Shown piece by piece: positions 1 to 64,000 of a stretch of 64,000 bases of DNA; positions within the stretch are counted from its first letter, which is position 1, and each line of letters begins with the position of its first letter. The notes under the pieces are model-generated. The model was given only the letters and a program-made list of their open reading frames with translations. It was not told the DNA's origin and did no database searches. A program made the translations under genes and the position numbers. Source of the stretch: an uncultured Bacilli bacterium (GTDB lineage: Bacteria; Bacillota_I; Bacilli_A; RFN20; CAG-449). The DNA is taken from the NCBI GenBank assembly GCA_947629415.1, contig CANRDP010000001.1, positions 11,290 to 75,289 of the forward strand, written 5' to 3'.

Positions 1-71
1 CCATTTCGACTATTTTCTTTGGAAGACCGACTTCTATCAATGTAAAATTTTCGGAAATCGAAAAAATTTAA
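1..71 (+). CDS. nusG: NusG C-terminal fragment, partial at the window edge
   Basis: Frame-3 translation reads ...ISTIFFGRPTSINVKFSEIEKI*. This resembles the conserved NusG KOW-domain C-terminus (SIFGRxTPVEL...), and the nusG-rplK-rplA gene order is conserved. Confidence 0.5.
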   Translation, partial: ISTIFFGRPTSINVKFSEIEKI

Positions 72-72
72 G

Positions 73-97
73 ATCGGATGTCCGATCTTTTTTATTA
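73..97 (+). terminator. Rho-independent terminator after nusG
   Basis: Stem-loop AGATCGG-ATGT-CCGATCT followed by TTTTTT. Confidence 0.6.
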
Positions 98-208
98 AAA
101 GGAAAGCGGAAATTGCTTTGTCAAGAAAGAAAATAGAAAAAAAGACTTTTCATTTTTTCTTCGTTAAATATCGGCATTTTTCATTCTTTTAAAAAACAAA
201 AAAAGTGC

Positions 209-237
209 TTGATTTTCGATAAGCAATCTTCTAGAAT
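209..237 (+). promoter_or_regulatory. Sigma-A-type promoter of the rplK-rplA operon
   Basis: TTGATT at 209-214, a 17-nt spacer, TAGAAT at 232-237. Confidence 0.4.
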
Positions 238-351
238 AGAAAAGCATGGTGTTTTGCGCCTATTTTTGAAATGCCATGGATTTGCGCAGTGGAAGGATCG
301 AAATATCCGTTTACCACAGCACGGACAAAAACTATATAGGAGGTGTGTCAC
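238..351 (+). promoter_or_regulatory. Long 5' leader of rplK-rplA, possibly an L1-binding autoregulatory leader
   Basis: About 110-nt untranslated leader between the putative promoter and the RBS AGGAGG at 338-343. Autoregulation of the L11-L1 operon through a leader is established knowledge; the structure was not verified here. Confidence 0.25.
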
Positions 352-765
352 GTGAAAAAGATTGCGAAAGTGGTGAAACTCGAATTAATCGGCGGACAGG
401 CAAAACCGGGACCAAAACTTGCTTCTGCAGGGGTCGTTATGCCGAAATTCTGTACGGAATTTAACGCGAAGACGAGTGACCGAATCGGCGATGTTGTGCC
501 GGTGATTATTACAGCTTACGAAGACAAAACATTTGATTTTGTCATTAAAACAACACCTGTGGCCTTACTTTTGAAAAAAGAAGCGGGAATTGCCAAAGGC
601 TCGGGGAATGCGAAAACGACCAAAGTCGGTCATATCAGCAAAGAGCAATTAAGAAAAATTGCGGAATACAAATTGCCTGATTTAAATGCGAATGATGTTG
701 AAGCGGCAATGAAAATTGTCGAAGGTTCTGCCCGGAATATGGGCATTACCATTGACGACAAATAG
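352..765 (+). CDS. rplK: 50S ribosomal protein L11
   Basis: Translation VKKIAKVVKLELIGGQAKPGP...VVMPKFCTEFNAKT... matches the L11 signature. A GTG start at 352 lies 8 nt after AGGAGG, so the track start at 343 is probably too early. Confidence 0.9.
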   Translation: MKKIAKVVKLELIGGQAKPGPKLASAGVVMPKFCTEFNAKTSDRIGDVVPVIITAYEDKTFDFVIKTTPVALLLKKEAGIAKGSGNAKTTKVGHISKEQLRKIAEYKLPDLNANDVEAAMKIVEGSARNMGITIDDK

Positions 766-803
766 TGGAAGGGAATACCCGTTAATACCACAAGGAGGAA
801 AAC

Positions 804-1493
804 ATGAAAAAGAGAGGAAAAAAATATCAAGAGATATTGAAAAAAATAGATCAAAAGAAACTCTATGCTCTTGATGAAGCTTGTGCATTGGTGAAAGAAA
901 CATCGACAGTAAAATTCGATTCGACAATTGATGCTTCGTTCCGTTTGAATGTCAATCCGAAATTGGCAGATCAACAAATTCGCGGAACTTTGACGCTTCC
1001 AAACGGAAATGGCAAAACAAAGAAAATTCTTGTTGTCACCAATAGTAAAGTAGAAGAAGCAAAAACTGCCGGTGCCGATTATGTCGGTGGTAAAGATATG
1101 TTGGAAAAAATTCAAAAAGAGAATTGGTTTGATTTTGATATCATCGTTGCCACGCCGGATATGATGGGCGAACTCGGAAAAATGGGACGTGTCTTGGGCC
1201 CGAAAGGCTTAATGCCGAATCCGAAAACCGGAACAGTGACTATGGAAATCGGAAAAGCAGTTTCCGAAATTAAAAAAGGTAAAGTGGAATATCGAGTCGA
1301 TAAAGAAGGAAATTTACACTTAACTATCGGAAAAGTTTCTTTCGATGCCGAAAAATTGGTGGAAAATTTGAAGGTCGTTTGTGACACGTTGGTGCGTGTG
1401 CGTCCTTCTTCCGTCAAAGGTACTTATATTAAAAATGCGGTTCTTCATACCGTTATGGGACCAGCCGTTCCTTTCACATTTGACGGCCGATAA
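804..1493 (+). CDS. rplA: 50S ribosomal protein L1
   Basis: The 229-aa protein has L1-typical motifs (..[11 protein letters not shown].., ..[28 protein letters not shown]..) and follows rplK. Confidence 0.9.
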
Positions 1494-1637
1494 ATATTTA
1501 CTTGAGTAGCTCAATATACCAAAGACAGTAACGGCGAAAGCTTAATAAGGTTACCGAGGTACTATTCATTAGCAAAATAATTTTATGAGTAGAACTAGTA
1601 TATTGTTGCCTATAAATTTTTAAAAAGGAGGTGCAAT
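1494..1637 (+). promoter_or_regulatory. rplJ leader, a candidate L10(L12)4-binding autoregulatory leader
   Basis: A 144-nt GC-richer untranslated region between rplA and rplJ ends in the RBS AAAGGAGG. L10-leader autoregulation in Firmicutes is established; the fold was not computed. Confidence 0.35.
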
Positions 1638-2123
1638 ATGAACGAAAATGTCTTGAAGTCTAAGCAAGAAACAGTTGCTCGTATCCGTGATGAAATGAAA
1701 GAAAATTGTTCCATTATCGTTGCGGAATATCGTGGCTTGACTGTGGCAGATGTATCGGAATTTCGTCGCCGACTTGCCAAAGACAAAGCAAAAATGACTG
1801 TTTACAAGAATTCTCTTGTCTCACGTGCCGCGGAAGAATTAGGGTACAAAGATTTAGAGCAATATCTTGCCGGCCCGAATGCCATTATTTTTTCAAATGA
1901 TGTCATTAAGGGAAGTAAAGCAGTTGTTTCCTTTGCCAAAGGACATGAGAATTTCGTGATTAAAGGCGGGCTTGCCGAAGGGAAACTCGTTTCAAAAAAT
2001 GAAATTCTGACGCTTTCAAAATTACCGGGGAGAGAAGGATTATTATCCATGCTTTGTTCGGTACTGCAAGCTCCGATCCGCAACATGGCGTATGCGGTGA
2101 AGTGCATTGCGGAAAAACAATAA
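1638..2123 (+). CDS. rplJ: 50S ribosomal protein L10
   Basis: 161-aa protein in the L10 family (..IVAEYRGLTVADVSEFRRRL..) upstream of rplL. Confidence 0.9.
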   Translation: MNENVLKSKQETVARIRDEMKENCSIIVAEYRGLTVADVSEFRRRLAKDKAKMTVYKNSLVSRAAEELGYKDLEQYLAGPNAIIFSNDVIKGSKAVVSFAKGHENFVIKGGLAEGKLVSKNEILTLSKLPGREGLLSMLCSVLQAPIRNMAYAVKCIAEKQ

Positions 2124-2155
2124 CCATAAGAATTATTTAAGGAGGAAAAAAGAAT

Positions 2156-2545
2156 ATGGCAAAATTAAGTAAAGAAGAAATGATTGCGGCCATTAAAGAA
2201 ATGTCCGTCATTGAACTCAATGATCTTGTAAAAGCAATTGAAGAAGAATTCGGTGTTACCGCTGCTGCCCCGGTTGCCGGTGGAGTTGCTGCTCCGGCTG
2301 CAGAGGAAGAAGCTGCGGCAAAAGGACCATCCGAAGTCACTTTGGTCCTTAAAGGACTTGCCGAAGGTGCGGCAAAAGTTAAAGTTATCAAAGCAGTTCA
2401 GGCCATCACCGGTCTCGGACTTATTGATGCAAAGAAACTTGTGGATAATGCACCGAGCAATATCAAAGAAAAAATTTCTCCGGCAGAAGCAGAAGGACAT
2501 AAAGCTACTCTTGTCGAAGCCGGCGCCGAAGTTGAAATTAAATAA
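2156..2545 (+). CDS. rplL: 50S ribosomal protein L7/L12
   Basis: 129 aa: N-terminal dimerisation helix, Ala/Glu-rich hinge ([21 protein letters not shown]) and the conserved C-terminal domain ...[25 protein letters not shown]... Confidence 0.92.
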
Positions 2546-2570
2546 CAAATTCTTTGAAAAAATTGATGGA

Positions 2571-2600
2571 ACCTGCCCCATTTTTTTGGGGTAGGTTTTT
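2571..2600 (+). terminator. Terminator or attenuator hairpin after rplL
   Basis: ACCTGCCCCA-TTTTTTT-GGGGTAGGT followed by TTTT. It abuts the start region of the downstream methyltransferase, so it probably gives partial termination. Confidence 0.5.
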
Positions 2601-2621
2601 GTGCATATAAGGAGAGGCAAA

Positions 2622-3260
2622 TTGAGCCAATATTTTATAAATGATCCGAAGGTTAAGGATCGACCGAGATCGATATCTTTTGAAATTCTTGGTAAAGCTT
2701 TTCATTTTGCCTCAAATGATGGTGTATTTTCAAAATCTTCCTTGGATGAAGGAAGTGCGATTTTGATAAAAACCTTACTGCAAACGAGAAAAATCAGCGG
2801 AAATGTGTTGGATTTGGGATGCGGATATGGCCCAATAGGCATTATTTTGGCCGCCTTTCATGAAGAAGCAAAATTTTTACTCGTTGATATTAATACGCGC
2901 GCATGTGCCCTTGCACGCGAGAACGCAAGAGCAATGAATTTATCTAATGTCGAAGTGCGTGTATCAAACTCTTTTTCCGGCGTAAAAGAAACATTTCAAA
3001 ATATTGTCACCAATCCACCGATTCGTGCGGGGAAAAAAGTGATGTATGCCATGTTTCAATCCGCCTATGAACATCTTACTTTCAACGGATCATTTTATTT
3101 TGTTATCAGAAAGAACCAAGGCGCGGAGACCGCATCAAACTATGTTCGCAGTGTATTTGGAAATTGTACAAGAATCGAACGATCAAAAGGTTATCATGTT
3201 TATGAAGCAAAAAAGGATATCCGTTTTGCAAATCAGGAAACGAAGGAGGACCTAGAATGA
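2622..3260 (+). CDS. Class I SAM-dependent methyltransferase, YbxB/RsmC-like with an NPPI motif
   Basis: Gly-rich SAM loop [12 protein letters not shown] and TNPPIRAG (the NPPF/I motif of N2-G/N6-A methyltransferases). Its position between rplL and rpoB matches B. subtilis ybxB. A TTG start at 2622 lies 5 nt after AAGGAGAGG, whereas the track start at GTG 2601 sits inside the terminator. The TGA stop overlaps the rpoB ATG. Confidence 0.7.
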
Positions 3261-6200
3261 GCAAAAAAGTAGAAGAAACGAAAGAATTAAAATATTTACA
3301 TAATCATCGAATTGATTATAGTCGAATTTCCGGGACATTACCCTTACCGAATCTTGTGGAAATTCAGACGGATTCTTTTCGATGGTTAATTGATAGTGGT
3401 TTGGATGAAGTTTTTAAGGATGTTTATCCGATTAAAAATCCATCGGAAACTTTAACGGTTCAATATGTTCGTTGCCGTCTGGATAAACCAAAATATGATT
3501 ATCTGGAGTGCAAAACAAGAGATTTGACCTATTCTGCACCTTTAAAAGTAACGCTTCGTCTGGTAAATTCTCTGACCGGAGAAGTAAAAGAAAATGAAGT
3601 CTTTATGGGAGATTTCCCTTTAATGACGGATTCCGGGACTTTTGTCATCAATGGTGCGGAAAGAGCGATTGTTTCTCAGATTGTTCGATCTCCGGGAGCA
3701 TATCTTTCTTCTGCTTTTGATAATAAATCCGGGAAATATTCTTATGGAGCGGATTTGATTCCGGCACGGGGAACTTGGCTCCAATTTGAAGCGGATTTAA
3801 AGGATACTTTATCCGTGCGTGTCGATCGTTTAAGAAAAATGCCTGCAACTATTCTTTTACGAGCACTCGGTTTTGTGGATTATGACAAAATGATGGATTA
3901 TTTCGGTGACGAAGTGTGCTTAGTCAATACCATCGAAAAAGAAAAAGAAACACATTTACCGGATCGTTTGACATCTGCGGATGCATTAAAAGAAATTTAT
4001 GATCGTTTACGACCGGGAGAACCTTCCACGGCAGAAGGAGCCGCGAGCTTTTTCCGGGCAAAGTTCTTTGAAGAACGTCATAAACAATATGATTTAGGCC
4101 CGGCAGGTCGTTTTAAATTCAATCGAAAATTAGGTATTTACAATCGTTTGGCCGGTCGTATTTTAGCAGAACCATTAGTATCAAATGAAGGGGAAATTGT
4201 TTACGAAGAAGGAACCCTTTTGACAAAAGAAATGGTTATGAATTTGGCCGAAGAAGGATTTTTTGAAAAAGGTGCTCATACCTTTGTTTTACCGATCAAT
4301 AAAGATTTGGATGATCACGATCGGGTTAATATTGTCAAAGTTTATGTCAATGACCGAAAAGAAAAAGTCGTGAATATTATCGGCACGGATTTAAATTTGG
4401 AATGTGATCATGTTACCATTCCGGATATTGCCGCGACCCTATCTTATTTCATGAATGTTATCGCCGGATTCGGTGAAACCGACGATATCGATCATTTGGG
4501 AAATCGTCGTATTCGTCGTGTGGGAGAATTAATTCAAAATCAATTCCGTATCGGACTTTCCCGTATGGAAAGAACCGTGCGAGATAAAATGTCCATTGCC
4601 ACGGAAGGAACGATTACTCCTCAATCTTTGACCAATATTCGTCCTTTGACAGCGGCAATTAAAGAATTCTTTAATTCATCGCAACTTTCTCAATATATGG
4701 ATCAAACCAATCCTTTGGCGGAACTTGCAAATAAAAGACGTTTATCGGCATTGGGTCCCGGTGGTCTTACACGGGATCGTGCTTCTTTTGCCGTTCGGGA
4801 TGTTCACTTTTCTCATTATGGTCGAATTTGTCCGATTGAAACACCAGAAGGTCAAAATATCGGCTTGATTAACAATTTGGCTTGTTATGCCAAAATCAAT
4901 GAATACGGTTTTATTGAAACACCTTATCGAAAGGTGAAAAAAGGAACCGGTATTGTTTCCGAAGAGACGGAATATTTATCCGCGGATAAAGAGAAAAATC
5001 ATGTGATTGCTCAAGCGAATGTACGCTTAGGCAAAAATCATGAAATTCTCGATGATCGTGTTGTTGCTCGTTATAATGGTGAAAACATTATTGTCAATAA
5101 AGAAGAAGTCGATTATATCGATGTTTCTCCAAAACAAATTGTTTCGATTGCGGCAGCATGTATTCCTTTCTTGGAAAATGATGATACGACAAGAGCTTTG
5201 ATGGGTGCCAACATGCAACGACAAGCCTTACCTTTATTAAAGCCGCATACACCTTATGTTGGAACGGGATTGGAATATAATATTGCCCGCGATTCCGGTG
5301 CTTCCGTTGTTGCTCTTTGTGACGGAGTGGTAAAAGAAGTGGATGCCAAACATATTTCCGTTGAAAATTCGGATGGCACGAGAAAAGATTATTATTTGCA
5401 AAAATTCTGTCGTAGTAACGGTGGTACTTGCATTAATCAAGTTCCGATTGTCTCTAAAGGTGACAAAGTAGAAAAAGGACAGATTATTGCCGATGGTCCC
5501 GCGATGGATCACGGAGATTTGGCTTTAGGTCAAAATGTTACCATTGCTTTTATGACCTGGAATGGTTATAACTACGAAGATGCCGTCATTATGTCGGAAA
5601 GATTAGTAAAAGATGATGTGTATACTTCCATTCATATTGAAGAACATACCATTGAATGTCGTTCTACAAAATTGGGTGATGAAGAAATTACCAGAGATAT
5701 TCCGAGTGTCGGAGAAGATGCCAAGGCCAATTTGGATGAAAATGGTATTATTATTCCCGGTGCGGAGGTTAAAGAAGGCGATATTTTGGTCGGAAAAATT
5801 ACTCCGAAAGGACAAACGGAACCGACTCCGGAAGAAAAATTATTGCAAGCCATTTTCTCGGAAAAAACAAAAGACGGAAAAGATTCTTCCTTGCGTGTCC
5901 CGCATGGCGGATCCGGTATTGTTTTGGATGTAAAACATTTTACAAGAAAAGATGGTGCCGAATTACCGCCTCTTGTGAATGAAGTCATTAAAGTTTATAT
6001 TGTTCAGAAAAGAAAAATTTCCGAAGGCGATAAGATGTCCGGGCGTCATGGAAATAAGGGTGTTATTTCCCGTATTTTGCCGGTAGAAGATATGCCGTTC
6101 TTACCGGATGGAACTCCGGTGGATATCATGTTGAATCCTTTAGGTGTTCCGAGCCGTATGAATATCGGTCAGGTTTTGGAAATGCACTTAGGTATGGCAT

Positions 6201-6835
6201 GCCAAAAATTGGGAATCAAGATTGCCACGCCTGTTTTTGATGGAATGACCAATGATGAAATTTATGAATTGATGGATCGTGCCGGAATGTCCAAAGACGG
6301 AAAAACCGTTCTTTACGATGGACGCACCGGAGAACGTTTTGATGAAAGAATTTCTGTCGGTGTCATGTATATGATCAAATTGGTACATATGGTGGATGAT
6401 AAACTTCATGCCCGTTCCACCGGACCTTATTCTTTAGTAACGCAACAACCGTTGGGAGGAAAAGCTCAGAATGGTGGACAGCGTTTCGGTGAAATGGAAG
6501 TTTGGGCATTGGAAGCTTATGGTGCCGCTCATATATTACAAGAAATTTTGACGATCAAATCCGATGATATGGTAGGTCGTGCAAAAACTTATGAAGCAAT
6601 CATCAAAGGAAAAGAAATACCAAAACCGGGAATGCCGGAATCCTTTAGAGTATTGCAAAAAGAATTACAATCTCTTGCTTTGGATGTAAAACTTCTCGAT
6701 AAAGATAATGTGGAAATTTCGACAGATAATCTTGCAGAAGAAAATGCTATGGAAGCAAGAAAGATTTCTTCTGCGGTTCGTGAAATGACAAGCGATATTC
6801 GACTTGTAAGTCCCGAAGAAGAAAATGAAGATTAA
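3257..6835 (+). CDS. rpoB: DNA-directed RNA polymerase subunit beta
   Basis: 1192 aa carrying the canonical beta-subunit motifs throughout (..[19 protein letters not shown]..), with RBS AGGAGG. Confidence 0.97.
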
Positions 6836-6851
6836 GGAGGATAGATGATCT

Positions 6852-9800
6852 ATGTTTGATGTTAATCGTTTAGCCGCTATTAAAATCGGTCTTGCTTCAC
6901 CGGAAAAAATCCGTCAATGGTCTCATGGTGAAGTAAAGAAACCGGAAACCATCAATTATCGTTCCCAAAAACCGGAACCGGATGGCTTATTTTGCGAGAA
7001 AATTTTTGGTCCTGCCAAAGATTACGAATGTCATTGTGGAAAGTATAAGAAAATTCGTTACAATGGCGTTGTTTGTGATAAATGTGGTGTTACCGTTACA
7101 ACCAAGGCTGTACGTCGGGAAAGAATGGGTCATATTGAACTTGCCTCTCCTTGCGCTCACATTTGGTATTTAAAAGGTATTCCGAGCAAAATGGGTTTGG
7201 TTTTGGATATTTTTCCGAAACAATTGGAAGATGTCATTTATTTCAAATCGCATATTTGCTTAAATCCGGGTTCTTCAACATTATTATTCAAAAGCGAAGT
7301 AATTGATGAACGTAACGGACGCCAAATTTTCAAATCCATTATTGAAAAAGAAATTCAACCGACATTGAATCCGGAAGTGTATGATTATCAGCTTTCCGTA
7401 GATTTGATTTCCAAATTGGATAATCCTGCGGAACCATTCAATTTCTTTGATACCGCAGCTTTTGTCAATCGTTATTTGCATTCCGAATTCGGAATTGGTG
7501 CGGAAGCGATTAAACGCTTACTTTCCGAAGTGAATATCGAAGAAGAATTTAATCGTGTTCGTGAAGAATTAAAAGCAACGCAAGGTCAAAAATCGCAAAA
7601 ACGTACGAAATTAATCAAACGTTTGGAAACTTTGGAAGCTTTTAAAAATTCCGATAATAAACCGGAATGGATGATTTTAGATGCATTACCGGTGATACCA
7701 CCGGATTTAAGACCGATGCTCGCTTTGGATGGCGGTCGATTTGCCACATCGGATTTGAATGATCTTTATCGGAGAGTGATTAATCGAAACAATCGATTGA
7801 AAAAATTGATTGAAATTAATTCCCCGGCCGTTATTTTAATGAATGAAAAACGTATGCTTCAAGAAGCGGTAGATTCGTTAATCGATAACGGAAGAAAAGG
7901 AAAACCGGTTCTTTCGGCATCCGGGAAACCATACAAATCGCTTTCCAGTTCCTTAAAAGGAAAACAAGGTCGTTTCCGTCAAAATCTTTTGGGTAAACGT
8001 GTGGACTTTTCCGGCCGTTCCGTTATTGCCGTCGGTCCCAGTCTTAAAATGTATCAATGTGGATTACCGCGAGAAATGGCCGTGCAATTATTCCGACCCT
8101 TTATTGCCAGTATTATGATTAAGGAAGGCTATGCGCAATCGCATAAACAAGCCAATAAAATGATTGATCATTATGATGAAAAAGTTTGGGATATCGTCGA
8201 AAGAGTGGTTGAAAAACATCCGGTTTTGTTGAATCGTGCTCCGACATTACATCGTTTGGGAATTCAAGCGTTCCGACCGGTATTGGTTCAAGGCCATGCG
8301 ATTCGTTTGCATCCGTTAGTTTGTACCGCATTCAATGCGGACTTCGATGGTGACCAGATGGCGGTTCACGTACCGCTTTCCAAAAAAGCACAGGAAGAAG
8401 CTGTGGCGTTGATGCTTGCAAGCAATAATATTCTCGGTCCGAAAGATGGAAATCCGATTGTTACACCATCACAGGATATGATTTTGGGAAATTATTATTT
8501 AACTTTGGAATCTTCCAAAAAAGAATTCTTGGATAAGGCTAAGAAATTCCGTGAATTCGGAGATGAAGAACAGGCACAATTATATGAAGACTTCGCCGAA
8601 AAAGAAGGAAAAGTTTTCAAGAGCTTTGATGAAGTGATGCTTGCCTATCAGACACAACAAATTCATTTGCACAATCGTATTGCCGTGAAAGCCAGTTCGT
8701 TAAATAAATTGGGCTTTACGGAAGAGATGAATGCTTCTTATTTAATTACAACTGTCGGAAAGTTGATCTTCAATCAAATTTTCCCGAATGATTTCCCGTA
8801 TTTAAATGATAATCCTACGGATTGTAAAGAAAATTTATCCAGAGATCAAATAAAATTCTTTGTTCCAAAAGGTACAAATATCAAAGAATATATTGCTTCT
8901 TTGCCTTTGAAAAAACCTTTCATCAAGAAACATATTTCTTTAATCATCGATGAAGTATTCCATCGTTATCAATCGGAAAAAACTTCTGTGGTTTTGGATA
9001 AATTGAAAGATCAAGGTTTCCAATATTCCACGGTTTCCGGATTAACGGTTTCTCTTGCGGATGTGGTAAAGATTTCCGGTAAAAAGGAAATTTTGGAAAA
9101 CGGAGATAAAAAAGTCGATGTGATTCAAAACTTGTACGAACGTGGTATTTTAACGGATGAAGAACGACATAATAAAGTTTGTGAAGTTTGGGAAGATGCC
9201 AAAAATCAAGTACAGGATATTTTGAGTAAAACACTTCAAAACGATACAAGAAATCCGATTTACATGATGTCCGATTCCGGTGCTCGTGGTAATATGTCGA
9301 ACTTTGTTCAATTGGCAGGTATGCGTGGTTTGATGGCAAATCCATCCGGAGAAACCATCGAATTACCGATTAAATCCTGTTTCCGAGAAGGGCTTTCGGT
9401 TTCCGAATTCTTTATTGCTACACATGGTGCCCGAAAAGGTGGTGCAGATACTGCTTTGAAAACCGCGGACTCCGGTTATTTAACGCGACGTCTTGTCGAT
9501 GTATCGCATGATGTTATCGTGCGTGAAGTCGATTGTGGCACGGATCATGGTACTTGGGTCGAAGAAATCAAAGAAAAGGGTGAAAAAACAGCCATTGTTT
9601 CCTTATATGATCGATTGGTAGGTCGTTATACTTTACGTGATGTGAAAGATCCTAAGACCGGCGAAGTGTTGGTCCCTGAAAATACTTTGATGGATGAAGC
9701 CATGGCAAAACGAATTGTTGATGCGGGAATTCAACGTGTTGAAATTCGTACACTCTTCGGTTGTGAAACAAAAGACGGTGTCTGTATCCATTGTTACGGT

Positions 9801-10760
9801 CGTAATTTAGCGACGGGAAAAGAAGTAAAATTGGGAGAGGCTATCGGTATTATGGCCGCGCAAAGTATCGGAGAACCGGGTACTCAATTAACTATGCGTA
9901 CTTTCCATACCGGTGGTGTTGCCGGAAGTGATATTACTCAAGGTTTACCACGGGTTCAAGAGTTATTTGAAGCAAGAAAACCGAAAGGTGAGGCCGTTAT
10001 TTCCGAAATTAAAGGAAAAGTCACTTCCATTAGTGTTGACGAAAAGAATAAATCTACCATTACCGTATCAAATGATTTGGAAAGCAAAACCTATACAACG
10101 GTTATCGGTGCAAGAGTCATTGTGCAAGAGGGAGATGAAGTCGTCAATGGTCAGGAATTGACCAAAGGTGCTATTAATCCGAAAGTATTATTAAATGTTT
10201 CCGATGTTGCCGCCGTAGAAAAATATATTGTTCAGGAAGTACAAAAAGTATATCGTATTCAAGGTATTGATATTTCCGACAAACATATTGAAGTAATTGT
10301 GCGTCAGATGCTTCGAAAAATGACGGTCATCGACGGCGGAGATACGGAAATGCTTCCGGGTACAAGAGTGGGCATTTTACAATTCACGCAAATGAATGAG
10401 AAAGCCATTAAAGAAGGAAAACGTCCCGCGGTAGCTTCTCCGATTATTTTGGGAATTACCAAAGCTGCTTTGGATACGGATTCTTTCTTATCCAGCGCTT
10501 CCTTCCAAGAAACGACAAAGGTACTTACCGATGCGGCATGCAAAGGAAAAGTGGACTATCTCCATGGTTTGAAAGAGAATGTCATGATTGGTAAACTCAT
10601 TCCTGCCGGAGCTCAATTCAATCGAAAAGAAGAAGTCGAAGAAGTGAAAAAAGAAGATTTCTTCCAAGAAAAAGACGAAATGTCTTTACCTCCTTTGCAG
10701 GATGAAGAAGAAAACAGTAATGTCATTAACTTCGTGACCGATGATCTCGATAATGAATAA
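6852..10760 (+). CDS. rpoC: DNA-directed RNA polymerase subunit beta'
   Basis: 1302 aa with a zinc-binding N-terminus ([21 protein letters not shown]), the catalytic NADFDGD motif, and an acidic C-terminal tail. Confidence 0.97.
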
Positions 10761-10780
10761 AAAAGTCGGTAGATAAAAAA

Positions 10781-10811
10781 ATAGCGAAAAGAAATTTTCG
10801 CTATTTTTTAT
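10781..10811. terminator. Bidirectional rho-independent terminator between the convergent rpoC and ATP-grasp genes
   Basis: ATAGCGAAAA-GAAA-TTTTCGCTAT has a T-tract downstream on the plus strand and an A-tract upstream, which is a T-tract on the minus strand. Confidence 0.6.
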
Positions 10812-10835
10812 TGTGAATACTTTAATTCTGTTTTT

Positions 10836-11738
10836 TTAAGAAGAAACGGAATAAATTTTTTGATAAATATATTCGGCATAAGCTTTGGCAATATTTTTTC
10901 CTGTGACTTTTTCGATACCTCCAAAAAAAGCATTGGAATTGACTTCGCATATTTTATATCCGTCTTTTTCAAAAAGAACATCGATTCCGCAATAATCAAG
11001 ATGAAGAATACGACTGACTTTTTCACAAAGATCCGTTAATTCTTTTGAAGGAGTAAAAGGTATTCCTTTTCCTCCGAGCTCAAGATTGGAGCGAAAATCT
11101 TTTTTGGATTCTCTTATCATGGAAGCGATCACTTTATTTCCGATGACGATAACGCGAATATCTCTTCCTTGACTGAAAGATATAAATTCCTGAAATAAAT
11201 GAGGTTTACATTTCACTTGTTCCATAAGTGTCATGAGTTGTTTTCGGTTTTCCACTTTATAAACGCCATTTCCCAAAGATCCGTAGCTGGTTTTCAGAAT
11301 CAAAGGGTAAGAAAGTTCTTTTTCAATATGTTGATATGTTTCCTCTTTTATGGGTGTTTCTTGATTGTAACATAATAATCCCGGGAGAGTTTTTGGCATG
11401 GGAATATTTTGATTTGCCAATAAAATAGAAGTAATCATTTTGTCATCACAAGCACGTATGGCAAAATGAGAATTAAATAATTTCATACCTTCTTTTTCTA
11501 AAAGAAAGGATATGTATTTATCTTTATCTAAATAAACGCAAAAATCATAAGATAACAAAGAACAGTCAATGGCTCCTTTGCTATTAATTGTGGCATAAAA
11601 AGAATCGTTTCTCAAAATATCCATGGAGACATCCAGTTTTTCAAATTCTTCTTTTAATCTTCTGGATTGATTTAAACTATGTTCTAAAGTGGTATAAGCA
11701 TGAATTAAAATAAGACCTTTTTTCATATTTCGATACAC
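10836..11738 (-). CDS. RimK-like ATP-grasp ligase (alpha-L-glutamate ligase family)
   Basis: The 300-aa protein has the ATP-grasp fold signature (..LSYPLILKTSYGSLGNGVYKV.., ..CGIDVLFEKDGYKICEVNSNAFFGG..). An alternative start is MKKGLILIH at 11724. Confidence 0.6.
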   Translation of the reverse strand: MYRNMKKGLILIHAYTTLEHSLNQSRRLKEEFEKLDVSMDILRNDSFYATINSKGAIDCSLLSYDFCVYLDKDKYISFLLEKEGMKLFNSHFAIRACDDKMITSILLANQNIPMPKTLPGLLCYNQETPIKEETYQHIEKELSYPLILKTSYGSLGNGVYKVENRKQLMTLMEQVKCKPHLFQEFISFSQGRDIRVIVIGNKVIASMIRESKKDFRSNLELGGKGIPFTPSKELTDLCEKVSRILHLDYCGIDVLFEKDGYKICEVNSNAFFGGIEKVTGKNIAKAYAEYIYQKIYSVSS

Positions 11739-11904
11739 CTATATATAAAATTTATCAAAATATTTTAAATTTTCAAGATGAGAAATAAAACAAAGGAAAA
11801 TCCGTTTGTATATTTTTTTATTTTTGGTAAGAAGAAAAAAATAATATCAAAAAAAATCGATGCTTTTATTGAAAGGGGACATGAAAAAAAATTAATCAAA
11901 AATA

Positions 11905-11933
11905 TTGACAATAAAAAACGAAAAGAATATGTT
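11905..11933 (+). promoter_or_regulatory. Promoter of the SGNH-lipoprotein operon
   Basis: TTGACA at 11905-11910, a 17-nt spacer, TATGTT at 11928-11933. Confidence 0.35.
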
Positions 11934-11939
11934 AGAAAT

Positions 11940-12000
11940 GTAAGTGAAAGCACTTACAATTAATTTTTAAGGATATTTATGAACTATGTTCGGATATACG
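11940..12000 (+). promoter_or_regulatory. Bipartite conserved operator or leader motif, copy 1
   Basis: GTAAGTGAAAGCACTTAC (7-bp inverted repeat with a 4-nt centre) lies at 11940-11957, 6 nt after the -10. TTATGAACTATGTTCGGATATACG lies at 11978-12000. Near-identical copies occur at 15090-15149 and 20012-20067. Confidence 0.55.
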
Positions 12001-12063
12001 GATTAATTGATATCTTTTTGTTCTGTTGTTCATAAATGCCATGAAAGGATTAGGAAAGAAAAA

Positions 12064-13161
12064 ATGAAAAAAAGATTATTAGTTTTATCGTTAGCAGGTG
12101 TCGTGCTTTTCGGATGCAATAATGAAATTGTTGATTCGCAATCTGCAACATCAACGGGGGGGGGTACTTCGTCGGTAGGTACCACTTCACAAAATGCATC
12201 TTCAAGCAGTAATTCAGTAGTATCGGAAGGAAATAGTACTTCATCAAGTTCTTCGGTGTCTTCAAGTTCTTCTGTATCTTCAAGTTCTTCGGAAAGTTCC
12301 TCTTCACAAAGTTCTTCAGAAGAAGCGAAACAACAAGCTACCACAGTTTATCTTTTAGGAGAACAAGTTGCGGCAAAAGTAGATATGAAACCAAGCTCTA
12401 CCAATTATAAGTATTATTATCCAGCTAAGGGATTTGGAGAAACTTTGCCGGATTATTTTAACGAAAATGTAACTTTTAAGAATTTATCTGCGAATCAAGG
12501 CAGCGTTAATTCATATACATTCCCAACTGATGCAAAAACTAGTGAAGGATATAATGATTATGTGGCAAATTTGAAACAAGGAGATTATGTCTTAATTTCA
12601 TTTGGTATTAATGATCGAAAAATAGATACGAGCAAAAATCTGAATGGTGTTGCGTTAGGAACGGAAGAAGGACAATTTCAATATAATTTAACAAAATATG
12701 TAAACGAAGCTAAAAGCAAAGGAGCAACTCCGATCTTATTAACACCTTATGTATCTTATGATAGTAGTAAAAAATATGAAGCAAATAGTAAATATCTTTA
12801 TAACAAAGCAGAAACCAAGGCACACGAAGGAAATTATCCTCAGGCCATTCGCGATTTGGCGGAAGAATTAGATGTTATGTGTATAGATAATACTACTTGG
12901 ACAGCGGATTTATTTAGAAGTGCTCCTTCCGATGAAGACGTTCAAAAGTGGTATTGTTGGAAAAACTCTGAGGCAGATGGAAAACTGATGACAAATACAT
13001 TTAATGCCTATGGCGCACAGAAAATTGGTTATCATATTGCTGATGTATTGAAAAATAGTCAAAATGCTCTAGGAAAGTACATTAAGGATGATATTGAAGA
13101 TCCGACAGAAGCAGAATATTTAATAGCAAATACAGAAAATTATGTTAAAAGTAATAGTTAA
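12064..13161 (+). CDS. SGNH/GDSL-fold lipoprotein, a catalytically inactive paralog (CE12 RGAE-like pseudoenzyme)
   Basis: Lipobox signal MKKRLLVLSLAGVVLFGC followed by a 60-aa Ser-rich linker. It is homologous to the downstream gene, but GDS is replaced by GEQ (VYLLGEQVAAK) and DGTH by DGKL, so the nucleophilic Ser and the His are both lost. The track start at 12007 was rejected because ATG 12064 has an RBS. Confidence 0.6.
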   Translation: MKKRLLVLSLAGVVLFGCNNEIVDSQSATSTGGGTSSVGTTSQNASSSSNSVVSEGNSTSSSSSVSSSSSVSSSSSESSSSQSSSEEAKQQATTVYLLGEQVAAKVDMKPSSTNYKYYYPAKGFGETLPDYFNENVTFKNLSANQGSVNSYTFPTDAKTSEGYNDYVANLKQGDYVLISFGINDRKIDTSKNLNGVALGTEEGQFQYNLTKYVNEAKSKGATPILLTPYVSYDSSKKYEANSKYLYNKAETKAHEGNYPQAIRDLAEELDVMCIDNTTWTADLFRSAPSDEDVQKWYCWKNSEADGKLMTNTFNAYGAQKIGYHIADVLKNSQNALGKYIKDDIEDPTEAEYLIANTENYVKSNS

Positions 13162-13179
13162 TAAAAACAAAGGAAAAAT

Positions 13180-14910
13180 ATGAAAAAAAAGAAATTACTT
13201 GTTTTATCATTGACGAGCTTTGCTCTATTCGCTTGTGGAAATACAGGAGAAACGAGTGCAACAACATCCTCTGTTGCATCATCTTCAGTTTCTTCAAATA
13301 GCGAAAATGACAGTAGTTCTCAAACGAGTTCATCCGTTGAACCATTAAAGGCTACGACATTGTATATGATTGGTGATTCCACTTGTGCGAATTATGACTT
13401 AGCGACAAAAAATACAACGTATTACTACCAAATTCAAGGTTTCGGAACAACAATCAAAGATTATTTCAAAAAAGAAGTAACGGTTAAAAATCTTGGTGTT
13501 GGTGGTGCTTCTACAAAGAGTTTCCCAACGGAAGATAAGTCGAAAGAAAATTATGCGGAATTTAAAAATAATGTAAAAGCAGGGGATTATGCGATTATTA
13601 CTTTTGGGCATAATGATGAAAAGAAAACAGCTGTTGGTACACAGCTAGGAACGATTGCAGATACAATTACAAGCGATACGTTCCAAGGATATCTTTATTC
13701 CAATTATATTAAGGTATGTCTTGATGCCGGTGCTACACCGATTCTTGCTACACCTATTGCGCGTTATGATAGCAAAGGAAATTGGGAAGAAGGCACTAAG
13801 TACTTACATGTAATGACGGAAGATTCAACTTTCAATGCAGGGGATTATGCTCAAGCTATTCGTGATGTGGCTGAAAAATATTCCCTAACTTGTATTGATA
13901 CAACCAAAATGACAGGAGATGCTTTAAGAGCCCTAGGAGCGGAAGAGGGTAAAAAATGGTATGGTTGGCCAACTTCCACATCTTATGATGGTACGCATGT
14001 CAATATTTATGGAGCACAACAAGTGGGTTATATGATGGCAAAAACATTGAAGGAATCCACAAATAATTTAGGAAAGTATGTCGTAGATGATTTAAAAGCA
14101 CCGACAGAAGCAGAATATTTAAAACAAAATCCTTCATATGTTGAACCGACATATATAGCACCGGGAGAAGGAACATGGTCTAGCCATTGGAATACGACAA
14201 ATAATTGGCATGGATCTGTTTTCGGAGGAATGAAAAAAAGTAGTTTTGCCAAAGAACTCGATAAATACTCTATCACGGAAAATGGTGGAACATCCGCGGA
14301 TGGAACATTAAGTGTCACTTTAGCAGATACGGATCCTAATTACTCGGGAAGATTGAATTCGACTGCCGACGGAATGGTGATGTATTTCCAACAAATCAAC
14401 AAAAATGATTCATTTACTTTGGAAGCAAGCGTGAAAATCGATGACTTGACGAGTGATGCGGTACGACAACAGCAGAATGCTGTGGGTATTATGGTTCGTG
14501 ATGATATGTATATTGATCAATACATTTCTGGTTTGACTTCTCGTTATGCCGCGGCAGGATATTACGGAACAGCTTTTGATGAAGCCGGATCGTATACATA
14601 TTGTGCTTGGGCAAGAAGATATGATGATACGAATACAACCGAAGGAAAAAAAGATAGAATTAAAGAATCGTATTATCCTAAAGAAAATAGCACGATTGAT
14701 GTAAAGATTGTAAAAAATGATACTTCTGTTCAAACATATTACAAACTAGCTACGGATTCTCAATATCAAGAAGGACAATCTTTTGATACCGATTTAGAAT
14801 TAACAGCTGTGGATTCGGATTATGTCTATGCAGGTCTCTTCCTCTGCGGAGGAGCAGGAATGACGGCAACCTTTACGAATGTGAAGTTAACAATCAATCC
14901 TGTTGAGTAA
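13180..14910 (+). CDS. SGNH/GDSL esterase lipoprotein (rhamnogalacturonan acetylesterase/CE12-like) with a C-terminal beta-sandwich extension
   Basis: Lipobox LFAC. The SGNH blocks are intact: I MIGDSTCANY, II LGVGGAST, III FGHNDEK, V DGTHVN. A C-terminal domain of about 250 aa has unknown function and could be a carbohydrate-binding module (CBM). Confidence 0.6.
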   Translation: MKKKKLLVLSLTSFALFACGNTGETSATTSSVASSSVSSNSENDSSSQTSSSVEPLKATTLYMIGDSTCANYDLATKNTTYYYQIQGFGTTIKDYFKKEVTVKNLGVGGASTKSFPTEDKSKENYAEFKNNVKAGDYAIITFGHNDEKKTAVGTQLGTIADTITSDTFQGYLYSNYIKVCLDAGATPILATPIARYDSKGNWEEGTKYLHVMTEDSTFNAGDYAQAIRDVAEKYSLTCIDTTKMTGDALRALGAEEGKKWYGWPTSTSYDGTHVNIYGAQQVGYMMAKTLKESTNNLGKYVVDDLKAPTEAEYLKQNPSYVEPTYIAPGEGTWSSHWNTTNNWHGSVFGGMKKSSFAKELDKYSITENGGTSADGTLSVTLADTDPNYSGRLNSTADGMVMYFQQINKNDSFTLEASVKIDDLTSDAVRQQQNAVGIMVRDDMYIDQYISGLTSRYAAAGYYGTAFDEAGSYTYCAWARRYDDTNTTEGKKDRIKESYYPKENSTIDVKIVKNDTSVQTYYKLATDSQYQEGQSFDTDLELTAVDSDYVYAGLFLCGGAGMTATFTNVKLTINPVE

Positions 14911-14952
14911 AAAATAAATTAAATCGTAAAAGAAGATGAGAATTTTATGAAT

Positions 14953-14995
14953 AGGCGGTTTACCAATGGGCTAAACCGCTTATTCATTTTTTTCA
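14953..14995 (+). terminator. Rho-independent terminator
   Basis: GCGGTTTA-ccaatgggc-TAAACCGC followed by the T-rich stretch ttattcattttttt. Confidence 0.5.
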
Positions 14996-15028
14996 TTATT
15001 ATTTGTTGCACTTAGATTATAATTAACG
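14984..15028. repeat. 45-nt intergenic element, copy A
   Basis: TCATTTTTTTCATTATTATTTGTTGCACTTAGATTATAATTAACG matches 43930-43974 at about 38 of 45 positions. Confidence 0.5.
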
Positions 15029-15054
15029 CAATTACCACAAAAGAGGATAATTAT

Positions 15055-15083
15055 TTGACTTTCAACCGAATTTGCTTTAAGAT
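15055..15083 (+). promoter_or_regulatory. Promoter of the GH105-like operon
   Basis: TTGACT at 15055-15060, a 17-nt spacer, TAAGAT at 15078-15083. Confidence 0.4.
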
Positions 15084-15089
15084 AAGAAT

Positions 15090-15149
15090 GTAAGTGTAAG
15101 CACTTACAAATTTATTTATACAAACTTATGAACAATGTTCGGATATACG
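15090..15149 (+). promoter_or_regulatory. Bipartite conserved operator or leader motif, copy 2
   Basis: GTAAGTGTAAGCACTTAC at 15090-15107 lies 6 nt after the -10. TTATGAACAATGTTCGGATATACG lies at 15126-15149. Confidence 0.55.
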
Positions 15150-15173
15150 AATTTGTGCAAAAGAGGAGAGTAG

Positions 15174-16373
15174 ATGAAATTCTTGGAAAAAGAAATTGAA
15201 ATGAACCTGGAATCATATATTACGGATTTATGTATTCGTTCTACTTATGAAAGACCTCTTTGGAATCAGGAAATATTGATGGGATTAAAAAAACCCGGTT
15301 GGAATTATATTGATGGTTGCATGTTCAATGGGTTATTAAGTCTTTATGAGGAGAATCATAATGATAAAATTATCGAATATATTGATCATTATATATCTCC
15401 ATTGATTGATGAAAACGGATATATAAAGATTTATTATTACAATAATTATAATCAATATACTGAAGAAGGACATGATTCGGATCCATGCAATGAAGGAAAA
15501 GTTCTTTTTACTTTATATGAAAAAACGCATAAAGAAAAATATCGTAAGGCAATTGAATTTCTTCATAAACAAATCGAAGAATTACCGAGAATCCAAGGAA
15601 ATTTTTGGCATAAAGAAAAATATCCCAATCAAATCTGGCTGGATGGATTATATATGATTCAACCTTTTTATGCTATGTATGAAAAGAAGTTTAATTGTGA
15701 AAGAAATTTCAATGATATTGTTTATCAATTAGAAAATTGTTTTGATTTGACCTTTGATAAAAAAACTTCTTTAATGATGCATGGATATGATGGAAATTAT
15801 TTAGATAGCAAAGAAAAGATGATATGGTCTAAAGAAAAAAACGGGCAATCAAAGATTGCTTGGCTCAGAGCTTGCGGATGGTATGAAATGGCTCTTGTGG
15901 ATACTTATGAATATATCAATCAACCAAGATTACAAAGTAAATTAAAAAATCTGTTACAAATTACAATCGATGGATTGATGAAGTATAAAGTAAAAAATAC
16001 GGATATGTTCTATCAAGTCATTGATAAAAAGAAAAAAGCAGGAAATTATTTTGAAACTTCCGGATCACTCATGATTGCATATGCGATTTTAAAAGGGTGT
16101 CGACTTAAGATGCTGACGAAGCGATATCAAGAAATGGGATTACGTATCTTCCGCGGAGTACTGAAAAAATATTTTTATAGGGGAAAAGATGATAAATTTC
16201 ATTTGGGAGGTATATGCATTGGGGCAGGGCTATCGGCGTCGAAAACCGATCGGAATGTTGGAACATATCGAATGTATATTTCTCGAAAAGTGGTTCAAGA
16301 TGATGGAAAAGCCATTGGACCTCTGATGATGGTATTATCAGAAATACATAGAATGGAAAAGGAGAGTGTATGA
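15174..16373 (+). CDS. Glycoside hydrolase family 105/88-like (unsaturated rhamnogalacturonyl/glucuronyl hydrolase), cytoplasmic
   Basis: 399 aa with no signal peptide. The (alpha/alpha)6 Glyco_hydro_88-type motifs WNYIDGCMFNGLL, IWLDGLYMIQPFYAMY, HGYD and AWLRACGWYEMALVDTYEY resemble YteR/YesR and UGL. Confidence 0.55.
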   Translation: MKFLEKEIEMNLESYITDLCIRSTYERPLWNQEILMGLKKPGWNYIDGCMFNGLLSLYEENHNDKIIEYIDHYISPLIDENGYIKIYYYNNYNQYTEEGHDSDPCNEGKVLFTLYEKTHKEKYRKAIEFLHKQIEELPRIQGNFWHKEKYPNQIWLDGLYMIQPFYAMYEKKFNCERNFNDIVYQLENCFDLTFDKKTSLMMHGYDGNYLDSKEKMIWSKEKNGQSKIAWLRACGWYEMALVDTYEYINQPRLQSKLKNLLQITIDGLMKYKVKNTDMFYQVIDKKKKAGNYFETSGSLMIAYAILKGCRLKMLTKRYQEMGLRIFRGVLKKYFYRGKDDKFHLGGICIGAGLSASKTDRNVGTYRMYISRKVVQDDGKAIGPLMMVLSEIHRMEKESV

Positions 16374-17890
16374 TGAAAAAACGATTCTTATTTTTAACGG
16401 GAGTATTGTTATCTCTTTGTGCCTGTGGGGGAACGAATTCCGAGATCCCCGAATCGCATCTTCGATTTAATAATATTGCAATCCGCGAATCCAAACTTGT
16501 AGCCGGTGCCATTGATGTTTTTGTTGAAACACTGGATAAAGATGTCGATATCTATTATCTTTTTGTGGATCATGAGGCAAAAGCACCTGCAGTTTCTCAA
16601 ATCATAGAGGGAAAAGACTATGATGGGGTGAAAGTATTGAGTTATGGTTCCGAAAAAGATATGGTTTATAAAACAGTCACCGGTTTTGATGAATTGGCAT
16701 GGATTGATTTTTATTGTGTACTTCAACAGGAAAATAAAATTTCGGATATCTATTCGACAAGCGTTATGACATTAGATGCTAAAGGCGTAGAAGATAAAGG
16801 AGATGGTACATTAGAAAATCCTTATCGTATATACACTGTAGAAGATTTAGAACAGGTAGGAGCAGAAAGTAGTACATTAAGTGCTTATTATGAACTTCAA
16901 AATGATCTGGATTTGAGTGCTTTTTACGGAGAAGAAAAAAAATCCTTTACACCTATAGGGACGCAAACGGGATCTGCGAAGGCATTTAATGGATCGTTTA
17001 ACGGAAAAGGATATACGATTTCCAATCTTTATATTAATTCAACTTCCGAATCTACAGGATTGTTTGGACAATTAGGTGCAGACGGAGTAATTTCTAATCT
17101 AAATATTGAAAATGCAAAAGTATATTCCACACAACAACGTACGGGTATTGTTGTAGGATACTCCAAGGGTACTGTGGCTAATATCAATGTAATCAACGGA
17201 ACGATTCATGGAACAAGAAAAGTCGGCGGTGCCATCGGAGATGTTTATGAAACAGGTCTTTGCAATCGTATTTTTGTAAAAGATACTTATGTCAAAGGAA
17301 CCGGTGATGATGTCGGTGGTTTAATCGGATGTGTTGATGCTACGGCAGGAGATACAAATCCTATTGAAGTTAAAAATAGTTATGCTATAGCTACGGTAGA
17401 AGGAACTAAGTATGCCGGGGGATTCATCGGATATGCCCGATGCATGCTTATTGATGGTTGCTATGCAATGGTAAATATTACCGGTACAGAAGGTGTCGGT
17501 GCTTTTATTGGAATGGCTCAACATCGTAGCGGTTCTCCGGTTCAACCGAAAGTTTCGAATTGCTTTGCTTTAAAAGGGCATGCCGAAGGAACATCGAATG
17601 CGGGAAAATTCTTTGGTAATTTTTCAACTTCCAATGGAGGTGTAGATACTTCAAAGATTTATTATAGTCAGATTACTCTTACTGCACCAACGGATAAAAC
17701 GGGTAATTATGGCCAGGAAATCACTTGGTTTAATTCTAGTAATGAATTGAAAGCATGGATAGAAAATACACAAAATATTCAACTGGATTTTGAATATTCT
17801 TGGGAAATTCAGGAAAATGCTTTGCGACCTACTCTGAAAAATTCGAAAGCATATGATGACGGAGTCACGATGAGCATAGGAGGAGAATAA
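16370..17890 (+). CDS. GLUG-motif right-handed beta-helix lipoprotein
   Basis: Lipobox LSLCAC. Conserved module GDGTLENPYRIYTVEDLEQVG...FNGSFNGKGYTISNLYINS, followed by repeated GG(L/I)(I/A)G turns (VGGAIGDV, VGGLIGCV, AGGFIGYA, VGAFIGMA). A paralog lies at 35246-37018. Confidence 0.5.
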   Translation: MMKKRFLFLTGVLLSLCACGGTNSEIPESHLRFNNIAIRESKLVAGAIDVFVETLDKDVDIYYLFVDHEAKAPAVSQIIEGKDYDGVKVLSYGSEKDMVYKTVTGFDELAWIDFYCVLQQENKISDIYSTSVMTLDAKGVEDKGDGTLENPYRIYTVEDLEQVGAESSTLSAYYELQNDLDLSAFYGEEKKSFTPIGTQTGSAKAFNGSFNGKGYTISNLYINSTSESTGLFGQLGADGVISNLNIENAKVYSTQQRTGIVVGYSKGTVANINVINGTIHGTRKVGGAIGDVYETGLCNRIFVKDTYVKGTGDDVGGLIGCVDATAGDTNPIEVKNSYAIATVEGTKYAGGFIGYARCMLIDGCYAMVNITGTEGVGAFIGMAQHRSGSPVQPKVSNCFALKGHAEGTSNAGKFFGNFSTSNGGVDTSKIYYSQITLTAPTDKTGNYGQEITWFNSSNELKAWIENTQNIQLDFEYSWEIQENALRPTLKNSKAYDDGVTMSIGGE

Positions 17891-17891
17891 A

Positions 17892-19904
17892 ATGAAAAAG
17901 ATATGGAAAAAAGGTTTAATTATTGTTTCATTGACAACGATACTTCCTTTCGTGTCTTGTAACGCAAATCAAGAAAATTCGAATGCTTCTACTTCGGAGA
18001 ATACAAGTGAATCAACGGAAGTAAAAACAAATTTTGAAATTGTTAAAGAATTTATGGATTCATTTTCCATTGATAATTCGGATGCGATTATTCAAAATAT
18101 TTATTTGCCGAAAAAATTTGCTTTGGAAGGAGTTGTCACATGGCAAAGCAGTGAACCGAAAGTTATCACCAGTGAAGGTCATGTGACACGAAATAAGGAA
18201 AAAGATGTTCCGGTTACTTTAACGGCTATTGCTATGTTAGGATCTACAAGAGAACAACGAGTGTATCATGTAGTAGTAAAAAAAGTAAATGAAACTGCCG
18301 AAGGCAAAATTGATGAAGCGATGTCTCAGTTTACTTTACTGGAAAACAACACGATTGACCGCGATATTATGGTTCTTCCTCGTGTCACAGATATTAATGG
18401 CGTTTATATTACTTGGGAAACTTCCGATGCTTCCATTATTGATTTAAAGGGAAATGTTTATCGGGGGAATGAAGAAAAGAAAGTGACTTTGACTGGAACT
18501 TTCTCTTATGGAGAATATCGTAAGAAAAAATCCTTTGAAATCGTTGTACAGACAAAGGCCGACGACAGTATTCCTGTGATCGATGAAAATGATTCTCGAA
18601 TTTTAAATAAAGTGTATGTCGCCAGTGTCGTGGATATTGTTACCGCGGGATTGGATGCTAGACCAGGTGATGCTATTATCTTAAGAGATGGTACTTATAT
18701 GAATGTGGAGTTTAATATTGAACGCTCCGGCACAGCAGAACATCCTATTTTCATTTTTGCCGAACATCCTGGAAAAGTGATTTTAAGTGGAGAATCAAGA
18801 ATCAATATTCTGGCAGATTATGTTATTGTCGCAAATTTCCGATTTGAAAACGGCTATCCTTCTAAAGATAGTGGTGTGGTTAATCTTGAAGGAAATCATC
18901 TGCGCTTTACAAACAATGTTATCAAAGAATACGAAATCCATGAAAATGATTACAAATGGTTATCTTTAAGAGGAAGATTTCATGAGATCGATCGAAATAC
19001 TTTTGATGGCAAAACGACCGGAGGATCTTTGTTAACCATTTGGAGAGATGATATGTTCTCTCAGGATCACCACATTCATCATAATCAATTCTTGAATTAC
19101 CAAGAAGCCGGAGGTGCCAATGGATATGAAACCATTCGTGTCGGCACATCTACTTATTCACAAACGGATTCCAATGTTTTGATCGAAAATAATCTATTTG
19201 AAAATATTTCCGGAGAAATTGAAATTATTTCCATTAAATCAGGAAGAACGATTGTACGTAATAATACCTTTAAAACCTGTAAGGGTCTTGTTACCGCACG
19301 TCATGGAAAAAATGATTTGATTGAAAACAATGTCTTTCTTTGTGGGCGTGAAAAAAGTGATGGTTCCATTGAACGTATTGATGATACCGGAGGCATTCGT
19401 ATGTATGATGCCGGACATGTTGTCCGTAATAATTACATGCAGGATGTCGAAACTTCTTCCAACACCCGTGCGGGAATTGTCGTACATTCGGGAGTGAACG
19501 ATTATGGTGATACAACCGTCATGAATCTCCAGTGGACTCCGTTTAATGTCTTGATTCAGGATAATACGATTATTAATAGCCGCAACAGCATTTTGATTGG
19601 AGGAAAATATAGTATTCCGTGCAAAGATGTTACTTTTGATAATAATCTTGTTGTTTCACCAACCTATGGTGCGATACGCTATGATAAAAATCCTGTAAAT
19701 CCCACTTGGATCAATAATCATTTCTATGCACCTACTTACTTAGAAAGTAATAGTGCGTTTAAAGATGTAATAGCTCCCGATTGGTTTTCAACGGCGATAC
19801 CGCAACTGATTAAAGGAGAAAACGGATTATATAAAATAGCAGAAAATTACGGCGCTTCTAATCTCACGGTTCAAACCAGTGAGACTACAGGAACAAATTA
19901 TTAA
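17892..19904 (+). CDS. Polysaccharide lyase lipoprotein with a PL6-like parallel beta-helix and two N-terminal Ig-like repeats
   Basis: Lipobox PFVSC. The motif GEIEIISIKSGRTIVRNNTFKTCKGLVTARHGKNDLIENNVF matches the PL6 (chondroitinase B/AlyP) catalytic region, with the Lys of IKS and the Arg of RHG conserved. Two roughly 90-aa repeats precede the helix. Confidence 0.5.
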   Translation: MKKIWKKGLIIVSLTTILPFVSCNANQENSNASTSENTSESTEVKTNFEIVKEFMDSFSIDNSDAIIQNIYLPKKFALEGVVTWQSSEPKVITSEGHVTRNKEKDVPVTLTAIAMLGSTREQRVYHVVVKKVNETAEGKIDEAMSQFTLLENNTIDRDIMVLPRVTDINGVYITWETSDASIIDLKGNVYRGNEEKKVTLTGTFSYGEYRKKKSFEIVVQTKADDSIPVIDENDSRILNKVYVASVVDIVTAGLDARPGDAIILRDGTYMNVEFNIERSGTAEHPIFIFAEHPGKVILSGESRINILADYVIVANFRFENGYPSKDSGVVNLEGNHLRFTNNVIKEYEIHENDYKWLSLRGRFHEIDRNTFDGKTTGGSLLTIWRDDMFSQDHHIHHNQFLNYQEAGGANGYETIRVGTSTYSQTDSNVLIENNLFENISGEIEIISIKSGRTIVRNNTFKTCKGLVTARHGKNDLIENNVFLCGREKSDGSIERIDDTGGIRMYDAGHVVRNNYMQDVETSSNTRAGIVVHSGVNDYGDTTVMNLQWTPFNVLIQDNTIINSRNSILIGGKYSIPCKDVTFDNNLVVSPTYGAIRYDKNPVNPTWINNHFYAPTYLESNSAFKDVIAPDWFSTAIPQLIKGENGLYKIAENYGASNLTVQTSETTGTNY

Positions 19905-19914
19905 CTCACCTTTT

Positions 19915-19934
19915 CCCTCTTGAAAAATAGAGGG
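19915..19934 (+). terminator. Weak terminator-like hairpin
   Basis: CCCTCT-tgaaaaat-AGAGGG with a poor U-tract. Confidence 0.25.
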
Positions 19935-19977
19935 ACCTCCTTTCTAGTTTACCAAACCCTTTTTGAAGATAGGATAA

Positions 19978-20005
19978 TTGACAAAAATGGTGGATATGCT
20001 AGAAT
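19978..20005 (+). promoter_or_regulatory. Promoter of the transporter and lyase operon
   Basis: TTGACA at 19978-19983, a 16-nt spacer, TAGAAT at 20000-20005. Confidence 0.45.
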
Positions 20006-20011
20006 GGAAGC

Positions 20012-20067
20012 GTAAGTGAAAGCACTTACAAATTTTTTAAAGATATATCCGAACTTTGTTCGGATAT
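20012..20067 (+). promoter_or_regulatory. Bipartite conserved operator or leader motif, copy 3
   Basis: GTAAGTGAAAGCACTTAC at 20012-20029 lies 6 nt after the -10. A perfect 10-3-10 palindrome ATATCCGAAC-TTT-GTTCGGATAT lies at 20045-20067. Confidence 0.6.
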
Positions 20068-20102
20068 ATGGAAAAGTATTCAGAATTTCTTGAGGAGGAT
20101 GG

Positions 20103-20657
20103 ATGGATTTAAAAAAAGCAGACTTGATTATCTTTTCGTTTTTATCAATATTATTTGAATTTTTATCAAGCTATTTCTTCAATTTTCTGAATAGTGGATT
20201 TATCTTAAGCTTTTCCTTGTTGATTTTTCTTATTATGGCTCTTCGATGGGGAATAATGGGAATTGTACCTTTCTTACTTTCTGCGCTTCCATTAATTGCA
20301 ATGGAAAAGTCCATGGAATTATGGCAAAGCATTCTCTATTATCTTGTTGCGAATGTTTTCGCGGTAATTCCCATAGGTTGCTATACTCTTTTTTGCAAAG
20401 GGAAGAGTAGAAATGTGATGATTCAATCACCGGTATATCTTATTTTATTTTCTTTAGCGACATTTCTCAGTTTAGCTATTGGAAAATGGATTGCATGCAT
20501 CATCATAAATCAAGATGTTGCATCAATTGGAGGATATTTTATTTCTATGATATTTACGTATATTTTGACCATTCTTGTTTTATACGCATTATCAAGATTA
20601 AAAAATTCTATTGTAGCGGATATGGATTCTTATAGAAATGATGGAGAGGAGGTGTAA
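20103..20657 (+). CDS. Integral membrane protein, possibly a YesL/DUF624-like accessory to the CUT1 ABC transporter
   Basis: 184 aa with about 5 TM helices, first gene of the operon directly upstream of LplB/LplC-type permeases. The family assignment is a context-based guess. Confidence 0.3.
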   Translation: MDLKKADLIIFSFLSILFEFLSSYFFNFLNSGFILSFSLLIFLIMALRWGIMGIVPFLLSALPLIAMEKSMELWQSILYYLVANVFAVIPIGCYTLFCKGKSRNVMIQSPVYLILFSLATFLSLAIGKWIACIIINQDVASIGGYFISMIFTYILTILVLYALSRLKNSIVADMDSYRNDGEEV

Positions 20658-20659
20658 TC

Positions 20660-21625
20660 ATGAATGATATGATAAAGATGAGAGAACCCAAAGGTAAAAA
20701 AATTCTTAAAGGAATCAAAAAGGAATGGCAGTTATATCTTTTACTTATTCCCATTATTCTTTGGTTTTTGTTCTTTGCTTATAAACCCATGATTGGTTTA
20801 ATTGTCGCTTTTGAGCGTTTTGAACCTGCAGAAGGAATTTTCGGCAGTGATATGCGAGGTCTTTCGAACTTTGTCAACATTGTTACAGGTGTTAACCGAG
20901 AAGCATTTTGGGGAGCCTTTAGAAATACATTCATCATTAGTTTATATGGATTGGTTTTTGGATTTCCCATACCAATAATTTTGGCGCTTTTATTCAGCGA
21001 AATCAGAAGTGACGGATATCGAAAGATTTTGCAAACCATTACTTATCTTCCTCATTTTCTTTCTGAAGTTACCATTACGGGTATTGTCATTACCTTGGTC
21101 TATAGTGGAGTGAGTTCTACAGGTATTGTTGCTCAACTGCTTTATTCCCTGAATCTCGTACCTGCGGGAACGAAAATCATTGAAACGCCAAACTATTTTC
21201 GACCAATGTATATCATTACCGGTATCTGGAAAGAATCGGGATATAATTCTATCGTCTATTTTGCGGCAATCATGGGAATTTCCCCTGTCATGTATGAAGC
21301 CTTAAAAGTAGATGGTGGAAATAAATGGCAGGAAATCCGTTATGTTACGCTTCCTGGAATGGCCCCTACACTCATCATCATGATTATTATGAGAATAGGT
21401 CGTATGTTATCTGTCGGTTATGAACGAGTGTTGTTGCTCTATCATCCGAATACCTATGTTACCGCGGATGTTTTGTCTACTTTAGAGCAAAGAATCGGTA
21501 TTGGTACCGGTTCAAATCAAGGTCTTGGTTCGGCTATCGGTATTTTTAATTCCGTCATTGGTTTTGCTTTGGTTATCAGTGCCAACAAAATCTCACGACA
21601 GATTTCAAAGACCTCACTATGGTAA
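20660..21625 (+). CDS. Carbohydrate ABC transporter permease, LplB/YtcP/YesP family (CUT1)
   Basis: N-terminal ..YLLLIPIILWFLFFAYKPMIGLIVAFERF.. is typical of LplB. The EAA-like loop is EALKVDGGNKWQ. Confidence 0.75.
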   Translation: MNDMIKMREPKGKKILKGIKKEWQLYLLLIPIILWFLFFAYKPMIGLIVAFERFEPAEGIFGSDMRGLSNFVNIVTGVNREAFWGAFRNTFIISLYGLVFGFPIPIILALLFSEIRSDGYRKILQTITYLPHFLSEVTITGIVITLVYSGVSSTGIVAQLLYSLNLVPAGTKIIETPNYFRPMYIITGIWKESGYNSIVYFAAIMGISPVMYEALKVDGGNKWQEIRYVTLPGMAPTLIIMIIMRIGRMLSVGYERVLLLYHPNTYVTADVLSTLEQRIGIGTGSNQGLGSAIGIFNSVIGFALVISANKISRQISKTSLW

Positions 21626-21646
21626 GTTGAAAGATTGGAGGAAATT

Positions 21647-22516
21647 ATGGAAAGATCAAGTAAAAGTGAAATCGTATTCCGCGTTTTTTCGTACTTTTTT
21701 GTAACTATTTTTGCCATTTTATGTCTTTATCCCATCATCTATGCTTTCAGCGTATCTATCAGTGGAAAACTTGCCTATGAATCAGGACAGATTGTCTTTT
21801 TCCCAAAGGATTTGCAAATAGAGGCCTATCGAATTGTATTATTTGATAAAGGGTTCTGGATTTCTTATACGAACACACTATTCTATACCATTTTCGGTAC
21901 TGCATGGAGCATGTTCATCTCATTAACCGGTGCATATGTTCTTTCGAAAGACAAATTGTTAGGTAAAAGAACATGGAACTTTTTGCTCGTCTTTACAATG
22001 TGGTTCAGTGCAGGTATGATACCTCTTTATTTAAATTACATGGAATTGGGTGTGGATAACAAATGGGGTATGGTTATTGCTTTTGGTGTACAAGCTTATA
22101 ACATTATTCTTTTAAGAAATGCATTTTCGTCTGTACCGAAAGATATTGAAGAAGCGGCAAGGATGGATGGATCCAGTGAAATACAGATTTTTACAAAAAT
22201 TTATATGCCTATGTCGAAAGCGGCAATTGCCACTGTGACCTTGTTTTATGCAATTAGCCGTTGGAATGGTTATTATTGGTCCAGAATGCTGCTCAGAAAT
22301 TCACAAGAACAGCCACTTCAAGTGTATCTGAGAACGTTAATAGAAAATTATCAAAAACTTTATGATGAATCCGTTGTGGCTGGAAACCTGACTTATGCAG
22401 CCGATAGTTTGGTTTATGCGATCATCATCTGCTCTATCATTCCCGTGCTTGTAGTATATCCTTACATTCAAAAATACTTCACACGTGGCGTGAATTTAGG
22501 CGGAGTCAAAGGCTAG
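21647..22516 (+). CDS. Carbohydrate ABC transporter permease, LplC/YesQ family (CUT1)
   Basis: EAARMDGSSEIQIFTKIYMPMSKAAIATVTLFYAISRWNGYYW parallels the LplC EAA region. ATG 21647 lies 5 nt after GGAGG. Confidence 0.75.
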   Translation: MERSSKSEIVFRVFSYFFVTIFAILCLYPIIYAFSVSISGKLAYESGQIVFFPKDLQIEAYRIVLFDKGFWISYTNTLFYTIFGTAWSMFISLTGAYVLSKDKLLGKRTWNFLLVFTMWFSAGMIPLYLNYMELGVDNKWGMVIAFGVQAYNIILLRNAFSSVPKDIEEAARMDGSSEIQIFTKIYMPMSKAAIATVTLFYAISRWNGYYWSRMLLRNSQEQPLQVYLRTLIENYQKLYDESVVAGNLTYAADSLVYAIIICSIIPVLVVYPYIQKYFTRGVNLGGVKG

Positions 22517-22527
22517 AAAGGAAAACT

Positions 22528-24603
22528 ATGAAAAAAATATTTTTAGGAGCAATTGTTGCAGCATCGACTTTTATTTCGTTAGCATCCTGTAACAATTCCG
22601 AAACACCAAATAGTTCTACATCTATAAGTGTTGATCTTACAACAAATATTGAATTGAAACTAAATATGGCCTACGGTAATAAGGATCAAACCGTGACATA
22701 TCAAAAATCCAATCCATTAACATTACCAGATAATACAGTTATCACTCAGGGTAGTTTGAAACCCTTCTGGAGTTATCTTGGGAAACAAACCAATACGACG
22801 TTTAAAGATATTACCATTCAATCTCAAAAAGCTTCTGAAATGATTACGACCTCTGCTGCAACCGGATTTACCGATGCAGATATTTACGGAGGAAATAGTA
22901 TTGCAGAATCTTTAATGAGCTATGGTGTGCAAAAAAAATTCGCTAACTTAACCGAAATGATGAATCAAGGATTGATGCCTCATGTGAAGGCATATTTAGA
23001 TGCAAATCCAAGTTTCAAATCGGCTATTACAGCTTATGATGGAAATATCTATCATCTTCCGTATATTGCCGAAGTCGGTGAATTTGCTCGTGATTATCAC
23101 ATGCGTGAAAGCTGGGTAACCAGTTTATTAGATAATACGGGTGGAAAATCATATGATACCGATACAACGCTTACGACATATTATAAAGGATTTTGGGTTG
23201 GAAATAATGCACGTACAGGAAATAACGGCGGAACCGTCACTCCAAAAGAAGGCGTGAATATCACTAAAAAGACAAATCAGAATATCATTACTTTGATGAA
23301 TGCTTTGCCAAGTAAAAATGGACAAGCCTTGGCCGAATGTTTAAAAACATATATTCAGAATAATTATGATTATACAAAGGCAAGCGAACTCTATTTAGGA
23401 GAAAAAGCGGCTTACGATATCGATGAACTTGTCGCTTTATTCCGTGTTATCAAAGCAAATCCAAAATTCTTAACAAGTGGAAAAGCAGATACGGTATGGC
23501 CCTACTTTACAAGACAATCTTCTTATCGAGAAGAATTATTACGATTTGCCACATATTTCGGTGGCGTTCGAGTTCATGGATCCGACTCATATTCTGCACG
23601 ATGGGAAATCGATGCAAATGGTCAAATTCAATATACATATACAAAAGAAGAACTCTACAATATATTGAATTATTTATCCGATTGGAATGCCGAAGGATTG
23701 ATTTTTACCGATACTTATGATTCCAACAATAAGAATAATTTCCGTAATCAACTATATTTTGCCGACAATGCGGAAAATGCGAAATTTGGATTTATGACAT
23801 TTGATTTTACGGCTTCAACTACTGCGGATGGCGGAGCAAATGAACCGGCAAGAGATATCGTTGGTGTTTTGCCTCCTGTATCTAAAGTCAATGGTGTATG
23901 GCAGTATTACATTGATAATTCTCGTGTTATCAAACCGGATGGTTGGGCAATTTCCAATCAATCTAGCGATGCTAAGAAACAAAGAGCTGCCGTAATCTTT
24001 GATTACTTCTTCACAGAAGAGGGTGCGGTTTTACAAAATTATGGTCTACCTCAAATGTTGAAAACAGATGAAAAATTCACCGGTCCTGATGGGAAAGAAG
24101 TACCTGCATATAATGACTGGACCTTACAAACAACAAAAGAAATGGCCAATGGTGACTTATCTACGTTCCTTCGTAATTTTATCGGTGCATTGATGCCTGT
24201 GGGTTATGCTAAAGAAATCGGATTTGAATATCAATATACTTCAGAACGTGGATTCAATGCTTGGAAATTATTGCAAAATTCCACTACGAATATACCTTCT
24301 TATGCCGGTACCGGACTTCAAGGAGATAATCCGAATTACTATAAACTCATTCCACCTGTTTTCTCTTTAACGGAAAGACAAACGGAAACATTACAAAATG
24401 ATACGACAATCAATTCAGATAACTCCTTGTTTGAAGTAATCTTTAACATTATTCGATACAAAACTCGAAATGATGCTCCAGCAAGTGTCAAATTACCTGC
24501 AGATTACAATGCATACTATAAGTTATTCCAAGATGCCGGAATTGAAACTTATATCTCAACGTATCAAGCAGCATATCAAACAATGCAGGCATTAAATAAA
24601 TAA
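22528..24603 (+). CDS. Extracellular solute-binding lipoprotein of the ABC transporter (LplA/YesO-like, enlarged)
   Basis: Lipobox SLASC. The 691-aa family-1 sugar-binding protein follows the two permeases. Confidence 0.6.
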   Translation: MKKIFLGAIVAASTFISLASCNNSETPNSSTSISVDLTTNIELKLNMAYGNKDQTVTYQKSNPLTLPDNTVITQGSLKPFWSYLGKQTNTTFKDITIQSQKASEMITTSAATGFTDADIYGGNSIAESLMSYGVQKKFANLTEMMNQGLMPHVKAYLDANPSFKSAITAYDGNIYHLPYIAEVGEFARDYHMRESWVTSLLDNTGGKSYDTDTTLTTYYKGFWVGNNARTGNNGGTVTPKEGVNITKKTNQNIITLMNALPSKNGQALAECLKTYIQNNYDYTKASELYLGEKAAYDIDELVALFRVIKANPKFLTSGKADTVWPYFTRQSSYREELLRFATYFGGVRVHGSDSYSARWEIDANGQIQYTYTKEELYNILNYLSDWNAEGLIFTDTYDSNNKNNFRNQLYFADNAENAKFGFMTFDFTASTTADGGANEPARDIVGVLPPVSKVNGVWQYYIDNSRVIKPDGWAISNQSSDAKKQRAAVIFDYFFTEEGAVLQNYGLPQMLKTDEKFTGPDGKEVPAYNDWTLQTTKEMANGDLSTFLRNFIGALMPVGYAKEIGFEYQYTSERGFNAWKLLQNSTTNIPSYAGTGLQGDNPNYYKLIPPVFSLTERQTETLQNDTTINSDNSLFEVIFNIIRYKTRNDAPASVKLPADYNAYYKLFQDAGIETYISTYQAAYQTMQALNK

Positions 24604-24614
24604 AAAAGGATTGT

Positions 24615-24638
24615 GGTAGGGGGAGTTTTCTCCCTACC
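24615..24638 (+). other. Intra-operon hairpin without a U-tract
   Basis: GGTAGGGGGAG-tttt-CTCCCTACC. It could be a processing or stability element; it is not a clear terminator. Confidence 0.3.
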
Positions 24639-24666
24639 AATTCCTCATTGATAGTGAGATGATTAT

Positions 24667-25221
24667 ATGAAAAAATTAGTAAAATGTTTCAAATTTCAAA
24701 AAGTGATGTTTGTTGTCCAAATTTTGATGATCGTAATAACTTTTATTTCGGCCTTATCTTTCATGACACAATATGCCAATCTTTTTGGGCTCGAACTTCC
24801 ATTAAATCAAAGTATTATTGACTTTCATAATCATATGCAAAACTTCAATAAAACATGGGTATACCTTTCCATTGTAAGTCTTGTTTCTATTATTGCGATG
24901 TTTTTCTTAGAAACACAAAAAAGAGTTGCTGATCGTTTTGCTTTGATTGTTATGGGTATCTTTATTGCCATTGCTATTGCAACGGCTGTTTATGTTATTG
25001 TCAATACGATGAGTTTATTGCAAGAATATCAACAGGTAGATTTTACTTATATTTATTTGGAAGCTCCGGAATTGGCCGATTATCAATTGCAATTTGAAAC
25101 CTTTTATCTTGTTTTCATCGTTCATATCGTCGCCATTATAACTTTTATAGGATATTTTGTAAGTCTGTTACTTTCTCATATCCTTTATGTAAAAGAGAAA
25201 GGAGAACAAAATGCTCAGTAA
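24667..25221 (+). CDS. Hypothetical polytopic membrane protein
   Basis: 184 aa with 4-5 predicted TM helices and no recognisable motif. Confidence 0.4.
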   Translation: MKKLVKCFKFQKVMFVVQILMIVITFISALSFMTQYANLFGLELPLNQSIIDFHNHMQNFNKTWVYLSIVSLVSIIAMFFLETQKRVADRFALIVMGIFIAIAIATAVYVIVNTMSLLQEYQQVDFTYIYLEAPELADYQLQFETFYLVFIVHIVAIITFIGYFVSLLLSHILYVKEKGEQNAQ

Positions 25222-26008
25222 TCAAGCATTGGAGGAAAAGATCCTTAAGTGTCAGAAAACGATGGACGAAGCCAAAAAAACGGATGATGCCATTGCTTCT
25301 TCTTCTATAGAACATATAGATGAAACACTTCCCAGTCGGATTCAAAAAACTTTAAAGAAAATTCAAGAAAAATATGTATCTGCTAAAAGCGATAAACAAA
25401 AAGAGCAGGCTATGAGCACTTTTCAAATCTATAAGGATAAAGTGGCTTATCAGACAAAAAAAATTTTGGTAAATGCTCGATTTGATATGCATCGTTATGA
25501 AAGCATGAAGGAATGGAATCAACAAGAGGATGATGTTAAAGAAGAACAAAAAATAAATTTGACCTTTTATAAGGCCAATGTATCCAGTTATTGGCTTACT
25601 TTATCTGTTATCCTAGTTACTTTAGTTTATTTGGTTGAAATGTTATCCATGATGGAAAGAACTTTTTGGATTGGTATATTCATTCTCATCAATATCGCCT
25701 TTTTGCTCTTCTTATTTACAGCAGCGATTAAATTAAAGAATTATATTAAACTTTTCAGTTATCTTATATTTGCTTTTGGTATTTATACCATTCTGAGAAT
25801 AGGAGTCATTGTTCCTTTTATCTTGAATGTATCTCTTTTACCAACTGCGGATGATGCGAATTTTATGGCTAAAATAGTAATCATTCTGGTCAATATTTAT
25901 TCTTGTATTGTTTCTTTTTATATAGGTATTTCCTCTTTAAGAAAAGTGAAAAAACAAGAGCAATATATCAAAGAAGGTAAAATTACCTTCCATCAATTGT
26001 CAAAGTAG
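25211..26008 (+). CDS. Hypothetical membrane protein with a charged N-terminal cytoplasmic domain
   Basis: 265 aa: about 110 aa of K/E-rich soluble sequence, then about 4 TM helices. It overlaps the upstream gene by 11 nt. Confidence 0.4.
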   Translation: MLSNQALEEKILKCQKTMDEAKKTDDAIASSSIEHIDETLPSRIQKTLKKIQEKYVSAKSDKQKEQAMSTFQIYKDKVAYQTKKILVNARFDMHRYESMKEWNQQEDDVKEEQKINLTFYKANVSSYWLTLSVILVTLVYLVEMLSMMERTFWIGIFILINIAFLLFLFTAAIKLKNYIKLFSYLIFAFGIYTILRIGVIVPFILNVSLLPTADDANFMAKIVIILVNIYSCIVSFYIGISSLRKVKKQEQYIKEGKITFHQLSK

Positions 26009-26016
26009 GTAATCAT

Positions 26017-27111
26017 ATGGCAGAGATTATTTTAAAAAATGTAAATAAAATTTATCCGAATGGAGCACATGCTGTTTATGACTTCAATTTGGAAATCAAA
26101 GATGGTGAATTTATCGTTTTAGTCGGTCCTTCCGGGTGTGGTAAATCAACGACGCTTCGCATGATTGCCGGTTTAGAGGGAATCACGTCCGGAGATCTTT
26201 ATATTGATGGAGAAAGAGTCAATTTGTTGGCACCTATGGATCGCGATATCGCTATGGTCTTCCAAAACTATGCTCTTTATTACAATATGTCGGTTTACGA
26301 TAATATGGGCATTTCTTTGAAATTGCGTCATGAACAGAAGAATATTATTCATAAAACCGTCAAAGATATGGCGATGCGTTTTGATTTGACGGATTATTTG
26401 AATCGGTTGCCATCCAATTTATCCGGTGGTCAAAAACAGCGCGTAGCTTTAGGTCGTGCGGTCGTTCGCAATCCGAAAGTTTTCCTCATGGATGAGCCTT
26501 TAAGCAATTTGGATGCAAAACTTCGTGAAAAAACTAGAAGTGAAATTGTTAAACTGCAAAAAGAATTAAAGACTACAACGATTTATGTCACACATGATCA
26601 GGTGGAAGCTATGACAATGGCCGATCGCATTGTCGTGATGAATGAAGGATATATTCAGCAGATTGCTACGCCTTTTGATCTTTATAATTATCCGGACAAT
26701 ATGTTTGTTGCGGGATTTATCGGAATGCCCAATATTAATTTTATTGAAGGAACAGTTCACGATAATTATTTCCATTTTGATGGCATGAAAGTGGCTATTG
26801 ACGAAGCTTCCATTCCAAAATTAAAGGCCTATGAAAATAAAGAAGTCATCATGGGAATTCGTCCGGAGTATATCGAATTCGGCGAAAAGGCTTATGAATC
26901 TTTCCCGGATGCAATACTGGATCTTCCGATGATTCATAAAGAATTTCTCGGGGATGAATACTATGTGGAATTGAAACTTCCGTCACAGGAAATTACCGCG
27001 CGTATCAGCAGTGAATTTCATCTGACTTCCCAAAACTTAAAAGTGGTATTCAATATGAAGAAAGTTCACTTCTTTGATAAAGAAACAACGAAGAGAATTG
27101 TGGAGGAGTAA
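26017..27111 (+). CDS. Sugar ABC transporter ATP-binding protein, MsmK/MsmX/MalK type (copy 1)
   Basis: Walker A GPSGCGKST, signature LSGGQKQRVALGRA, Walker B FLMDEPLSNLD, and a C-terminal MalK-like regulatory/TOBE domain. Confidence 0.85.
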   Translation: MAEIILKNVNKIYPNGAHAVYDFNLEIKDGEFIVLVGPSGCGKSTTLRMIAGLEGITSGDLYIDGERVNLLAPMDRDIAMVFQNYALYYNMSVYDNMGISLKLRHEQKNIIHKTVKDMAMRFDLTDYLNRLPSNLSGGQKQRVALGRAVVRNPKVFLMDEPLSNLDAKLREKTRSEIVKLQKELKTTTIYVTHDQVEAMTMADRIVVMNEGYIQQIATPFDLYNYPDNMFVAGFIGMPNINFIEGTVHDNYFHFDGMKVAIDEASIPKLKAYENKEVIMGIRPEYIEFGEKAYESFPDAILDLPMIHKEFLGDEYYVELKLPSQEITARISSEFHLTSQNLKVVFNMKKVHFFDKETTKRIVEE

Positions 27112-27113
27112 GT

Positions 27114-27635
27114 ATGGGAAATAAATTTTTAATTACATTGAAAAAAGTGTTGAAAACTCCAAGACTCATGTCAAAATATATCATTTGTTTTACTGCGGTT
27201 ATGCACCTTGTGATTTCTCACATTCAGATTCAATCCATTGCTCTTTTGAACGATCAAATTTGTGGTTTTACTATGTTTTTTTTCATACTTTTTGGATTTG
27301 CTTGTTTATTCAATGCTATACGAATGAATCAAATCACTTTGAAAAAATGGATTATTTCTCTTTTAATGCTTTGTATCACCATGGGATTTGGAATCTGGTT
27401 AGTGATAATTTATTTTTCTTCTTTGGGCACGCAAGTGAATCTTGAACTCAATGAAATTCTTCCGGGAATTGTAGTTTCCATTATAGTACTTGTACTCTAT
27501 TTGATTGGCATGATTGAGCTTATTGTCGGTTATTTTGTGGAAAGAAAACAAGTAAAAGAAGTTCTTTATATCGAAGATGAAATCGATTCGGAAGAAGAAT
27601 TCGAATCAGAGGAAAAAACGCAAGGAGAAAATTAA
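27114..27635 (+). CDS. Hypothetical membrane protein with an acidic C-terminal tail
   Basis: 173 aa with about 4 TM helices, ending in EDEIDSEEEFESEEK. Confidence 0.4.
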   Translation: MGNKFLITLKKVLKTPRLMSKYIICFTAVMHLVISHIQIQSIALLNDQICGFTMFFFILFGFACLFNAIRMNQITLKKWIISLLMLCITMGFGIWLVIIYFSSLGTQVNLELNEILPGIVVSIIVLVLYLIGMIELIVGYFVERKQVKEVLYIEDEIDSEEEFESEEKTQGEN

Positions 27636-27638
27636 TTC

Positions 27639-28169
27639 ATGGAGAAAAAAGATGAAAATAAGAAACCGTTTTTATCTCGATTCAGCGATCGTACAAAGAT
27701 AGCTTTTTTAAGGTTTTGGTTTGTTGGTCTCATTTATTATTTGGTCGGATGGGGTACCGATTTGGGTTTAAATGAAGATCCGGTGGATTTCATCTTTGTT
27801 TTAGCTCTCATCAGCAGTGCGGCAATAATTATTATTTTCAATCCCATCTGCCATTATATGTTTGATATTGAAAGAAATGGTATCATTATGAATAAAGAAA
27901 TTCAAAACAGAAAAATCTATCAGGGAGTTCTTTTTAATCTATTTGAGTTTGTTCGTTGTCTTCTGGTAACCGTACTCATTTATCTCACCTATGAATTAAT
28001 CAATATGGCTTTTATTCATTTGACCAATGCGGATTATCTCATTTTACAGGGAGAGCCGATTTTATATGGTGTATTCTTTACTTTATATTATGAAATATTT
28101 ACATCGATAAGAAATAAGATTTTGTTCTTATTTCAATCAAAAGTAAAACAAAAAAAGGAAAAGAAATGA
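27639..28169 (+). CDS. Hypothetical membrane protein
   Basis: 176 aa with about 4 TM helices. Confidence 0.4.
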   Translation: MEKKDENKKPFLSRFSDRTKIAFLRFWFVGLIYYLVGWGTDLGLNEDPVDFIFVLALISSAAIIIIFNPICHYMFDIERNGIIMNKEIQNRKIYQGVLFNLFEFVRCLLVTVLIYLTYELINMAFIHLTNADYLILQGEPILYGVFFTLYYEIFTSIRNKILFLFQSKVKQKKEKK

Positions 28170-28170
28170 T

Positions 28171-30228
28171 ATGGATCAATATATCTTTATTCCATCATTA
28201 ACGAAATTAAAAAAAGAGATTCGTTTAGAAAAAAAAGCACAATATCGCGCTTTGCTTGAAGAAGCAAATCGCTTGTTTTGTTTACCTTTATACGTAGAAC
28301 CTCCTAAAAAGTCAACGACATATATTGCTCAGGCTATGTGTAATTTGACTTTATGCTATCGATTGAGTGAAGATGAAAAATATCTTCAAGAGGCTTTGAG
28401 AATTATTGAAACCGTCCTTTCTTATCCTTACTGGGGAAACGCGCATTTGGTAAATGTTGATTTGAGTGCTTCCTTTCTGCTTTTCGGATTGTCCTTAAGC
28501 TATCATTATATAAAAGAAGATTTATCCGAGAAACAACAGAAAAGAATCGAAGAAAAATTACTTTATCAGGCACAATTGATGTTTGATTACAGCAAGGAAC
28601 ATGAGGATTCCTGGCCTCGTCACTATTTTCAAAATCACAACTGGATTAATTTTACGGGATTAGCTATGGTCGGTTATGTTCTGCAAGAAAAATATCCAAA
28701 AGTAGCCATTTATAAAGAAGCTGCCAAAGAAAATTTTCATAAAGTATTTTCTTATTTACCGGAAGATGGTTCCGATTATGAAGGAGCAACTTATTGGAGA
28801 TATGGTGTATTATGGCTATATATTTATGCTTATCTTTTAAAGGAACAAGAGGGAATTGATTATTTTAAAACATCTGGATTTTTAAAAAATACCTTCGATT
28901 ATCGTTTGTACCAAAGTGCTTCGAATCTTAACAAGCAATTGAATTTTGGCGATTGTCATGATTTATATAGTTCTCATAGTGTTGCGATGTATTATTTGAT
29001 TGCCGGAATATATCATAACGGATACGCACAAAAATTGGGTAATGAAATTTTCACACATTATCTTTATGAAGAACAATATAATAGTAAAATCAAACCGGGT
29101 ATTCTTCCCGAAGCTTATTTGACTTTACTTTGGTATCAACCAAGAATTCAAGAAAAGGATTTGGATGCATTACCAAAAGTGAAATATTTCAAAGATTTAG
29201 GTCTTATTTGTGTTCGGGAAGGATTTAAAAAGCAAGATAAAGTGTTTTCCATTAAATGTTCGTATCCCGGAGGTAAAAAACAATGGTACAAAGGAATAGA
29301 ACATTATCAAAAAACAGGGCAATGGATTCTTTCCTTAGCACATCATCATCCGGATAATTTATCTTATATTTTCACGGGTGGGGACGATTATTACGCTTGT
29401 GATGAAGGTTATAATCGTATGATTGAACCAAGCGATCATAATGTGCTTTTAGTAGATCATCTTTATAGCGATGTCATGCAAACAAATGATGTTTACATGC
29501 GAAGTATTCAAAAGCGCTTAGAAGAAACACCTTTTTATGATGCAAAAAAATATCGTGGAACAATAAGATATTTCTTTATGCACGAAGATATCGTCGCTTT
29601 TCAAATGGAAAATCATGCTATTTATCCGTTATCTTTAAAAATGAAAGAAGTTTCTCGGACGGTTCTTTTAAAAGGACTTCATTGGATTGTAATGATGGAT
29701 ACGTTTGATAGTTTCTGTCCTCATATTTATGAAAGCGTTTTAAATCAATTCCATCCTATGAAAGAAGTAGGGGAAGGATATCAAATTTTCACTTTGGATG
29801 AAGAAATGTATTATTATGTTTTCTCTTCCGATGCATTGGAAATGAATCATACCATTCAAGAAATTAAAAGTATTATGACAACACAAGAACCAGATGTATT
29901 CACAAGAAATATGTTTCATCGATACATCGCTTCTACAAAAGAAAAAAAGAAAAAACATATGAGAATAGAGGTTTTTTCTACCGAAAAACTTCAACCGCGA
30001 TGGCAGAAAAACACCTTCATACTTACGGAAAATGAAAGAATTCTATTTAAGAAGAATTATGACTTCGATTTTGACGGAAAGATGCTATATCTCCGTTATG
30101 AATCAAATTATCTCAAGGAATTGGTTTTACTTGAAGGAACATTTGTTTCATATAAAGGTCAGGAACTGATTCGTCTACCTAAAAAAGGAAGTGCTAAGAA
30201 AGGAGATTTTTATGCAATACTTAAATGA
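28171..30228 (+). CDS. Heparinase II/III-like polysaccharide lyase (PL12/15/17/21 superfamily), cytoplasmic
   Basis: 685 aa with no signal peptide. It has alpha/alpha-toroid N-H and aromatic motifs (QNHNWINF, GATYWRYG) and a C-terminal Hepar_II_III-type H-x-H-x-D motif (LAHHHPDNLSYIF). Confidence 0.5.
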   Translation: MDQYIFIPSLTKLKKEIRLEKKAQYRALLEEANRLFCLPLYVEPPKKSTTYIAQAMCNLTLCYRLSEDEKYLQEALRIIETVLSYPYWGNAHLVNVDLSASFLLFGLSLSYHYIKEDLSEKQQKRIEEKLLYQAQLMFDYSKEHEDSWPRHYFQNHNWINFTGLAMVGYVLQEKYPKVAIYKEAAKENFHKVFSYLPEDGSDYEGATYWRYGVLWLYIYAYLLKEQEGIDYFKTSGFLKNTFDYRLYQSASNLNKQLNFGDCHDLYSSHSVAMYYLIAGIYHNGYAQKLGNEIFTHYLYEEQYNSKIKPGILPEAYLTLLWYQPRIQEKDLDALPKVKYFKDLGLICVREGFKKQDKVFSIKCSYPGGKKQWYKGIEHYQKTGQWILSLAHHHPDNLSYIFTGGDDYYACDEGYNRMIEPSDHNVLLVDHLYSDVMQTNDVYMRSIQKRLEETPFYDAKKYRGTIRYFFMHEDIVAFQMENHAIYPLSLKMKEVSRTVLLKGLHWIVMMDTFDSFCPHIYESVLNQFHPMKEVGEGYQIFTLDEEMYYYVFSSDALEMNHTIQEIKSIMTTQEPDVFTRNMFHRYIASTKEKKKKHMRIEVFSTEKLQPRWQKNTFILTENERILFKKNYDFDFDGKMLYLRYESNYLKELVLLEGTFVSYKGQELIRLPKKGSAKKGDFYAILK

Positions 30229-32113
30229 ACATTATAAGGAAGCTATCTTAAAAAATCCAAAATATCTTCAGGCAATTGAAAAAATGAAAAAGGAAGTTCG
30301 TGAATTTTATGATACATTTTACGATGATCCGAAGGTTATCAGTGTCTGGGGACATAATTATTTTTGTGATTATGATGGGGGACGTTTGATTTTCGATATT
30401 CATAAACCTCATGAACATAAATGTTCTGTCTGTGGAAAAGTTTTTTCTAATGAAATTTATGATGGAGTTTGGGTGTACTTTTATCGTAATCAAGCGATTT
30501 TAAGTGCGTGGAAGGCTGCAGGAATTTATGCTTTTACTCATGAGACACTTTATCTTACGATTGCGAAACATCTTCTTTCTTTCTATGCGGATCATTATAA
30601 AGAATTCGTTTTGCACAACAAAGAAGGAAAAATATATTCTTCTTATGAAGAAATGAAATGGGGATGTGGAAGAATCCTGCCTCAGGGATTAAATGAATCC
30701 ATTATTTGTATTCGCATGATTCAGGCATTGGAAATCATTAAAAATGATGTAAGTCCGGAATTTCTCAATGAATTATATGAAAAAATGTTTTCCGAAATGG
30801 TACTCTTGTTCAAACCTCAGATTGATCAAATTCACAATATCCGATGTTGGAACAACTGTGCTTTAGGCCTTATTGGTTTATTTTTCCATAAAGAAGAGGT
30901 CATCCATTTTGTCTTTCATGGTCCTTACAATATCCGTCGTCAAATAGACGAAGGAGTAACGGAAGATGGTTTCTGGTATGAAGGATCCATTCATTATAAT
31001 TTTTTCACTTTAGAAGGTATTACTCCTCTTTTGCTTTTCAGTGAAATTTATCATTATGATTTTGGTGCAAAGGAAAAAGAAATAGTACATAAAATGTTTA
31101 TCCATGCTTATCATTATGCCTTTGATAATCAGGTTCTTCCCAATCCGAATGACGGGTGGCCAAATATCAATTTAAAGACATATAGTTATATCTATCATAT
31201 GGCAAGTCGTGTTTTCGGAGAATATAGCGATGTGGGAAATCTTTTGAAAAACATTGAAAATCACCCGTTGCCACGAACAACATTACCTCTTTCCAAACCT
31301 TATTATATCGATAATGAAATTGCTTATGAAAGATTACTTTTGAATACAGATTATGATTTTGACGTATATGAAAAAGTCATTCCCGTGGCGAAGAATTTTC
31401 CCAAATCGAATTTTGCTACATTGCGAAACGATAACATCAATGTCTTTGTCAAATACGGACTCAATGGTCCTTCTCATTCACACCCCGATTTGATTAATAT
31501 GGAAATTATGTATAAAAATCGGATGATCAGTCGGGATTTATCCAATTGCGGTTATCGTGCAAAATTATGTGATGAATGGCATCGTACATCTTTAGCTCAC
31601 AATGTTGTCATTCGAAACGGAGAGAATATTCCTTCTGTTTCGCCTGGAAAAACACTTGAATTTCAGCCGACAAAAATATGTGCAAAAGCTGAGAATGTTT
31701 ATCCTCAGGTAGATGCCATCCGTACGATTGAAATTGATTCCTGTCATATCATGGATTGCTATGAAATTCATGCAGCAGAAGAAGCTACATTTGATTATGT
31801 TTTTCATTTGGAAAGTGATTTTGAAATCAGTTCCTTACCTTTGGAAAAAGCAACATTGGGTTATGAAAAGAACGGATATCAACATGTTTTGGAAACTTAT
31901 AGAGTCAAAGATTGTCCTTCCAAACTCACTTTTTTTGCCCGAGCAAAAGATCTCGTATTGACTTTGGAATTTGAAACTCAAAATAAAGAGGTCTTTATAT
32001 TGAAAACTATGGATAATCCCGTCAATAAGACGAGAACAACTATTTTATTAAGAGAAAAAGGAACAACCATTCTATATCAAATGAAATTAACTATAAAGGA
32101 GGAAAAAGAATGA
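30212..32113 (+). CDS. Heparinase II/III-like polysaccharide lyase, second cytoplasmic paralog
   Basis: 633 aa with ..NIRCWNNCALGL.., ..GFWYEGSIHYNFF.. and ..GPSHSHPDLINMEI... The N-terminus has a Cys/His cluster (CDYDGG...HKPHEHKCSVCGK). ATG 30212 has the RBS AAAGGAG. Confidence 0.5.
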   Translation: MQYLNEHYKEAILKNPKYLQAIEKMKKEVREFYDTFYDDPKVISVWGHNYFCDYDGGRLIFDIHKPHEHKCSVCGKVFSNEIYDGVWVYFYRNQAILSAWKAAGIYAFTHETLYLTIAKHLLSFYADHYKEFVLHNKEGKIYSSYEEMKWGCGRILPQGLNESIICIRMIQALEIIKNDVSPEFLNELYEKMFSEMVLLFKPQIDQIHNIRCWNNCALGLIGLFFHKEEVIHFVFHGPYNIRRQIDEGVTEDGFWYEGSIHYNFFTLEGITPLLLFSEIYHYDFGAKEKEIVHKMFIHAYHYAFDNQVLPNPNDGWPNINLKTYSYIYHMASRVFGEYSDVGNLLKNIENHPLPRTTLPLSKPYYIDNEIAYERLLLNTDYDFDVYEKVIPVAKNFPKSNFATLRNDNINVFVKYGLNGPSHSHPDLINMEIMYKNRMISRDLSNCGYRAKLCDEWHRTSLAHNVVIRNGENIPSVSPGKTLEFQPTKICAKAENVYPQVDAIRTIEIDSCHIMDCYEIHAAEEATFDYVFHLESDFEISSLPLEKATLGYEKNGYQHVLETYRVKDCPSKLTFFARAKDLVLTLEFETQNKEVFILKTMDNPVNKTRTTILLREKGTTILYQMKLTIKEEKE

Positions 32114-32448
32114 AAGAAATTCAAAATTACTTTTTAGACAAAGATATTGTCTTTAAAGATGCTGATCCGGGTGTGCAAAGAAAAATCTTGGCACATAACG
32201 AATCTTTAATGGTTTGCCGTTTGCATTTTGAAAAGGGAGCTGTCGGTGCTTTGCATCAGCATCCTCATACACAATGCACCTATATTATTTCGGGGAAATT
32301 CGAATTCAATATTGGAGGCAAAAAAATGATTTTGGGGCCTGGCGATTCTACTTATAAAGAACCCGACGTGATTCACGGCGCCGTTTGTCTTGAAGAGGGA
32401 GAATTGTTAGATATATTTACACCAGAAAGAAAAGACTTTTTGAAATAG
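32110..32448 (+). CDS. Cupin-2 protein, KdgF-like unsaturated-uronate linearising enzyme
   Basis: 112 aa with the cupin metal motifs HQHPHTQ and PDVIHGAV. Its size and its context among lyases and an SDR match KdgF. Confidence 0.5.
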   Translation: MKEIQNYFLDKDIVFKDADPGVQRKILAHNESLMVCRLHFEKGAVGALHQHPHTQCTYIISGKFEFNIGGKKMILGPGDSTYKEPDVIHGAVCLEEGELLDIFTPERKDFLK

Positions 32449-32459
32449 GAGGAGATGAA

Positions 32460-33209
32460 ATGAAAAAAGTTGTAATTATTACCGGTGGGACCGGCGGCAT
32501 CGGTTCGGCGACTGCTTTGGAATTGGCAAAACAGGGATATTCCATTGCATTAAACGGAATCGATGATGAAGCAGCAGTTCAAGTGATGAATGACTTGAAA
32601 AACATGGGTGCGGATGCCAAGTATTATCATTTTGATGTCACGGATGAAGCAGCTGTGAATGAAAATGTTAATCAAATTGCAAAAGATTTTGGCCAGATCG
32701 ATGCATTGATTAATTGTGCAGGTGGATTAGGAGGAAGATCGCGTTTTGAAGTGATGACGACAGAATTCTATCGTAAAGTGATGGCTTTGAACTTAGATAG
32801 TGCTTTCTTTATGTCACGTGCTTGTATTCCGTATCTGAAAAAAAGCGAGAATCCTTCCATTATCAATTTTTCATCGAATGCCGGATGGAATGCTGGTGGT
32901 CCGGGAGCGGGAATGTACGGAACAAGTAAAGGTGCAATTATCACTTTCACAAGAGCGTTAGCGAAAGATTTAGCGGAATATCACATCCGTTGCAATGCGG
33001 TCGCTCCGGGAACGATTGATACACCTTTTCATGATGCCACGAAGAAAAATAATCCTGCATTATTTGAATCTTGGAAAAACAACATCTTACTAAAGCGCTT
33101 TGGAAAACCTTCGGAAGTGGCTACGGTTATTGCCTTCTTATTAAGTGAAAACGCATCTTTCATTACCGGAGAGATTGTGCAAATTAATGGAGGACAGGAT
33201 TTACTCTAA
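32460..33209 (+). CDS. SDR-family oxidoreductase (KduD/DehR-like 2-keto-3-deoxy sugar acid reductase)
   Basis: NAD(P)-binding motif TGGTGGIGSA, catalytic YGTSK (YxxxK) and NCAGG. Confidence 0.6.
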   Translation: MKKVVIITGGTGGIGSATALELAKQGYSIALNGIDDEAAVQVMNDLKNMGADAKYYHFDVTDEAAVNENVNQIAKDFGQIDALINCAGGLGGRSRFEVMTTEFYRKVMALNLDSAFFMSRACIPYLKKSENPSIINFSSNAGWNAGGPGAGMYGTSKGAIITFTRALAKDLAEYHIRCNAVAPGTIDTPFHDATKKNNPALFESWKNNILLKRFGKPSEVATVIAFLLSENASFITGEIVQINGGQDLL

Positions 33210-33210
33210 A

Positions 33211-34377
33211 ATGGATGTCTTTGATATCGTAAAATTGGATCCGGTGAACTATTACATTCTTTATTCCTTAAAAGAATTAAAAGCGATAAAGGCAAAGATT
33301 TCTTCTAAAGAATTAAAAGAATTTCAAGATATTTTTCAACCTTATGAAGTTCTTTATGAAAAGGAAAAAAGAAGTGTGGTGGAAAAAAAGATTTTCTTAA
33401 AAGGTATCGATAAAAAAGATTATGTTTCTTTAGCAACATATTTTTGGCCAAATAAAGAAACAGTGGATGGATTGCCTTATGTGTCCTATGATGGTAAGGC
33501 AAATCCTGAAGGCGATCTCTATGACAAACAGAATTTAAGACGATTGGCATTTATTACTTATTATCAGGCAATTTTATATTTTCTCAGCGAAGACGAAAAA
33601 TATCTTCGGATGATTGAAAAGAATTGGACATACTACTTCTTCGATGATATTACGGGAATGAATCCGAATATGGATCATGCACAACTGATTCGGGGAGTAA
33701 ACCTGGGACGAGGCATAGGAATGATTGATTTTACAGCGAATGTTTCATATGCCTTATATATGCTGAATCTCTTAAAGAAAGAAAAGAAATTATCGGAGAG
33801 TTTTCTTACAAAACTCACCGCCTGGTTAGAAAAATTCTATCACTGGTATCAATATTCACGAATTGCTCTGGAAGAAAAATATGCGGAAAATAATCATGGT
33901 ATCTTTTATGATTTCGGGTTATGTGTACTGATTGATTTTCTGGAGAAAAAAGACGAAATGTATCCATTAGTTATCCAGATGATTGAACTGAGGATGAAAC
34001 ATCAGATAAAAAAAGATCGGATGCCTTTGGAACTTCAAAGAACAAAAGCAAAAAGTTACGCTTTGATGGGAATTAAAGGTATCTATGATTTCTCTTTCAT
34101 CAGTTCATCGTATGGGTATAATCTTTATACCTTAAATGAATGGTATGATAAAAAAGCGGATATTGACATTCGCTTAGTAGAAGATTTGCTTTATCGACAG
34201 TTGGTGTCACAAGAAGTAACTTTTCCATATGAACAGATAACACCATTTGATGTTGCGACCCTATTACCATTGCTCTATGAAAAGAATAAATGGGATGTAA
34301 ATTCATTGAAAAACATGATAAAATTAAAATGTTTAATGAAAATGGATTGGCAATATCGCTTGCTGAAACATTTGTAG
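33211..34377 (+). CDS. Alginate-lyase-family (AlgL/PL5- or PL17 N-domain-like) alpha/alpha-toroid protein, cytoplasmic
   Basis: 389 aa. AENNHGIFY resembles the PL5 NNHSYW motif and the protein is aromatic-rich. ATG 33211 has the RBS GGAGGA, so the track start at 33145 was rejected. Confidence 0.35.
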   Translation: MDVFDIVKLDPVNYYILYSLKELKAIKAKISSKELKEFQDIFQPYEVLYEKEKRSVVEKKIFLKGIDKKDYVSLATYFWPNKETVDGLPYVSYDGKANPEGDLYDKQNLRRLAFITYYQAILYFLSEDEKYLRMIEKNWTYYFFDDITGMNPNMDHAQLIRGVNLGRGIGMIDFTANVSYALYMLNLLKKEKKLSESFLTKLTAWLEKFYHWYQYSRIALEEKYAENNHGIFYDFGLCVLIDFLEKKDEMYPLVIQMIELRMKHQIKKDRMPLELQRTKAKSYALMGIKGIYDFSFISSSYGYNLYTLNEWYDKKADIDIRLVEDLLYRQLVSQEVTFPYEQITPFDVATLLPLLYEKNKWDVNSLKNMIKLKCLMKMDWQYRLLKHL

Positions 34378-34385
34378 GAGGAGTT

Positions 34386-35171
34386 ATGAATAATACCATA
34401 CGAAAAACATATGAAATTTTAGGATTAATCGGTGAGTCGAAAGAAAGAGGATTATCTTTATCAGAAATTGTCTTGCAGACAGGACTTCCTAAAAGCAGTG
34501 TTTTCGATATCGTAAAGTCACTTTATGAATTGAATTTGTTATCTGTAAATCAATATAACGATAAGAAATACGTTTTGGGCATTGCCACCTTTGAACTGGG
34601 TTCCAAATTTACACAGGACAAAACTTTAGTGGCTACTTGTCAACAATATCTTCTACCCATTGCGGATCGTTTAGGCCAAACGGCATTTATTGCTATGCTC
34701 AACGGAGGAAATATCATCTACATTTATAAGTATCAAGCGGAAAATGCAACACTTGCCTCTTGTAAAGTAGGTAGCTCTCATTTGGCCTATACTACTGCCT
34801 TAGGAAAAAGTTTATTATCCTACATTGATGAAGAAAGCTTGAATGCTATTATTCAACAGTACACTTTTGATTTTTCCGGAGGAAATACCATTCATTCCAA
34901 AGAAGAACTATTGGCACAAATTGCTGATTGTCGTAAAAATGGATACGCAATTGACTTACAAGAAAACGAGATTACTCGTGTGTGCTATGGAGCACCTATT
35001 TTCAATGCCCAGGGAAAACCGATTGCAGCGATATCGATTTCCGATTTGAAACGCAAGGATGTGGATCATAATAGTTATGGTGAAATCATCCGAGATTGTG
35101 CTATTAAAATATCGCATGAATTAGGCTATCCTGAGAAACAATATTGGGCAAAACAAAACATATTGATTTGA
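34386..35171 (+). CDS. IclR-family transcriptional regulator (KdgR-like)
   Basis: N-terminal winged-HTH (GLSLSEIVLQTGLPKSSVFDIVKSL) plus a C-terminal IclR effector domain. RBS GGAGGAG. Confidence 0.7.
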   Translation: MNNTIRKTYEILGLIGESKERGLSLSEIVLQTGLPKSSVFDIVKSLYELNLLSVNQYNDKKYVLGIATFELGSKFTQDKTLVATCQQYLLPIADRLGQTAFIAMLNGGNIIYIYKYQAENATLASCKVGSSHLAYTTALGKSLLSYIDEESLNAIIQQYTFDFSGGNTIHSKEELLAQIADCRKNGYAIDLQENEITRVCYGAPIFNAQGKPIAAISISDLKRKDVDHNSYGEIIRDCAIKISHELGYPEKQYWAKQNILI

Positions 35172-35245
35172 TAAAATTGAATGGATTGAGCTAATAAAAG
35201 ACGAAATATCCTATTAGATTTTATTAAATCTAAAAAGGAGAAAAA

Positions 35246-37018
35246 ATGTCAAAAAAGAAAAATATACTGATGGGCATTCTTGCATTATCTGCAGCAATGC
35301 TTCTTGGTGCATGTACAAATAATAATGAAAATACTACTTCTTCGGTAGGAACAAGTAAGGATACTACTTCTTTAAATAGTCAGGTAAATGACATTACGTT
35401 AAAGAGTGCAACCTTATCCAGTGATTCAAGTACACCGGGTAAATTAATTGTTAAAGCAAGCAAAAAAGAGGGAGAAACAGGCACAATTTATTATGCCATT
35501 ACAAAATTAGAAAATAAAGAATGCACAAATGCCGAGATCATGAATCCAGATAGCACTGTTTTTGTAAAAAGTGGTCATTCGGATGAAGATGTGGATACAT
35601 CATTTGATTTAGAGGCAGGTGTGACATATTATGGTTATTTCCTTTTGAAAAGAGGAGATAATTACAGTAATATCGTGAAAAGAAACGCTACAACATATAT
35701 TAATTCATCCGATATGGGTGATGGTAGCGAAGAGACACCATTTAAGATTTCCACTTTAGAAGATTTAGAAGCAATAGGCGGAACTTATGCAAAATATGAT
35801 TTGGAGTTCAAGACAACGTCTCATTATATTTTAATGGATGATATTGATTTATCTTCCAAATATAATGCAACAAGTCAAACGAGTTGGACACCTATCGAAT
35901 CATTTGATGGTGTTTTTGACGGAAATGGTCATAAGATTTCTAACCTTTACATCAATAGTCCCGAAACTACAGGTAGATTAGGGTTATTTTCACAAGTAAA
36001 TACCAAAGGTATCGTAAAAAATCTGACAATTGAAGACGTTACCATCACGGCCAAAGGTGCTTCGGAAAACGCAAGAGGTGTTGATAGTAATGGCAACCCA
36101 ACCACCTCGGATGTGAAAAATTTAGCTTACTATACTCCGAATACCGATATTTCTATTGGTGTGCTTACGGGTGATGTCAAAGGACAAGTAGATAATGTTC
36201 ACATTAAAAAGGCCAATATAACAGTTGATGGAAGTCGTGTGGGTGGTTTGACCGGGAGATTTTATTCCGATGAAGGAACAAGTGCCAAAATTTCCAATAG
36301 TTCCGTGGAAGAAACAACGATTCAAGCAACTAATCGTGTTGGAGGAATCGCAGGACTTGTTGATTCAAAGTCTAAAGTAACGCATACCCAGGCTTTGATT
36401 GAAAATTGCACATTTCAAGGAACAATTCAAAGTGCGAATAAAGAATTGAAAGATCCGGATACAAGCAAAAATCCGAATCAAAGTGTTACGGCAATTGTTG
36501 CTGCCGAATACATTGGAGGAATTGCGGGATATTATCGTGGCTGTGATATGAAAAATGTTGTATCTGAAGCTAATATCACAGGATATCGCCATATCGGAGG
36601 AGTCATTGGTTTCCAACAATTCAATGGTAAAACCAATGTTGGAGAACATTATTCTACTTTGGATGGTGCTATGGCTAATGTTGAATTGCATGTAGGTGAA
36701 AATATAAAGAATATGGGTCCCATCGTTGGTAATAAATCAACGAGTTATACAAGCTCTGGATCTGGAGATAAACTAGATGCAAGTGTGACAATGGATACGG
36801 CTGTTTCAACAAATAATGCATATTTTGTCAGTACTTCAAAATTCTATTCGGGTACAGGGGAAATAGGATTTGATGCTTTACCTTCCAGTGCAAAATACGG
36901 GACTTCAGTTGAGGCAAGTGCTTTAACAAGTGAATGGTATAACACCTATTTGGTGAGTTTTGATTTTGATAAAGTATTTCAACTCGATGACACAACAAAA
37001 TTGCCGGTTTTAAAATAA
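35246..37018 (+). CDS. GLUG-motif right-handed beta-helix lipoprotein, paralog of the 16370 gene
   Basis: Lipobox LLGAC. The same module is present: GDGSEETPFKISTLEDLEAIGG...FDGVFDGNGHKISNLYINS, then VGGLTGRF, VGGIAGLV, IGGIAGYY and IGGVIGFQ. Confidence 0.5.
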   Translation: MSKKKNILMGILALSAAMLLGACTNNNENTTSSVGTSKDTTSLNSQVNDITLKSATLSSDSSTPGKLIVKASKKEGETGTIYYAITKLENKECTNAEIMNPDSTVFVKSGHSDEDVDTSFDLEAGVTYYGYFLLKRGDNYSNIVKRNATTYINSSDMGDGSEETPFKISTLEDLEAIGGTYAKYDLEFKTTSHYILMDDIDLSSKYNATSQTSWTPIESFDGVFDGNGHKISNLYINSPETTGRLGLFSQVNTKGIVKNLTIEDVTITAKGASENARGVDSNGNPTTSDVKNLAYYTPNTDISIGVLTGDVKGQVDNVHIKKANITVDGSRVGGLTGRFYSDEGTSAKISNSSVEETTIQATNRVGGIAGLVDSKSKVTHTQALIENCTFQGTIQSANKELKDPDTSKNPNQSVTAIVAAEYIGGIAGYYRGCDMKNVVSEANITGYRHIGGVIGFQQFNGKTNVGEHYSTLDGAMANVELHVGENIKNMGPIVGNKSTSYTSSGSGDKLDASVTMDTAVSTNNAYFVSTSKFYSGTGEIGFDALPSSAKYGTSVEASALTSEWYNTYLVSFDFDKVFQLDDTTKLPVLK

Positions 37019-37029
37019 GAGGATAAAAA

Positions 37030-39135
37030 ATGAAAAAGAGATATTTATTTTTGATTTCATTTCTTTTTCTGGGCCTAGTTTCGTGTAATACGACTGGTAA
37101 CACCGATAATACATCAGGAAATTCGGGACAATCATCCATTGATTTAGGGGATATTGGCAATTTGCCATTTTCCTCTAAATTTATCGGAGATTGGAATCGA
37201 CCGGGTTTATATGAGAAGGATGGTTCAGAGCATACCATGCCTGAAACACAAAAAGAAACGGGTATGGAAATCAGTGTCGCGGATTATGGTGCAAAAGCAA
37301 ATAACCCGGCGGCGGATAATTACAGTGCTTTTAAAAATGCCATTTCCAATGCGAATTCTGGAGATACGATATTTGTCCCCAATGGAACATATTATTTTTC
37401 TAGTGGAGGTAACATTGTAGGTGGAGCATATAAAGCCAACATAATCATAAATAAGGATAATATTACCTTTAAAGGAGAATCCAAAGAGGGAGTTATTCTC
37501 GTTTCCAATTTCAATGAAGCTGCCAATCGTGATGATTCAACGACTGTCATCGGTGCAGTTAATGTGAAAAATGTAACGATTAAAAATCTGACAGTAACAT
37601 CCAATACTTCGGATGATGTCTTGCCGGATCCGGATAATTCGAACTTGCAAACGACAACATATACTGCACCAAAGTATGGTATTACTGCCGCGAGTGCGGG
37701 AACGATTTCAAGTGCAGAAAAACAAGCAAGAAACATTCTTATTGAAAACTGTATGGTAGAAAAGTTCCAAAGAATGGGCGTCCGTGTCGCACAGGCACAG
37801 GAAGTCGTCGTTCGATCTTGTTCTTTCCAAAAAGCCACATGTCTTGGAGGAGGCGGCATGGGATATGGTGTCAATATTCAAGGATTCGGTCATGATTTCG
37901 ATAGTACGGATACCTTCGTAGATACTCGATTCAATGCCGTAGAAAACTGCAAATTTATTGGTCCTTATCTCCGTCATGGTGCTTTAATTCAATATTATGC
38001 ACACAATAATGTCATTCGGAATAACCAATTTGATGATTTGTTATTAGATTCTATTGATATGCATGGGGAAGATGAATATTCCAATGAAATTTATGAAAAT
38101 AAAGTAAATAATTCACGACGTGGTGCAGGAATCGGTTTGGGAAATACAGGAGCAACTCATGATGCTTCTGGAAGAAATAATTATATTCATGATAATATCA
38201 TTACGGGTGGACAAAGAGGTATTGATGTTCTTCTCGGTACACCGGATACGATTATTTATAATAATGAAATTAAAAACGTTTCTTCTACGGGAATCAAATG
38301 TACGAATGCCAATGGAACGAATATTATCAAAAATAAATTGTCCAATGTTGCAAGCGATGCTGTTACAGTAATGTATTCCTTTGTTTTCTCTGATCCAGCT
38401 TTGGGAATTCCCAATCATTATCGTATTTCTGACAATACTTTTACTTCGTGTAATCGTGGTATTTATTTTGATTCCAAAGAATCGGATTTTGTTGTTGAAA
38501 ATAACGAATTCAATGATATTGATGAAAATCTGAAAATTGTGGATGAATCCGCTGATTTTGTTTTACCACCAAAATCTACTTTAATGGATCCTGTTGAAGG
38601 AATAGATGTTTATCCGCAAGAAAATATGTTCATCACTATGGAAAGCCAAGATCAACCCGCGGTATATCAGAAAAATCTGAAATTGAAGACGAGTAATTTA
38701 GAACCCTTATTTAATCGTATTATTTATGCCTTATGGGATAAATCTACGATGCCGGCAAGTTATGAACATGTATATCTTTGTATGACGGCAAAAGCACAAG
38801 ATGGTGCTCCAACCATCAATATCTTTACGAATACAACGTATACCGATTGGAAAACGGAGACGATTTATTGGAATAATTCCAAATTGCATCATGAGACTTT
38901 AGCGCTCATTAAGAATACAACAGAGGATCCTGTCACTTCATTCGCGGATTTTACTTTCCCGATTGTTGAATACGAATTCCATACTTATTATCTAGATGTT
39001 ACCGAGGCATTTAAGACATTGCCTAATGGATTATTCACTATGGTATTTACCAATGAATCCATTGATGAATCTTATATGGAAATCTATTCAAATCAACAGG
39101 CCAATAATCAAGGTTTACGATTTATTTTTAGTTAA
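37030..39135 (+). CDS. Lipoprotein with a Pectate_lyase_3-type beta-helix CAZyme domain plus a conserved C-terminal domain of unknown function
   Basis: Lipobox LGLVSCN. The N-terminus DYGAKANNPAADNYSAFKNAISNANSGDTIFVPNGTYYF is the Pectate_lyase_3 signature. The helix carries GGGGMGYG and DSIDMHGEDEYSNEI. The C-terminal 150 aa are conserved with the next gene. Confidence 0.5.
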   Translation: MKKRYLFLISFLFLGLVSCNTTGNTDNTSGNSGQSSIDLGDIGNLPFSSKFIGDWNRPGLYEKDGSEHTMPETQKETGMEISVADYGAKANNPAADNYSAFKNAISNANSGDTIFVPNGTYYFSSGGNIVGGAYKANIIINKDNITFKGESKEGVILVSNFNEAANRDDSTTVIGAVNVKNVTIKNLTVTSNTSDDVLPDPDNSNLQTTTYTAPKYGITAASAGTISSAEKQARNILIENCMVEKFQRMGVRVAQAQEVVVRSCSFQKATCLGGGGMGYGVNIQGFGHDFDSTDTFVDTRFNAVENCKFIGPYLRHGALIQYYAHNNVIRNNQFDDLLLDSIDMHGEDEYSNEIYENKVNNSRRGAGIGLGNTGATHDASGRNNYIHDNIITGGQRGIDVLLGTPDTIIYNNEIKNVSSTGIKCTNANGTNIIKNKLSNVASDAVTVMYSFVFSDPALGIPNHYRISDNTFTSCNRGIYFDSKESDFVVENNEFNDIDENLKIVDESADFVLPPKSTLMDPVEGIDVYPQENMFITMESQDQPAVYQKNLKLKTSNLEPLFNRIIYALWDKSTMPASYEHVYLCMTAKAQDGAPTINIFTNTTYTDWKTETIYWNNSKLHHETLALIKNTTEDPVTSFADFTFPIVEYEFHTYYLDVTEAFKTLPNGLFTMVFTNESIDESYMEIYSNQQANNQGLRFIFS

Positions 39136-39147
39136 ATTAGAAAGTCA

Positions 39148-39178
39148 TATCCGGATGGATATTTTGTTCATCCGGATA
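39148..39178 (+). terminator. Hairpin after the 37030 gene
   Basis: TATCCGGATG-gatattttgtt-CATCCGGATA with a weak U-tract. Confidence 0.35.
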
Positions 39179-39259
39179 GACTTTTCCATATGGAATATCT
39201 TTCTATGTTACTAAACATTTGCTTGACATAGAAAGATATGTACAGGAAAGGAAAATTGC

Positions 39260-41719
39260 ATGAAAAAGAAAAAATATATATTACATATGTTCTTGACTCT
39301 CGGCTTATTTTCTTGTGCTTCTATGAATTTATCTGGAAATTCTACATCACAATATCAAGATTCGATAGTCTCAACAGGAGAAACAAGTATGGAAAATAGC
39401 AAGGATAGTTTAGATTCTTCCTCGATGTCTTCAACTTCTATGGTTACAGATGAATTCTCAAGTAGCAAGAGTTCTTCTAGTGAAATATCATCTTCTACTA
39501 AATCTTCCGATGGATCAAAAGTTTCTTCAAAGGATTCCACTTCCTCTTCCCGTAATACTTCCGATACCAGTGGATTAAGTTCGTCGCACAATTCTTCGAC
39601 TTCTCATAATTCAAGTGATAGTTCCATGAATTCAACAGAAAGTCTTACACCTCCGGCAGAAGATGAAACGGATTTATATCACCAAAAAAAAGATTATAGC
39701 AATTTATCTTTTGCCAATATGTTTCAGGGAAAATGGAATCGTCCGGGCCTTTATAATGAAGATGGAAGTATTCATAATATGCCTATCCCCGTAAAACAAA
39801 CGGGGAAAAAAATCGATGTAACTTCTTCCTCTTATGGAGCTATAGCAAATAATCCGGATAAAGATAATTACGAAGCTTTTAAAAAAGCTATTGAGGCCGC
39901 AAAAAGTGGAGATACTATCTATATTCCCAAAGGAAAATATTATTTTAAAAATTCTTTGAACAAATATGGATTTTATTCACAAATTTCTATTTTGAAAGAT
40001 AATATTACACTTCAAGGAGAATCGAAAGAAGAGACGATACTTATTTCTAATTTTGAAGAAAATTATAATCAATCAAAGAACACTACACTTATAGGAATTT
40101 TAAATGCTCATCAAGTAGCGATAAAAGATGTAACGATATCTTCTGTAGTAACCGATGATTTGTTACCGGATATCGATGATAGTAAAGCCAATCCAAAAAC
40201 ATATTTAGCTCCAAGATATGGTATTGTGGTTTCCACAAATAAAGAGGCTACAAAGGCCAGTGAACAGACAAAAAATGTTTTAATTGAAAATTGCATTATT
40301 GAAAAATTTCTCAGATCCGGAGTTCGTATTGATTGTGCTCAGGAAACTATTGTTTCATCTTGTACTGTTCAAAAAGCCACCGGTCTTGGCGGTGGAGGTG
40401 CCGGATATGGTATAGATATTCAGGGATATAAAAATAATTATAATGATTTAGTTGATGGAAAAGGTTATCTGGATACGTGCTTTAATGTTGTCACAGAGTG
40501 TCAATTTGTCGGCCCTTATATTCGGCATGGTGCATTGATTCAATATCATGCCCATAATAATCTCATACATAAAAATACATTCAAGGGAACGTTACTGGAT
40601 TCTATTGATATGCATGGGGAAGATGAATATTCCAATGAAATCTGCCATAATGATATTGACAATTCTCGGAATGGTGCCTGCATCGGTTTGGGAAATACCG
40701 GTGGTGGAGACGAAGGTGCTGCTATCGGAGGGAATCGTCATGACGCTTCGGGAAGAAATCATTTTATTCACGATAATGTTTTAAAAAATTCGAAACGGGC
40801 TATTGACATTATGCTGGATACTCCGAATACATTTATTTACAATAACATCATCGATAACATACAAACGACAGGAATTAAAATCACGAGTTCGCAAGGGGTA
40901 TATATTTTGCAAAATCAAATATCAAATATCATGAAGAATGAAACCATTTTAATTGATTATGATGAAATTAAATCCTATACATTAAAGAATTATGATATTT
41001 CCGAAAATACATTCACCAATTGTAAAACGGGAATTTATTCGCAGCAAAATATTACGGATATTACCGTAAAGAATAATAAATTCACGAATGTAACGACACC
41101 TGTCGGGGGAACGATTCCTCAAAATCAGATAGGGGAGACTACTCTTCCCGAAAGTGATGATTTTTTAAATCCTGTCTTTGGAAAAGAAGTATTACCTATC
41201 GATAATTCTTATATTGAATATAAATCTTTAGACACTGTTGTCACTTTAAATAGTACTTTAAAATTAAGATCGGGAAATGCCAGAAGTGATGCCAATCGAA
41301 TTCCATATCTTTTATGGAATAAATCAAATATGCCATCAAATTATCAAAAAGTTTATTTAAGTTTCACTATAAAAGTACAAAATGCAACGCCGACGATAAA
41401 TATTTTTACAAATACAACCTACACCAGTTGGTCCGGTTCGACGTTAACTTGGAATAATTCTAAATTACACCAGAGTGAATTTGCCACTATAAAAAACACG
41501 AGTGATGATCCGATAAATTCTTTGATTGATTTTACAATTCCCGAAGGATATGGTGATTATTCATTTCATACCTTCTATATAAATGTGACTGAAGCATTTC
41601 AAAAGATACCGAATAGTTTATTTACCATGATTATAACGAATGAGGCAAAAGAAAATGTTTATATGGAAATCCAAAATCTTAAATCCGAGAATTCCATGAA
41701 ATTTATCTTTGTAAATTAA
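39260..41719 (+). CDS. Paralogous Pectate_lyase_3-type beta-helix lipoprotein with a Ser-rich linker of about 110 aa
   Basis: Lipobox LGLFSCAS. Motifs SYGAIANNPDKDNYEAFKKAIEAAKSGDTIYIPKGKYYF, GGGGAGYG and DSIDMHGEDEYSNEI are shared with the upstream gene, as is the C-terminal domain. Confidence 0.5.
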   Translation: MKKKKYILHMFLTLGLFSCASMNLSGNSTSQYQDSIVSTGETSMENSKDSLDSSSMSSTSMVTDEFSSSKSSSSEISSSTKSSDGSKVSSKDSTSSSRNTSDTSGLSSSHNSSTSHNSSDSSMNSTESLTPPAEDETDLYHQKKDYSNLSFANMFQGKWNRPGLYNEDGSIHNMPIPVKQTGKKIDVTSSSYGAIANNPDKDNYEAFKKAIEAAKSGDTIYIPKGKYYFKNSLNKYGFYSQISILKDNITLQGESKEETILISNFEENYNQSKNTTLIGILNAHQVAIKDVTISSVVTDDLLPDIDDSKANPKTYLAPRYGIVVSTNKEATKASEQTKNVLIENCIIEKFLRSGVRIDCAQETIVSSCTVQKATGLGGGGAGYGIDIQGYKNNYNDLVDGKGYLDTCFNVVTECQFVGPYIRHGALIQYHAHNNLIHKNTFKGTLLDSIDMHGEDEYSNEICHNDIDNSRNGACIGLGNTGGGDEGAAIGGNRHDASGRNHFIHDNVLKNSKRAIDIMLDTPNTFIYNNIIDNIQTTGIKITSSQGVYILQNQISNIMKNETILIDYDEIKSYTLKNYDISENTFTNCKTGIYSQQNITDITVKNNKFTNVTTPVGGTIPQNQIGETTLPESDDFLNPVFGKEVLPIDNSYIEYKSLDTVVTLNSTLKLRSGNARSDANRIPYLLWNKSNMPSNYQKVYLSFTIKVQNATPTINIFTNTTYTSWSGSTLTWNNSKLHQSEFATIKNTSDDPINSLIDFTIPEGYGDYSFHTFYINVTEAFQKIPNSLFTMIITNEAKENVYMEIQNLKSENSMKFIFVN

Positions 41720-41728
41720 GGAGAGTAT

Positions 41729-42727
41729 ATGAAAAAAATTGCATTTTTCAATGTTGCCGAATTAAAAAAATATCAAGATGGATATATATTATATCGCTAT
41801 CCGTCGGATGTAATCCGTACGCTGGGATATCACGAAAATGTCAAAGGAAGAGTAAAGGCCAAACTTCCTACAATGTGTGAGATGCGTTTTCATACGGAAG
41901 AAACATCTTTTCAAATGACTTTCAAAGCTTTGGATGCGGATAGTCATATACATCTTTATGTCGAAGGATTTCAATCAAGTTCAATACCTTTGAAAAAAGG
42001 AAAAAAAGAGAAAATTACTTTTACTCTTCACCCACGATTTGTAGAACATCATAAAGATGTCTCTGATCAAGATGGATATGATATTCGATTCATCTTTGAT
42101 AATTCTTCTCGGATTGTTTGTTATGATGTAGATCAAGAGGATATTGTAGAGGAAAAAAACCTACCTTATGTTCTTTACGGAAGTTCAATTTCTCAAGGTA
42201 TAGGAGCTCATGACATATTTCATTCTTATGCTTTCCAATTACAACAGAGACTGAATGTAGATATTTTAAATAAAGGATTATCGGGATCGTGTCTTTTGGA
42301 AAGAAAAGCAATCCGATATCTTTCATCGCTTCCTTGTAAAGGATATATTTTGGAAATTGGATGCAATGTTCGGGGAGTTATGGAAACGGAAGAATTTGAA
42401 AAGCGTTTCTCTTATCTTATAAATACTTTAGTAAAAGCACATCCAAAGGAACCAATCTTTGTCATTAATATATTGGATATGTTTGAAAACTTATATAAAG
42501 ATTTTAAAGATATTCCTTATCATCAAAAAAATTTGGAAATTATTCGGATAATTCAAGAAAAGATACATAAAAAAAGAAAAAAGAATTTGTATTTGATTTC
42601 AGGAAAAAATTTAATAGAAAATATTTATGGAATCAGTGGAGATTTATTGCACCCATCGGATATCGGACATGAAGAAATGAGTATAAAACTTGCTAAAATA
42701 ATTAAAGAAATATTAAAGGAGGATTAG
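41729..42727 (+). CDS. Cytoplasmic SGNH-hydrolase-type esterase with an N-terminal beta-sandwich
   Basis: GSSISQG (block I, Ser nucleophile) and DLLHPSDIGH (block V DxxH). There is no signal peptide. Confidence 0.45.
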   Translation: MKKIAFFNVAELKKYQDGYILYRYPSDVIRTLGYHENVKGRVKAKLPTMCEMRFHTEETSFQMTFKALDADSHIHLYVEGFQSSSIPLKKGKKEKITFTLHPRFVEHHKDVSDQDGYDIRFIFDNSSRIVCYDVDQEDIVEEKNLPYVLYGSSISQGIGAHDIFHSYAFQLQQRLNVDILNKGLSGSCLLERKAIRYLSSLPCKGYILEIGCNVRGVMETEEFEKRFSYLINTLVKAHPKEPIFVINILDMFENLYKDFKDIPYHQKNLEIIRIIQEKIHKKRKKNLYLISGKNLIENIYGISGDLLHPSDIGHEEMSIKLAKIIKEILKED

Positions 42728-42730
42728 CAA

Positions 42731-43873
42731 ATGAAAGAAGTAAAAGAGGTAAATCAAATAGTAGAGAAAGAAGAGGAAACATCCTTTATTTCTTTACGCC
42801 ATATCAATAAGATTTATGATAATAAAGTTCAGGCGGTATTTGATTTTAATTTGGAAATCAAACCATACGAATTCATCGTATTTGTCGGCCCTTCCGGATG
42901 TGGTAAATCGACGACGCTTCGTATGATCGCGGGACTTGAAGAAATCACTAGTGGTGAGCTCTATATCAATGGAGTTTTATCCAATCATGTTCCCCCGAAA
43001 GATCGGGATATTGCCATGGTCTTTCAATCTTATGCTTTATATCCTCATATGACTGTTTATGAAAATATGGCATATGGTTTAAAAATAAAAAGAATCCCCG
43101 AAGAAGAAATTCGCAAAAGAGTACTTAGAGCAGCGAAAATATTAAAACTTGGAGAATATTTAGATCGTAAACCGGGACAATTGTCCGGAGGACAATGTCA
43201 ACGAGTAGCTTTAGGAAGAGCTATTGTGAGAAATGCCAAGGCCTTTTTGATGGATGAACCGCTTTCTAATTTAGATGCTAAATTGAGAGTTCAAATGCGA
43301 GGTGAACTGGCAAAACTTCATAAAAGATTAAAGGCTACGACGATTTATGTTACTCACGACCAAATAGAAGCAATGACCATGGCTTCAAGAATTGTCATTA
43401 TGAAAGATGGTAGAATTCAACAGATTGGTACACCAGAAGAAATTTACAGCAATCCGAATAATTTATTTGTGGCTACTTTTATCGGGAGTCCGGCAATGAA
43501 TATTTTAAAGTGCAAATATCATAAAGGAATACTTACTTTACCTAACGGTTTTGAAATCAAATTAAAAAAACCATTCATAGATGCGTGCAAAACTTATTAT
43601 AATGATAAGGATGATAGTGAAAGAGAAATCTACTTTGGTATACGTCCTGAATGTATTTTAGAAGAAAAGAGTGCTCATTCTTTTAAAGGAAAGATTGTAG
43701 TAGCAGAACTTTTGGGACATGAATATTATATTCATATTGCTATGCAAGATCAGATTATGATTGCCAAACTTCCATCGACAAAAGAAATCAAAGTAGGAGA
43801 AGAGATTGATCTTTCATTTAATTTAGATAAAATGCATCTTTTTGATGTCGAAACAACCAAACGAATTCTTTAA
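42731..43873 (+). CDS. Sugar ABC transporter ATP-binding protein, MsmK/MalK type (copy 2)
   Basis: Walker A GPSGCGKST, LSGGQCQRVALGRA and FLMDEPLSNLD. It is a paralog of 26017-27111 with a 25-aa N-terminal extension. Confidence 0.85.
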   Translation: MKEVKEVNQIVEKEEETSFISLRHINKIYDNKVQAVFDFNLEIKPYEFIVFVGPSGCGKSTTLRMIAGLEEITSGELYINGVLSNHVPPKDRDIAMVFQSYALYPHMTVYENMAYGLKIKRIPEEEIRKRVLRAAKILKLGEYLDRKPGQLSGGQCQRVALGRAIVRNAKAFLMDEPLSNLDAKLRVQMRGELAKLHKRLKATTIYVTHDQIEAMTMASRIVIMKDGRIQQIGTPEEIYSNPNNLFVATFIGSPAMNILKCKYHKGILTLPNGFEIKLKKPFIDACKTYYNDKDDSEREIYFGIRPECILEEKSAHSFKGKIVVAELLGHEYYIHIAMQDQIMIAKLPSTKEIKVGEEIDLSFNLDKMHLFDVETTKRIL

Positions 43874-43915
43874 AGATAAGAAAATACGATATCGGATAAG
43901 TTATTTAAATAAATA

Positions 43916-43958
43916 AGTGCAACAATTTATCATTTTTTTGATTTATATTGTTGCACTT
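43916..43958. repeat. 12-bp inverted repeat AAGTGCAACAAT/ATTGTTGCACTT with a 19-nt loop
   Basis: A perfect inverted repeat. It overlaps copy B of the 45-nt element and may act as a terminator for the upstream operon. Confidence 0.4.
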
Positions 43959-43974
43959 GCTTTTATAATTAACG
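43930..43974. repeat. 45-nt intergenic element, copy B
   Basis: TCATTTTTTTGATTTATATTGTTGCACTTGCTTTTATAATTAACG, versus copy A at 14984-15028. Confidence 0.5.
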
Positions 43975-44003
43975 GTTTAATTATTTAATTATGACAAAGA
44001 TTA

Positions 44004-44184
44004 GCATGAAGAAAAAAATTTAAAGTGATAACAAACATTTTTATAGAAGAAAGAAAAAAATAATATCAAAAAAATCGACTTTTTTCGACATTTATTTTTT
44101 AATTTTTTAATTTTTAAAACTTGACATGAAAAAAAATTTTTTTTAGAATAATAGCAAATATTTTTATAGAAGGGAGAAAACAAA
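44004..44184 (+). repeat. Duplicated A-rich promoter/leader module, two imperfect direct copies of about 60 nt
   Basis: 44004-44063 (CATGAAGAAAAAAATTTAAAGTGATAACAAACATTTTTATAGAAGAAAGAAAAAAA) and 44113-44184 (CATGAAAAAAAATTTTTTTTAGAATAATAGCAAATATTTTTATAGAAGGGAGAAAACAAA) are the two copies. The segment 44048-44078 also matches 11823-11853. Confidence 0.45.
44121..44150 (+). promoter_or_regulatory. Promoter of the 44185 operon
   Basis: TTGACA at 44121-44126, an 18-nt spacer, TAGAAT at 44145-44150. The RBS GGGAG lies 7 nt before ATG 44185. Confidence 0.45.
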
Positions 44185-44943
44185 ATGAAAATTAAAATTA
44201 TTATAACTTTATTATCGATGAATTTTTCGGTTTTATTACCTCCGACCACGGGAAATTCGGGTGCATCGGTTGTTGCCGATGGAAATACCGTTACGACTTA
44301 TATTGCGGGTCGTAGTTTTCAAACGAGTGGTTCGAATATCAGTTACGATAAGGAGCAAAATATCATTCGGGTTTATGGCGAACGATATCGCGTTTATGCG
44401 GTAGAAAAAAACTATGTTGCAGAGATTAACGTTTCCAGTCTTTCTTATCTTGCCGATCAAATTGTTAATTTATATAGTACTTATACGAATCCCAGCGGAA
44501 TATCGAAAATAAATTACACGATAACGAATGGCTTTACTCAGGATTATTCTTTATCTTTGCAATATGAAGTTACCGTAGGCTTAGCTTCAACCGTCGCTTT
44601 AGGAATTGAAATGCATGGTGTGGAAGGTACCACGGACATGAAAATGACAACCTCTTACACTTATGGAGGCGAGAAACGATATAGTTTAAGTTATTCTACG
44701 GAAATATCAAAAAGTGTGGAATTGCAATTAGATCAATTTCCATCCGATTATTATGTTAATTATGGTGAAGTCGCCGATATTTTGTCGGGAAAGGTAAGGA
44801 CATATGTACAGGAACATTGGTTTTTCGGTGTAGTTATTTCCGAAGATGAAACAAATAAGGACTTTCAATATTTATCCAATATCCGTGACTCTGTAATTTT
44901 GAAAGATGCGAATACCGGAGAAGAATATATTTATAATAATTAA
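44185..44943 (+). CDS. Secreted hypothetical protein, beta-rich
   Basis: N-terminal signal MKIKIIITLLSMNFSVLLPP... without a lipobox Cys. The 252-aa sequence is Tyr/Ser/Thr-rich. Confidence 0.4.
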   Translation: MKIKIIITLLSMNFSVLLPPTTGNSGASVVADGNTVTTYIAGRSFQTSGSNISYDKEQNIIRVYGERYRVYAVEKNYVAEINVSSLSYLADQIVNLYSTYTNPSGISKINYTITNGFTQDYSLSLQYEVTVGLASTVALGIEMHGVEGTTDMKMTTSYTYGGEKRYSLSYSTEISKSVELQLDQFPSDYYVNYGEVADILSGKVRTYVQEHWFFGVVISEDETNKDFQYLSNIRDSVILKDANTGEEYIYNN

Positions 44944-45061
44944 AAGAATATTTTCCGTTTTTTAAATTTTAAGAATATAAAATATCTTATCCAGGGCAAT
45001 TTTTGAAGATAAAAATCCCATAAAATAATTTTTGAAAATTATTTTTTGCATAAGAGGAAAA

Positions 45062-46078
45062 ATGAAACTTGTTTGGAAAAGAATAAAATATTATCGCTTA
45101 GAAAAAATATTGATGTTGCTCTATTTTGTTTTTAATTCGTGCTTTATTTTTATTATGTCCAATACTTTTTATGAAAAAGCAATAGGACCGGCGACACTAT
45201 ATGATAATTTGATAAATGAAGTTTATTATGGAAATTTTTTATACGACGATACCATTCAAGCGTTTCATTTTCCCTTAATTCATTGCCAAAAAGAAAATAT
45301 CGTCATTAATGGGGATGTCTATGAAGTTTATATTACAAATGGAGATTTGACTCCTTATGGAATACCGATAGGGAATGATATTTATTTTCCGGTTTCTTTC
45401 CCAAATAAAGCAGAAAATCACCATGTCTATCTGGAAAAACCCATTGCAGGATTTGAAGAATATATTTCTTTGAATTACAGCGATTTTACCATTGGTTCTT
45501 TTTCGGTATCTTGGAAAAATTATCAAAGTTTTTTTAGTTCTTACACACCGAATAATAGTTTTATTTTATTTTATGATGAAGATTATTCTTTCACGTATCC
45601 GGATTTCACCATTATAAATCCTGATGGTCAGGAATTAACCGAGAAAGAAAAGGAAATTATACATAATTTATCCACGAAAATAGAACCGAAGTTATCCACA
45701 GGGGAAAAAATTAAAGCAGATCATTTTGCACAAAATTCAATTTTTCTTATTCTTTTGAGTGTAGCTCTTGTTTTACCGACAATAACTTCCATCATTTTAT
45801 TTTTTCAAATACAAAAAAGTATGACCTATGCACATCAATCCAATTGGAAGTTGTTTGATTTATTGGGGATTTCTTCCGCGAAATTATATGGAATTATTCT
45901 TTTGGAAAATTCCATTACGATTTTATCCGGTTTTGTTATAGGAATAGGTATCGGTCTTGTGATTTTATCTTTCCTTTCCATTCTCCCGAATTTTCTTTTA
46001 ATTTTAAGTATTTTCTTATTTTATGTTCTAACCATTTTATATGTAACACGACGAAGCGAAAAAAAGTGTTTAAAATAA
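45062..46078 (+). CDS. FtsX/MacB-type ABC permease (1 TM, large extracytoplasmic domain, 3 C-terminal TM)
   Basis: The topology matches FtsX-like permeases. ATG 45062 follows the RBS AAGAGGAAAA. Confidence 0.5.
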   Translation: MKLVWKRIKYYRLEKILMLLYFVFNSCFIFIMSNTFYEKAIGPATLYDNLINEVYYGNFLYDDTIQAFHFPLIHCQKENIVINGDVYEVYITNGDLTPYGIPIGNDIYFPVSFPNKAENHHVYLEKPIAGFEEYISLNYSDFTIGSFSVSWKNYQSFFSSYTPNNSFILFYDEDYSFTYPDFTIINPDGQELTEKEKEIIHNLSTKIEPKLSTGEKIKADHFAQNSIFLILLSVALVLPTITSIILFFQIQKSMTYAHQSNWKLFDLLGISSAKLYGIILLENSITILSGFVIGIGIGLVILSFLSILPNFLLILSIFLFYVLTILYVTRRSEKKCLK

Positions 46079-46096
46079 CAAGGAGAGAAAAGCAAC

Positions 46097-46753
46097 ATGA
46101 TAAAATTAGATGTTTATAAAAAGTATGATAATCAACATAAATTTCATTATGATATGGAAATAGGCGATGGTTCTATGATTTGTATTCAGGGAAAATCGGG
46201 AAGCGGAAAAACAACTTTATTAAATATTATTGGACTGATTGATTTGAATTACCAAGGTGAATACTTTTTTTCGACTGAGGAAAAAACATTTAAAATTCAT
46301 GAATTAAAAGGAAAACAAATCCGAAAAATACGTAATCAGGAAATCGGTTTTGTTTTTCAAGATAATAATTTGCTTGATTATTTAAATGTTTATGAAAATA
46401 TTTTATTACCATTCTCTTTTCAAAAAAGAAATCCGAATTATGAAGAAGTCGATGAAATCATGAATTATTTGGGAATAGCATCGTTAAAAGAAAGAAAAGT
46501 ATCCACGTTATCGGGAGGAGAAAAACAAAGGGTTGCTATTGCTCGTGCTTTGGCATTAAAAGAAAAAATCATTTTGGCAGACGAACCAACAGGTTCTTTA
46601 GATGAATACAATGCGGATCTGGTGATGAATCTTTTTAAAAATATTAACGAAACATATAAGATTACGATCATTATTGTGACGCATAGTACTCGTTATAATC
46701 ATCTGTTTCAAAAATGTTATTTGTTGGAAGAAGGAAAATTATGCAATCTTTAA
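46097..46753 (+). CDS. ABC transporter ATP-binding protein, MacB/LolD type
   Basis: Walker A GKSGSGKTTLLN, signature LSGGEKQRVAIARAL, Walker B IILADEPTGSLD. Confidence 0.8.
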   Translation: MIKLDVYKKYDNQHKFHYDMEIGDGSMICIQGKSGSGKTTLLNIIGLIDLNYQGEYFFSTEEKTFKIHELKGKQIRKIRNQEIGFVFQDNNLLDYLNVYENILLPFSFQKRNPNYEEVDEIMNYLGIASLKERKVSTLSGGEKQRVAIARALALKEKIILADEPTGSLDEYNADLVMNLFKNINETYKITIIIVTHSTRYNHLFQKCYLLEEGKLCNL

Positions 46754-47952
46754 AAGATATCTCGTCTTATGCTCGATATCCTCGTTTTAAAATGCATACG
46801 CTTTATCTGCATTTATTTTTTATTTTTTTATTGTACTTTCTTTTAATCGGATTACGTTCGGTACTGTTTTTAAATGTTGAAGCGGTATATCATGATATGG
46901 GTCCGAATTCTTTTTATATATCCATGGAACAAGAACAAATAGAACCCTGTAATGATTTCATTCATCAATTATATCCGGATGTTGAAACATCGGAATTTGT
47001 GCAACAAAATATTCAAATACCATGGTATATGTATTCTAATAGCGATGATTTTTACGAATACGAAGAACAGCATCCTTATAGCGGTAGGATCGATGACATC
47101 ATTCATACGGATGATGTGTCCAATTTTTATCGCCAAGAATATTATTGTTCCTTAGATATATTTACGAATCTGGAAAATGGTGCCATTTTGTATGATAAAG
47201 TAGCCGAAGAAATCTTCGGTTATTCCGATGAACGATTGCTTTCGCAAAAAATCAGTGTGCGCATCGACCCCCTAGGATTTGAAAAAGCTTTTATTGAAGA
47301 ATATCCGATTTCTGGCGTTTATCACTTAAAAAAAGTGGATACCATTTTTACCACCTCCAAATATAATGCCGGGCGAGCTATATTGCACTATACAAAAAAT
47401 TATAATAATTATAATGGCACTCATTATGTTAAATATACTTCGACGCATTTTGATTCTTTGACAGAGTATGACAAAGTAAATCGATTATTAAGTGCACAAC
47501 ATTTACCCTTGATTGATGATGCTTATATTTATGATTCGAGTTTTCATATGAAAACATGCGAGCTTATCAATATAGTTATTGATTTTAGTTTTACTTTTAC
47601 GATGTTCGTATTAGCAACCAAAACCATCATTTTATATTTATTGAAATTTAATCAAGAAAAGAATTTATTCCATATACGCAGATTATTGGGAGAAACACCG
47701 AAGCATTTCTTTTTCTTTCTTTTTCTTTCCATGCTGTTTGTGGCTTTGCCGTTTCTTATCTTTGGCTTTTCTTTCTCCTTGCTTTTGAAAGCACTTTTGG
47801 AACAATTTACTTTCCTTCTGTTCCCGAGTTATGCGACCTATTTTATGCATTTTGGAATAGTAACTGCCGTGATGATCGTTATTTTCTTACTTTTAACGAT
47901 TTTCACCATGCTTTTATTAAAAAATAAAAAAGAAAAAGAAAAAATATCTTAA
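46741..47952 (+). CDS. Second FtsX/MacB-type ABC permease
   Basis: TM1 (LFFIFLLYFLLIGL), then an extracytoplasmic domain of about 230 aa, then 3 TM helices at the C-terminus. ATG 46741 follows the RBS GAAGGAAAA. Confidence 0.5.
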   Translation: MQSLKDISSYARYPRFKMHTLYLHLFFIFLLYFLLIGLRSVLFLNVEAVYHDMGPNSFYISMEQEQIEPCNDFIHQLYPDVETSEFVQQNIQIPWYMYSNSDDFYEYEEQHPYSGRIDDIIHTDDVSNFYRQEYYCSLDIFTNLENGAILYDKVAEEIFGYSDERLLSQKISVRIDPLGFEKAFIEEYPISGVYHLKKVDTIFTTSKYNAGRAILHYTKNYNNYNGTHYVKYTSTHFDSLTEYDKVNRLLSAQHLPLIDDAYIYDSSFHMKTCELINIVIDFSFTFTMFVLATKTIILYLLKFNQEKNLFHIRRLLGETPKHFFFFLFLSMLFVALPFLIFGFSFSLLLKALLEQFTFLLFPSYATYFMHFGIVTAVMIVIFLLLTIFTMLLLKNKKEKEKIS

Positions 47953-48040
47953 AAATTATTCTTGTTGAAATGGATATTTCACATAGAATTTTTTCTTTTG
48001 TTTTTGTATAATGAACAAGGATAATCAAGGAGAGTTTTTT

Positions 48041-48637
48041 ATGGTACCTGAATATAACAAAAAACCGGGATGGATTGAAATTATTTGTGGGCCGATGTTT
48101 GCCGGGAAAAGCGAAGAATTGATTCGACGGGTCAAACGGATGGAATACGCAAAACAAACATTTGTATGTTTTAAACCGAAAATCGATAATCGTTATTCGG
48201 AAAATGAAATTGTTTCTCATAATTTGCATAAGACAAAATCCATCAATATTAATTCTTCTACGGAAATTTTATCTTTAATTCCGGAACATTGCGATGCTGT
48301 TGTTATTGATGAAGTTCAATTTTTGGATGAAGGTATTGTGGAAGTATGCCGCCGTCTTGCGGATTCGGGATATCGCGTTATTTGTGCCGGATTGGATATG
48401 GATTTCCGAGGTATTCCGTTTCATAATGTGGCTTTACTTATGGCCAGCGCGGAATATGTACAAAAATTAACGGCAATTTGTGTTAAATGCGGATCGCCGG
48501 CAACAAGAACGCAACGAATTGTGAATGGAGTACCTGCCGATTATGATGATCCGATTATTATTGTCGGTGCCGCACAGACATATGAACCGCGATGCCGACA
48601 TTGCCATGATGTTCCGAAAAAGGGACAAAAAAAATAA
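48041..48637 (+). CDS. tdk: Thymidine kinase
   Basis: P-loop [11 protein letters not shown] and a Zn-ribbon CVKCGS...CRHC. ATG 48041 follows AAGGAG. Confidence 0.85.
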
Positions 48638-48719
48638 AAAAACAAAAAAAACGTATTCTTCTTTGCTTATAAAGAAAAATAGTGTATGATAATAAAGCGC
48701 ATTCAGGAGGTCTGGAACT

Positions 48720-48938
48720 ATGGATATTGTTCTTGTCATCATCTCAATTATGTTAATCGTTCTGACACTCTTGCAGGGCGGTAAATCCAACGGAGCATCC
48801 GGTGCTATTACCGGGGGTAGTAAAATGAATATTTTCGCTCGGACAAAAGAAAGAGGTTCGGAGCGGGTTGTTTCGATTATGACCTTAGCAATGGGAATTC
48901 TGTTTTTTATCGTTACGCTTTTGGTAAAATATTTCTAA
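48720..48938 (+). CDS. secG: Preprotein translocase subunit SecG
   Basis: 72 aa with two TM helices, the motif LLQGGKSNGASGAITGG, and the conserved secG-rnr-smpB neighbourhood. Confidence 0.75.
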   Translation: MDIVLVIISIMLIVLTLLQGGKSNGASGAITGGSKMNIFARTKERGSERVVSIMTLAMGILFFIVTLLVKYF

Positions 48939-48971
48939 GGGTCAGCAATGACTCTTTTTTTATAGGTACTT

Positions 48972-51023
48972 ATGGGAAAAGAATGGTTGGATTTTATTAA
49001 GAAAAAGCCTTGTACAAAAGAAGAATTACTGCGGTATACTTCTTTAGAAGCAATACAAGAAAGTTGTGACAAGGGTGAAATCGTTTGGGATAAAGGCAAG
49101 TATTTTTGGATAAAAAATTTACATTGGAAATTGGGGAAAATCATTTCTGTCAAAAAACATTATGCTTTTGTTTCTTTTGATGAAACAGAGGGATATATTG
49201 ATAAAAAAAATCTGCATGGAGCTTTGTGGAATGATGAAGTGTTCATCAAAGGATTTCATGATGGAAGAAGAATACAATATGAAGTAATGAAAATTTTCAA
49301 AAGGAATCCAAATCCTTTGGTGGGGACATTGATTTTTTCCAATAAGCATTGGTATTTGGAAGTCGAAGATGTGGCACCCATTCATTATCGTTTTCTCGTA
49401 AACGAAGAAGAGATACCTCTTTATTCCCATCACGTGGTTTTATTTCAAATTCTTTCGTATTCTCTTTTTTCTTGTCAATGTCAAATTTTGAAAGATCTCG
49501 GTTCTTCTTTTGATGAAGATATGGATTTGAAAAAAGTATTGTATAAAAATCAAATTGATCTTTCTTTCCCCGAAGAAGTGGAAGAAGAATTGAAGAACAT
49601 TCCAAAGGATGTGCAAAAAGAAGATTATGAAAAACGTATGGATTTCAGGGAACATCTTATTTTTACCATTGATGGAGAAAAGGCAAAAGATTTTGATGAT
49701 GCCGTGGAAGTATTGAAAGAAAACGAAAATATTAAAATCGGAGTTCATATTGCCGATGTTTCTTATTATATAAAAGAAAATTCCAAGATAGATTTGGAAG
49801 CCAGAAAAAGATCCACTTCCATTTATTATGCGAACAAGGTAATTCCCATGTTGCCTTTTGAAATCAGCAACGGCATTTGTTCTTTAAATCCGGATGTCGA
49901 TCGTTTGACACAATCGGTTTATTTTGAAATTACACCTCAAGGGGAAATCGTTTCGGCACAACTTTTCAAAGGTATTATTCATTCCAAGGCAAGATTAACT
50001 TATGAAAAGGTAAACGAATATTTCAAAACAAAAAAGAAATCTCTTTTTTCTAAAGAAATCATCGATGCTTTGGAATTATTACAAAAAGCCACCATCCTGA
50101 TAAAGAAAAAAAGAGAAAAAGAAGGTAGACTCAATATTTCAAGTGAAGAGTTGGAATTTCAAATGGATGAAAACGGAAAGATTCTTGACGTAAAAAGAAA
50201 AGAAGCCGGAATTGGAGAAGCGATGATTGAAGAATGCATGATTTGTGCCAATGAAATCATAGCCAAAATATTGCATGAAAATCATTTTCCTGCCATCTAT
50301 CGGATTCATGAGCGGCCTCAGGCAAAAAAGATAGAAGAGTGGATGGATTTATCTTCTCTTCTTTCTTATCCTTGTTCTTTTTCTTCATTAACGATTACTT
50401 CAAAGCAGATACAAAAACATTTGCAAAAAATAAAAGATCCTGTCCGTTATAAGATTTTGTCTTATTTTTTGTTAAGGTCTTTATCCAAAGCAAAATATGA
50501 TATCACTCCCATCGGTCATTTCGGTTTGGCCTTACAGGATTATACGCATTTTACTTCTCCGATTCGTCGTTATCCCGATTTAATGGTTCATCGTATTTTG
50601 GACATTTATTTTTTCAAAGGTGAAAAGCAAAAAAAGATTACGGAAGAATATCTTTCGGAAATCAGTGAAGTTTCTTCCGTCCACGAAAGAAGAGCGCAAA
50701 ATATTGAGCGGGAAATGGATACGATTCTCAGTGCAAAATATATGGAAAGATTCATCGGTTCTTCTTTTCAGGGTATTGTGATGAATATGAATTCCAACGG
50801 AATGTTTTTGGAATTGGAAAATGGTATTATCGGTTTTTTGCCTTTTAGTTTTGTCGGACATAATATTTATTATGACGAAGAAGAAAAAATTGCCTTAAGC
50901 AGAAGAGGCGTGGTGCAAAAATTAGGGGATCAAATTGAAGTCATATTAGAATTCAGTGATCCGAGCACGGGACAAATCATATTTTCTTTGCCAATGAAGA
51001 AGAAAAAGAATAAAATAAAATAA
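48972..51023 (+). CDS. rnr: Ribonuclease R
   Basis: 683-aa RNB-family exoribonuclease (..HIADVSYYI.., ..YFTSPIRRYPDLMVHR..) with a C-terminal S1-like region. It lies between secG and smpB. Confidence 0.85.
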   Translation: MGKEWLDFIKKKPCTKEELLRYTSLEAIQESCDKGEIVWDKGKYFWIKNLHWKLGKIISVKKHYAFVSFDETEGYIDKKNLHGALWNDEVFIKGFHDGRRIQYEVMKIFKRNPNPLVGTLIFSNKHWYLEVEDVAPIHYRFLVNEEEIPLYSHHVVLFQILSYSLFSCQCQILKDLGSSFDEDMDLKKVLYKNQIDLSFPEEVEEELKNIPKDVQKEDYEKRMDFREHLIFTIDGEKAKDFDDAVEVLKENENIKIGVHIADVSYYIKENSKIDLEARKRSTSIYYANKVIPMLPFEISNGICSLNPDVDRLTQSVYFEITPQGEIVSAQLFKGIIHSKARLTYEKVNEYFKTKKKSLFSKEIIDALELLQKATILIKKKREKEGRLNISSEELEFQMDENGKILDVKRKEAGIGEAMIEECMICANEIIAKILHENHFPAIYRIHERPQAKKIEEWMDLSSLLSYPCSFSSLTITSKQIQKHLQKIKDPVRYKILSYFLLRSLSKAKYDITPIGHFGLALQDYTHFTSPIRRYPDLMVHRILDIYFFKGEKQKKITEEYLSEISEVSSVHERRAQNIEREMDTILSAKYMERFIGSSFQGIVMNMNSNGMFLELENGIIGFLPFSFVGHNIYYDEEEKIALSRRGVVQKLGDQIEVILEFSDPSTGQIIFSLPMKKKKNKIK

Positions 51024-51038
51024 GAAAGGGCTTGACGA

Positions 51039-51494
51039 ATGGATTCAACTTCAAAAACAATCGCCACAAACCGAAAAGCATATTTTGAATATTTTCTTTC
51101 GGATGCTTTGGAAGCCGGAATTGTTTTATCCGGCAGCGAAATAAAATCAATTCGTCAAAACGGATGCTCTTTGCAGGATTCTTATGTCGTTATCCGCAAT
51201 CAAGAAGTATATCTTTTGGGGATGCATATTGCTCCTTATGCTCAGGCAAATTTATTCAATCATGATCCGACAAGAACCAGAAAATTATTATTACATGAAA
51301 AAGAAATTCGAAAGTATGCACAAAAAGTAAAAGAAAAAGGATTTACGATTATTGCTACGAAAGTATATTTTTCAAGGGGAAAGGTAAAAGTGGAAATTGC
51401 GCTTGCCAAAGGAAAAAAACTTTACGATAAAAGAGAAACGCAAAAGAAAAAAGATCTGGCACGAGAAAATGAAAAGATCGGGAGAATAAAATGA
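51039..51494 (+). CDS. smpB: SsrA-binding protein SmpB
   Basis: 151 aa: ..NRKAYFEYFL...GIVLSGSEIKSIR...LHEKEIRK.. and a basic C-terminal tail. Confidence 0.9.
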   Translation: MDSTSKTIATNRKAYFEYFLSDALEAGIVLSGSEIKSIRQNGCSLQDSYVVIRNQEVYLLGMHIAPYAQANLFNHDPTRTRKLLLHEKEIRKYAQKVKEKGFTIIATKVYFSRGKVKVEIALAKGKKLYDKRETQKKKDLARENEKIGRIK

Positions 51495-52183
51495 AGACAA
51501 GTGATTTCAAAAAACTTGCTGCTTTTGTGGATATAGATGAAACGGAAACAAAAGAAATTATCGAAGATTATTTATTTGCCGGCCGTGATTGCAGTTTTAT
51601 TTATCCTACGGAATTGGAAGAAGATATTTTATTACTTTATTCTTCACGTTCTGTTTCAAAGAAAAAGGCTTTAAAATTAAAAACTCAACTTCCGTTTCAA
51701 TTAGCGGATATTGATTCTTTTTTCTTTTTTGCCAAATTATTGAAAGATTCTTATCGCTTTGCCGATGGAATTTTTAGTGATGGTTCCCGACCGGTGACAC
51801 AAAAAAAACTTTTTACGCGAATGGAAAGTAAAAAAGAAATCCTTTCTTCTTTGATATTAAAAGATAGTGATTTTTTTCATCGGGTTATCGGGGATAAGAA
51901 AGTTCTTTATATAACTGCATTCGGAGAAGATCCGATGTTTACTTCTTTTCCGAACATAGAAGTTTTCCCGGTTCCTTTTGAAACATCGTTACCTTTTGAT
52001 ACTTGGCTCGAATGGTTTGATTTTTTGAAAATGAAAGTGATGACCATAGATTTTGATATTGCCTTTATAAGTCTTGATATATTAAGTGACCCTTTAAATC
52101 AATTTATCGCTCAAACTTTACATAAAATTGCTTTTACTAAAGGAGATAGAAATGAAAAAAATAACATTATCCATGTGGATTGA
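51491..52183 (+). CDS. Hypothetical cytoplasmic protein
   Basis: 230 aa with no recognisable motif. The ATG overlaps the smpB stop (ATGA). Confidence 0.4.
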   Translation: MKTSDFKKLAAFVDIDETETKEIIEDYLFAGRDCSFIYPTELEEDILLLYSSRSVSKKKALKLKTQLPFQLADIDSFFFFAKLLKDSYRFADGIFSDGSRPVTQKKLFTRMESKKEILSSLILKDSDFFHRVIGDKKVLYITAFGEDPMFTSFPNIEVFPVPFETSLPFDTWLEWFDFLKMKVMTIDFDIAFISLDILSDPLNQFIAQTLHKIAFTKGDRNEKNNIIHVD

Positions 52184-52481
52184 ATTCATAATTCTTACCG
52201 GTATTGCTTTAATTTTCGGCCTTATTTTTTATTTTTTGAATTTTGCCGATGTTTTAGATTTTGAAGGATCATTTTTGGTCACCTTATATGGATTTGTTCT
52301 TTTATTTTTGGGTTGGATTTTGGGTAACCATATCGATTATAGTTATCGAAGAAGTTCCAAACAATATAGCGGAAAATTACCGGATGAAATGAAGCAAAAG
52401 ATATTTTCTTTGCGATTTCCTCTTTTCACTTCCGGAGGTATAGCACTCCTTCTGAGTATTTTATTTTATTATTTGCCTTAA
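52152..52481 (+). CDS. Small hypothetical membrane protein
   Basis: 109 aa with 3 TM helices. The RBS AAAGGAG lies 6 nt before ATG 52152. Confidence 0.4.
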   Translation: MKKITLSMWIEFIILTGIALIFGLIFYFLNFADVLDFEGSFLVTLYGFVLLFLGWILGNHIDYSYRRSSKQYSGKLPDEMKQKIFSLRFPLFTSGGIALLLSILFYYLP

Positions 52482-52572
52482 AATGGAAATTCGAACTTTT
52501 ATGCTTGATTTCATTTTTTACATATAATAATATAGTTCATAAGCATTTTTATTTGCTTATTGGAGGATAGTC

Positions 52573-54882
52573 ATGAAAAAGAAAAAATATCTTGCTCTTT
52601 TAGGTGCATTGGCACTGATGACAGCTTGTAATCCCGCGGCAAATAGCAGTAGTAGTTTTGAACCATGGGTTCCGCCTGTTTGCGACGAGAGTTTCAATTA
52701 TGCCAGTTTAGCAAATCGGGCACGAAAAGATACATATACAACCTATACTACTTATTTACCTTCTACATTGAATTATACCAAAACAATGCAATCCGAGAAT
52801 GCTCAGCATATTGCTAATTTTATTGATGGATTAGTGGAACATGATCGCTTTGGAAATTTGGTTCCTTGTCTTGCTACCGATACCGGAACACCAAGTGATA
52901 ATTTCAAGACATGGACGTTTACTATTGATGCAAGCAAAAATGCACAATGGGTAAAACAAGATGGTACACCTTATACCAGTGCGACCAGAAGAAGTGCTCT
53001 TGTTATGGCGAAGGATTTTAAAGATAATTTAAAAATTGTTTTAAATTCTACCACCGCATCGGAATCCGCTTATTTACCGACGCTTATCATCGAAGGAGCA
53101 GAACAATATAATGTCGTTACGTACGAATGGAATTCTGTGAACCAAAGTAATCCGGATAAATCCGATTTAGCAAAATGGGATATAGTTCGTAGAAATTTAT
53201 TGGATACTAAGGATAGTTTGGGAAATTTTTTACTTCCGACAGGTTGTACTGCAGAGGATATCCGAGACATTTTGAATTTTGAACATGTCGGTGTTGATGT
53301 CGATAATGTCAGCAATACGATTACGTATCATTTAACAAATTCTGCAGATTATTTTCCGACGATGCTTACCTATCTTCCGTTTTTACCGATTTGTTATGAA
53401 TATTATGAAGAAAAAGGCGGCGCAGGAGATGAAGCTTTTGGATCGAAAAACAATATTTTATTCAATGGCGCTTATCTTTTAGATGAACGTACCAGTAACA
53501 AAATTTCCTATAAGAAAAATCCATTGTATTGGGATGCGGATAGTGTAAAAACCGAAAAAGTGGAATATTTGAAATTACCCGAACAATTAGGATATGATTA
53601 TGCCCGTGTTCAGTATGAAATGGGAAATATTGATGCTTTCGGAGTAAATTCTTTTGATGTTGATGGATGGAATAAATATGTCGTTGGTTCCGATGGAGCA
53701 GGTACAATCCTCGATCCTCATAACGAATTGACGTATTCTCAAGAATCGACAGGAGTTGATTCTACTTTCTTCTTTTATTTAAATCTCAATCGAAATGCGG
53801 AGACAACAAATACATTATCTCCTTTAACCACAAATCAAATTGCAAATGCAAATAAAGCATTTAAGTATTCTTATGTTCGGGATGCTATTTTCTCGGCATT
53901 GGATTTAGAAGCTTATAATGCTCGAAATGGTGTGGAGCTTTTGGAGCAACAACAGCAACAATTAAATACCTATATTCCGAAAAACTTCATTAGTGATGAT
54001 AGCGGAAAAGATTATTTCGAGTATCTTTTAGATGCTTATCAGGAAAAACATACCGGAACATCAAGAGAAGATGCCGAAAAAGCTTTAGGTCCGGGACAAG
54101 TCCATCAAATTTCTTTAGAAGATTCTGTTGCAAAAACAGCATCGGCATTAGCGAAATTAAAAGAAGACGACCCGAGTGTCACTTATCCGATTGTCGTGGA
54201 ATATACAACTTTCTATGGCGATGTGGAATTACGTTATTATGATGATCTTTTCATTGAATACACCAATCGAAGATTAAACGGATGTATCACCAATACGCAA
54301 TATCCCGATGAAAATAATTTGAAAGTATGCGGAGATGGTGAAGCGAAAATTTTAATTAAAGCAAATGAAAAAATTCAGACATCGCAAAACTATATTACGG
54401 TTTCCAATACGGGAGATTATTCGTTATTTATTTCCGGTTGGGGACCTGACTATGGTGACCCGATGACTTATGCACATACCATGGTAAAAGGTGGAGATAT
54501 GGCAAAACATTTGGGTATTAGATTAAAAGACGAGTTATCAAATGAAACCGATGAATTACTTGAAACTTATGGAGAAATGGTCCAAAAAGCAAATAATATC
54601 GTTTCTTCTACACCGGAACAAAAATCCTTACGATATAAGAGTTTTGCGGAAGCCGAAATTTATTTACTTGAAGAAACACAACTCATAAAACCATTATATC
54701 AACCGGGACAAGGATATTCTTGTACCGTATCGAAATTTATTCCTTATCGTTCACCAAGATCCGGATACGGATTATCCGGAGATAAGTTAAAGGGAATGGA
54801 AATTTTAACCGAACCTTTGACCAGTTGTGAAAGACAACGATTACGAACCGAATGGATTAATGAGCGTCAAGCAAGTATTTAA
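52573..54882 (+). CDS. oppA: Oligopeptide ABC transporter substrate-binding lipoprotein (family-5 binding protein, enlarged)
   Basis: Lipobox ALMTAC. The 769-aa protein is followed by oppBCDF. Confidence 0.65.
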   Translation: MKKKKYLALLGALALMTACNPAANSSSSFEPWVPPVCDESFNYASLANRARKDTYTTYTTYLPSTLNYTKTMQSENAQHIANFIDGLVEHDRFGNLVPCLATDTGTPSDNFKTWTFTIDASKNAQWVKQDGTPYTSATRRSALVMAKDFKDNLKIVLNSTTASESAYLPTLIIEGAEQYNVVTYEWNSVNQSNPDKSDLAKWDIVRRNLLDTKDSLGNFLLPTGCTAEDIRDILNFEHVGVDVDNVSNTITYHLTNSADYFPTMLTYLPFLPICYEYYEEKGGAGDEAFGSKNNILFNGAYLLDERTSNKISYKKNPLYWDADSVKTEKVEYLKLPEQLGYDYARVQYEMGNIDAFGVNSFDVDGWNKYVVGSDGAGTILDPHNELTYSQESTGVDSTFFFYLNLNRNAETTNTLSPLTTNQIANANKAFKYSYVRDAIFSALDLEAYNARNGVELLEQQQQQLNTYIPKNFISDDSGKDYFEYLLDAYQEKHTGTSREDAEKALGPGQVHQISLEDSVAKTASALAKLKEDDPSVTYPIVVEYTTFYGDVELRYYDDLFIEYTNRRLNGCITNTQYPDENNLKVCGDGEAKILIKANEKIQTSQNYITVSNTGDYSLFISGWGPDYGDPMTYAHTMVKGGDMAKHLGIRLKDELSNETDELLETYGEMVQKANNIVSSTPEQKSLRYKSFAEAEIYLLEETQLIKPLYQPGQGYSCTVSKFIPYRSPRSGYGLSGDKLKGMEILTEPLTSCERQRLRTEWINERQASI

Positions 54883-55041
54883 GAAGAGGAAGATAGTTTT
54901 CTATCTTCTTTTTTCTTTTTGAAGTTGAAAAAAGAATTTGTGTAATTATATAAAAATATTTGAAACAAAAATAGAAATTAGCTAAAATAGTACAAAGTAT
55001 TAGTTGAATACTTTTTGTTTTTATGTACGAAGGAGATATGT

Positions 55042-56250
55042 ATGGATTTTACCAAACTACTCACTTTTATGGCAGAGGATGCAACCGATTATCAAACCCA
55101 AATTATTATCAGTTATATTGTTATTGCTTTCCTCGTACTTGCAATTATATTTATTGTTTTGGTGAATCATAATCTTATTTTGAAAAAAGATACAAAATTT
55201 CGTCGTTTTTTGACACATCCGTTATTTTATTATTCTTTAAAACGTATCGGAAGTGCCTGTGTTTCTATTTTTTTGGCATTGGCCATTACTTTCTGCTTAA
55301 TAAGAATGCAAGACCTCCGCAGCGTATATTGTCCCGCAAATGACCACTTGACAGCGGAACAATTTGAGCGATGGTGTGATGCAAAAATGCGAAGTATCGG
55401 TCTTTCGGGATCTTTGATTGAACAATTTTTGACTTATTTTTATAATATTTTACCTATACCGAAAGAAATTTGTACTTCAATTAATGAATTAACTGCAGAA
55501 TGTGCGCAGACTCGATTCTTTACGATGTATTTAGGATCATCTGCTCGGGATGATACGATTCCTTTTATTGCCGAAGCTATTTTTACAAAACTTCCGAATT
55601 CTTTCCGATGGGGGGCTATTGATATTGCCATTCAATTGATTATCGGTTATCCTCTTGGTATTTTTATGGCAAAATATCAAGATAGATTAGTGGATAAAAT
55701 CGGAAAGACTTATATTATTTTAATCGATGCTATTCCGGGACTTTTATATTTCTATTTAATCTTTTCATTCTTCCAACAGTTATTGATTTGGAATATAAAT
55801 ATTTTCCCAATGCGATTTGATCCGGATGATTTTTCATCTTGGCTTGCCCCTGCCATTACTTCTTCTTTTGCGGGTATTGCGGGTATTGCCTATTGGGTAC
55901 GAAGATATATGTTGAATGAAATCAATTCCGATTATGTGAAGTTTGCAAGAGCCAAAGGATTATCGGAGAATCGCATTATGTTTACGCATGTGTTGCGTAA
56001 TGCCATTGTTCCGTTATCTCGATCATTATCTACGGCATTTATTTCTTGCTTGTTTGGTTCCTATTTTATTGAAGCCCTTTTCTCTATCGACGGATTCGGA
56101 GGAATGCTTATGAATGCCGTGCAAACTAAAGATTTCATGATTGTACAAGGTGTTGTTGTTTTCAGTGCTATTTTATCGGTTATTTCGTATTTGATTGCCG
56201 ATATTGCTATGGCTATTGCTGATCCACGGATTAGCTTTGAAGCACAATAA
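55042..56250 (+). CDS. oppB: Oligopeptide ABC transporter permease
   Basis: Binding-protein-dependent permease with an extended N-terminus. ATG 55042 lies 6 nt after AAGGAG. Confidence 0.7.
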   Translation: MDFTKLLTFMAEDATDYQTQIIISYIVIAFLVLAIIFIVLVNHNLILKKDTKFRRFLTHPLFYYSLKRIGSACVSIFLALAITFCLIRMQDLRSVYCPANDHLTAEQFERWCDAKMRSIGLSGSLIEQFLTYFYNILPIPKEICTSINELTAECAQTRFFTMYLGSSARDDTIPFIAEAIFTKLPNSFRWGAIDIAIQLIIGYPLGIFMAKYQDRLVDKIGKTYIILIDAIPGLLYFYLIFSFFQQLLIWNINIFPMRFDPDDFSSWLAPAITSSFAGIAGIAYWVRRYMLNEINSDYVKFARAKGLSENRIMFTHVLRNAIVPLSRSLSTAFISCLFGSYFIEALFSIDGFGGMLMNAVQTKDFMIVQGVVVFSAILSVISYLIADIAMAIADPRISFEAQ

Positions 56251-56263
56251 GGAGGGAGAAAAA

Positions 56264-57265
56264 ATGGTCAAAGATTTAAATCAATTACCGGAAATGAATG
56301 ATATCCTTGATTTTGATGAATCTCTCTTTGAAGTCGTGGGTATCAGCTCGGAAGAAGACGATCAAATTACAACGGCTCCTTATTCTTATTGGAAATCGGT
56401 TTGGAAACAATTATTCAAAAATAAAGTTGCTCTGTTATGTATCTTTATTGTTATTGTTTTATTGTTCTTTACCATTTTCGGACCAATGATGGGAAGTTCT
56501 ACAACATTTACCACGATGCCCGGATTACACGGACGTCCGATTTCCGAAGCTCCTTCTTCGGAACACTGGTTTGGTACTTCAATGGTTGGTCGTGATTTGT
56601 GGCATGATATTTGGGAAGGGGCACAATTCTCTTTGCGATTGGCTTTGGTTGTGTCGCTGATTAATGTTTTCTTGGGATTACTCATCGGTGGTTTCTGGGG
56701 ATATATTCGAGCCTTAGATCCGATTATGATTGAAATTTCGAATGTTATTTCCAATATTCCGACATTATTGATTTATATTATGATTTTGGAAGTATTACCG
56801 AATTCTGCGGGAAATGAAGCAGCAGCTTTCTGGAACTCCGTTTTCATTATGTCCCTTTTCGGATGGATGGGTTTAGCTTCTACCATGCGTAATCAAATTA
56901 TTATTATTCGGAATCGAGAATTCAATATTGCTTCCGAAGCATTGGGAAGTCGTTCTTATACGATAATTCTTCACAACTTATTACCGAATTTGGTTTCAAT
57001 TATTTCTCAGGTTGTCATCAGTTATATACCTTCATGTATTTCCTCGGAAGTAAGTTTGATTTACTTTGGTGCTTTCCCCATTACGCAAATATCGTTAGGT
57101 CAAGTTTTAAATACAGCATTCAGTGCGAAAAATATTGCGAGTGCATTACAGTCTTATCCTCATACGCTTTTTATACCTGCGATTGTGATGATTCTTTTGA
57201 CGGTAGCATTCTTTTACTTTGGTATGGCAGTGGCAGACGCGACGGATCCAAAGAAACATCGATAG
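56264..57265 (+). CDS. oppC: Oligopeptide ABC transporter permease
   Basis: OppC-like permease. ATG 56264 follows AAGGAGGGAG. Confidence 0.7.
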   Translation: MVKDLNQLPEMNDILDFDESLFEVVGISSEEDDQITTAPYSYWKSVWKQLFKNKVALLCIFIVIVLLFFTIFGPMMGSSTTFTTMPGLHGRPISEAPSSEHWFGTSMVGRDLWHDIWEGAQFSLRLALVVSLINVFLGLLIGGFWGYIRALDPIMIEISNVISNIPTLLIYIMILEVLPNSAGNEAAAFWNSVFIMSLFGWMGLASTMRNQIIIIRNREFNIASEALGSRSYTIILHNLLPNLVSIISQVVISYIPSCISSEVSLIYFGAFPITQISLGQVLNTAFSAKNIASALQSYPHTLFIPAIVMILLTVAFFYFGMAVADATDPKKHR

Positions 57266-57277
57266 GAGAAAGAGATT

Positions 57278-58381
57278 ATGGAAACAAAAAGAGAAGTTGA
57301 AATTTCTGTAAAAAATCTTTCCGTCGGATTTATTTCGCATGGAAATAAAATGCATGTTATTCGCGATATTACCATGGATATTTATAAAGGAGAAACATTT
57401 GCCATTGTCGGTGAATCCGGGAGCGGAAAATCGGTTTTTACAAAAACTTTTACCGGAATGTTGGAAGAAAATGGTTTTATTTCCTCCGGCGAAATTCTTT
57501 TCCAGGGACAGGATTTAGCAAAATTTAAAACAAATAAAGAATGGTTACCGATTCGCGGAAAAAAGATTGCTACAATCTTCCAGGATCCAATGACTTCATT
57601 AAATCCATTGTTCCGAATCGGTCGTCAAATTGAAGAAGTTCTTCGTTTACATCGGGGAATGAATAAAAAAGAAGCAAAGGCGGAAGCAATTGAATTGTTG
57701 CGCCGGGTCAAAATACCGAATCCCGAAAAAAGAGTACATGATTTTCCTTTTATGTATTCCGGTGGTATGCGACAAAGAGTGGTTATCGCTATTGCTTTGG
57801 CTTGTAAACCGGATGTGTTGATTTGTGATGAACCGACAACCGCTTTGGATGTTACGGTTCAATCGCAGATTTTAAGTCTTATTCGTGATTTACAAAAAGA
57901 AGAACATTTTACTACGATTTTTATTACACACGATTTAGGTGTTGTGGCTGGAATTGCCGACCGTGTTGCCGTCATGTACGGGGGACAAATCATTGAATAT
58001 GGTACGGTAGAAGATATTTATTATCATCCCGCGCATCCTTATACTTGGGCACTTCTTTCTTCACTTCCCCAATTGGCAGAAGACGGATCCGATTTAACCT
58101 ATATTCATGGAAATCCACCTTCTTTTATCGGAGAAATCGATGGCGATGCATTTGCACCGAGAAATAAATATGCCATGAAGATTGATTTTATAAAAGAAGC
58201 ACCGATGTTCAAAATTTCCGATTCTCATTATGCAAAAACATGGTTATTGGATCCACGTGCTCCCAAAGTAAAACCACCGAGAATCATTCAAAATCTTTCC
58301 AATAAGATTGCTGCGACAATTGTAAAAGATCCAATCAATACACAGAATGAGGAAACAAAGGCAGGTGATTCTCATGATTAA
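57278..58381 (+). CDS. oppD: Oligopeptide ABC transporter ATP-binding protein
   Basis: Walker A GESGSGKS, signature YSGGMRQR and an OppD C-terminal extension. Confidence 0.85.
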   Translation: METKREVEISVKNLSVGFISHGNKMHVIRDITMDIYKGETFAIVGESGSGKSVFTKTFTGMLEENGFISSGEILFQGQDLAKFKTNKEWLPIRGKKIATIFQDPMTSLNPLFRIGRQIEEVLRLHRGMNKKEAKAEAIELLRRVKIPNPEKRVHDFPFMYSGGMRQRVVIAIALACKPDVLICDEPTTALDVTVQSQILSLIRDLQKEEHFTTIFITHDLGVVAGIADRVAVMYGGQIIEYGTVEDIYYHPAHPYTWALLSSLPQLAEDGSDLTYIHGNPPSFIGEIDGDAFAPRNKYAMKIDFIKEAPMFKISDSHYAKTWLLDPRAPKVKPPRIIQNLSNKIAATIVKDPINTQNEETKAGDSHD

Positions 58382-59420
58382 GGTAAAACGAACACCTGAA
58401 AAAGAAGAACAATTACGAAAAGAAAAACAATATCGAACGGAAAAGAAATTTGAATTTGAGCCTTTGGAAAAGAATACGGACAAAAAGATTCTGGTTTCCT
58501 GTCGGGATGTAAAAATAGGATTTTATAATCACAATCTTTTTACACCGATTGTAAAAAAATTGAATTTGGATATATACGAAGGCGAAGTTCTCGGATTGGT
58601 GGGTGAGTCCGGATCCGGAAAAACAACGATTGGACGTGCCATTATGCGAATGATTCCGATTCAAGGTGGAGTAATAACCTATAAAGGGGATCGAATTTCC
58701 GGACGTTTAAAACAGAATGAAAAAAGAGAATTAAAGAAAAAAGTTCAAATGATATTTCAAGATCCTTCCGCATGTTTGAATGATCGGAGTAATGTAGATT
58801 ATATTGTTTCCGAAGGATTAAGAGCTTTTCATCTTTACGATTCGGAAGAAGATCGTTTGGAAAAGGTTTCCACGGCAATTAAAGAAGTCGGATTAAGAAC
58901 CGAGCATCTTTCTCGTTATCCTCATGAATTTTCCGGAGGTCAACGGCAAAGAATCGGTATTGCTCGTGCGGTAATTATGAATCCGGAATTGATTATTGCG
59001 GATGAACCAATCAGTGCTTTGGATGTTTCCATTCGTGCTCAAGTATTGAATTTGATTCGTAAATTTCAGATTGAAAAGAAAATGACCGTTTTGTTTATTG
59101 CTCATGATTTATCCGTAGTTCATTATATTTCGGATCGTATTGCGGTGATTTATCATGGAAATATCGTGGAAATTGCACCGAGCAATCGTTTATTTGAAAA
59201 ACCTTTGCATCCTTATACAAAGGCTTTGCTTACGGCAATACCTATTCCTGATCCGAAAATGGAAAGAGAAAAGGAAATTGTAACTTATGATGAGAGCGTT
59301 CATGATTATTCCATAGAAAAACCGGAATTCGTGGAAATTGAAAAAGGACATTTTGTTCTTGGCTCTCCAAGTGAAATTAAAAAATATAAGAAAATTTTAA
59401 AAGAAGATAAAAAGATGTGA
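58374..59420 (+). CDS. oppF: Oligopeptide ABC transporter ATP-binding protein
   Basis: Walker A GESGSGKTT and signature FSGGQRQR. The ATG overlaps the oppD stop (ATGATTAA). Confidence 0.85.
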   Translation: MIKVKRTPEKEEQLRKEKQYRTEKKFEFEPLEKNTDKKILVSCRDVKIGFYNHNLFTPIVKKLNLDIYEGEVLGLVGESGSGKTTIGRAIMRMIPIQGGVITYKGDRISGRLKQNEKRELKKKVQMIFQDPSACLNDRSNVDYIVSEGLRAFHLYDSEEDRLEKVSTAIKEVGLRTEHLSRYPHEFSGGQRQRIGIARAVIMNPELIIADEPISALDVSIRAQVLNLIRKFQIEKKMTVLFIAHDLSVVHYISDRIAVIYHGNIVEIAPSNRLFEKPLHPYTKALLTAIPIPDPKMEREKEIVTYDESVHDYSIEKPEFVEIEKGHFVLGSPSEIKKYKKILKEDKKM

Positions 59421-59438
59421 AAGCATCTTTTTATTTTG
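59411..59438 (+). terminator. Rho-independent terminator of the opp operon
   Basis: AAAGATG-tgaaag-CATCTTT followed by TTATTTT. Confidence 0.5.
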
Positions 59439-59523
59439 TCGAAATTCATCTGAAAAAGATAGTTTTTAAAAGAAATTGTTTTCATCTTCTTTTCTTTTTT
59501 CGTGTTACATAAAATGAAATAAC

Positions 59524-59751
59524 ATGAAAATGACGGAATTGAAAAAATATCAAGAGGCAAAAATTGTTTCGTTAAATTGCCCGCAATTTTTAAAATTAAG
59601 ATTGTTGGAACTCGGGTTTACACCGGATACAACCATTGTTCTTTTAAGAAAGGCATTATTTCATGGCCCGATTGAAATTTCCATTCGCGGTTCTATTTTG
59701 GCTTTACGGCAAAAAGAAGCGGAAAATATAGAGGTTGAACCATGTCTTTAA
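59524..59751 (+). CDS. feoA: Ferrous iron transport protein A
   Basis: 75-aa SH3-like FeoA directly upstream of feoB. Confidence 0.75.
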   Translation: MKMTELKKYQEAKIVSLNCPQFLKLRLLELGFTPDTTIVLLRKALFHGPIEISIRGSILALRQKEAENIEVEPCL

Positions 59752-61466
59752 TTGCCTTTGTCGGTAATCAGAATTCCGGGAAATCAACATTATTTAATCG
59801 ATTATTTCATCAAAATGCGCATACCGGGAATTATCCCGGAGTAACAATAGATGTGAAAGAAATCGAAGAAAACGGAAATACCTATATCGATTTACCGGGA
59901 ATATATTCTTTGACTCCTTTTTCCGGAGAAGAAAAAATTACTTGTTCTTTTTTGAAAGAAAAACCCTTGGATTGTATTTTAAATATTATCGATGCTTCTT
60001 CACCGATAAGAGGATTGCATTTGACTTTACAATTGAAAGAAAGAAATTTGCCGGTTTTTGTCGTGTTTAATATGGTGGATCGAATTTCAAAAGAAGAAAG
60101 AAGCCATTGGGAACAAATTTTAAAACAATGGGATATTCCTTATTGTTTTGTATCGGCAAAAACAAAAGAAAATATGGAAACTTTAAAAAAGAAAATGCTG
60201 GAAATTCCGCGAAAAGGAAAAATTCTTTCTTATTTTGATCAAGAATTTCAAAAATGTTCTCCCGAGCAACAAATCGAAAAAAGATATCGTTATATCGATT
60301 CTTTTATAAAGAAAAAAAACATCGGGGATTATCATTATGATCGAATCTTCTTACATCCCTTTTTTTCTTATATTATTTTTTTCTTGCTTTTCGGTCTTAT
60401 TTTTTATTTGACTTTTGGTTCTCTTGGCCCTTTTTTACAAGATCAATTGAATTCTTTTATGGATTTTCTCGGAAGTAAAATTCAAAATGCTCTTTTGCAG
60501 CTTCATACTTCCGAATCGCTTGTTCTTTTCATAACCGATGGAATATGGAAAGGAGTAACCAGTGTTTTTTCGTTTTTTCCTTTTGTCTTTTTCTTGTTCT
60601 TTTTTCTATCGCTTCTTGAAGATAGTGGATATTTGGCACGCATGACCTTTCTTATCGATCGTCCTATGGAGCTCATGGGTCTCAGTGGGCGATGTTTTAT
60701 GCCTTTATTGCTAGGATTCGGCTGCAGTGTTCCGGCCATTATGGCAACAAAAAACTTAGTGGAAGAAAAGGCAAGAAGAAAAACGATTCAATGGATTTTT
60801 TTTATTTCTTGCAGCGCTAAAATTGTTGTTTTCAGTTCTATTGTTCCACTTTTTTTTACTCCGGCTTGGTTTTATATTTTTCTTTTTTATCTTTTCAGTA
60901 TTTTTCTTGGAATACTTTTGATTCCAAGAAAAAATCAAAAAAAAGAACAGGAACTTTTTATTATGGAAATACCTTCTTATAAAATGCCTTTACCGATGAA
61001 TACTTTTCGCTATATAAAAACAAAAATGAAAGATTTCCTGTTAAAAGTATTTCTTTGGGTTTTTCTTTCTTCGGTAGTTTTTTATCTTTGCAAAAATATT
61101 TATCTCCCTTTTCATCCTTCGGTTTCTCTTTTACAATTTCTTTCGGAAGGATTAACTTTTCTTTTTGCACCTCTGGGATTAAACGACTGGAGAATTGTTT
61201 CTTCCTTGATAAGTGGTTTAACGGCAAAAGAAACGATTTTATCTTCATTAGAAATTTTAATCGGTTTAGAAAATATTCAAGATGTTTTTACTTTTCAAAG
61301 TGCTTGTTCTTTTTTGATATTTGTTTTGCTATATACGCCTTGTCTTTCTACTTGTTCTTTGGTATTAAAAGAAATACGACCAAAGAGAAAGGCCGTCTTT
61401 CTTTTACTTAAACAATTTGTTATTGCATGGACCATAAGTTTTCTTTTTTATCAGGTGATTCTATGA
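59742..61466 (+). CDS. feoB: Ferrous iron transport protein B
   Basis: N-terminal G-domain with G1 GNQNSGKST and G3/G4 motifs, followed by a polytopic membrane domain. Confidence 0.8.
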   Translation: MSLIAFVGNQNSGKSTLFNRLFHQNAHTGNYPGVTIDVKEIEENGNTYIDLPGIYSLTPFSGEEKITCSFLKEKPLDCILNIIDASSPIRGLHLTLQLKERNLPVFVVFNMVDRISKEERSHWEQILKQWDIPYCFVSAKTKENMETLKKKMLEIPRKGKILSYFDQEFQKCSPEQQIEKRYRYIDSFIKKKNIGDYHYDRIFLHPFFSYIIFFLLFGLIFYLTFGSLGPFLQDQLNSFMDFLGSKIQNALLQLHTSESLVLFITDGIWKGVTSVFSFFPFVFFLFFFLSLLEDSGYLARMTFLIDRPMELMGLSGRCFMPLLLGFGCSVPAIMATKNLVEEKARRKTIQWIFFISCSAKIVVFSSIVPLFFTPAWFYIFLFYLFSIFLGILLIPRKNQKKEQELFIMEIPSYKMPLPMNTFRYIKTKMKDFLLKVFLWVFLSSVVFYLCKNIYLPFHPSVSLLQFLSEGLTFLFAPLGLNDWRIVSSLISGLTAKETILSSLEILIGLENIQDVFTFQSACSFLIFVLLYTPCLSTCSLVLKEIRPKRKAVFLLLKQFVIAWTISFLFYQVIL

Positions 61467-61606
61467 TCGATATTTTTTTATGGGGAATTCTTTTTGCTTT
61501 TGTTGGGGTGGCATTATTTCATATTTTCTTTCGTAACACTTCATGTGCGATGTGTTTTTATAAGAAAAAATGTCAAAAAAAGCATACGGATGACAGAAAA
61601 GAATGA
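61463..61606 (+). CDS. FeoB-associated Cys-rich small membrane protein
   Basis: A 47-aa ORF (MIDIFLWGILFAFVGVALFHIFFRNTSCAMCFYKKKCQKKHTDDRKE) overlaps the feoB stop (ATGA). It is one TM helix plus CxxC...C and is absent from the ORF track because it is shorter than 60 aa. Confidence 0.45.
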   Translation: MIDIFLWGILFAFVGVALFHIFFRNTSCAMCFYKKKCQKKHTDDRKE

Positions 61607-61718
61607 AAAATGTTTTCAAGAGCCAACTGATTAAATATTAAAAAGTTGTTTCTTTTTTTATATTTGTTTGTTGCCGTTAGTGATGTCGTTGTGATATACT
61701 TTAAAAGAGGCAAAAAAA

Positions 61719-63518
61719 ATGAAACGAAATTTGATACTTATTTTCTTATATCTTATTGAAATAATCTTTGTTACTTTGTTCTTGATTCCGAGCAGTAAAG
61801 AAGCGATTTTGGGCCAGATGCCTGCACTTGAAACGGTTTGGAATGGATACAAAGATTTTATGATGAATTTTTTAAATTGGATTCATCTTCGTGATTTTTT
61901 AGTAGATTATTCTTCAAGAATTAATATAGGTATTGCCGCGATTCTTTTTAATCTTCTCTTTCTTATTGTTTATGAATTGATTGCATGGATTTGTGCTTTG
62001 ATTTATCAAAGAATTCATAAAAAAACATTGGAAAAAAATGGGTTGCAAAGTTATGCTTTGAGTGAAGAAGAAAAAGCAAAATTTGAATGGAAACTCTATG
62101 TAAAGAAATTTTCTTGGTTGGGACTTATCTCGTTCCTTATACCGCTTTTTTTCGTAACCCTTTTTATCTTTATCCGTTTTGATAAAGAATTATGCCTGCA
62201 AGATCCTTTACATGAAGGATTCTTTACCATATATCAATACCAGATTGCACCTTTCTTAGGTTCAATCGATGGTGGTATTCTTGTTTTTATCGAAAATACC
62301 ATGAACACTTATTATCAACTGATGAAGCAAGTCATCGATATTTTAGGTATGCAATGGGTGGAATATGCTATTGTTGCTGTCGGAATTATCTTTATTTTCT
62401 TGATTTGGTGGTTCTTCGTTTCTATTTTCAAAAGAATTTTCCGTTCACACAATGCGAAAAAAAGAGCCAAGAAAGCCAAAAGAAAATATATTGCCCGAAT
62501 GGAGCAGGAAGAATTAAAGGCTCGTAAAAATTCCGAGAAAAGAATTTCATCGAAAGCCGAAGAAATTTTGGGTGTAGAACAGGAAAATATCGCTTTGGAA
62601 GATGCTTCGATGATTGCCAATGTCGAATCCAGTGGAGGAGCATTGATTCATGTGAATGAAAAGGAAGCTTCTTATATTGATGATATTTCTACAGGTGTCG
62701 TGGATTTGGGTGTAGCGATTCAAGACGAAGAGCAAGAGCCTATTGCGGAAAGAATACCTATTTTTGTCGGTGATGAAGAAGTGGATATTCAATTGGAAAA
62801 TGAACAAGTCATCGAAGTCGTGGAAGAAGAAGAACAAGAAGATGTCGATGAAGAAGCTGATCCCTTCTTTGAAAGATATCGTCCGGAGAATATCGATACA
62901 TCTTATTTGGATGAATCTCTTTTGAATACGCAGATAGAAGTTTATGAAGAAGATGAAATGGAAGTTCAAGAGGATGATTTTATCGGAATTAAAGATTATG
63001 AAGAGAAAGAAACGACTTTGGAAAAAGAAGAAAAAATCGAAGTAGTTCCAGAAGAAAATAAAGAAGAAACGGCAATAGTTCTTCAAGAAGAAAAAGAACC
63101 TGTGGAAACTTCGGAAATTCCGGTTCCTGAAGAAAAAGAAGATGTTGCGGCAATAAAAGAAGAATTGGAAGAAGAAAAAGAAGAAGTTAAGGAAGAAACA
63201 ACGGTTGTGGTGGAAGAAAAACCTAAAGAAGTCAAAAAAATTGTGCCGATTGCAATTAAAAAGACCGAACCTCTTCCAACAAAAGAAGAGAAAGAAGAAG
63301 CACCGATCATCAAACCGATTCGTGTTTCTATGGAGAACAAGAAAAAGATTCGACCGCTTGGACCGATTACGATTAATCATAAATATAATGATAAGAATCG
63401 CTTTCAAAATGCGAAATCGAAATATCTTGATGTTATGATCTCGAAACAAGAAGAATTAAAGAAACGGGATGAAGAAAAAAAGAGACAAAAAATACGTCGC
63501 AGTAAGAATAAAGCATGA
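61719..63518 (+). CDS. Membrane protein with a long acidic E/K-rich low-complexity C-terminal region
   Basis: 599 aa: about 6 TM helices in the first 250 aa, then about 350 aa of EEKE/VEE repeats. Confidence 0.5.
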   Translation: MKRNLILIFLYLIEIIFVTLFLIPSSKEAILGQMPALETVWNGYKDFMMNFLNWIHLRDFLVDYSSRINIGIAAILFNLLFLIVYELIAWICALIYQRIHKKTLEKNGLQSYALSEEEKAKFEWKLYVKKFSWLGLISFLIPLFFVTLFIFIRFDKELCLQDPLHEGFFTIYQYQIAPFLGSIDGGILVFIENTMNTYYQLMKQVIDILGMQWVEYAIVAVGIIFIFLIWWFFVSIFKRIFRSHNAKKRAKKAKRKYIARMEQEELKARKNSEKRISSKAEEILGVEQENIALEDASMIANVESSGGALIHVNEKEASYIDDISTGVVDLGVAIQDEEQEPIAERIPIFVGDEEVDIQLENEQVIEVVEEEEQEDVDEEADPFFERYRPENIDTSYLDESLLNTQIEVYEEDEMEVQEDDFIGIKDYEEKETTLEKEEKIEVVPEENKEETAIVLQEEKEPVETSEIPVPEEKEDVAAIKEELEEEKEEVKEETTVVVEEKPKEVKKIVPIAIKKTEPLPTKEEKEEAPIIKPIRVSMENKKKIRPLGPITINHKYNDKNRFQNAKSKYLDVMISKQEELKKRDEEKKRQKIRRSKNKA

Positions 63519-64000
63519 TGTTTTGGAAAGATTTTTTTGAACAAGAAAAACAACGGGATTATTATAAAAAACTCCACGCTTTTGTCGAACAAGAATATAA
63601 AACGAAAACGATTTTTCCTCCGTATTCTTTAATTTTAAATGCTTTTCGATTAACGCCTTTTGAAAAAACCAAAGTGATTATCATCGGTCAGGATCCCTAT
63701 TATCGAAAAGGACAAGCCATGGGTTTATGCTTTTCTGTTCCTCCCGGGGTAGATGTTCCACCTTCTTTGGTAAATATTTTCAAAGAAATTGCCATGGAAT
63801 ATAAGGAAAATATTGTTCAGGATGGTGATCTTACCTATCTTGCGGAGCAAGGTGTATTGTTATTGAATGCCTCTTTGACGGTAGAAGAAGGAAAACCGAT
63901 GTCGCATTCTTCGATTGGTTACGATCAATTATTGAGTCATGTTCTTTACGAATTAAATAAAGATTCCCGACCAAAAGTATTTTTGCTATGGGGAGGATTT
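63515..64000 (+). CDS. ung: Uracil-DNA glycosylase, N-terminal part, truncated by the window end
   Basis: UDG family-1 motifs GQDPYY..GQAMGLCFSV and PPSLVN. The ATG overlaps the upstream stop (ATGA). Confidence 0.8.
   Translation, partial: MMFWKDFFEQEKQRDYYKKLHAFVEQEYKTKTIFPPYSLILNAFRLTPFEKTKVIIIGQDPYYRKGQAMGLCFSVPPGVDVPPSLVNIFKEIAMEYKENIVQDGDLTYLAEQGVLLLNASLTVEEGKPMSHSSIGYDQLLSHVLYELNKDSRPKVFLLWGGF

What the first reader, a model, noticed from the sequence alone, without database searches (positions are those of the whole stretch)
11905..12000. Conserved bipartite palindromic motif immediately downstream of the -10 at three carbohydrate operons (copy 1 of 3)
Three operon starts (11940-12000, 15090-15149, 20012-20067) carry the same architecture. 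A sigma-A-like promoter is followed 6 nt after the -10 by GTAAGTG-nAAG-CACTTAC, a perfect 7-bp inverted repeat with a 4-nt centre. A second element lies 46-48 nt downstream: the invariant right arm GTTCGGATATA(C/T)G, preceded by a GAAC-containing left arm, with the start codon 35-65 nt later. The fixed spacing and near-identity across three unrelated first genes (SGNH lipoprotein, GH105-like, DUF624-like/ABC transporter) argue for a dedicated operator pair at the TSS, a conserved 5'-leader RNA with two hairpins, or both. The first element also embeds a 13-of-14 match to the Bacillus cre consensus (TGWAANCGNTNWCA), with the central CG replaced by CA. The second element loosely resembles KdgR-type half-sites (TGAAAC-N-GTTTCA) with shortened GAAC/GTTC arms, and an IclR/KdgR-like regulator is encoded in the locus at 34386-35171. 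I do not recognise this exact motif as a described regulon signature.
Basis: seen in the sequence. Interest (0 to 1): 0.72.

Follow-up and report, generated by a model that had tools for sequence, protein, structure and literature searches.

The report
Paired repressor sites on pectin operons
Three sugar-polymer-degrading operons of an uncultured wall-less gut bacterium (Anaeroplasma relative) each start with the same two DNA sites, most likely a catabolite-repression (CcpA-type) site on the transcription start and a binding site for the locus's own IclR-type regulator, which is an ordinary control scheme seen here in a little-studied lineage.

Summary
Three promoters (about 11905, 15055, 19978) are each followed exactly 6 nt after the -10 by GTAAGTG-WAAG-CACTTAC. 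GAAC-N3-GTTCGGATATAYG follows 46-48 nt later. The flanks have diverged and the two elements have not.

Element 2 fits described IclR-family operators: GTNCG-N6-CGNAC plus a third alternating box. In more distant Anaeroplasmataceae the same 16-mer (consensus RTTCGNATATACGRAY, 22 sites) lies upstream of the -35 of the GH88 promoter, so there it is not in that gene's leader. This argues for a DNA site. An IclR gene restricted to this clade sits in the regulated operon.

Element 1 carries the half-sites predicted for the Acholeplasma laidlawii CcpA homologue (TTGTAAGNNCTTACAA). Its inner 14-mer matches cre at 13/14, and its loop varies as cre positions 3-6 (WAAN). Its 8-nt-gap outer palindrome resembles the published flexible "crevar" architecture.

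A 5'-terminal mRNA hairpin role for element 1 is not excluded. Hairpins with G·U pairs recur at +1/+2 in relatives. No Rfam family matches, and the three leaders share no fold for element 2.

Verdict: a global-plus-local operator pair, a new member of known kinds. No binding protein was tested. Interest is low to moderate.

The parts
11905..11933 (+). Promoter of operon 1 (TTGACA-17-TATGTT).
   Evidence: The predicted TSS is at 11940, using the 6-nt -10-to-TSS spacer typical of Mollicutes (PMC5138195).
11939..11958 (+). Element 1, copy 1: TGTAAGTG-AAAG-CACTTACA. The inner cre-like 14-mer is at 11945-11958.
11981..12003 (+). Element 2, copy 1: the three-box IclR-type site GAAC-TAT-GTTCGGATATAC-GGAT.
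   Evidence: motif classes.
12064..14910 (+). Operon 1: two SGNH/GDSL esterases. The first is a lipoprotein.
15055..15083 (+). Promoter of operon 2 (TTGACT-17-TAAGAT).
15089..15108 (+). Element 1, copy 2: TGTAAGTG-TAAG-CACTTACA. The inner TGTAAG-CA-CTTACA is at 15095-15108.
   Evidence: (1 mismatch to TTGTAAGNNCTTACAA).
15130..15152 (+). Element 2, copy 2: GAAC-AAT-GTTCGGATATAC-GAAT.
   Evidence: (0 mismatches to TTCGNATATNCGAA).
15174..19904 (+). Operon 2: GH88/GH105 unsaturated uronyl hydrolase, a 506-aa protein of unknown function, and a polysaccharide lyase (Chondroitinase_B / Pel9A-like).
19978..20005 (+). Promoter of operon 3 (TTGACA-16-TGnTAGAAT).
   Evidence: 11 of 12 hexamer positions, with an extended -10.
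20012..20029 (+). Element 1, copy 3: GTAAGTG-AAAG-CACTTAC, with 7-bp arms.
20043..20073 (+). Element 2, copy 3: ATATATCCGAAC-TTT-GTTCGGATATAT-GGAA. Boxes 1 and 2 are extended here to a perfect 12-bp inverted repeat.
20103..39135 (+). Operon 3: ABC sugar transporter, heparinase II/III-like lyase, KdgF-like cupin, KduD-like SDR, alginate-lyase-fold protein, IclR regulator, and beta-helix proteins. It may continue to 43873.
   Evidence: A terminator-like hairpin at about 39140-39200 may end the unit.
34386..35171 (+). IclR-family regulator, the candidate protein that binds element 2.
   Evidence: Pfam IclR_C 3e-34 and HTH_IclR. Homologues are few: 26 proteins at E<=1e-20, of which the closest one that carries a source name is Anaeroplasma bactoclasticum and the weaker ones bear other names. 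The three orthologues looked up sit at the same place in the operon.

Best explanation
Each of the three operons has a sigma-A-type promoter followed by two DNA operators.

**Element 1 (+1 to about +20).** This is a cre-type site. Its half-sites TGTAAG/CTTACAA are those predicted for the CcpA homologue of Acholeplasmatales. The inner 14-mer TGWAAG-CA-CTTACA has the canonical 2-nt gap. An extra upstream TGTAAG makes a 20-bp palindrome with an 8-nt gap, resembling the 'crevar' architecture. A bound CcpA-type (LacI-family) dimer on the start site would block initiation or promoter escape when a preferred sugar is present (inferred).

**Element 2 (about +42 to +64).** This is a three-box IclR-family operator, GAAC-N3-GTTCG-N6-CGRAY. 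It is most likely bound by the IclR protein encoded inside operon 3, which would therefore be autoregulated. That protein would act as a roadblock or repressor until a uronate-derived inducer releases it (inferred).

**Shown versus inferred.** Shown are the sequences, their positions, their conservation within and between species, the position of element 2 upstream of the GH88 -35 in relatives, and the co-occurrence with the IclR gene. The identity of both binding proteins, the direction of regulation and the inducer are inferred.
For: **Selective conservation.** Both elements are invariant among three promoters whose other parts have diverged. They are retained, with variation, in three to six related species.

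**Element 2.**
- 22 sites give the consensus RTTCGNATATACGRAY.
- At up to 1 mismatch, the core is almost confined to the Anaeroplasma-clade loci among those scanned. It gives only 2 hits in all the other Firmicutes loci.
- In L045, L046, L047, L049, L052 and L057 the site lies about 25 nt upstream of the -35 of a near-consensus GH88 promoter. A degenerate second copy follows, 19 nt centre-to-centre. This suggests a DNA site rather than part of that gene's leader.
- It fits published IclR motif classes: GTNCG-N5-6-CGNAC, three-box sites with alternating direction, and tandem sites 18-22 nt apart (PMC8222616). L043 carries a perfect GTTCGTATATACGAAC.
- The IclR gene has few homologues (26 proteins; the closest one carrying a source name is Anaeroplasma bactoclasticum). 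It is syntenic inside the element-2-preceded ABC operon in L130-L132.
- L052 has an IclR paralogue with a similar recognition helix between the ABC operon and GH88, with sites on both sides.
- The three leaders fold element 2 in three different ways.

**Element 1.**
- The only matches in the window to TTGTAAGNNCTTACAA at up to 2 mismatches are the three copies. That motif is the predicted site of the A. laidlawii CcpA homologue (PMC5138195 supplementary Table 4).
- The inner 14-mer matches cre at 13/14. L043 has a 14/14 cre at the same place.
- All 7 cre-like hits (up to 1 mismatch) that lie outside genes in about 220 kb of clade loci sit in these operon promoters (one, at L044:6746, was scored coding by the script's crude mask but lies in the leader upstream of the called gene). 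The 11 hits inside genes are spread over about 205 kb.
- Loop variation among species (A/T-A-A-N) follows cre positions 3-6.
- cre-like boxes lie upstream of, or over, the -35 in L052 and L045.
- A variable gap between TGTAAA/TTTACA-type arms is documented for CcpA (PMC5263246).
Against: **No binding data.** No binding protein was tested.

**CcpA not demonstrated here.**
- No CcpA or LacI-family gene is present in the window or in about 220 kb of clade loci. Its presence is known only from the literature on Acholeplasma.
- The A. laidlawii motif is itself a computational prediction.

**Departures from canonical motifs.**
- The central CG of canonical cre is CA in all three window copies.
- The family-wide IclR consensus is too degenerate to be significant by itself in this AT-rich DNA. 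KTYCRYW4RYGRAM gives 46 hits against 56 expected. GTNCG-N6-CGNAC gives 5 against 5.9 expected.

**Support for an RNA reading of element 1.**
- Element 1 always starts at +1/+2.
- Its stem keeps pairing through G·U in relatives (L043, L044, L057).
- The arm spacing varies (6, 8, 9, 11, 15 nt).

**Position.** An operator at +42 to +64 is an unusual position for simple promoter occlusion.
Confidence: 0.62

Rival explanations
1. Element 1 works as RNA. Because transcription starts at its first base, the mRNA begins with a 7-8-bp stem-loop. That stem-loop protects the transcript from 5'-end-dependent decay (RNase J / 5' sensing), or serves as a protein-binding 5' hairpin. Its DNA palindromy is then a by-product. 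Element 2 is still an IclR operator. This reading can coexist with the best explanation.
For: - The predicted TSS is the G of GTAAGTG in all three copies (6-nt spacer rule).
- The hairpin is stable on its own at -6.5 kcal/mol, z = -5.6.
- Hairpins start at +1/+2 in the ABC-operon leaders of L044, L045, L047 and L057. Their loops and apical sequences differ, with z from -2.6 to -4.2. L057 has a 10-bp stem with three G·U pairs.
- Every non-Watson-Crick opposition inside these stems is G·U on the sense strand. One pair changes T-A to T·G to C-G across species.
Against: - The arms keep their sequence, not just their pairing, and that sequence equals the CcpA-type half-site.
- The loop is constrained to WAAN, as in cre.
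- L052 has no hairpin but has a cre-like box upstream of the -35.
- The G of two of the G·U pairs creates the canonical CG centre of a cre (L043, L044).
- The sample is small and the sequences are related.
- Covariation counts cannot tell a DNA palindrome from an RNA stem.
- There is no Rfam match.
Confidence: 0.25
2. Both elements are parts of one structured leader RNA, a riboswitch-like or attenuator leader. It would have a 5' hairpin and two alternative hairpins (box 1:box 2 versus box 2:box 3) that switch expression.
For: - Box 2 can pair with either box 1 or box 3.
- In L044:6776-6803 all three boxes change together (CGGAA/TTCCG/CGGAA) and both pairings are kept.
- The leaders fold better than shuffles, with z from -2.8 to -4.4.
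- The scan flags element 1 as terminator-like, with a T-rich tail.
Against: - The same 16-mer is upstream of the GH88 -35 in six lineages.
- The three leaders of one genome adopt three different MFE folds around element 2.
- There is no terminator or SD-sequestering helix common to the copies.
- The distance from element 2 to the SD varies from 24 to 63 nt.
- The T-run after element 1 is separated from the stem by 2-6 A/T bases, and the stem is weak.
- The three-box alternating arrangement is a described property of IclR sites.
- There is no Rfam hit.
Confidence: 0.06
3. Element 1 is the operator of a pathway-specific regulator encoded elsewhere in the genome, not of the global CcpA homologue. 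This could be a LacI-family KdgR/ExuR-like protein or another HTH family.
For: - Pathway-specific LacI-family regulators are generally reported to have cre-like operators (general knowledge, not checked here).
- The central CA, the extra half-site and the 20-bp palindrome are not typical cre features.
- In the available sequence the motif is seen only at this locus.
Against: - No such regulator gene is in the 64-kb window or next to the locus in any relative.
- The half-sites match the site predicted for the Acholeplasma CcpA homologue.
- Only a small part of the genome could be searched, so locus restriction is not established.
Confidence: 0.12
4. The similarity is only the trace of a recently duplicated promoter cassette and has no specific function.
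For: The three copies share order, spacing and orientation.
Against: - The flanks, the -35/-10 hexamers and the inter-element spacer have diverged, while the two elements are identical.
- Both elements persist in other species at 60-75% protein identity.
Confidence: 0.02

Closest known systems
cre sites of CcpA, including the site TTGTAAGNNCTTACAA predicted for the CcpA homologue ACL_RS05870 of Acholeplasma laidlawii (PMC5138195)
   Same: - The half-sites TGTAAG/CTTACAA are the same.
- The inner site has the same 2-nt centre.
- It sits on the transcription start of carbohydrate-utilisation operons in the same bacterial order.
   Different: - The centre is CA, not the CG of Bacillus cre.
- A third half-site (TGTAAG) 6 nt upstream makes a perfect 20-bp palindrome.
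- CcpA itself was not found in the sequence available.
crevar, the flexible CcpA site TGTAAA-Yx-TTTACA of Clostridium acetobutylicum (PMC5263246)
   Same: - Two 6-bp inverted repeats are separated by a variable spacer. The published sol-20 site has 8 nt, as here.
- Spacer length differs between sites and between species (6-15 nt in relatives).
   Different: - The core is TGTAAG/CTTACA. It differs at the innermost position, which the paper found least critical.
- Binding has been shown only for clostridial and Bacillus CcpA.
IclR-family three-box operators (PcaU/PobR type; Suvorova & Gelfand 2021, PMC8222616), and KdgR as the functional analogue
   Same: - It has a GTNCG-N6-CGNAC palindrome plus a third box of alternating direction that forms a GAAC-N3-GTTC pair.
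- Relatives have tandem copies 19 nt apart.
- The regulator gene is in the regulated uronate/pectin locus.
   Different: - The site-specific consensus is RTTCGNATATACGRAY.
- In this genome the site lies downstream of the start site (+42 to +64).
- The protein is only a distant family member, with no assigned orthology to KdgR.
5'-terminal stabilising stem-loops of Firmicutes mRNAs (for example the ermC and aprE leaders; from general knowledge)
   Same: The hairpin begins at the first transcribed base. Its stability is similar to that of known stabilisers.
   Different: Known stabilisers are conserved as structure, not as sequence. Here the arm sequence and the loop pattern are conserved.

Membership tests
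cre / CcpA (LacI-family) operator | 14-nt pseudo-palindrome TGWAANCGNTNWCA. | tested here: inconclusive
   The match is 13/14 in all three copies, with the central CG replaced by CA. The orthologous site in L043 matches 14/14. At up to 1 mismatch the window has 10 matches (5 sites, each read on both strands) against 6.8 expected, so the consensus alone is weak.
cre / CcpA (LacI-family) operator | Match to the lineage-specific site of the Acholeplasmatales CcpA homologue (TTGTAAGNNCTTACAA). | tested here: met
   There are 1, 2 and 2 mismatches in 14 specified positions. These are the only matches at up to 2 mismatches in 64 kb. The motif comes from PMC5138195 supplementary Table 4.
cre / CcpA (LacI-family) operator | The site lies in or just downstream of promoters of catabolic operons. 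| tested here: met
   The site lies at +1 to +20 of three polysaccharide-utilisation operons.
cre / CcpA (LacI-family) operator | The genome encodes CcpA and HPr kinase, and the protein binds the site. | not testable with these tools
   The source genome is not in the searchable genome set. There is no LacI-family ORF in 220 kb of clade loci. The literature reports CcpA in Acholeplasmatales only.
crevar (flexible CcpA site) | Core inverted repeats TGTAAA/TTTACA with a variable spacer. | tested here: inconclusive
   TGTAAG-N8-CTTACA matches 5/6 + 5/6. The exact pattern TGTAAG-N0-20-CTTACA occurs 3 times in the window, at copies 1 and 2 only, against 0.03 expected. The spacer is 6-15 nt in relatives. 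Binding was not tested.
IclR-family operator | Palindrome of the GTNCG-N5-6-CGNAC / GKTYCRYW3-4RYGRAMC type. | tested here: met
   Window copies read GTTCG-N6-CGGAT, CGAAT and TGGAA (1, 1 and 3 mismatches to GTNCG-N6-CGNAC; copy 3 is not among the hits). L043 is perfect. The family consensus alone is not significant in this DNA.
IclR-family operator | A three-box arrangement with alternating direction, or tandem sites 18-22 nt apart. | tested here: met
   GAAC-N3-GTTC-N8-GRAY gives 5 matches, including all three leaders, against 1.0 expected. In relatives, tandem copies lie 19 nt apart upstream of GH88.
IclR-family operator | A cognate IclR-family gene is in or next to the regulated locus and co-distributed with the motif. 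| tested here: met
   IclR lies at 34386-35171. It has few homologues, the closest named one being Anaeroplasma bactoclasticum, and the three looked up are syntenic. L052 has an IclR gene flanked by sites. The motif is almost confined to the same clade.
IclR-family operator | The protein binds the site, and an effector releases it. | not testable with these tools
   This needs EMSA or footprinting.
Cis-regulatory leader RNA (riboswitch, attenuator or antiterminator target) | Match to a described RNA family. | tested here: not met
   At Rfam gathering thresholds only the L10 leader at 1501-1613 matches. A permissive scan of 11800-20200 gives only chance hits to eukaryotic families.
Cis-regulatory leader RNA (riboswitch, attenuator or antiterminator target) | A common secondary structure in all copies, supported by covariation and always inside the transcript. 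| tested here: not met
   Element 2 adopts three different folds in the three leaders and lies upstream of the GH88 -35 in six lineages. For element 1 the stem is kept (98% of cells paired; 1 compensatory change and 2 G·U changes). This cannot be separated from DNA palindromy.
Intrinsic terminator / attenuator | A GC-rich stem immediately followed by a U-tract. | tested here: inconclusive
   The consensus scan flags the site. However, the stem has only 3 G-C pairs (-6.5 kcal/mol), and the T-run starts 2-6 nt after the stem.

The most novel reading that the evidence does not exclude
Element 1 is a composite three-half-site cre (TGTAAG-TGWAAG-CA-CTTACA). It lets the CcpA homologue bind in two registers, the canonical 2-nt gap or a crevar-like 8-nt gap. 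This mirrors the three-box logic of the neighbouring IclR site. Its transcript copy would at the same time be a +1 stabilising hairpin. The fixed 46-48-nt phasing of the two elements would reflect cooperative repression by the global and the local regulator.
Probability: 0.15. Interest if true: 0.5.

Novelty: new member of a known kind. Interest (0 to 1): 0.3.

Why it matters
Anaeroplasmataceae are uncultured or barely studied wall-less gut and rumen anaerobes, and I found no description of their gene regulation in the paper searches made here. These sites give a concrete, testable regulon signature for a large pectin/uronate-polymer utilisation locus (consensus RTTCGNATATACGRAY plus a TGTAAG-type cre). 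They also give a candidate local regulator and a hint that CcpA-type catabolite repression operates in this lineage. The sites could be used to find further members of the regulon in metagenome-assembled genomes. The mechanism itself, a global cre plus a local repressor operator, is textbook for Firmicutes, so the result fills in a lineage and does not change a concept.

Tried and rejected
- **Genome-wide regulon search.** I scanned 185,579 species genomes for GTAAGTGNAAGCACTTAC. It returned 36 hits, about the chance level, in unrelated taxa and without element 2. Six hits in Balneolaceae are the antisense of the 16S rRNA V1 helix. They added only about 8 kb of housekeeping genes, with no further sites.\n- **LacI/CcpA gene search.** phmmer with E. 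coli LacI against all ORFs of 220 kb of clade loci gave no hit. This is uninformative, because only a small fraction of any genome was covered.\n- **Match to the broad IclR family consensus as a statistical argument.** I rejected this, since it is no better than chance in AT-rich DNA. My first composite pattern was wrongly built.\n- **Covariation counting on a 7-sequence alignment.** Pairing is kept, but there are only 1-3 compensatory events, mostly from one sequence. A DNA palindrome gives the same signal, so the test is not decisive.\n- **Known RNA families.** Rfam gave none.\n- **Terminator reading of element 1.** I considered this because and rejected it as the main function: the stem is weak, the U-tract is detached, and the site lies at +1.\n- **Pfam scan of the unannotated small proteins of the locus for a hidden regulator.** None was found; no DNA-binding domain turned up among them.
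Full report
**1. Observation**

- GTAAGTG-[A/T]AAG-CACTTAC is present without mismatch at 11940-11957, 15090-15107 and 20012-20029. There is no other match in 64 kb even with three mismatches, against a chance expectation of 0.04.
- GTTCGGATATAYG follows at 11988, 15137 and 20058.
- A consensus scan puts promoter-like hexamers at 11905-11933, 15055-15083 and 19978-20005. Each ends exactly 6 nt before GTAAGTG.
- In mapped Mollicute promoters the commonest spacer from the -10 to the TSS is 6 nt, with G or A as the initiating base (PMC5138195). The predicted start is therefore the G of GTAAGTG.
- In the alignment of the three regions the two elements are invariant. The hexamers, the 20-22-nt spacer and the downstream leader have diverged. 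This pattern indicates constraint on the elements and argues against a recent copy.

**2. Context**

- The window runs from the ribosomal-protein/rpoBC cluster into a roughly 32-kb polysaccharide-utilisation locus.
- That locus encodes two SGNH esterases, a GH88/GH105 hydrolase, a Chondroitinase_B/Pel9A-like lyase and an ABC sugar transporter. It also encodes a heparinase II/III-like protein, a KdgF-like cupin, a KduD-like SDR, an alginate-lyase-fold protein, an IclR regulator (34386-35171) and beta-helix proteins.
- The IclR protein is the only transcription factor recognised in the window.
- The closest named homologues of the GH88 protein are from Anaeroplasmataceae / Anaeroplasma bactoclasticum MAGs. 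Identical proteins occur on ENA metagenome contigs that carry the same motifs.

**3. Element 2 is an IclR-type DNA operator**

*Relatives.* They were fetched through GH88 homologues.
- In the nearest species (L043, L044) the leaders keep the architecture GAAC-N3-GTTC-N8-GAAC. Examples are GAACGACGTTCGTATATACGAAC in L043 and CGGAA-GCA-TTCCG-CATATT-CGGAA in L044.
- In six more distant lineages (L045, L046, L047, L049, L052, L057) the 16-mer GTTC[A/G]NATATNCGRAY lies about 25 nt upstream of the -35 of a near-perfect TTGACA-16/17-TATAAT promoter of the GH88 gene. It is followed 3 nt later by a degenerate second copy, 19 nt centre-to-centre. At those genes the site lies upstream of the proximal promoter; a weaker promoter-like match lies further upstream in L045 (read by eye), so transcription through the site was not strictly excluded.
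- The ABC-operon leaders of the same lineages carry two copies.

*Consensus and distribution.*
- Twenty-two sites give RTTCGNATATACGRAY, with seven invariant positions.
- At up to 1 mismatch the core occurs in almost every Anaeroplasma-clade locus. It occurs only twice in all the other Firmicutes loci that carry a GH88 homologue.

*Fit to published classes.* The arrangement matches classes described for the IclR family in PMC8222616:
- a GTNCG-N5-6-CGNAC type palindrome;
- 'three-box' sites with boxes of alternating direction;
- tandem sites 18-22 nt apart.

*Caveat.* The family-wide consensus alone is not significant in this AT-rich DNA. The argument therefore rests on architecture, position and co-occurrence.

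*Co-occurrence with the regulator.*
- The window's IclR protein has only 26 homologues at E<=1e-20. The closest one that carries a source name is Anaeroplasma bactoclasticum (47% identity); the weaker ones bear other names.
- The three orthologues looked up sit at the same place inside the ABC operon (L130-L132, including A. bactoclasticum). In this genome, and by synteny in its relatives, the regulator's operon is therefore preceded by element 2.
- In the human-gut relative L052, an IclR paralogue lies between the ABC operon and GH88 with sites on both sides. It is 38% identical and has a similar recognition helix, PKSS-F-I.

*RNA folding.* As RNA, the three leaders of this genome fold element 2 three different ways.

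**4. Element 1: cre-type operator, with an RNA hairpin not excluded**

*Evidence for a cre-type site.*
- The inner 14-mer TGWAAGCACTTACA matches cre at 13/14.
- The orthologous L043 site is a 14/14 cre, TGAAAACGCTTACA.
- The transcription-network study of Mollicutes reports that Acholeplasmatales, unlike other Mollicutes, keep a CcpA homologue. It predicts that protein's site as TTGTAAGNNCTTACAA (PMC5138195). These are exactly the arms of element 1, and the centre is unspecified, so CA is allowed.
- The three copies are the only matches to that motif in the window at up to 2 mismatches.
- Among species the 'loop' varies as A/T-A-A-N, which is the pattern of cre positions 3-6.
- All 7 cre-like hits that lie outside genes in about 220 kb of clade loci are in the promoters of these operons (one of the 7, at L044:6746, was scored coding by the script's crude mask but lies in the leader).
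- In L052 and L045 a cre-like box lies upstream of, or over, the -35.
- The outer palindrome TGTAAG-N8-CTTACA, and the variable arm spacing in relatives (6-15 nt), would argue against a rigid dimer. However, the same architecture (TGTAAA-Yx-TTTACA, including a 6+8+6 site) has been shown to bind CcpA in clostridia and Bacillus (PMC5263246).

*Evidence for an RNA hairpin.*
- The element always starts at +1/+2.
- Stable 5'-terminal hairpins recur in the ABC leaders of L044, L045, L047 and L057 with different apical sequences.
- All non-Watson-Crick oppositions in these stems are G·U on the sense strand.

*Limit of the evidence.*
- With so few related sequences, covariation counts cannot separate an RNA stem from a DNA palindrome.
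- No CcpA gene could be looked for in the source genome.

**5. Mechanism proposed**

- A CcpA-type dimer on +1 to +20 gives catabolite repression.
- The operon-encoded IclR protein on the three-box site at +42 to +64 gives substrate-specific, autoregulated repression.
- The transcript's 5' hairpin may additionally stabilise the mRNA.

Sequence, position, conservation and gene co-occurrence are shown. The binding proteins, the sign of regulation and the inducer are inferred.

**6. Comparison and novelty**

Both elements belong to described kinds of operator. What is new is the lineage, the site-specific consensus and the composite form of element 1. I rate the finding as a new member of a known kind, with low-to-moderate interest.

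**7. Dead ends**

- The genome-collection scan returned only chance hits, including the 16S V1 helix of Balneolaceae.
- Rfam gave nothing.
- Extending the contig added no sites.

Noticed in passing
window 11826-11900 and 44050-44135: A roughly 30-nt identical block, AAGAAAAAAATAATATCAAAAAAA(A)TCGA, plus GACATGAAAAAAAAT occurs in two places. One is just upstream of the operon-1 promoter. The other is just past the end of the polysaccharide locus, upstream of gene 44185. These are direct repeats flanking the roughly 32-kb locus, which suggests island insertion or duplication of a promoter region.
   Followed up: partly
window 39135-39260: A long hairpin, AGTCATATCCGGATG...CATCCGGATAGACT, followed by a T-run lies inside the presumed third operon. 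Genes 39260-43873 (beta-helix protein, GDSL esterase, MsmK-like ATPase) may therefore form a fourth unit without either motif.
   Followed up: no
window 24603-24667: A strong GC-rich hairpin (GGTAGGGGGAG-TTTT-CTCCCTACC) lies right after the 691-aa gene that follows the two permease genes of the ABC operon (its function was not checked; no Pfam hit). It has no T-run. It may be an intra-operon mRNA-stability or processing element.
   Followed up: no
window 16370-17890, 20103-20657, 22528-24603, 24667-26008, 27114-30228: Many proteins of the locus (506, 184, 691, 184, 265, 173, 176 and 685 aa) have no Pfam match, although they are conserved in order across Anaeroplasmataceae loci. The 184-aa first gene of the ABC operon and a second 184-aa gene look like lineage-specific membrane components.
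   Followed up: partly
L008, L014, L036, L039, L041, L042 (Gracilimonas/Balneola genomes): The exact 18-mer GTAAGTGCAAGCACTTAC recurs in Balneolaceae because it is the antisense of the V1 hairpin of their 16S rRNA. It is unrelated to the finding.
   Followed up: yes
L052 8890-8935 (minus strand): Between the two IclR-type sites of the ABC-operon leader of the human-gut relative lies a GC-rich hairpin, GCAGGAT-TTA-ATCCTGC. It is absent from the window's leaders and its role is unknown.
   Followed up: no
window 1501-1613: A ribosomal protein L10 leader (Rfam RF00557, 45 bits against a threshold of 44) lies upstream of rplJ. This is ordinary.
   Followed up: no

Follow-up and report, generated by a model that had tools for sequence, protein, structure and literature searches.

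Esterases of family CE12, among them Aspergillus aculeatus RGAE (1deo), Bacillus subtilis YxiM (2o14) and YesT/YesY, and Dickeya PaeY, have the same SGNH fold and belong to the same family as two proteins, A and B, encoded in tandem in the 64,000-nt stretch of DNA from an uncultured Bacilli bacterium that was analyzed here (hereinafter, the window). Like B, YxiM (PMC9487903) and PaeY combine an esterase with a beta-sandwich module. The lectin-fold domain of B is C-terminal, whereas in PaeY it is the SGNH part that occupies the C-terminus.

Non-catalytic partners of polysaccharide-degrading enzymes are represented by SusE and SusF of the polysaccharide-utilisation loci of Bacteroidota, which are tandem beta-sandwich proteins encoded in SusC/D loci. 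A is likewise a non-catalytic lipoprotein from a locus for polysaccharide utilisation, but the analogy concerns function only: with its alpha/beta/alpha SGNH fold, A comes from a wall-less or Gram-positive-type Bacilli lineage, has no homology to SusE/F and lacks the tandem beta-sandwich architecture, and the ORFs scanned at the locus, which uses an ABC transporter, yielded no SusC/D-like domains. The logic of a dead domain beside an active one is the same in E. coli PgaB, in which the C-terminal domain is a natural pseudoesterase that binds PNAG next to the active esterase domain (PMC7828330). However, PgaB is a single fused polypeptide with a CE4-like (beta/alpha) barrel that acts in periplasmic biosynthesis and export, whereas A has an SGNH domain and would act in surface catabolism; binding by PgaB was shown experimentally, whereas binding by A is a proposal. 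In CtCE2 of Clostridium thermocellum, the active site doubles as a cellulose-binding site, and one substitution that abolishes esterase activity increases the affinity for cello-oligosaccharides nearly 8-fold (PMC7828330). Thus, an SGNH-type cleft is able to bind a glycan without catalysis, and the CtCE2 structure (2w9x) is found at rank 40 among the fold matches of A; however, CtCE2 belongs to CE2 rather than CE12 and the natural protein is catalytic, whereas in A the whole cleft is remodelled, beyond the Ser. Dead paralogs are also retained beside active pectinases, in the same pectin-digesting pathway, among the GH28 pseudoenzymes of leaf beetles (PMC6549527); unlike A, these are eukaryotic secreted gut proteins with another fold. 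Full-text literature searches of incomplete coverage retrieved no description of a natural dead CE12/SGNH pseudoesterase in catabolic loci.

The gene pair and its locus

The elements of the locus, in coordinates of the window, are as follows.

11905..11933, + strand: promoter-like site 5' of gene A (TTGACA, 17-nt spacer, TATGTT; consensus scan, 10/12 matches)
11939..11958, no strand: operator-like perfect palindrome TGTAAGTG-AAAG-CACTTACA, directly 3' of the promoter-like site and ahead of gene A
12064..13161, + strand: gene A, a 365-aa predicted lipoprotein and CE12-derived pseudoesterase (signal with lipobox, Ser-rich linker, dead SGNH domain)
13180..14910, + strand: gene B, a 576-aa predicted lipoprotein, putative CE12-type acetylesterase with an intact catalytic set and a C-terminal lectin-fold domain
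15089..15108, no strand: second copy of the palindrome, 5' of the GH105 gene
15174..16373, + strand: GH105 (YteR-like) unsaturated uronyl hydrolase, a locus partner (Pfam PF07470)
16370..17890, + strand: lipoprotein with no assigned function; its position in the locus is conserved, and the ortholog has a faint Glug motif
17892..19904, + strand: PL6-family polysaccharide lyase lipoprotein with an aBig_2 domain (Pfam PF14592)
20011..20030, no strand: third copy of the palindrome, with 1 mismatch, 5' of the ABC-transporter operon

Gene A starts with ATG, 5' of which lies a Shine-Dalgarno-like site, AGGAAAG, and is followed by gene B on the same strand after an intergenic gap of 18 nt. The two products are 43% identical over 274 aa (BLASTP, E 4e-61), far beyond chance. 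The promoter-like site alone is a weak indication because such sites are not above the chance number in the region. The palindrome is present in 3 copies in the window (11939, 15089, 20011) versus 0.14 expected by chance; the copy ahead of gene A is kept in a second strain (L001), and a copy with 1 mismatch lies ~115 nt upstream of the ortholog of A in another species (L002). The GH105 product matches PDB entry 4wu0 (E 1e-65) and YteR (E 4e-48), and the PL6 lyase aligns to PL6 alginate lyases of the PDB (E 1e-54). Which substrate the locus acts on is uncertain, too: its lyases are PL6 and alginate-lyase-like enzymes, not classical pectate lyases.

Domains and catalytic residues of A and B

The following parts of the two proteins were delineated, all on the + strand.

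12064..12117, + strand: signal peptide and lipobox of A (residues 1-18, ending in LFGC), read directly from the sequence
12118..12333, + strand: Ser-rich linker of A (residues 19-90, 72 aa, 49% Ser)
12325..13158, + strand: dead SGNH domain of A (residues 88-365; Pfam PF13472 above threshold)
12358..12366, + strand: block I remnant of A, G99-E100-Q101, which is GDS in active homologs (Ser nucleophile replaced with Gln)
12496..12498, + strand: Q145 of A, replacing the oxyanion-hole Gly of block II, which is 100% conserved in the family
12604..12618, + strand: block III remnant of A, G181-I182-N183-D184-R185, which is GHNDE in the family (Asn kept, His to Ile, Glu to Arg)
12970..13005, + strand: block V remnant of A, EADGKLMTNTFN (residues 303-314), with the His absent, a 4-aa insertion and a cluster of strain differences
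13342..14145, + strand: SGNH domain of B with the catalytic set intact (residues 55-322; S67, G109, N145, D270, H273)
14146..14907, + strand: C-terminal PelX_N-like beta-sandwich domain of B (residues ~323 to 576, ~250 aa), with no counterpart in A

Both N-termini read as lipoprotein signals, with a Lys-rich start and a hydrophobic core that lead into a lipobox pattern ending in VVLFGC18 in A (MKKRLLVLSLAGVVLFGC) and in FALFAC19 in B (MKKKKLLVLSLTSFALFAC). The linker of A contains an 18-nt tandem repeat at 12244-12292, one unit of which is missing, in frame, from strain L001. The Ser-rich linker had previously been considered a gain of A; this is not the case given that the linker of B is Ser-rich as well (37 aa, 41% Ser) and the length of the linker varies from ~35 to ~105 aa among orthologs.

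The AlphaFold2 model of the SGNH domain of A is confident (pLDDT 90.5, pTM 0.91), in agreement with the preliminary description, according to which this copy retained the fold. The top Foldseek matches are RGAE 1deo (E 4.5e-13, TM 0.77 normalised to the target) and YxiM 2o14. By sequence, A alone matches YxiM weakly (E 0.027), and the only NCBIfam match is a sub-threshold one to PaeY (profile positions 389-491 of 549); the assignment of A to CE12 is transitive, via B and the family profile, which matches YxiM with E 3e-28 and RGAE with E 1.6e-24 in the PDB. Taken with the similarity of A to B, these profile and fold matches support the original proposal that the genes are tandem CE12/RGAE-like lipoprotein paralogs.

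B was described as the copy with the full set of catalytic residues, and this holds: the motifs are GDS (S67), the block II G109, GHND (N145) and DGTH (D270, H273). B aligns with RGAE in the GDST and GHND blocks (E 7e-4), and its Ser, Gly, Asn, Asp and His are in register with S9, G42, N74, D192 and H195 of RGAE. All four SGNH blocks and homology to both RGAE and YxiM, as expected of a CE12 member, are thus present in B. The description of B as an SGNH lipoprotein was correct for this domain but overlooked the 250-aa PelX_N-like lectin-fold domain. We identified it via PF25849 annotations on homologs and a fold search; its AlphaFold2 model (pLDDT 88) matches legume lectins in Foldseek (E 2e-8, TM ~0.45-0.5).

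In A, the loss of the Ser nucleophile and of the triad His is confirmed, and goes further than was claimed because the block II Gly and the block III His are lost as well. Gln is found at the nucleophile position in none of ~118 active homologs, and is common to A and its ortholog P0028, as is a 2-aa insertion in the Q145 loop. An alternative nucleophile in register had been named as the observation that would contradict inactivity; block I of A (GEQVAA) offers no in-register Ser, Thr or Cys. The change of DGTH to DGKL in block V was read correctly as to the His, which is absent in every register (T312 is the equivalent, or L308 in the earlier register). When P0028 is included, however, DGKL is best interpreted as the Asp position (D305) followed by a 4-residue insertion, GKLM; with many homologs, MAFFT places M309 at the Asp position instead, so that the Asp is either retained as D305 or replaced with M309 depending on the register. 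A contains just two His residues, H254 and H324, neither of them close to block III or block V. Additionally, A has lost T102, R146, E185 (now Arg), R231, H246 and T311, which are 95-100% conserved in the ~118 active homologs (99-100% for R231 and H246). Q101, R185 and N311 are derived residues shared within the dead clade and never found in active homologs. It should be noted that pI and charge of the domain do not separate dead from active copies. Of the CE12 hallmarks, A lacks the Ser-His-Asp triad and, with Gly replaced with Q145, an intact oxyanion hole, though the Asn (N183) is kept. Without the nucleophile, the His and the oxyanion Gly, A cannot be filed as a CE12 enzyme.

Selection on A and distribution of dead copies

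In the comparison with strain L001 (98.6% nucleotide identity), A shows 8 synonymous and 6 nonsynonymous changes, i.e., a dN/dS of 0.17 (binomial test against neutrality, p = 0.004). Three of the differences, E303A, A304E and L308E, fall within the block V remnant, and 5 substitutions in 16 nt cluster in one loop. Synonymous divergence between the strains is 8/233 sites in A versus 4/410 in the neighbours (Fisher p = 0.03). Between species, A and its dead ortholog show a dN of 0.49 with a saturated dS of at least 1.2, and throughout this divergence all three genomes have kept the reading frame intact. In neutral simulations of 268-codon ORFs, 1.2% were open after 0.1 substitutions per site, and none of 2000 at 0.25 or more. 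The dead domain evolves ~2.5-2.9 times faster than the active twin. Between the two dead orthologs, identity is 83% at the family-core positions that A has kept and 35% at the 17 family-conserved positions that it has lost, compared to 29-49% at ordinary variable positions. This ordinary level indicates that no strongly conserved new site has taken the place of the active site. Purifying selection acts on the fold core of A, not on the old catalytic positions. A combines the absence of catalytic residues with purifying selection and retention across species, which together characterize a pseudoenzyme, and is very probably a selectively retained, catalytically dead protein.

The dead ortholog, P0028, comes from another species, a rabbit-gut Bacilli MAG (GCA_947626895.1, Lapin-008 bin59), is 47% identical to A, and shares the Ser-to-Gln change, the block II insertion and the loss of both His residues. 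Its gene order is that of the window: dead copy, active copy, GH88/105-family gene (PF07470), Glug lipoprotein, and a gene cut by the contig end. Monophyly of the dead clade has 99% bootstrap support, and the seven B orthologs form a clade of their own (93%), outside which the dead copies fall, in a tree built by neighbor joining with Kimura distances only, in which long-branch effects could bear on the depth of the dead clade. Homologs were collected with the domain alone and with a five-sequence profile, as the Ser-rich linker of full-length A drew 8000 low-complexity candidates and left 7 matches; P0028 was missing from the matches of the profile despite its place in the query alignment. 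In a scan of 185,579 species genomes for the dead clade, only the Lapin-008 contig matched, and no further orthologs were found in JGI metagenomes. With two species-level lineages only, site-wise selection analysis is weak.

Among the esterase homologs, the closest named relative of the Bacilli lineage to which the window and Lapin-008 bin59 belong is Anaeroplasma. In related genomes (L003, L004, L009), the slot upstream of the esterase is occupied by a non-catalytic protein that consists of PelX_N-like lectin-fold domains only. We rejected the idea that these proteins are SGNH-less orthologs of A: they are as far from A-type as from B-type C-terminal domains (22-33% identity), which makes them positional analogs. 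In at least one related lineage (L006-L008), the esterase has no upstream partner at all. In PL1 pectate-lyase loci of Oscillospiraceae, predicted lipoproteins fuse a dead N-terminal with an active C-terminal CE12-like domain (P0033, P0043, P0263), and these dead-plus-active fusions arose in an independent lineage.

Possible roles of the retained dead copy

The ancestor of the pair would have been a lipoprotein esterase gene encoding a CE12 SGNH domain and a PelX_N-like lectin-fold domain, which underwent tandem duplication. The Ser-His-Asp triad, together with the oxyanion Gly and further residues of the cleft, would then have disappeared from the upstream copy, before the split of the window lineage from the Lapin-008 bin59 lineage; in the window lineage, the dead copy would later have lost the C-terminal lectin-fold domain, too. 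A is predicted to reside on the cell surface and to be co-induced with the esterase B, the GH105 enzyme, the PL6 lyase and the ABC importer, where it may serve as a non-catalytic accessory. Its most likely role would be to hold an acetylated polyuronide (pectin-like or alginate-like), or the oligosaccharides thereof, at the surface by means of the remodelled, fast-evolving cleft, letting B and the lyase act on the substrate. Such lectin-like capture of acetylated glycans is something we can only infer. As the former active-site positions evolve like ordinary variable ones, binding via the old cleft is plausible but unproven. We regard glycan binding as the mechanism of A as a tentative proposal that may well fail, and the explanation as a whole, i.e., a retained pseudoenzyme including this mechanism, as somewhat short of evenly probable.

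Several side observations touch on this role. The setting of the locus and the presence of lectin-fold proteins in the slot of A in related loci speak for binding, though circumstantially. The lack of conservation of the lost positions and the absence of R231 and H246 are unfavourable for binding in the old active site, the simplest version of the idea. Against the explanation as a whole stand the lectin-fold domain that B itself possesses and the loss of such a domain from A of the window, the partnerless esterases of L006-L008, the faster evolution of the dead domain compared to its twin, the restriction of the dead clade to two species-level lineages, and the uncertain substrate.

A different non-catalytic function, in which A binds protein rather than glycan, as a heterodimer partner, scaffold or allosteric activator of B or of another surface protein of the locus, appears unlikely, although a scaffold would fit selection on the fold core with a relaxed old cleft. 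The tight linkage of the pair, kept in two species, and the recurrence of the dead-then-active order in one polypeptide in Oscillospiraceae, which hints at physical association of the two domains, are compatible with a partner as well; however, stalks of 72 aa in A and 37 aa in B would put the domains at different heights above the membrane, and the replacement of A with lectin-fold proteins in related lineages points to glycan binding. Still less likely, in our estimate, is a function of A as an adhesin for host mucus or plant particles, or as a decoy drawing host, phage or plant factors directed at the active esterase. Decoy roles have reportedly been discussed for the beetle GH28 pseudoenzymes, and the long surface stalk whose length varies by repeat slippage, the fast-evolving surface, and the loop-clustered strain differences with raised synonymous divergence resemble surface proteins under diversifying pressure. 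Nevertheless, a shared operator connects A to a catabolic locus, and such co-regulation favours a function in substrate use; the substitutions are few, and those clustered in the loop may stem from a single mutational event.

Continued enzymatic activity is improbable. A non-canonical mechanism, for example with general acid/base catalysis by E100, Q101 and N183, or some other chemistry on the SGNH fold, could be read into the retention of the block III Asn and of an acidic residue at position 100 and into the shared derived Q101, R185 and N311; but A has neither a candidate nucleophile in block I nor a His near blocks III and V, the oxyanion Gly is replaced, and the other former active-site positions differ between the two orthologs, which is unexpected for a conserved catalytic site. 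Finally, the preliminary description allowed for a functionless duplicate decaying into a pseudogene, a reading that we strongly disfavour and consider highly improbable. The loss of all catalytic residues, protein evolution faster than in B, the loss of the C-terminal domain in the window lineage and the narrow phyletic distribution would be in line with decay. Against it stand the dead state common to A and its ortholog, a dN/dS below 1, a frame that would not have stayed open under neutrality, the conserved core and confidently predicted fold, the conserved palindrome upstream, and the strain indel in the linker that preserves the frame. A is a real, retained CE12-derived pseudoesterase, probably with a non-catalytic helper role.

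An automated CAZyme pipeline would register A as an esterase, given that PF13472 is above threshold and is also assigned to the near-identical gene call P0001; tallies of this kind credit gut genomes with more deacetylation capacity than they have. Probes that recognise acetylated glycans could also be developed from a natural inactive SGNH scaffold. If A indeed binds glycan or partners an active enzyme, it would represent a natural pseudoesterase of the SGNH fold in polysaccharide catabolism, with parallels in the CE4-like domain of PgaB and in engineered CtCE2. It is conceivable, although on balance we doubt it, that CE12-derived dead SGNH domains form a recurrent, so far undescribed non-catalytic partner module, a CBM-like family that arose from active acetylesterases on two or more occasions (in the window and Lapin-008 bin59 as a stand-alone gene upstream of the esterase, in the pectin loci of Oscillospiraceae as an N-terminal fusion) and holds acetylated polyuronides or the active esterase at the cell surface. 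That such fusions arose independently in Oscillospiraceae suggests that the design is a general one for deacetylating pectin-like polymers.

Catalytic residues and domains of the two lipoproteins

Genes A and B, which encode the upstream lipoprotein with a dead SGNH domain (i.e., one without the catalytic residues) and its downstream paralog with an intact catalytic set, are separated by 18 nt.

12064-13161, + strand: gene A, 365 aa, counted from the ATG after a ribosome-binding-like AGGAAAG site
12244-12292, in the linker of A: 18-nt tandem repeat, 2.7 copies, part of the Ser-rich stalk
13180-14910, + strand: gene B, 576 aa
14146-14907, + strand: PelX_N-like C-terminal domain of B, about 250 aa (homolog Pfam annotation and model)

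The tandem paralogy proposed in the preliminary description agrees with the BLASTP comparison of the two proteins (43% identity over 274 aa, E = 4e-61), both of which pass the Lipase_GDSL_2 Pfam threshold. A profile of 120 family sequences matched the CE12 structures YxiM (2o14; E = 3e-28) and Aspergillus RGAE (1deo; E = 1.6e-24), and the GDST and GHND blocks of RGAE align in register with those of B. As had been described, B has the complete catalytic set (S67, G109, N145, D270 and H273). In A, block I is GEQ, with Q101 in place of the Ser nucleophile; the Gly of block II is replaced by Q145, and the loop that holds it carries a 2-aa insertion; and block III is GIND, in which the His is gone and the Asn is retained. 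Block V of A has no His in either alignment: in the best register, with the ortholog included, D305 is followed by a 4-aa insertion and then by T-N-T312, and in the many-sequence MAFFT alignment M309 takes the Asp position instead. The reported change from GDS to GEQ and the loss of the triad Ser and His hold, whereas the reported block V register, DGKL, is probably off by an insertion. The only His residues in the A domain are H254 and H324, and block I offers no in-register Ser, Thr or Cys as an alternative nucleophile. We further considered the 58 positions of the SGNH domain with at least 80% conservation among about 118 active homologs. Of these, 41 are retained in A and 52 in B; each of the 17 positions lost from A lies in or beside block I, II, III or V, or is R231 or H246, both of which show 99-100% conservation among active homologs. 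The earlier observation of catalytic loss is thus correct and, if anything, understated. Judged by every sequence criterion, A is catalytically dead.

That the upstream copy keeps its fold, as had been suggested, is supported by a confident AlphaFold model (pLDDT 90.5, pTM 0.91) with RGAE and YxiM as the closest solved structures; the A domain is thus predicted to fold as an SGNH domain. The description of B as an SGNH protein applies to its N-terminal part but overlooked the additional C-terminal domain of about 250 aa. In B homologs, PF25849 (PelX_N) is annotated C-terminal to the SGNH domain, and the model of B residues 321-576 (pLDDT 88, pTM 0.90) is closest to legume lectins with a concanavalin-like beta-sandwich (E = 2e-8, TM about 0.45-0.5, a fold-only resemblance). 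Given this lectin-like model, the active enzyme probably already has a carbohydrate-binding module of its own; A in the window has no such C-terminal module.

Both proteins start with lipoprotein-type signals (...LFGC18 in A, ...LFAC19 in B). Contrary to what had been supposed, the Ser-rich linker that follows is not a gain specific to A: that of A comprises 72 aa with 49% Ser, and B has one of 37 aa with 41% Ser. It should be noted that P0001, a database protein near-identical to A, is called from an upstream TTG (window 12007-12063), adding 19 residues before the signal peptide as counted on the window ORF. The ATG at 12064, with a Shine-Dalgarno-like site upstream, is the more plausible start; the signal peptide of A would be buried if translation began at the TTG.

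Retention of A between strains and species

A second strain is represented by contig L001 (ENA ERZ27249662), which is 98.6% identical to the window over positions 10351-14177. The two copies of A differ by eight synonymous and six nonsynonymous substitutions (dN/dS = 0.17; neutral expectation about 79% nonsynonymous, p = 0.004). The L001 copy also has exactly one 18-nt linker unit fewer, in frame; the stalk length is thus polymorphic through repeat slippage.

When 1.84 billion cluster representatives were scanned exhaustively with HMMER, the best match to A was P0028 (651 aa), from an "uncultured Bacilli bacterium" of the rabbit sample Lapin-008 (CANQTY010000102.1, GCA_947626895.1). P0028 has a signal peptide nearly as in A, a longer Ser/Thr linker, the motifs GDQ, GAND and NTNN (where DGTH is expected), the same 2-aa insertion in block II, and a PelX_N-like domain that is still present. 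Downstream of it come an active esterase, whose SGNH domain is 73% identical to that of B, a GH88/105-family gene (PF07470), a Glug lipoprotein and a gene truncated by the contig end, so that gene order is that of the window as far as the contig extends. A neighbor-joining tree built from 43 domains unites A with its strain variant and P0028 (99% bootstrap), outside the clade of seven B orthologs (93% support). As the dead clade is monophyletic and shared by both species, the tree indicates a single inactivation event predating their split.

In the interspecies comparison, both genes show saturated synonymous divergence (dS about 1.2). The dN values, 0.49 in the A pair against 0.20 in the B pair, put the dead copy at about 2.5 times the rate of the active one, yet far from neutral evolution. 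When a 268-codon ORF was mutated in a neutral simulation with the base composition of the window, only 1.2% of the ORFs were still open at 0.1 substitutions per site; at 0.25 or more, all had been interrupted. Given the second strain, the ortholog, the interspecies divergence and the simulation, the alternative of a decaying duplicate is rejected, and these comparisons show that A is retained by purifying selection across the two species.

Identity within the A pair (A vs P0028) and the B pair (B vs the esterase beside P0028), by class of position
Class of position; A pair; B pair
Family-core positions retained by A (41); 83%; 98%
Family-conserved positions lost by A (17); 35%; 88%
Moderately variable positions (50-80% family conservation); 49%; 77%
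Highly variable positions (<50% family conservation); 29%; 59%

These values show that the old active site of A has been released from constraint, and identity by position class gave no sign of an equally strong new constraint at the lost positions. The pattern fits a protein in which the fold is under constraint and the former cleft is free to change. Seven derived residues are common to the dead clade and never occur in active homologs (Q101, F138, S142, S179, R185 in place of Glu, Y229 and N311).

Differences between the two strains cluster in what is left of the block V loop (window 12971-12986), where five substitutions fall within 16 nt (E303A, A304E, silent G306, L308E) and may represent one mutational event, either multi-nucleotide or a micro-conversion/recombination. 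Synonymous divergence between the strains is about four times higher in A than in B or rimK (Fisher p = 0.03).

Locus, regulation and related loci

B is followed by a YteR-like GH105 gene (PDB matches with E from 1e-65 to 4e-48) and, further downstream, by a conserved lipoprotein without assigned function. Transport genes (ABC permeases, a 691-aa lipoprotein and an MsmK-like ATPase) also lie downstream. The lyase-type genes and the sites discussed below are as follows.

17892-19904: PL6 lyase, PDB match closest to alginate lyases (E = 1e-54)
30191-32113, 33145-34377 and 32460-33209: ORFs with Hepar_II_III_C and Alginate_lyase Pfam domains, and an SDR
11939-11958: palindrome copy 1, just past a promoter-like site, 105 nt before A
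15089-15108: palindrome copy 2, ahead of the GH105 gene
20011-20030: palindrome copy 3 (one mismatch), ahead of the ABC-transporter operon

The palindrome, TGTAAGTG-N4-CACTTACA, is a perfect 20-bp one, with three copies in the window versus 0.14 expected by chance. It is also found in strain L001, before the transporter operon in the related loci L006-L008 (L006 12636-12655) and, with one mismatch, in L002, the locus of P0028, where it occupies positions 3-22, some 115 nt ahead of the dead ortholog. It is probably the operator of a regulator, for which the IclR-family gene at 34290-35171, the sole recognisable regulator gene in the window, is the candidate. Since the palindrome precedes A, GH105 and the transporter operon and is kept in relatives, we infer that A is apparently the first gene in one of three units transcribed under common control.

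The CE12/PaeY-like esterases point to pectin as the substrate, whereas the lyase families are usually annotated as acting on alginate or other polyuronides, so the substrate may be other than classical pectin; for this reason we describe it as a putative acetylated uronate-containing polysaccharide, and no more narrowly. The host belongs to an uncultured low-GC Bacilli lineage, its nearest named relative by esterase is Anaeroplasma bactoclasticum, and its genome was absent from the 185,579 species representatives searched. PL6 and Hepar_II_III_C/Alginate_lyase ORFs beside GH105 and CE12-type esterases are an odd mix for a herbivore-gut Bacilli lineage. A second module at 35246-42727 may be a paralogous degradation unit. 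It contains a Glug lipoprotein (35246-37018), possibly related to the lipoprotein at 16370-17890, a right-handed beta-helix protein (37030-39135), a Lipase_GDSL_3 esterase (41729-42727) and an 819-aa ORF in which no Pfam match was found.

Among full-length related SGNH domains, 255 of 269 have both the Ser and the His. Some of the remainder form a second dead clade of independent origin, made up of the N-terminal domain of each of three two-domain lipoproteins, P0033, P0043 and P0263. These domains cluster with one another, and their sister group is formed by the active C-terminal domains of the same proteins. Neither the block V His nor the block I Asp is present in any of the three. The annotated source of P0263 is a Ruminococcaceae bacterium MAG, and the protein family adjoins PL1 pectate lyases. 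Such loci, and those with a different protein ahead of the esterase, are listed here.

L011 6784-8523, L012 6738-8477, L013 4381-9764: Oscillospiraceae PL1 loci with fusions of a dead N-terminal and an active C-terminal CE12-like domain
L003 8490-9986, L004 3880-5979, L009 3835-5862: PelX_N-like-only protein ahead of the esterase

The dead domain of the Oscillospiraceae fusions has no His and a block I of GGS or GGT, and L013 has three fusion genes in tandem. As the dead clade in the fusions is separate, the dead-then-active order has two origins, one as a pair of genes and the other as a fusion. In L003, L004/L005 and L009, the upstream protein is non-catalytic, with one or two PelX_N-like lectin-fold domains and a conserved C-terminal domain, and is followed by a conserved 42-44 aa ORF; neither gene is present in the window. 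Domain comparison led us to reject these proteins as orthologs of A. The upstream gene in L006-L008 encodes a small unrelated CLIPPER-domain protein, hence there is no non-catalytic surface partner there. Across these loci, a predicted non-catalytic surface protein ahead of the esterase is common but not obligatory.

Several large multi-domain proteins (P0030, 2189 aa; P0072; P0144; P0169; P0160) contain several CE12-like domains, some minus Ser and/or His. In P0030, domain 60-318 has GGQG and no His, 648-909 is apparently intact, and the block V His is missing from 1151-1394. Multi-domain architectures may harbor dead SGNH modules more widely. B itself appears to be a mosaic: in the SGNH domain it clusters with the L002 ortholog (2122-3819; 73% identity, 99% bootstrap), but its PelX_N-like domain is 70% identical to that of the L009 ortholog (6001-7833) and just 48% identical to that of L002, suggesting domain-level recombination between lineages.

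Possible role of the dead domain

The mechanism we prefer, tentatively and as somewhat less than an even prospect, is that A, which is preceded by a conserved operator-like site and is presumably lipid-anchored on a long Ser-rich stalk and co-expressed with the catabolic genes, would capture polymer or oligosaccharides at the cell surface without catalysis. By analogy, the C-terminal pseudoesterase of PgaB and the binding function of the CtCE2 cleft resemble this proposed role (PMC7828330). Known pseudoenzymes derived from carbohydrate-active enzymes include chi-lectins and the PgaB C-terminal domain (PMC7828330), and beetle GH28 pseudoenzymes are another case (PMC6549527). The searchable literature yielded no CE12 or SGNH pseudoesterase described from a catabolic locus, and the CE12 sections of two reviews (PMC9487903, PMC10154613) mention no CE12 pseudoesterase.

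A role as protein partner or scaffold for B is favored by the fused dead and active homologs, and we consider it the foremost of several unlikely alternatives. The position pattern is compatible with this role as well as with a remodelled binding surface, and does not specifically favor acetyl binding in the old oxyanion hole. Another surface function, such as adhesion or a decoy, is a little less likely still. Residual or new catalysis, with the nucleophile gone from block I, is improbable, and decay, in view of the strain and species comparisons, is the least credible reading of all. The phyletic range of the dead A-type copy is narrow; the finding is real, the support for A as a functional pseudoenzyme goes beyond what the preliminary description could have known, and its function is a predicted one.

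Follow-up and report, generated by a model that had tools for sequence, protein, structure and literature searches.

Which polysaccharide is consumed by an island of 25 genes (positions 12064-43873, about 32 kb) in the 64-kb stretch of DNA analysed here (the window), and do its seemingly disparate enzymes form a single system? The nearest relatives of the host are the Anaeroplasmataceae (order Acholeplasmatales); it is a Mollicutes-like, uncultured gut bacterium, to which the term 'Gram-positive' of the original prediction applies only loosely.

Organisation and regulation of the island

All of the predicted genes are present and lie on the + strand (Table 1). The island is flanked upstream by genes for L1, L10, a methyltransferase and RpoB/C (rpoB assigned by position), and downstream by those for an unannotated protein, an FtsX-type ABC system, thymidine kinase, RNase R, SmpB, Opp and FeoB. 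In agreement with the prediction, no sulfatase, KduI, KdgK or KdgA was found among the window ORFs of at least 150 aa.

Three promoters are built alike, from a 20-bp palindrome and a second motif, each of which is confined to these promoters within the window (3 matches versus 0.14 expected, and 4 versus 0.10 expected). P3 is the top sigma-70-like match within the scanned region. These promoters would join the esterase, GH105-GLUG-PL6 and long transporter/enzyme operons in one regulon, for which the encoded IclR/KdgR-like protein, presumably binding the motifs, is a candidate repressor. Because the promoter motifs are shared and synteny is kept in other genomes, the island goes beyond a chance grouping: it is a real co-regulated gene cluster for the cutting, import and digestion of an acidic (uronate) polymer.

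Table 1. Genes and regulatory features of the island, by position in the window
Feature	Position	Strand	Remarks
Promoter/operator module P1	11905-11998	+	-35 TTGACA, -10 TATGTT
P1 palindrome	11939-11958	+	TGTAAGTGAAAGCACTTACA
P1 second motif	11981-11998	+	GAACTATGTTCGGATATA; 3' of palindrome
SGNH/GDSL paralogue lipoprotein	12064-13161	+	Ser-rich linker
SGNH esterase lipoprotein	13180-14910	+	four blocks intact; C-terminal domain ~270 aa; PelX_N on record
Promoter/operator module P2	15055-15147	+	architecture as P1; palindrome 15089-15108, second motif 15130-15147
GH105 unsaturated-uronyl hydrolase, cytoplasmic, YteR-type	15174-16373	+	no signal peptide
Lipoprotein, FN3-like domain and GLUG-type beta-helix	16370-17890	+	no catalytic signature
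PL6 lyase lipoprotein	17892-19904	+	Pfam: Chondroitinas_B (1.4e-58), two aBig_2 domains
Terminator-like hairpin	19914-19935	+	directly 3' of PL6 stop codon
Promoter/operator module P3	19978-20068	+	TTGACA-16-TAGAAT with TG; palindrome 20011-20030
P3 full palindrome	20044-20068	+	ATATCCGAAC-TTT-GTTCGGATAT
Accessory membrane protein 1	20103-20657	+	184 aa, ~5 hydrophobic segments; syntenic in 41 loci
ABC permease	20660-21625	+	BPD_transp_1 (Pfam)
ABC permease	21635-22516	+	BPD_transp_1 (Pfam)
Solute-binding lipoprotein, AlgQ1/AlgQ2-like	22528-24603	+	691 aa
Accessory membrane protein 2	24667-25221	+	184 aa, ~4 hydrophobic segments; syntenic in 57 loci
Accessory membrane protein 3	25211-26008	+	265 aa; N-terminal half soluble, C-terminal half hydrophobic
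MalK/MsmX-type ABC ATPase of cassette	26017-27111	+	
Accessory membrane protein 4	27114-27635	+	173 aa
Accessory membrane protein 5	27639-28169	+	176 aa; syntenic in 60 loci
DSE/PL15-like enzyme, cytoplasmic	28171-30228	+	alpha-toroid and beta-sheet fold predicted from PDB matches
Hepar_II_III/PL17-like enzyme, cytoplasmic	30191-32113	+	likely start 30212
KdgF-like cupin	32110-32448	+	112 aa; Cupin_2; H49-x-H51-x3-Q55 ... H89 motif
SDR reductase	32460-33209	+	nearest functionally named PDB matches: DEH reductases A1-R'/A1-R
PL38-like lyase, cytoplasmic	33145-34377	+	likely start 33211; Alginate_lyase (Pfam); BoPL38 at 3e-43
IclR/KdgR-type regulator	34290-35171	+	likely start 34386
Second GLUG protein, lipoprotein	35246-37018	+	GLUG repeats (Pfam)
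AlgE-like right-handed beta-helix lipoprotein	37030-39135	+	CBM96-like C-terminal domain
Beta-helix paralogue of the preceding protein	39260-41719	+	49% identity; Ser-rich linker ~130 aa
Lipase_GDSL_3 esterase, cytoplasmic	41729-42727	+	GSS 151-153 and DxxH motif
Second MalK/MsmX-type ATPase	42731-43873	+	~51% identical to the first

Surface proteins, importer and cytoplasmic enzymes

Lipoproteins account for 8 of the 25 genes. The predicted surface esterases are indeed SGNH/GDSL proteins, and one has all of its blocks (GDS 65-67, GGAS, GHND 143-146 and DGTH 270-273). In its upstream paralogue GEQ replaces GDS, removing the Ser nucleophile, and the His is also missing; this protein is therefore probably inactive and may be a glycan binder. 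Of the two proteins predicted as GLUG enzymes, the second is matched by Pfam, while the match of the first is sub-threshold (E 0.49) and the call is backed by fold and by 28% identity to the second; enzyme status found no support, and our guess for the first is a binding or scaffold role. The PL6 lyase was recovered as predicted, with the motifs E442-x-E444...K449 and R470-H-G, and matches alginate lyases at 1e-54 versus chondroitinase B at 1e-20. The two proteins taken for Pectate_lyase_3 types match only Beta_helix/NosD in Pfam, their CBM96 tail being below threshold; PF12708 is confined to more distant homologues of the pair, and PF08787 (Alginate_lyase2) is fused to more distant beta-helix homologues, which again points to alginate. 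The first of the pair has an invariant D343-M-H345-G-E-D-E349 motif. CBM96/DNRLRE domains are found in hyaluronate and pectate lyases too.

A CUT1 importer is encoded as predicted, made up of two permeases, a MalK-type ATPase and a binding lipoprotein. In this importer, labelled 'LplABC' in the prediction, the binding protein has AlgQ1/AlgQ2 as its top PDB matches (4e-32; next family 8e-11), and its own family is named 'hypothetical' at most in the sources. A family match was sought for accessory membrane protein 1 and none was found, and relatives of accessory protein 5 number just 85 in a set of 1.84 billion representative proteins. The original prediction was silent on the five small membrane proteins in the transporter operon and on the second ATPase.

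In the cytoplasm, the predicted GH105/GH88-type hydrolase gave a family match, with YteR-type proteins as its top PDB matches (4wu0 at 1.3e-65); its stop codon overlaps the start of the first GLUG gene. A pair of Hepar_II_III lyases had been predicted, and the assignment stands for one member, which matches only PL17 alginate lyases in the PDB and only 'oligoalginate lyase' in NCBIfam; H215-N216, Y269 and H429/H431 are invariant, and there is a Cys cluster (C59, C78, C81). The other gave no Hepar_II_III match in the Pfam search, and the pair is better described as PL15- and PL17-like. The profile of this PL15-like enzyme finds human dermatan-sulfate epimerase (DSE) first (1.9e-35) and, at 3e-26, Atu3025, an exo-oligoalginate lyase of PL15; its top single-sequence match is a PL35 chondroitinase. 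H156, Y208 and H391 are invariant. In the family, the equivalents of Atu3025 His311/Tyr365/His531 are invariant; a lyase activity is favoured, with C5-epimerase as a possible alternative role. The 'AlgL-like' protein has the Alginate_lyase domain and is PL38-like instead, its N250-H251 and R299...Y305 corresponding to N242-H243 and R292...Y298 of BoPL38. The cupin was confirmed and is KdgF-like. The reductase is an SDR, as proposed, but lies nearest to the DEH reductases rather than to KduD: DEH reductase A1-R' (3e-42) ranks fourth among all PDB SDRs, and no KduD-named chain is among its best 60 PDB matches.

A cassette shared by several phyla

The ABC importer, the five small membrane proteins that lack annotation, a pair of lyase-like enzymes, the cupin and the SDR form a cassette (20103-33209), the gene order of which is kept in Anaeroplasmataceae, Lachnospiraceae, Oscillospiraceae, Sphaerochaetaceae and Cloacimonadota. 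No published characterisation of it was found in the literature. The original prediction overlooked this cross-phylum cassette in mid-island and the variable nature of the surface enzymes. Cupin and SDR are present in 52 of ~60 homologous loci, and in 3-4 the cassette has KdgK and KDPG aldolase next to it. Among ten recurrent neighbour clusters scanned in these ~60 loci, neither a KduI/DhuI-type isomerase nor a sulfatase was found; the search for KduI covered +/-10 kb flanks through the annotation of recurrent neighbour clusters. In gut Acholeplasmatales the cassette is accompanied by GH105, by cytoplasmic esterases and by a further, GH88-like family.

The whole gene set of the island recurs on a mouse-gut Anaeroplasmataceae contig, and cassette carriers come mostly from terrestrial guts and digesters. 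Cultured bacteria with the cassette are Lacrimispora sp. HJ-01, L. defluvii and Halolactibacillus halophilus DSM 17073. A homologous locus with PL6 and the cassette is carried by FM_42, an Anaeroplasmataceae MAG from the gut of the brown-alga-eating fish Kyphosus sydneyanus. The authors of FM_42 reported an oligo-alginate lyase in it and Bacilli transcripts directed mainly at alginate. Alginate loci have also been described as conserved in seaweed-naive ruminants.

Substrate and proposed pathway

The family calls of the original prediction are mostly right, and its uronate-glycan locus is supported: lipoprotein enzymes at the surface, an importer of CUT1 type and depolymerisation in the cytoplasm. 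The locus differs from the canonical Firmicute one for RG-I/pectin; the Pfam search returned no match for a rhamnogalacturonan lyase, GH28, a rhamnosidase or KduI. The prediction saw an even mix of pectin and alginate/GAG signatures and a substrate unreadable from sequence, neither of which is supported: the mixture largely resolves, and the pectin-type signal shrinks to GH105 and the SGNH esterases. We judge, with confidence somewhat above even, that this is one co-regulated Anaeroplasmataceae-type locus whose substrate is most likely alginate, perhaps in O-acetylated form, because PL6, the AlgQ1/Q2-like binding protein, the PL38-, PL15- and PL17-like enzymes, the cupin and the SDR all agree, as do the two lipoproteins in which an AlgE-like beta-helix is followed by a CBM96-like tail. 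The assignments rest on homology at 15-35% identity, or on fold. An acetylated substrate, as predicted, is plausible because esterases are present. To our knowledge, exolyase breakdown of alginate requires no unsaturated-uronyl hydrolase and alginate from algae is unacetylated; GH105 and the SGNH esterases are left unexplained and could point to an O-acetylated alginate or to a heteropolymer. Other points against alginate are the GH88-like and cytoplasmic-esterase companions, the DSE and chondroitinase matches of the PL15-like enzyme, the CBM96/DNRLRE domains of hyaluronate and pectate lyases, the mainly terrestrial gut and digester origin of the carriers and the absence of kdgK and kdgA from the window.

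A tentative alternative, to which we give a minor share of credence, is some other acidic, acetylated heteropolymer, built of a uronic acid in alternation with a neutral sugar or an amino sugar. It could be a plant glycan resembling rhamnogalacturonan, a glycosaminoglycan-like chain without sulfate, or the capsule or exopolysaccharide of a bacterium. Lyases would leave unsaturated-uronyl-sugar ends on such a chain, and GH105/GH88-type hydrolases would have to remove these in the cytoplasm after deacetylation. The YteR-type GH105, translationally coupled to GLUG-PL6 under the shared promoter module, fits this, as do the repeated GH105, GH88-like and GDSL_3 neighbours of the cassette, the DSE and PL35 affinities of the PL15-like enzyme, the spread of CBM96-type domains and the gut and digester anaerobes that chiefly carry the cassette. 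However, Pfam gave no match for PL4/PL11/PL26-type lyases, hexosaminidase or sulfatase, and alginate proteins come first for PL6, the PL38- and PL17-like enzymes, the binding protein, the SDR and the beta-helix proteins. Catabolism of unsaturated GlcA or GalA would require a KduI/DhuI isomerase, which is absent from the annotated recurrent neighbours despite the frequency of cupin and SDR.

It is distinctly improbable that the island is composite, the cassette serving alginate-type oligouronates and the lineage-specific GH105, GH88-like and SGNH esterase genes serving a second, pectin-like acetylated substrate that would share the regulator and importer. The cassette does stand alone in many genomes (e.g. 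locus L078), and GH105 with GDSL_3 is confined to gut Acholeplasmatales-type loci, missing from the stretches covered of the putatively marine L061 and L068. Against this, both operator motifs are common to all three operons, GH105 and PL6 share one operon, a single binding protein and a single pair of permeases are encoded, and Pfam found no pectin-specific depolymerase in the island. That the genes are chance neighbours from unrelated pathways is scarcely credible: superficially mixed Pfam labels are all that speak for it, and the single strand, overlapping stops and starts, common operators and synteny across dozens of species contradict it.

On the alginate reading, the PL6, two AlgE-like, two GLUG and active and inactive SGNH lipoproteins would bind, deacetylate and cut the polymer outside the cell, and the AlgQ-like lipoprotein would hand oligosaccharides to the CUT1-type importer, with which the five conserved small membrane proteins are co-encoded. 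The large size of the oligosaccharides and the selfish mode of uptake given in the original prediction are conjectural. In the cytoplasm, the GDSL_3 esterase and the PL38-, PL15- and PL17-like enzymes would yield unsaturated monomers, while GH105 may take off unsaturated ends beyond the reach of the lyases. The KdgF-like cupin and SDR would convert the monomer (DEH) to KDG, the kinase and aldolase for which are presumably encoded elsewhere in the genome. The core of the island is a transporter-plus-enzyme cassette of several phyla, and its surface enzymes are lineage-specific additions.

Organisation and regulation of the island

The genes of the island are closely spaced, most of the gaps being 0-15 nt or replaced by overlaps (see the table). 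The upstream flank encodes L1, L10, a methyltransferase, RpoB (assigned by position) and RpoC, and the downstream flank encodes a 252-aa unannotated protein, an FtsX-type ABC system, thymidine kinase, RNase R, SmpB, Opp and FeoB; these flanks, which form the remainder of the window, are housekeeping regions. The set of the unannotated protein, FtsX-type permease, ABC ATPase and second FtsX-type permease has no link to the island. A recent horizontal acquisition was considered and rejected, since the GC content of the island is not set apart from that of the flanks, no tRNA gene was found in the 64-kb window, no integrase match occurred among the ORFs scanned, and the island is flanked by rpoC and housekeeping genes. 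Genetic code 4 is ruled out by the long intact ORFs under table 11. Two ENA metagenome assemblies and one Logan assembly contain the same DNA. At the species level, the closest relatives come from rabbit and human (Hadza) guts and are MAGs of uncultured Bacilli, Erysipelotrichaceae, Mollicutes and Anaeroplasmataceae; a relative from fish gut has been assigned to Acholeplasmatales; Anaeroplasmataceae.

Features of the island, its flanks and the cassette neighbourhood. Loci: related loci in other genomes containing the gene; these counts are approximate because contig ends truncate many loci and because one strain accounts for three of the 77 loci.
Feature	Position in window	Cassette position	Loci	Remark
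rpoC	6852-10760			upstream flank
RimK-like gene	10836-11738			- strand, divergent; between rpoC and island
Island	12064-43873			25 genes, all + strand
Promoter region 1	11905-11998			upstream of 12064
SGNH lipoprotein 1	12064-13161			
Ser/Thr-rich linker	12120-12360			
SGNH lipoprotein 2	13180-14910			
Ser/Thr-rich linker	13250-13330			
Promoter region 2	15055-15147			upstream of 15174
GLUG protein 1	16370-17890			
Promoter region 3	19978-20068			upstream of 20103
Membrane protein 1	20103-20657	1	41	
Permease		2	65	
Permease		3	66	
Binding protein	22528-24603	4	76	
Membrane protein 2	24667-25221	5	57	
Membrane protein 3	25211-26008	6	34	
ATPase	26017-27111	7	64	
Membrane protein 4	27114-27635	8	46	
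Membrane protein 5	27639-28169	9	60	
DSE/PL15-like enzyme	28171-30228	10	59	
PL17-like enzyme	30191-32113	11	56	
Cupin		12	52	
SDR		13	52	
IclR			40	usually adjacent to cassette
GLUG protein 2	35246-37018			
BH1	37030-39135			
Inverted repeat	39148-39180			between BH1 and BH2 genes
BH2	39260-41719			
Ser/Thr-rich linker	39330-39660			in BH2
Second ATPase	42731-43873			end of island
Unannotated protein and FtsX-type set	44185-47952			downstream flank
GH105			13	cassette neighbour
PL38-like			12	cassette neighbour
2-hydroxyacid dehydrogenase			8	cassette neighbour
MatE			8	cassette neighbour
GDSL_3 esterase			7	cassette neighbour
Second GH88-like family			6	cassette neighbour
LacI			5	cassette neighbour
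KdgK			4	cassette neighbour
KDPG aldolase			3	cassette neighbour

Three regions share a promoter architecture, in which a -35 TTGAC box and a -10 box are followed 5-6 nt later by a palindrome, then by a T-rich spacer and a GAAC motif. The 20-bp palindrome, TGTAAGTG-N4-CACTTACA, occurs at 3 sites in the 64 kb, with 0.14 expected, and the second motif, GAAC-N3-GTTCGGATATA, located about 20 nt past the palindrome, has 4 matches at 3 sites against 0.10 expected; at the third site the GAAC motif forms a full palindrome. Both elements are confined to these promoter sites within the window. Together with a terminator-like hairpin 3' of the PL6 gene, the shared architecture suggests that the island is transcribed as three operons of one regulon, namely, the esterases, GH105-GLUG-PL6, and a long operon starting at 20103 and probably running to the end of the island. 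The sole regulator encoded in the island is IclR/KdgR-like and would bind one of the promoter motifs; the GAAC motif resembles KdgR-box half-sites and the palindrome LacI/cre-type half-sites. The palindrome is not conserved in the loci of other species, which makes phylogenetic footprinting impossible. At the mRNA level, it might also form a 5' hairpin. Between the BH1 and BH2 genes lies a perfect 10-bp inverted repeat, TATCCGGATG-N11-CATCCGGATA, with a half-site resembling CGGATAT of the second promoter motif, which might act as internal terminator, processing site or further operator.

Importer, lyases and surface proteins

A lipoprotein signal is present at the start of eight products: the two SGNH proteins, both GLUG proteins (read directly from the sequence in GLUG protein 1), PL6, the binding protein, BH1 and BH2. 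In three surface proteins the lipobox is followed by long, Ser/Thr-rich low-complexity linkers (about 130 aa in BH2), presumably spacers keeping the surface enzymes off the membrane.

The binding protein (691 aa) has no Pfam match and is AlgQ1/AlgQ2-like (4e-32), the homology spanning residues 293-605 and a second stretch; the next PDB family is a group of GAG-disaccharide binders (5xs8, 8e-11). This AlgQ1/Q2-homologous putative binding protein, two permeases and an ATPase would constitute an AlgQ/AlgM1M2SS-type importer. The binding-protein family, of about 690 aa, has 397 matches among 8000 candidates scored, and all named members are 'hypothetical'. Two MalK/MsmX-type ATPases, about 51% identical, are encoded alongside one permease pair in the island, and the second, at its end, may serve other transporters.

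Several enzyme assignments of the original prediction were upheld and others had to be revised. The PL6 assignment is solid: the protein matches PF14592 (1.4e-58) and, in the PDB, alginate lyases at 1e-54 to 1e-33 versus chondroitinase B at 1e-20. It contains the motif E442-I-E444-IIS-I-K449 and R470-H-G, which, as in PL6 enzymes, would supply the catalytic Lys and Arg and the acidic Ca2+ ligands. The expected GH105/GH88-type hydrolase is a GH105 of the YteR type by its PDB matches. The presumed AlgL-like protein does match the Alginate_lyase Pfam family but is PL38-like (3e-43 to BoPL38 chains 8bdq, 9fht and others), with N250-H251, R299 and Y305 at the spacing, read by eye, of N242-H243, R292 and Y298 of BoPL38, the catalytic roles of which have been described (bioRxiv 10.1101/2024.12.11.627697). 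At the family level, PL6 (1e-54) and the PL38-like protein (3e-43) are thus candidate endo-acting alginate lyases.

Of the two enzymes taken for heparinase-II/III-like lyases, the PL17-like one has Hepar_II_III domains, but the DSE/PL15-like one gave no Pfam match in the scan; its precomputed record contains DSE-like_N. The only PDB matches of the PL17-like enzyme are PL17 alginate lyases (~1e-9), and its only NCBIfam match is 'oligoalginate lyase' (NF042990, 44 bits versus a cutoff of 1400). Near the N-terminus (residues 57-82), its family has an invariant Cys cluster (C59, C78 and C81) and a nearly invariant H76, which suggest a small metal-binding insert; such an insert is not known from characterised PL17 enzymes. 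A profile built from 27 orthologues of the DSE/PL15-like enzyme retrieved human dermatan-sulfate epimerase (DSE) first (1.9e-35) and the PL15 exo-oligoalginate lyase Atu3025 next (3.4e-26), with PL35, PL15_2 and PL39 scoring more weakly than both. H156, Y208 and H391, invariant in the 27 sequences, align with H311, Y365 and H531 of Atu3025, so the catalytic pair of PL15 (His311/Tyr365) is retained as H156/Y208, in what the PDB matches predict to be an alpha-toroid plus beta-sheet fold. If the numbering of the 6hzn chain is shifted by 22 residues relative to the full-length protein, the same three residues align with His205, Tyr261 and His450, the catalytic residues of DSE. Because DSE outscores PL15, the membership of this enzyme in PL15 is uncertain. 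The oligoalginate exolyase relatives of both enzymes are distant (3e-26 for Atu3025, ~1e-9 for PL17), with the catalytic His and Tyr conserved, and the two cytoplasmic enzymes are remote from each other (hhalign probability 53%). The cupin (112 aa, Cupin_2) is KdgF-like. The SDR had been called KduD-like; its best functionally named PDB matches are instead the DEH reductases A1-R' (3e-42, rank 4) and A1-R, and a KduD-named chain is missing from the PDB top 60, as is a KduD model from the NCBIfam top 25. As had been stated, the ORFs of at least 150 aa in the 64 kb include no sulfatase, KduI, KdgK or KdgA.

BH1 and BH2 (49% identical) had been regarded as Pectate_lyase_3-type proteins and have only Beta_helix/NosD matches and a tail scoring below the gathering cutoff of PF24517 (CBM96; 18.4 and 21.1 bits versus 26). 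Foldseek ranks AlgE6 and AlgE4 first, and the fold of the C-terminal domain matches the CBM96 alginate-binding domain 7vbo (TMt 0.80). PF24517 is carried by close homologues, and fusions to PF08787 (Alginate_lyase2) and discoidin domains are seen in more distant homologues. A CBM96 domain was not accepted as proof of alginate, a case weakened by the occurrence of CBM96/DNRLRE domains in hyaluronate and pectate lyases too. Compared to the AlgE-type mannuronan C5-epimerases and epimerase/lyases (AlgE4 2pyg, 8ja4), BH1 is only 17% identical, without a sequence-level PDB match to them (the search yielded a spurious iota-carrageenase N-terminal match only). BH1 is a lipoprotein with a CBM96-like tail, while the AlgE-type enzymes have R-modules, and its motif L-D-S-I-D-M-H-G-E-D-E contains no Tyr at the position, mapped by eye, of Tyr149 from the AlgE catalytic pair Y149/H154 (bioRxiv 10.1101/2024.12.11.627697).

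The model of GLUG protein 1 (pLDDT 92) predicts an FN3-like domain and a GLUG beta-helix, and its only significant structural relatives are IgA1 proteases, via the beta-helix region; GLUG protein 2 had no match in a PDB sequence search. No catalytic evidence was found for either, and given these sole structural relatives the GLUG proteins were rejected as enzymes. The four catalytic blocks of SGNH lipoprotein 2 are intact. SGNH lipoprotein 1 has lost the Ser nucleophile (GEQ for GDS), the glycine context of block II and the His; it is likely a pseudo-enzyme and perhaps a glycan binder. On the question of CE12 membership, there is a weak SGNH match to PaeY (2e-9).

Distribution of the cassette

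A scan of the GTDB species representatives for the binding-protein family identified 74 loci, and synteny was analysed by tblastn searches of all island proteins against the loci (E <= 1e-8, coverage >= 40%). The gene order of the cassette, comprising the ABC importer, membrane proteins 1-5, the two lyase-like enzymes, the cupin and the SDR, recurs across related loci. Carriers include Anaeroplasmataceae and other Acholeplasmatales, Lachnospiraceae (Lacrimispora, Hungatella), Oscillospiraceae, Sphaerochaetaceae and other spirochaetes, one Cloacimonadota MAG, and Halolactibacillus halophilus. Cultured carriers are Lacrimispora sp. HJ-01 (NZ_CP173277), L. defluvii PI-S10-B5A, Clostridium sp. MCC353 and chh4-2, and H. 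halophilus DSM 17073. Certain genomes (e.g. L078) have the cassette by itself, without surface enzymes close by.

Interspersed among the ABC genes, membrane proteins 1-5 keep their position across several phyla. Searches of Pfam and NCBIfam returned nothing significant for them, and according to hhalign they are mutually unrelated rather than paralogues; for membrane protein 5, a set of 1.84 billion representative proteins contained only 85 relatives. In one locus (L065; CP091735.1, 'Clostridium sp.' MAG, 2.0 Mb) the cassette genes appear to be split, with two pieces each for membrane proteins 1 and 5 and for the binding protein, and both lyase-like genes are missing; this suggests cassette decay or long-read assembly errors.

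Genes for KDG kinase or KDPG aldolase, absent from the window, adjoin the cassette in four loci (L047, L061, L066 and L067). Co-occurrence of PL6, GLUG and BH with the cassette is limited to Mollicutes-type lineages (L004, L005, L061, L068 and L076). The whole set is present in a mouse-gut Anaeroplasmataceae contig (L082) in another order, namely, cassette, PL38-like, IclR, GLUG, BH, GDSL_3, GDSL/PelX_N, a giant NosD-like protein and PL6, and GH105 is located upstream in the related loci L011-L013 and L080. Since the whole set recurs in this contig, with GH105 in the related loci, the apparent enzyme 'mix' is a conserved functional unit in Anaeroplasmataceae. The giant protein of the mouse-gut contig, a 1850-aa NosD-like beta-helix protein (15160-20712 of L082) encoded directly before PL6, is absent from the window.

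Relation to known systems and possible substrate

As in Sphingomonas sp. A1, chains would be imported and then lysed inside the cell: an AlgQ1/Q2-homologous binding protein, two permeases and a MalK-type ATPase resemble the AlgQ1/AlgQ2 and AlgM1M2SS system, the PL15-like enzyme, like the PL15 A1-IV, would complete depolymerisation in the cytoplasm, and the SDR is nearest to A1-R'/A1-R. However, there is no Gram-negative envelope or 'pit', the binding protein, which exceeds its counterpart by about 200 aa, and the enzymes are lipoproteins, and five extra conserved membrane proteins are encoded. The PL15-like enzyme is only very remotely related and has a better score with DSE, and genes for PL6, PL38-like, AlgE-like, GLUG, GH105 and esterase proteins and a KdgF-like cupin are added. 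Human DSE (6hzn) is the best profile match of this enzyme, over about 500 residues, but the latter is bacterial and cytoplasmic and belongs to a catabolic operon beside the KdgF-like cupin and SDR; the residues aligned with the DSE catalytic set are the lyase machinery in PL15.

Alginate loci of Bacteroidota likewise carry an SDR. They contain a PL6 and PL17 core with ancillary PL38 or PL7 (PMC13377030, PMC11381880), and KdgF has been discussed for them (PMC11381880). The overlap with the island consists of PL6, the PL17 type and PL38, and those loci also occur in gut microbiomes without seaweed exposure. In contrast to their SusC/D uptake and periplasmic processing, ABC uptake and cytoplasmic processing are expected here; BoPL38 is secreted, whereas the PL38-like protein has no signal peptide, and the PL17-like enzyme matches PL17 at only ~1e-9. 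Uptake of oligomers by ABC transport in monoderm bacteria is shared with the alginate pathway of Firmicutes (Defluviitalea phaphyphila, Bacillus weihaiensis), and CBM96 was defined in the D. phaphyphila lyase Dp0100. The genes of that pathway are scattered and genetic investigation is still needed (2021 review, PMC8286568), unlike the one compact regulon here, built round the cassette. The Defluviitalea ethanol paper contains no gene-cluster detail; literature searches found nothing on alginate-degrading Lacrimispora, no relevant paper on Mollicutes or Acholeplasmatales with alginate lyase and, within the literature searchable, no published description of the cassette.

The RG-I clusters of Bacillus subtilis encode YesW/YesX PL11, YesR/YteR GH105, CE12 esterases and LplABC-type importers. 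The YteR-type GH105, SGNH esterases, LplA/AlgQ-type lipoprotein binding protein and IclR/KdgR-like regulator are similar here, but PL11, PL4, PL26, GH28/GH42/rhamnosidase and the KduI/KduD pair are replaced by PL6, PL38-like, PL15-like and PL17-like enzymes, the cupin and the SDR. Only the GH105 and SGNH esterases fit RG-I or pectin, and such a locus was rejected in the absence of a pectin-specific depolymerase and KduI. The view that this is not the standard Firmicute pectin locus therefore stands: by Pfam, no PL1/3/4/9/11/26, GH28, rhamnosidase or KduI-KduD is encoded. A GAG locus was likewise rejected, as there is no sulfatase or isomerase in the window or among the annotated cassette neighbours, PL6 is nearer to alginate lyases, and the hydrolase is a YteR-type GH105.

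Alginate-related proteins were ranked first for several independent components, namely, PL6, the binding protein, the PL38-like, PL17-like and PL15-like proteins, the SDR and BH, the support from BH being its fold, the CBM96-like tail and the PL7 fusions of its homologues. Conversion of alginate-derived DEH to KDG needs a reductase only, and an isomerase is required for unsaturated GlcA or GalA, as released from GAGs, pectin or glucuronan; among the recurrent neighbour clusters annotated in the +/-10 kb flanks of the cassette no KduI/DhuI-type isomerase was seen, a chemistry that fits alginate. The ecology is compatible with this substrate. In the Kyphosus sydneyanus hindgut, four MAGs carry the binding-protein family, and one of these, the Anaeroplasmataceae MAG FM_42, has GLUG-PL6 and the cassette (L069, L076); the family is also found in an Epulopiscium MAG and Halolactibacillus. 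Bacilli alginate transcripts have been reported in fish gut (PMC11333855), and alginate loci persist in seaweed-naive ruminants. Counting against alginate, GH105 belongs to the PL6 operon and is served by the shared promoter, algal alginate would not be expected to call for a second GH88-like family or for cytoplasmic and surface esterases, and the top score of the DSE/PL15-like family is to an epimerase of a glycosaminoglycan. Weighing these points, we lean towards alginate, possibly of the O-acetylated bacterial type, as the substrate; a different acetylated heteropolymeric uronan is a possible but considerably less probable target, and it is improbable that the locus is a composite serving two substrates.

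Systems of this type have precedents: Sphingomonas A1 combines ABC import with cytoplasmic lyases in a polysaccharide utilisation cluster, and the PL6/PL17/PL38 palette is that of Bacteroidota AULs. New are the Anaeroplasmataceae-type host, the compactness of the regulon, a cassette that crosses phyla and includes five unannotated membrane proteins, a very divergent pair of the PL15/PL17/DSE superfamily, the AlgE-like lipoproteins, and the association with GH105 and esterases. A broader but unlikely proposal is that the cassette is an undescribed multi-phylum polyuronate import-and-digestion machine, in which the ABC transporter would depend on four or five dedicated accessory membrane subunits without a family, the two cytoplasmic 'lyase-like' enzymes would found new PL families or one of them would be an oligo-uronate C5-epimerase, and the cassette of gut Anaeroplasmataceae would have recruited GH105/GH88-like hydrolases and esterases. 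If this proposal were true, these recruited enzymes would have an unreported activity, the hydrolysis of unsaturated mannuronosyl/guluronosyl ends on O-acetylated alginate oligosaccharides.

Alginate use is well worked out in Proteobacteria and Bacteroidota, and the locus represents a compact, co-regulated candidate in wall-less-type gut Bacilli. At least 50-60 GTDB species carry the core cassette, with several cultured representatives (Lacrimispora, Clostridium spp., Halolactibacillus), and the cassette and surface proteins are directly testable in cultured carriers. The system would help to explain non-Bacteroidota gut consumers of alginate and its oligosaccharides, be they from food additives, seaweed feeds or bacterial biofilms.
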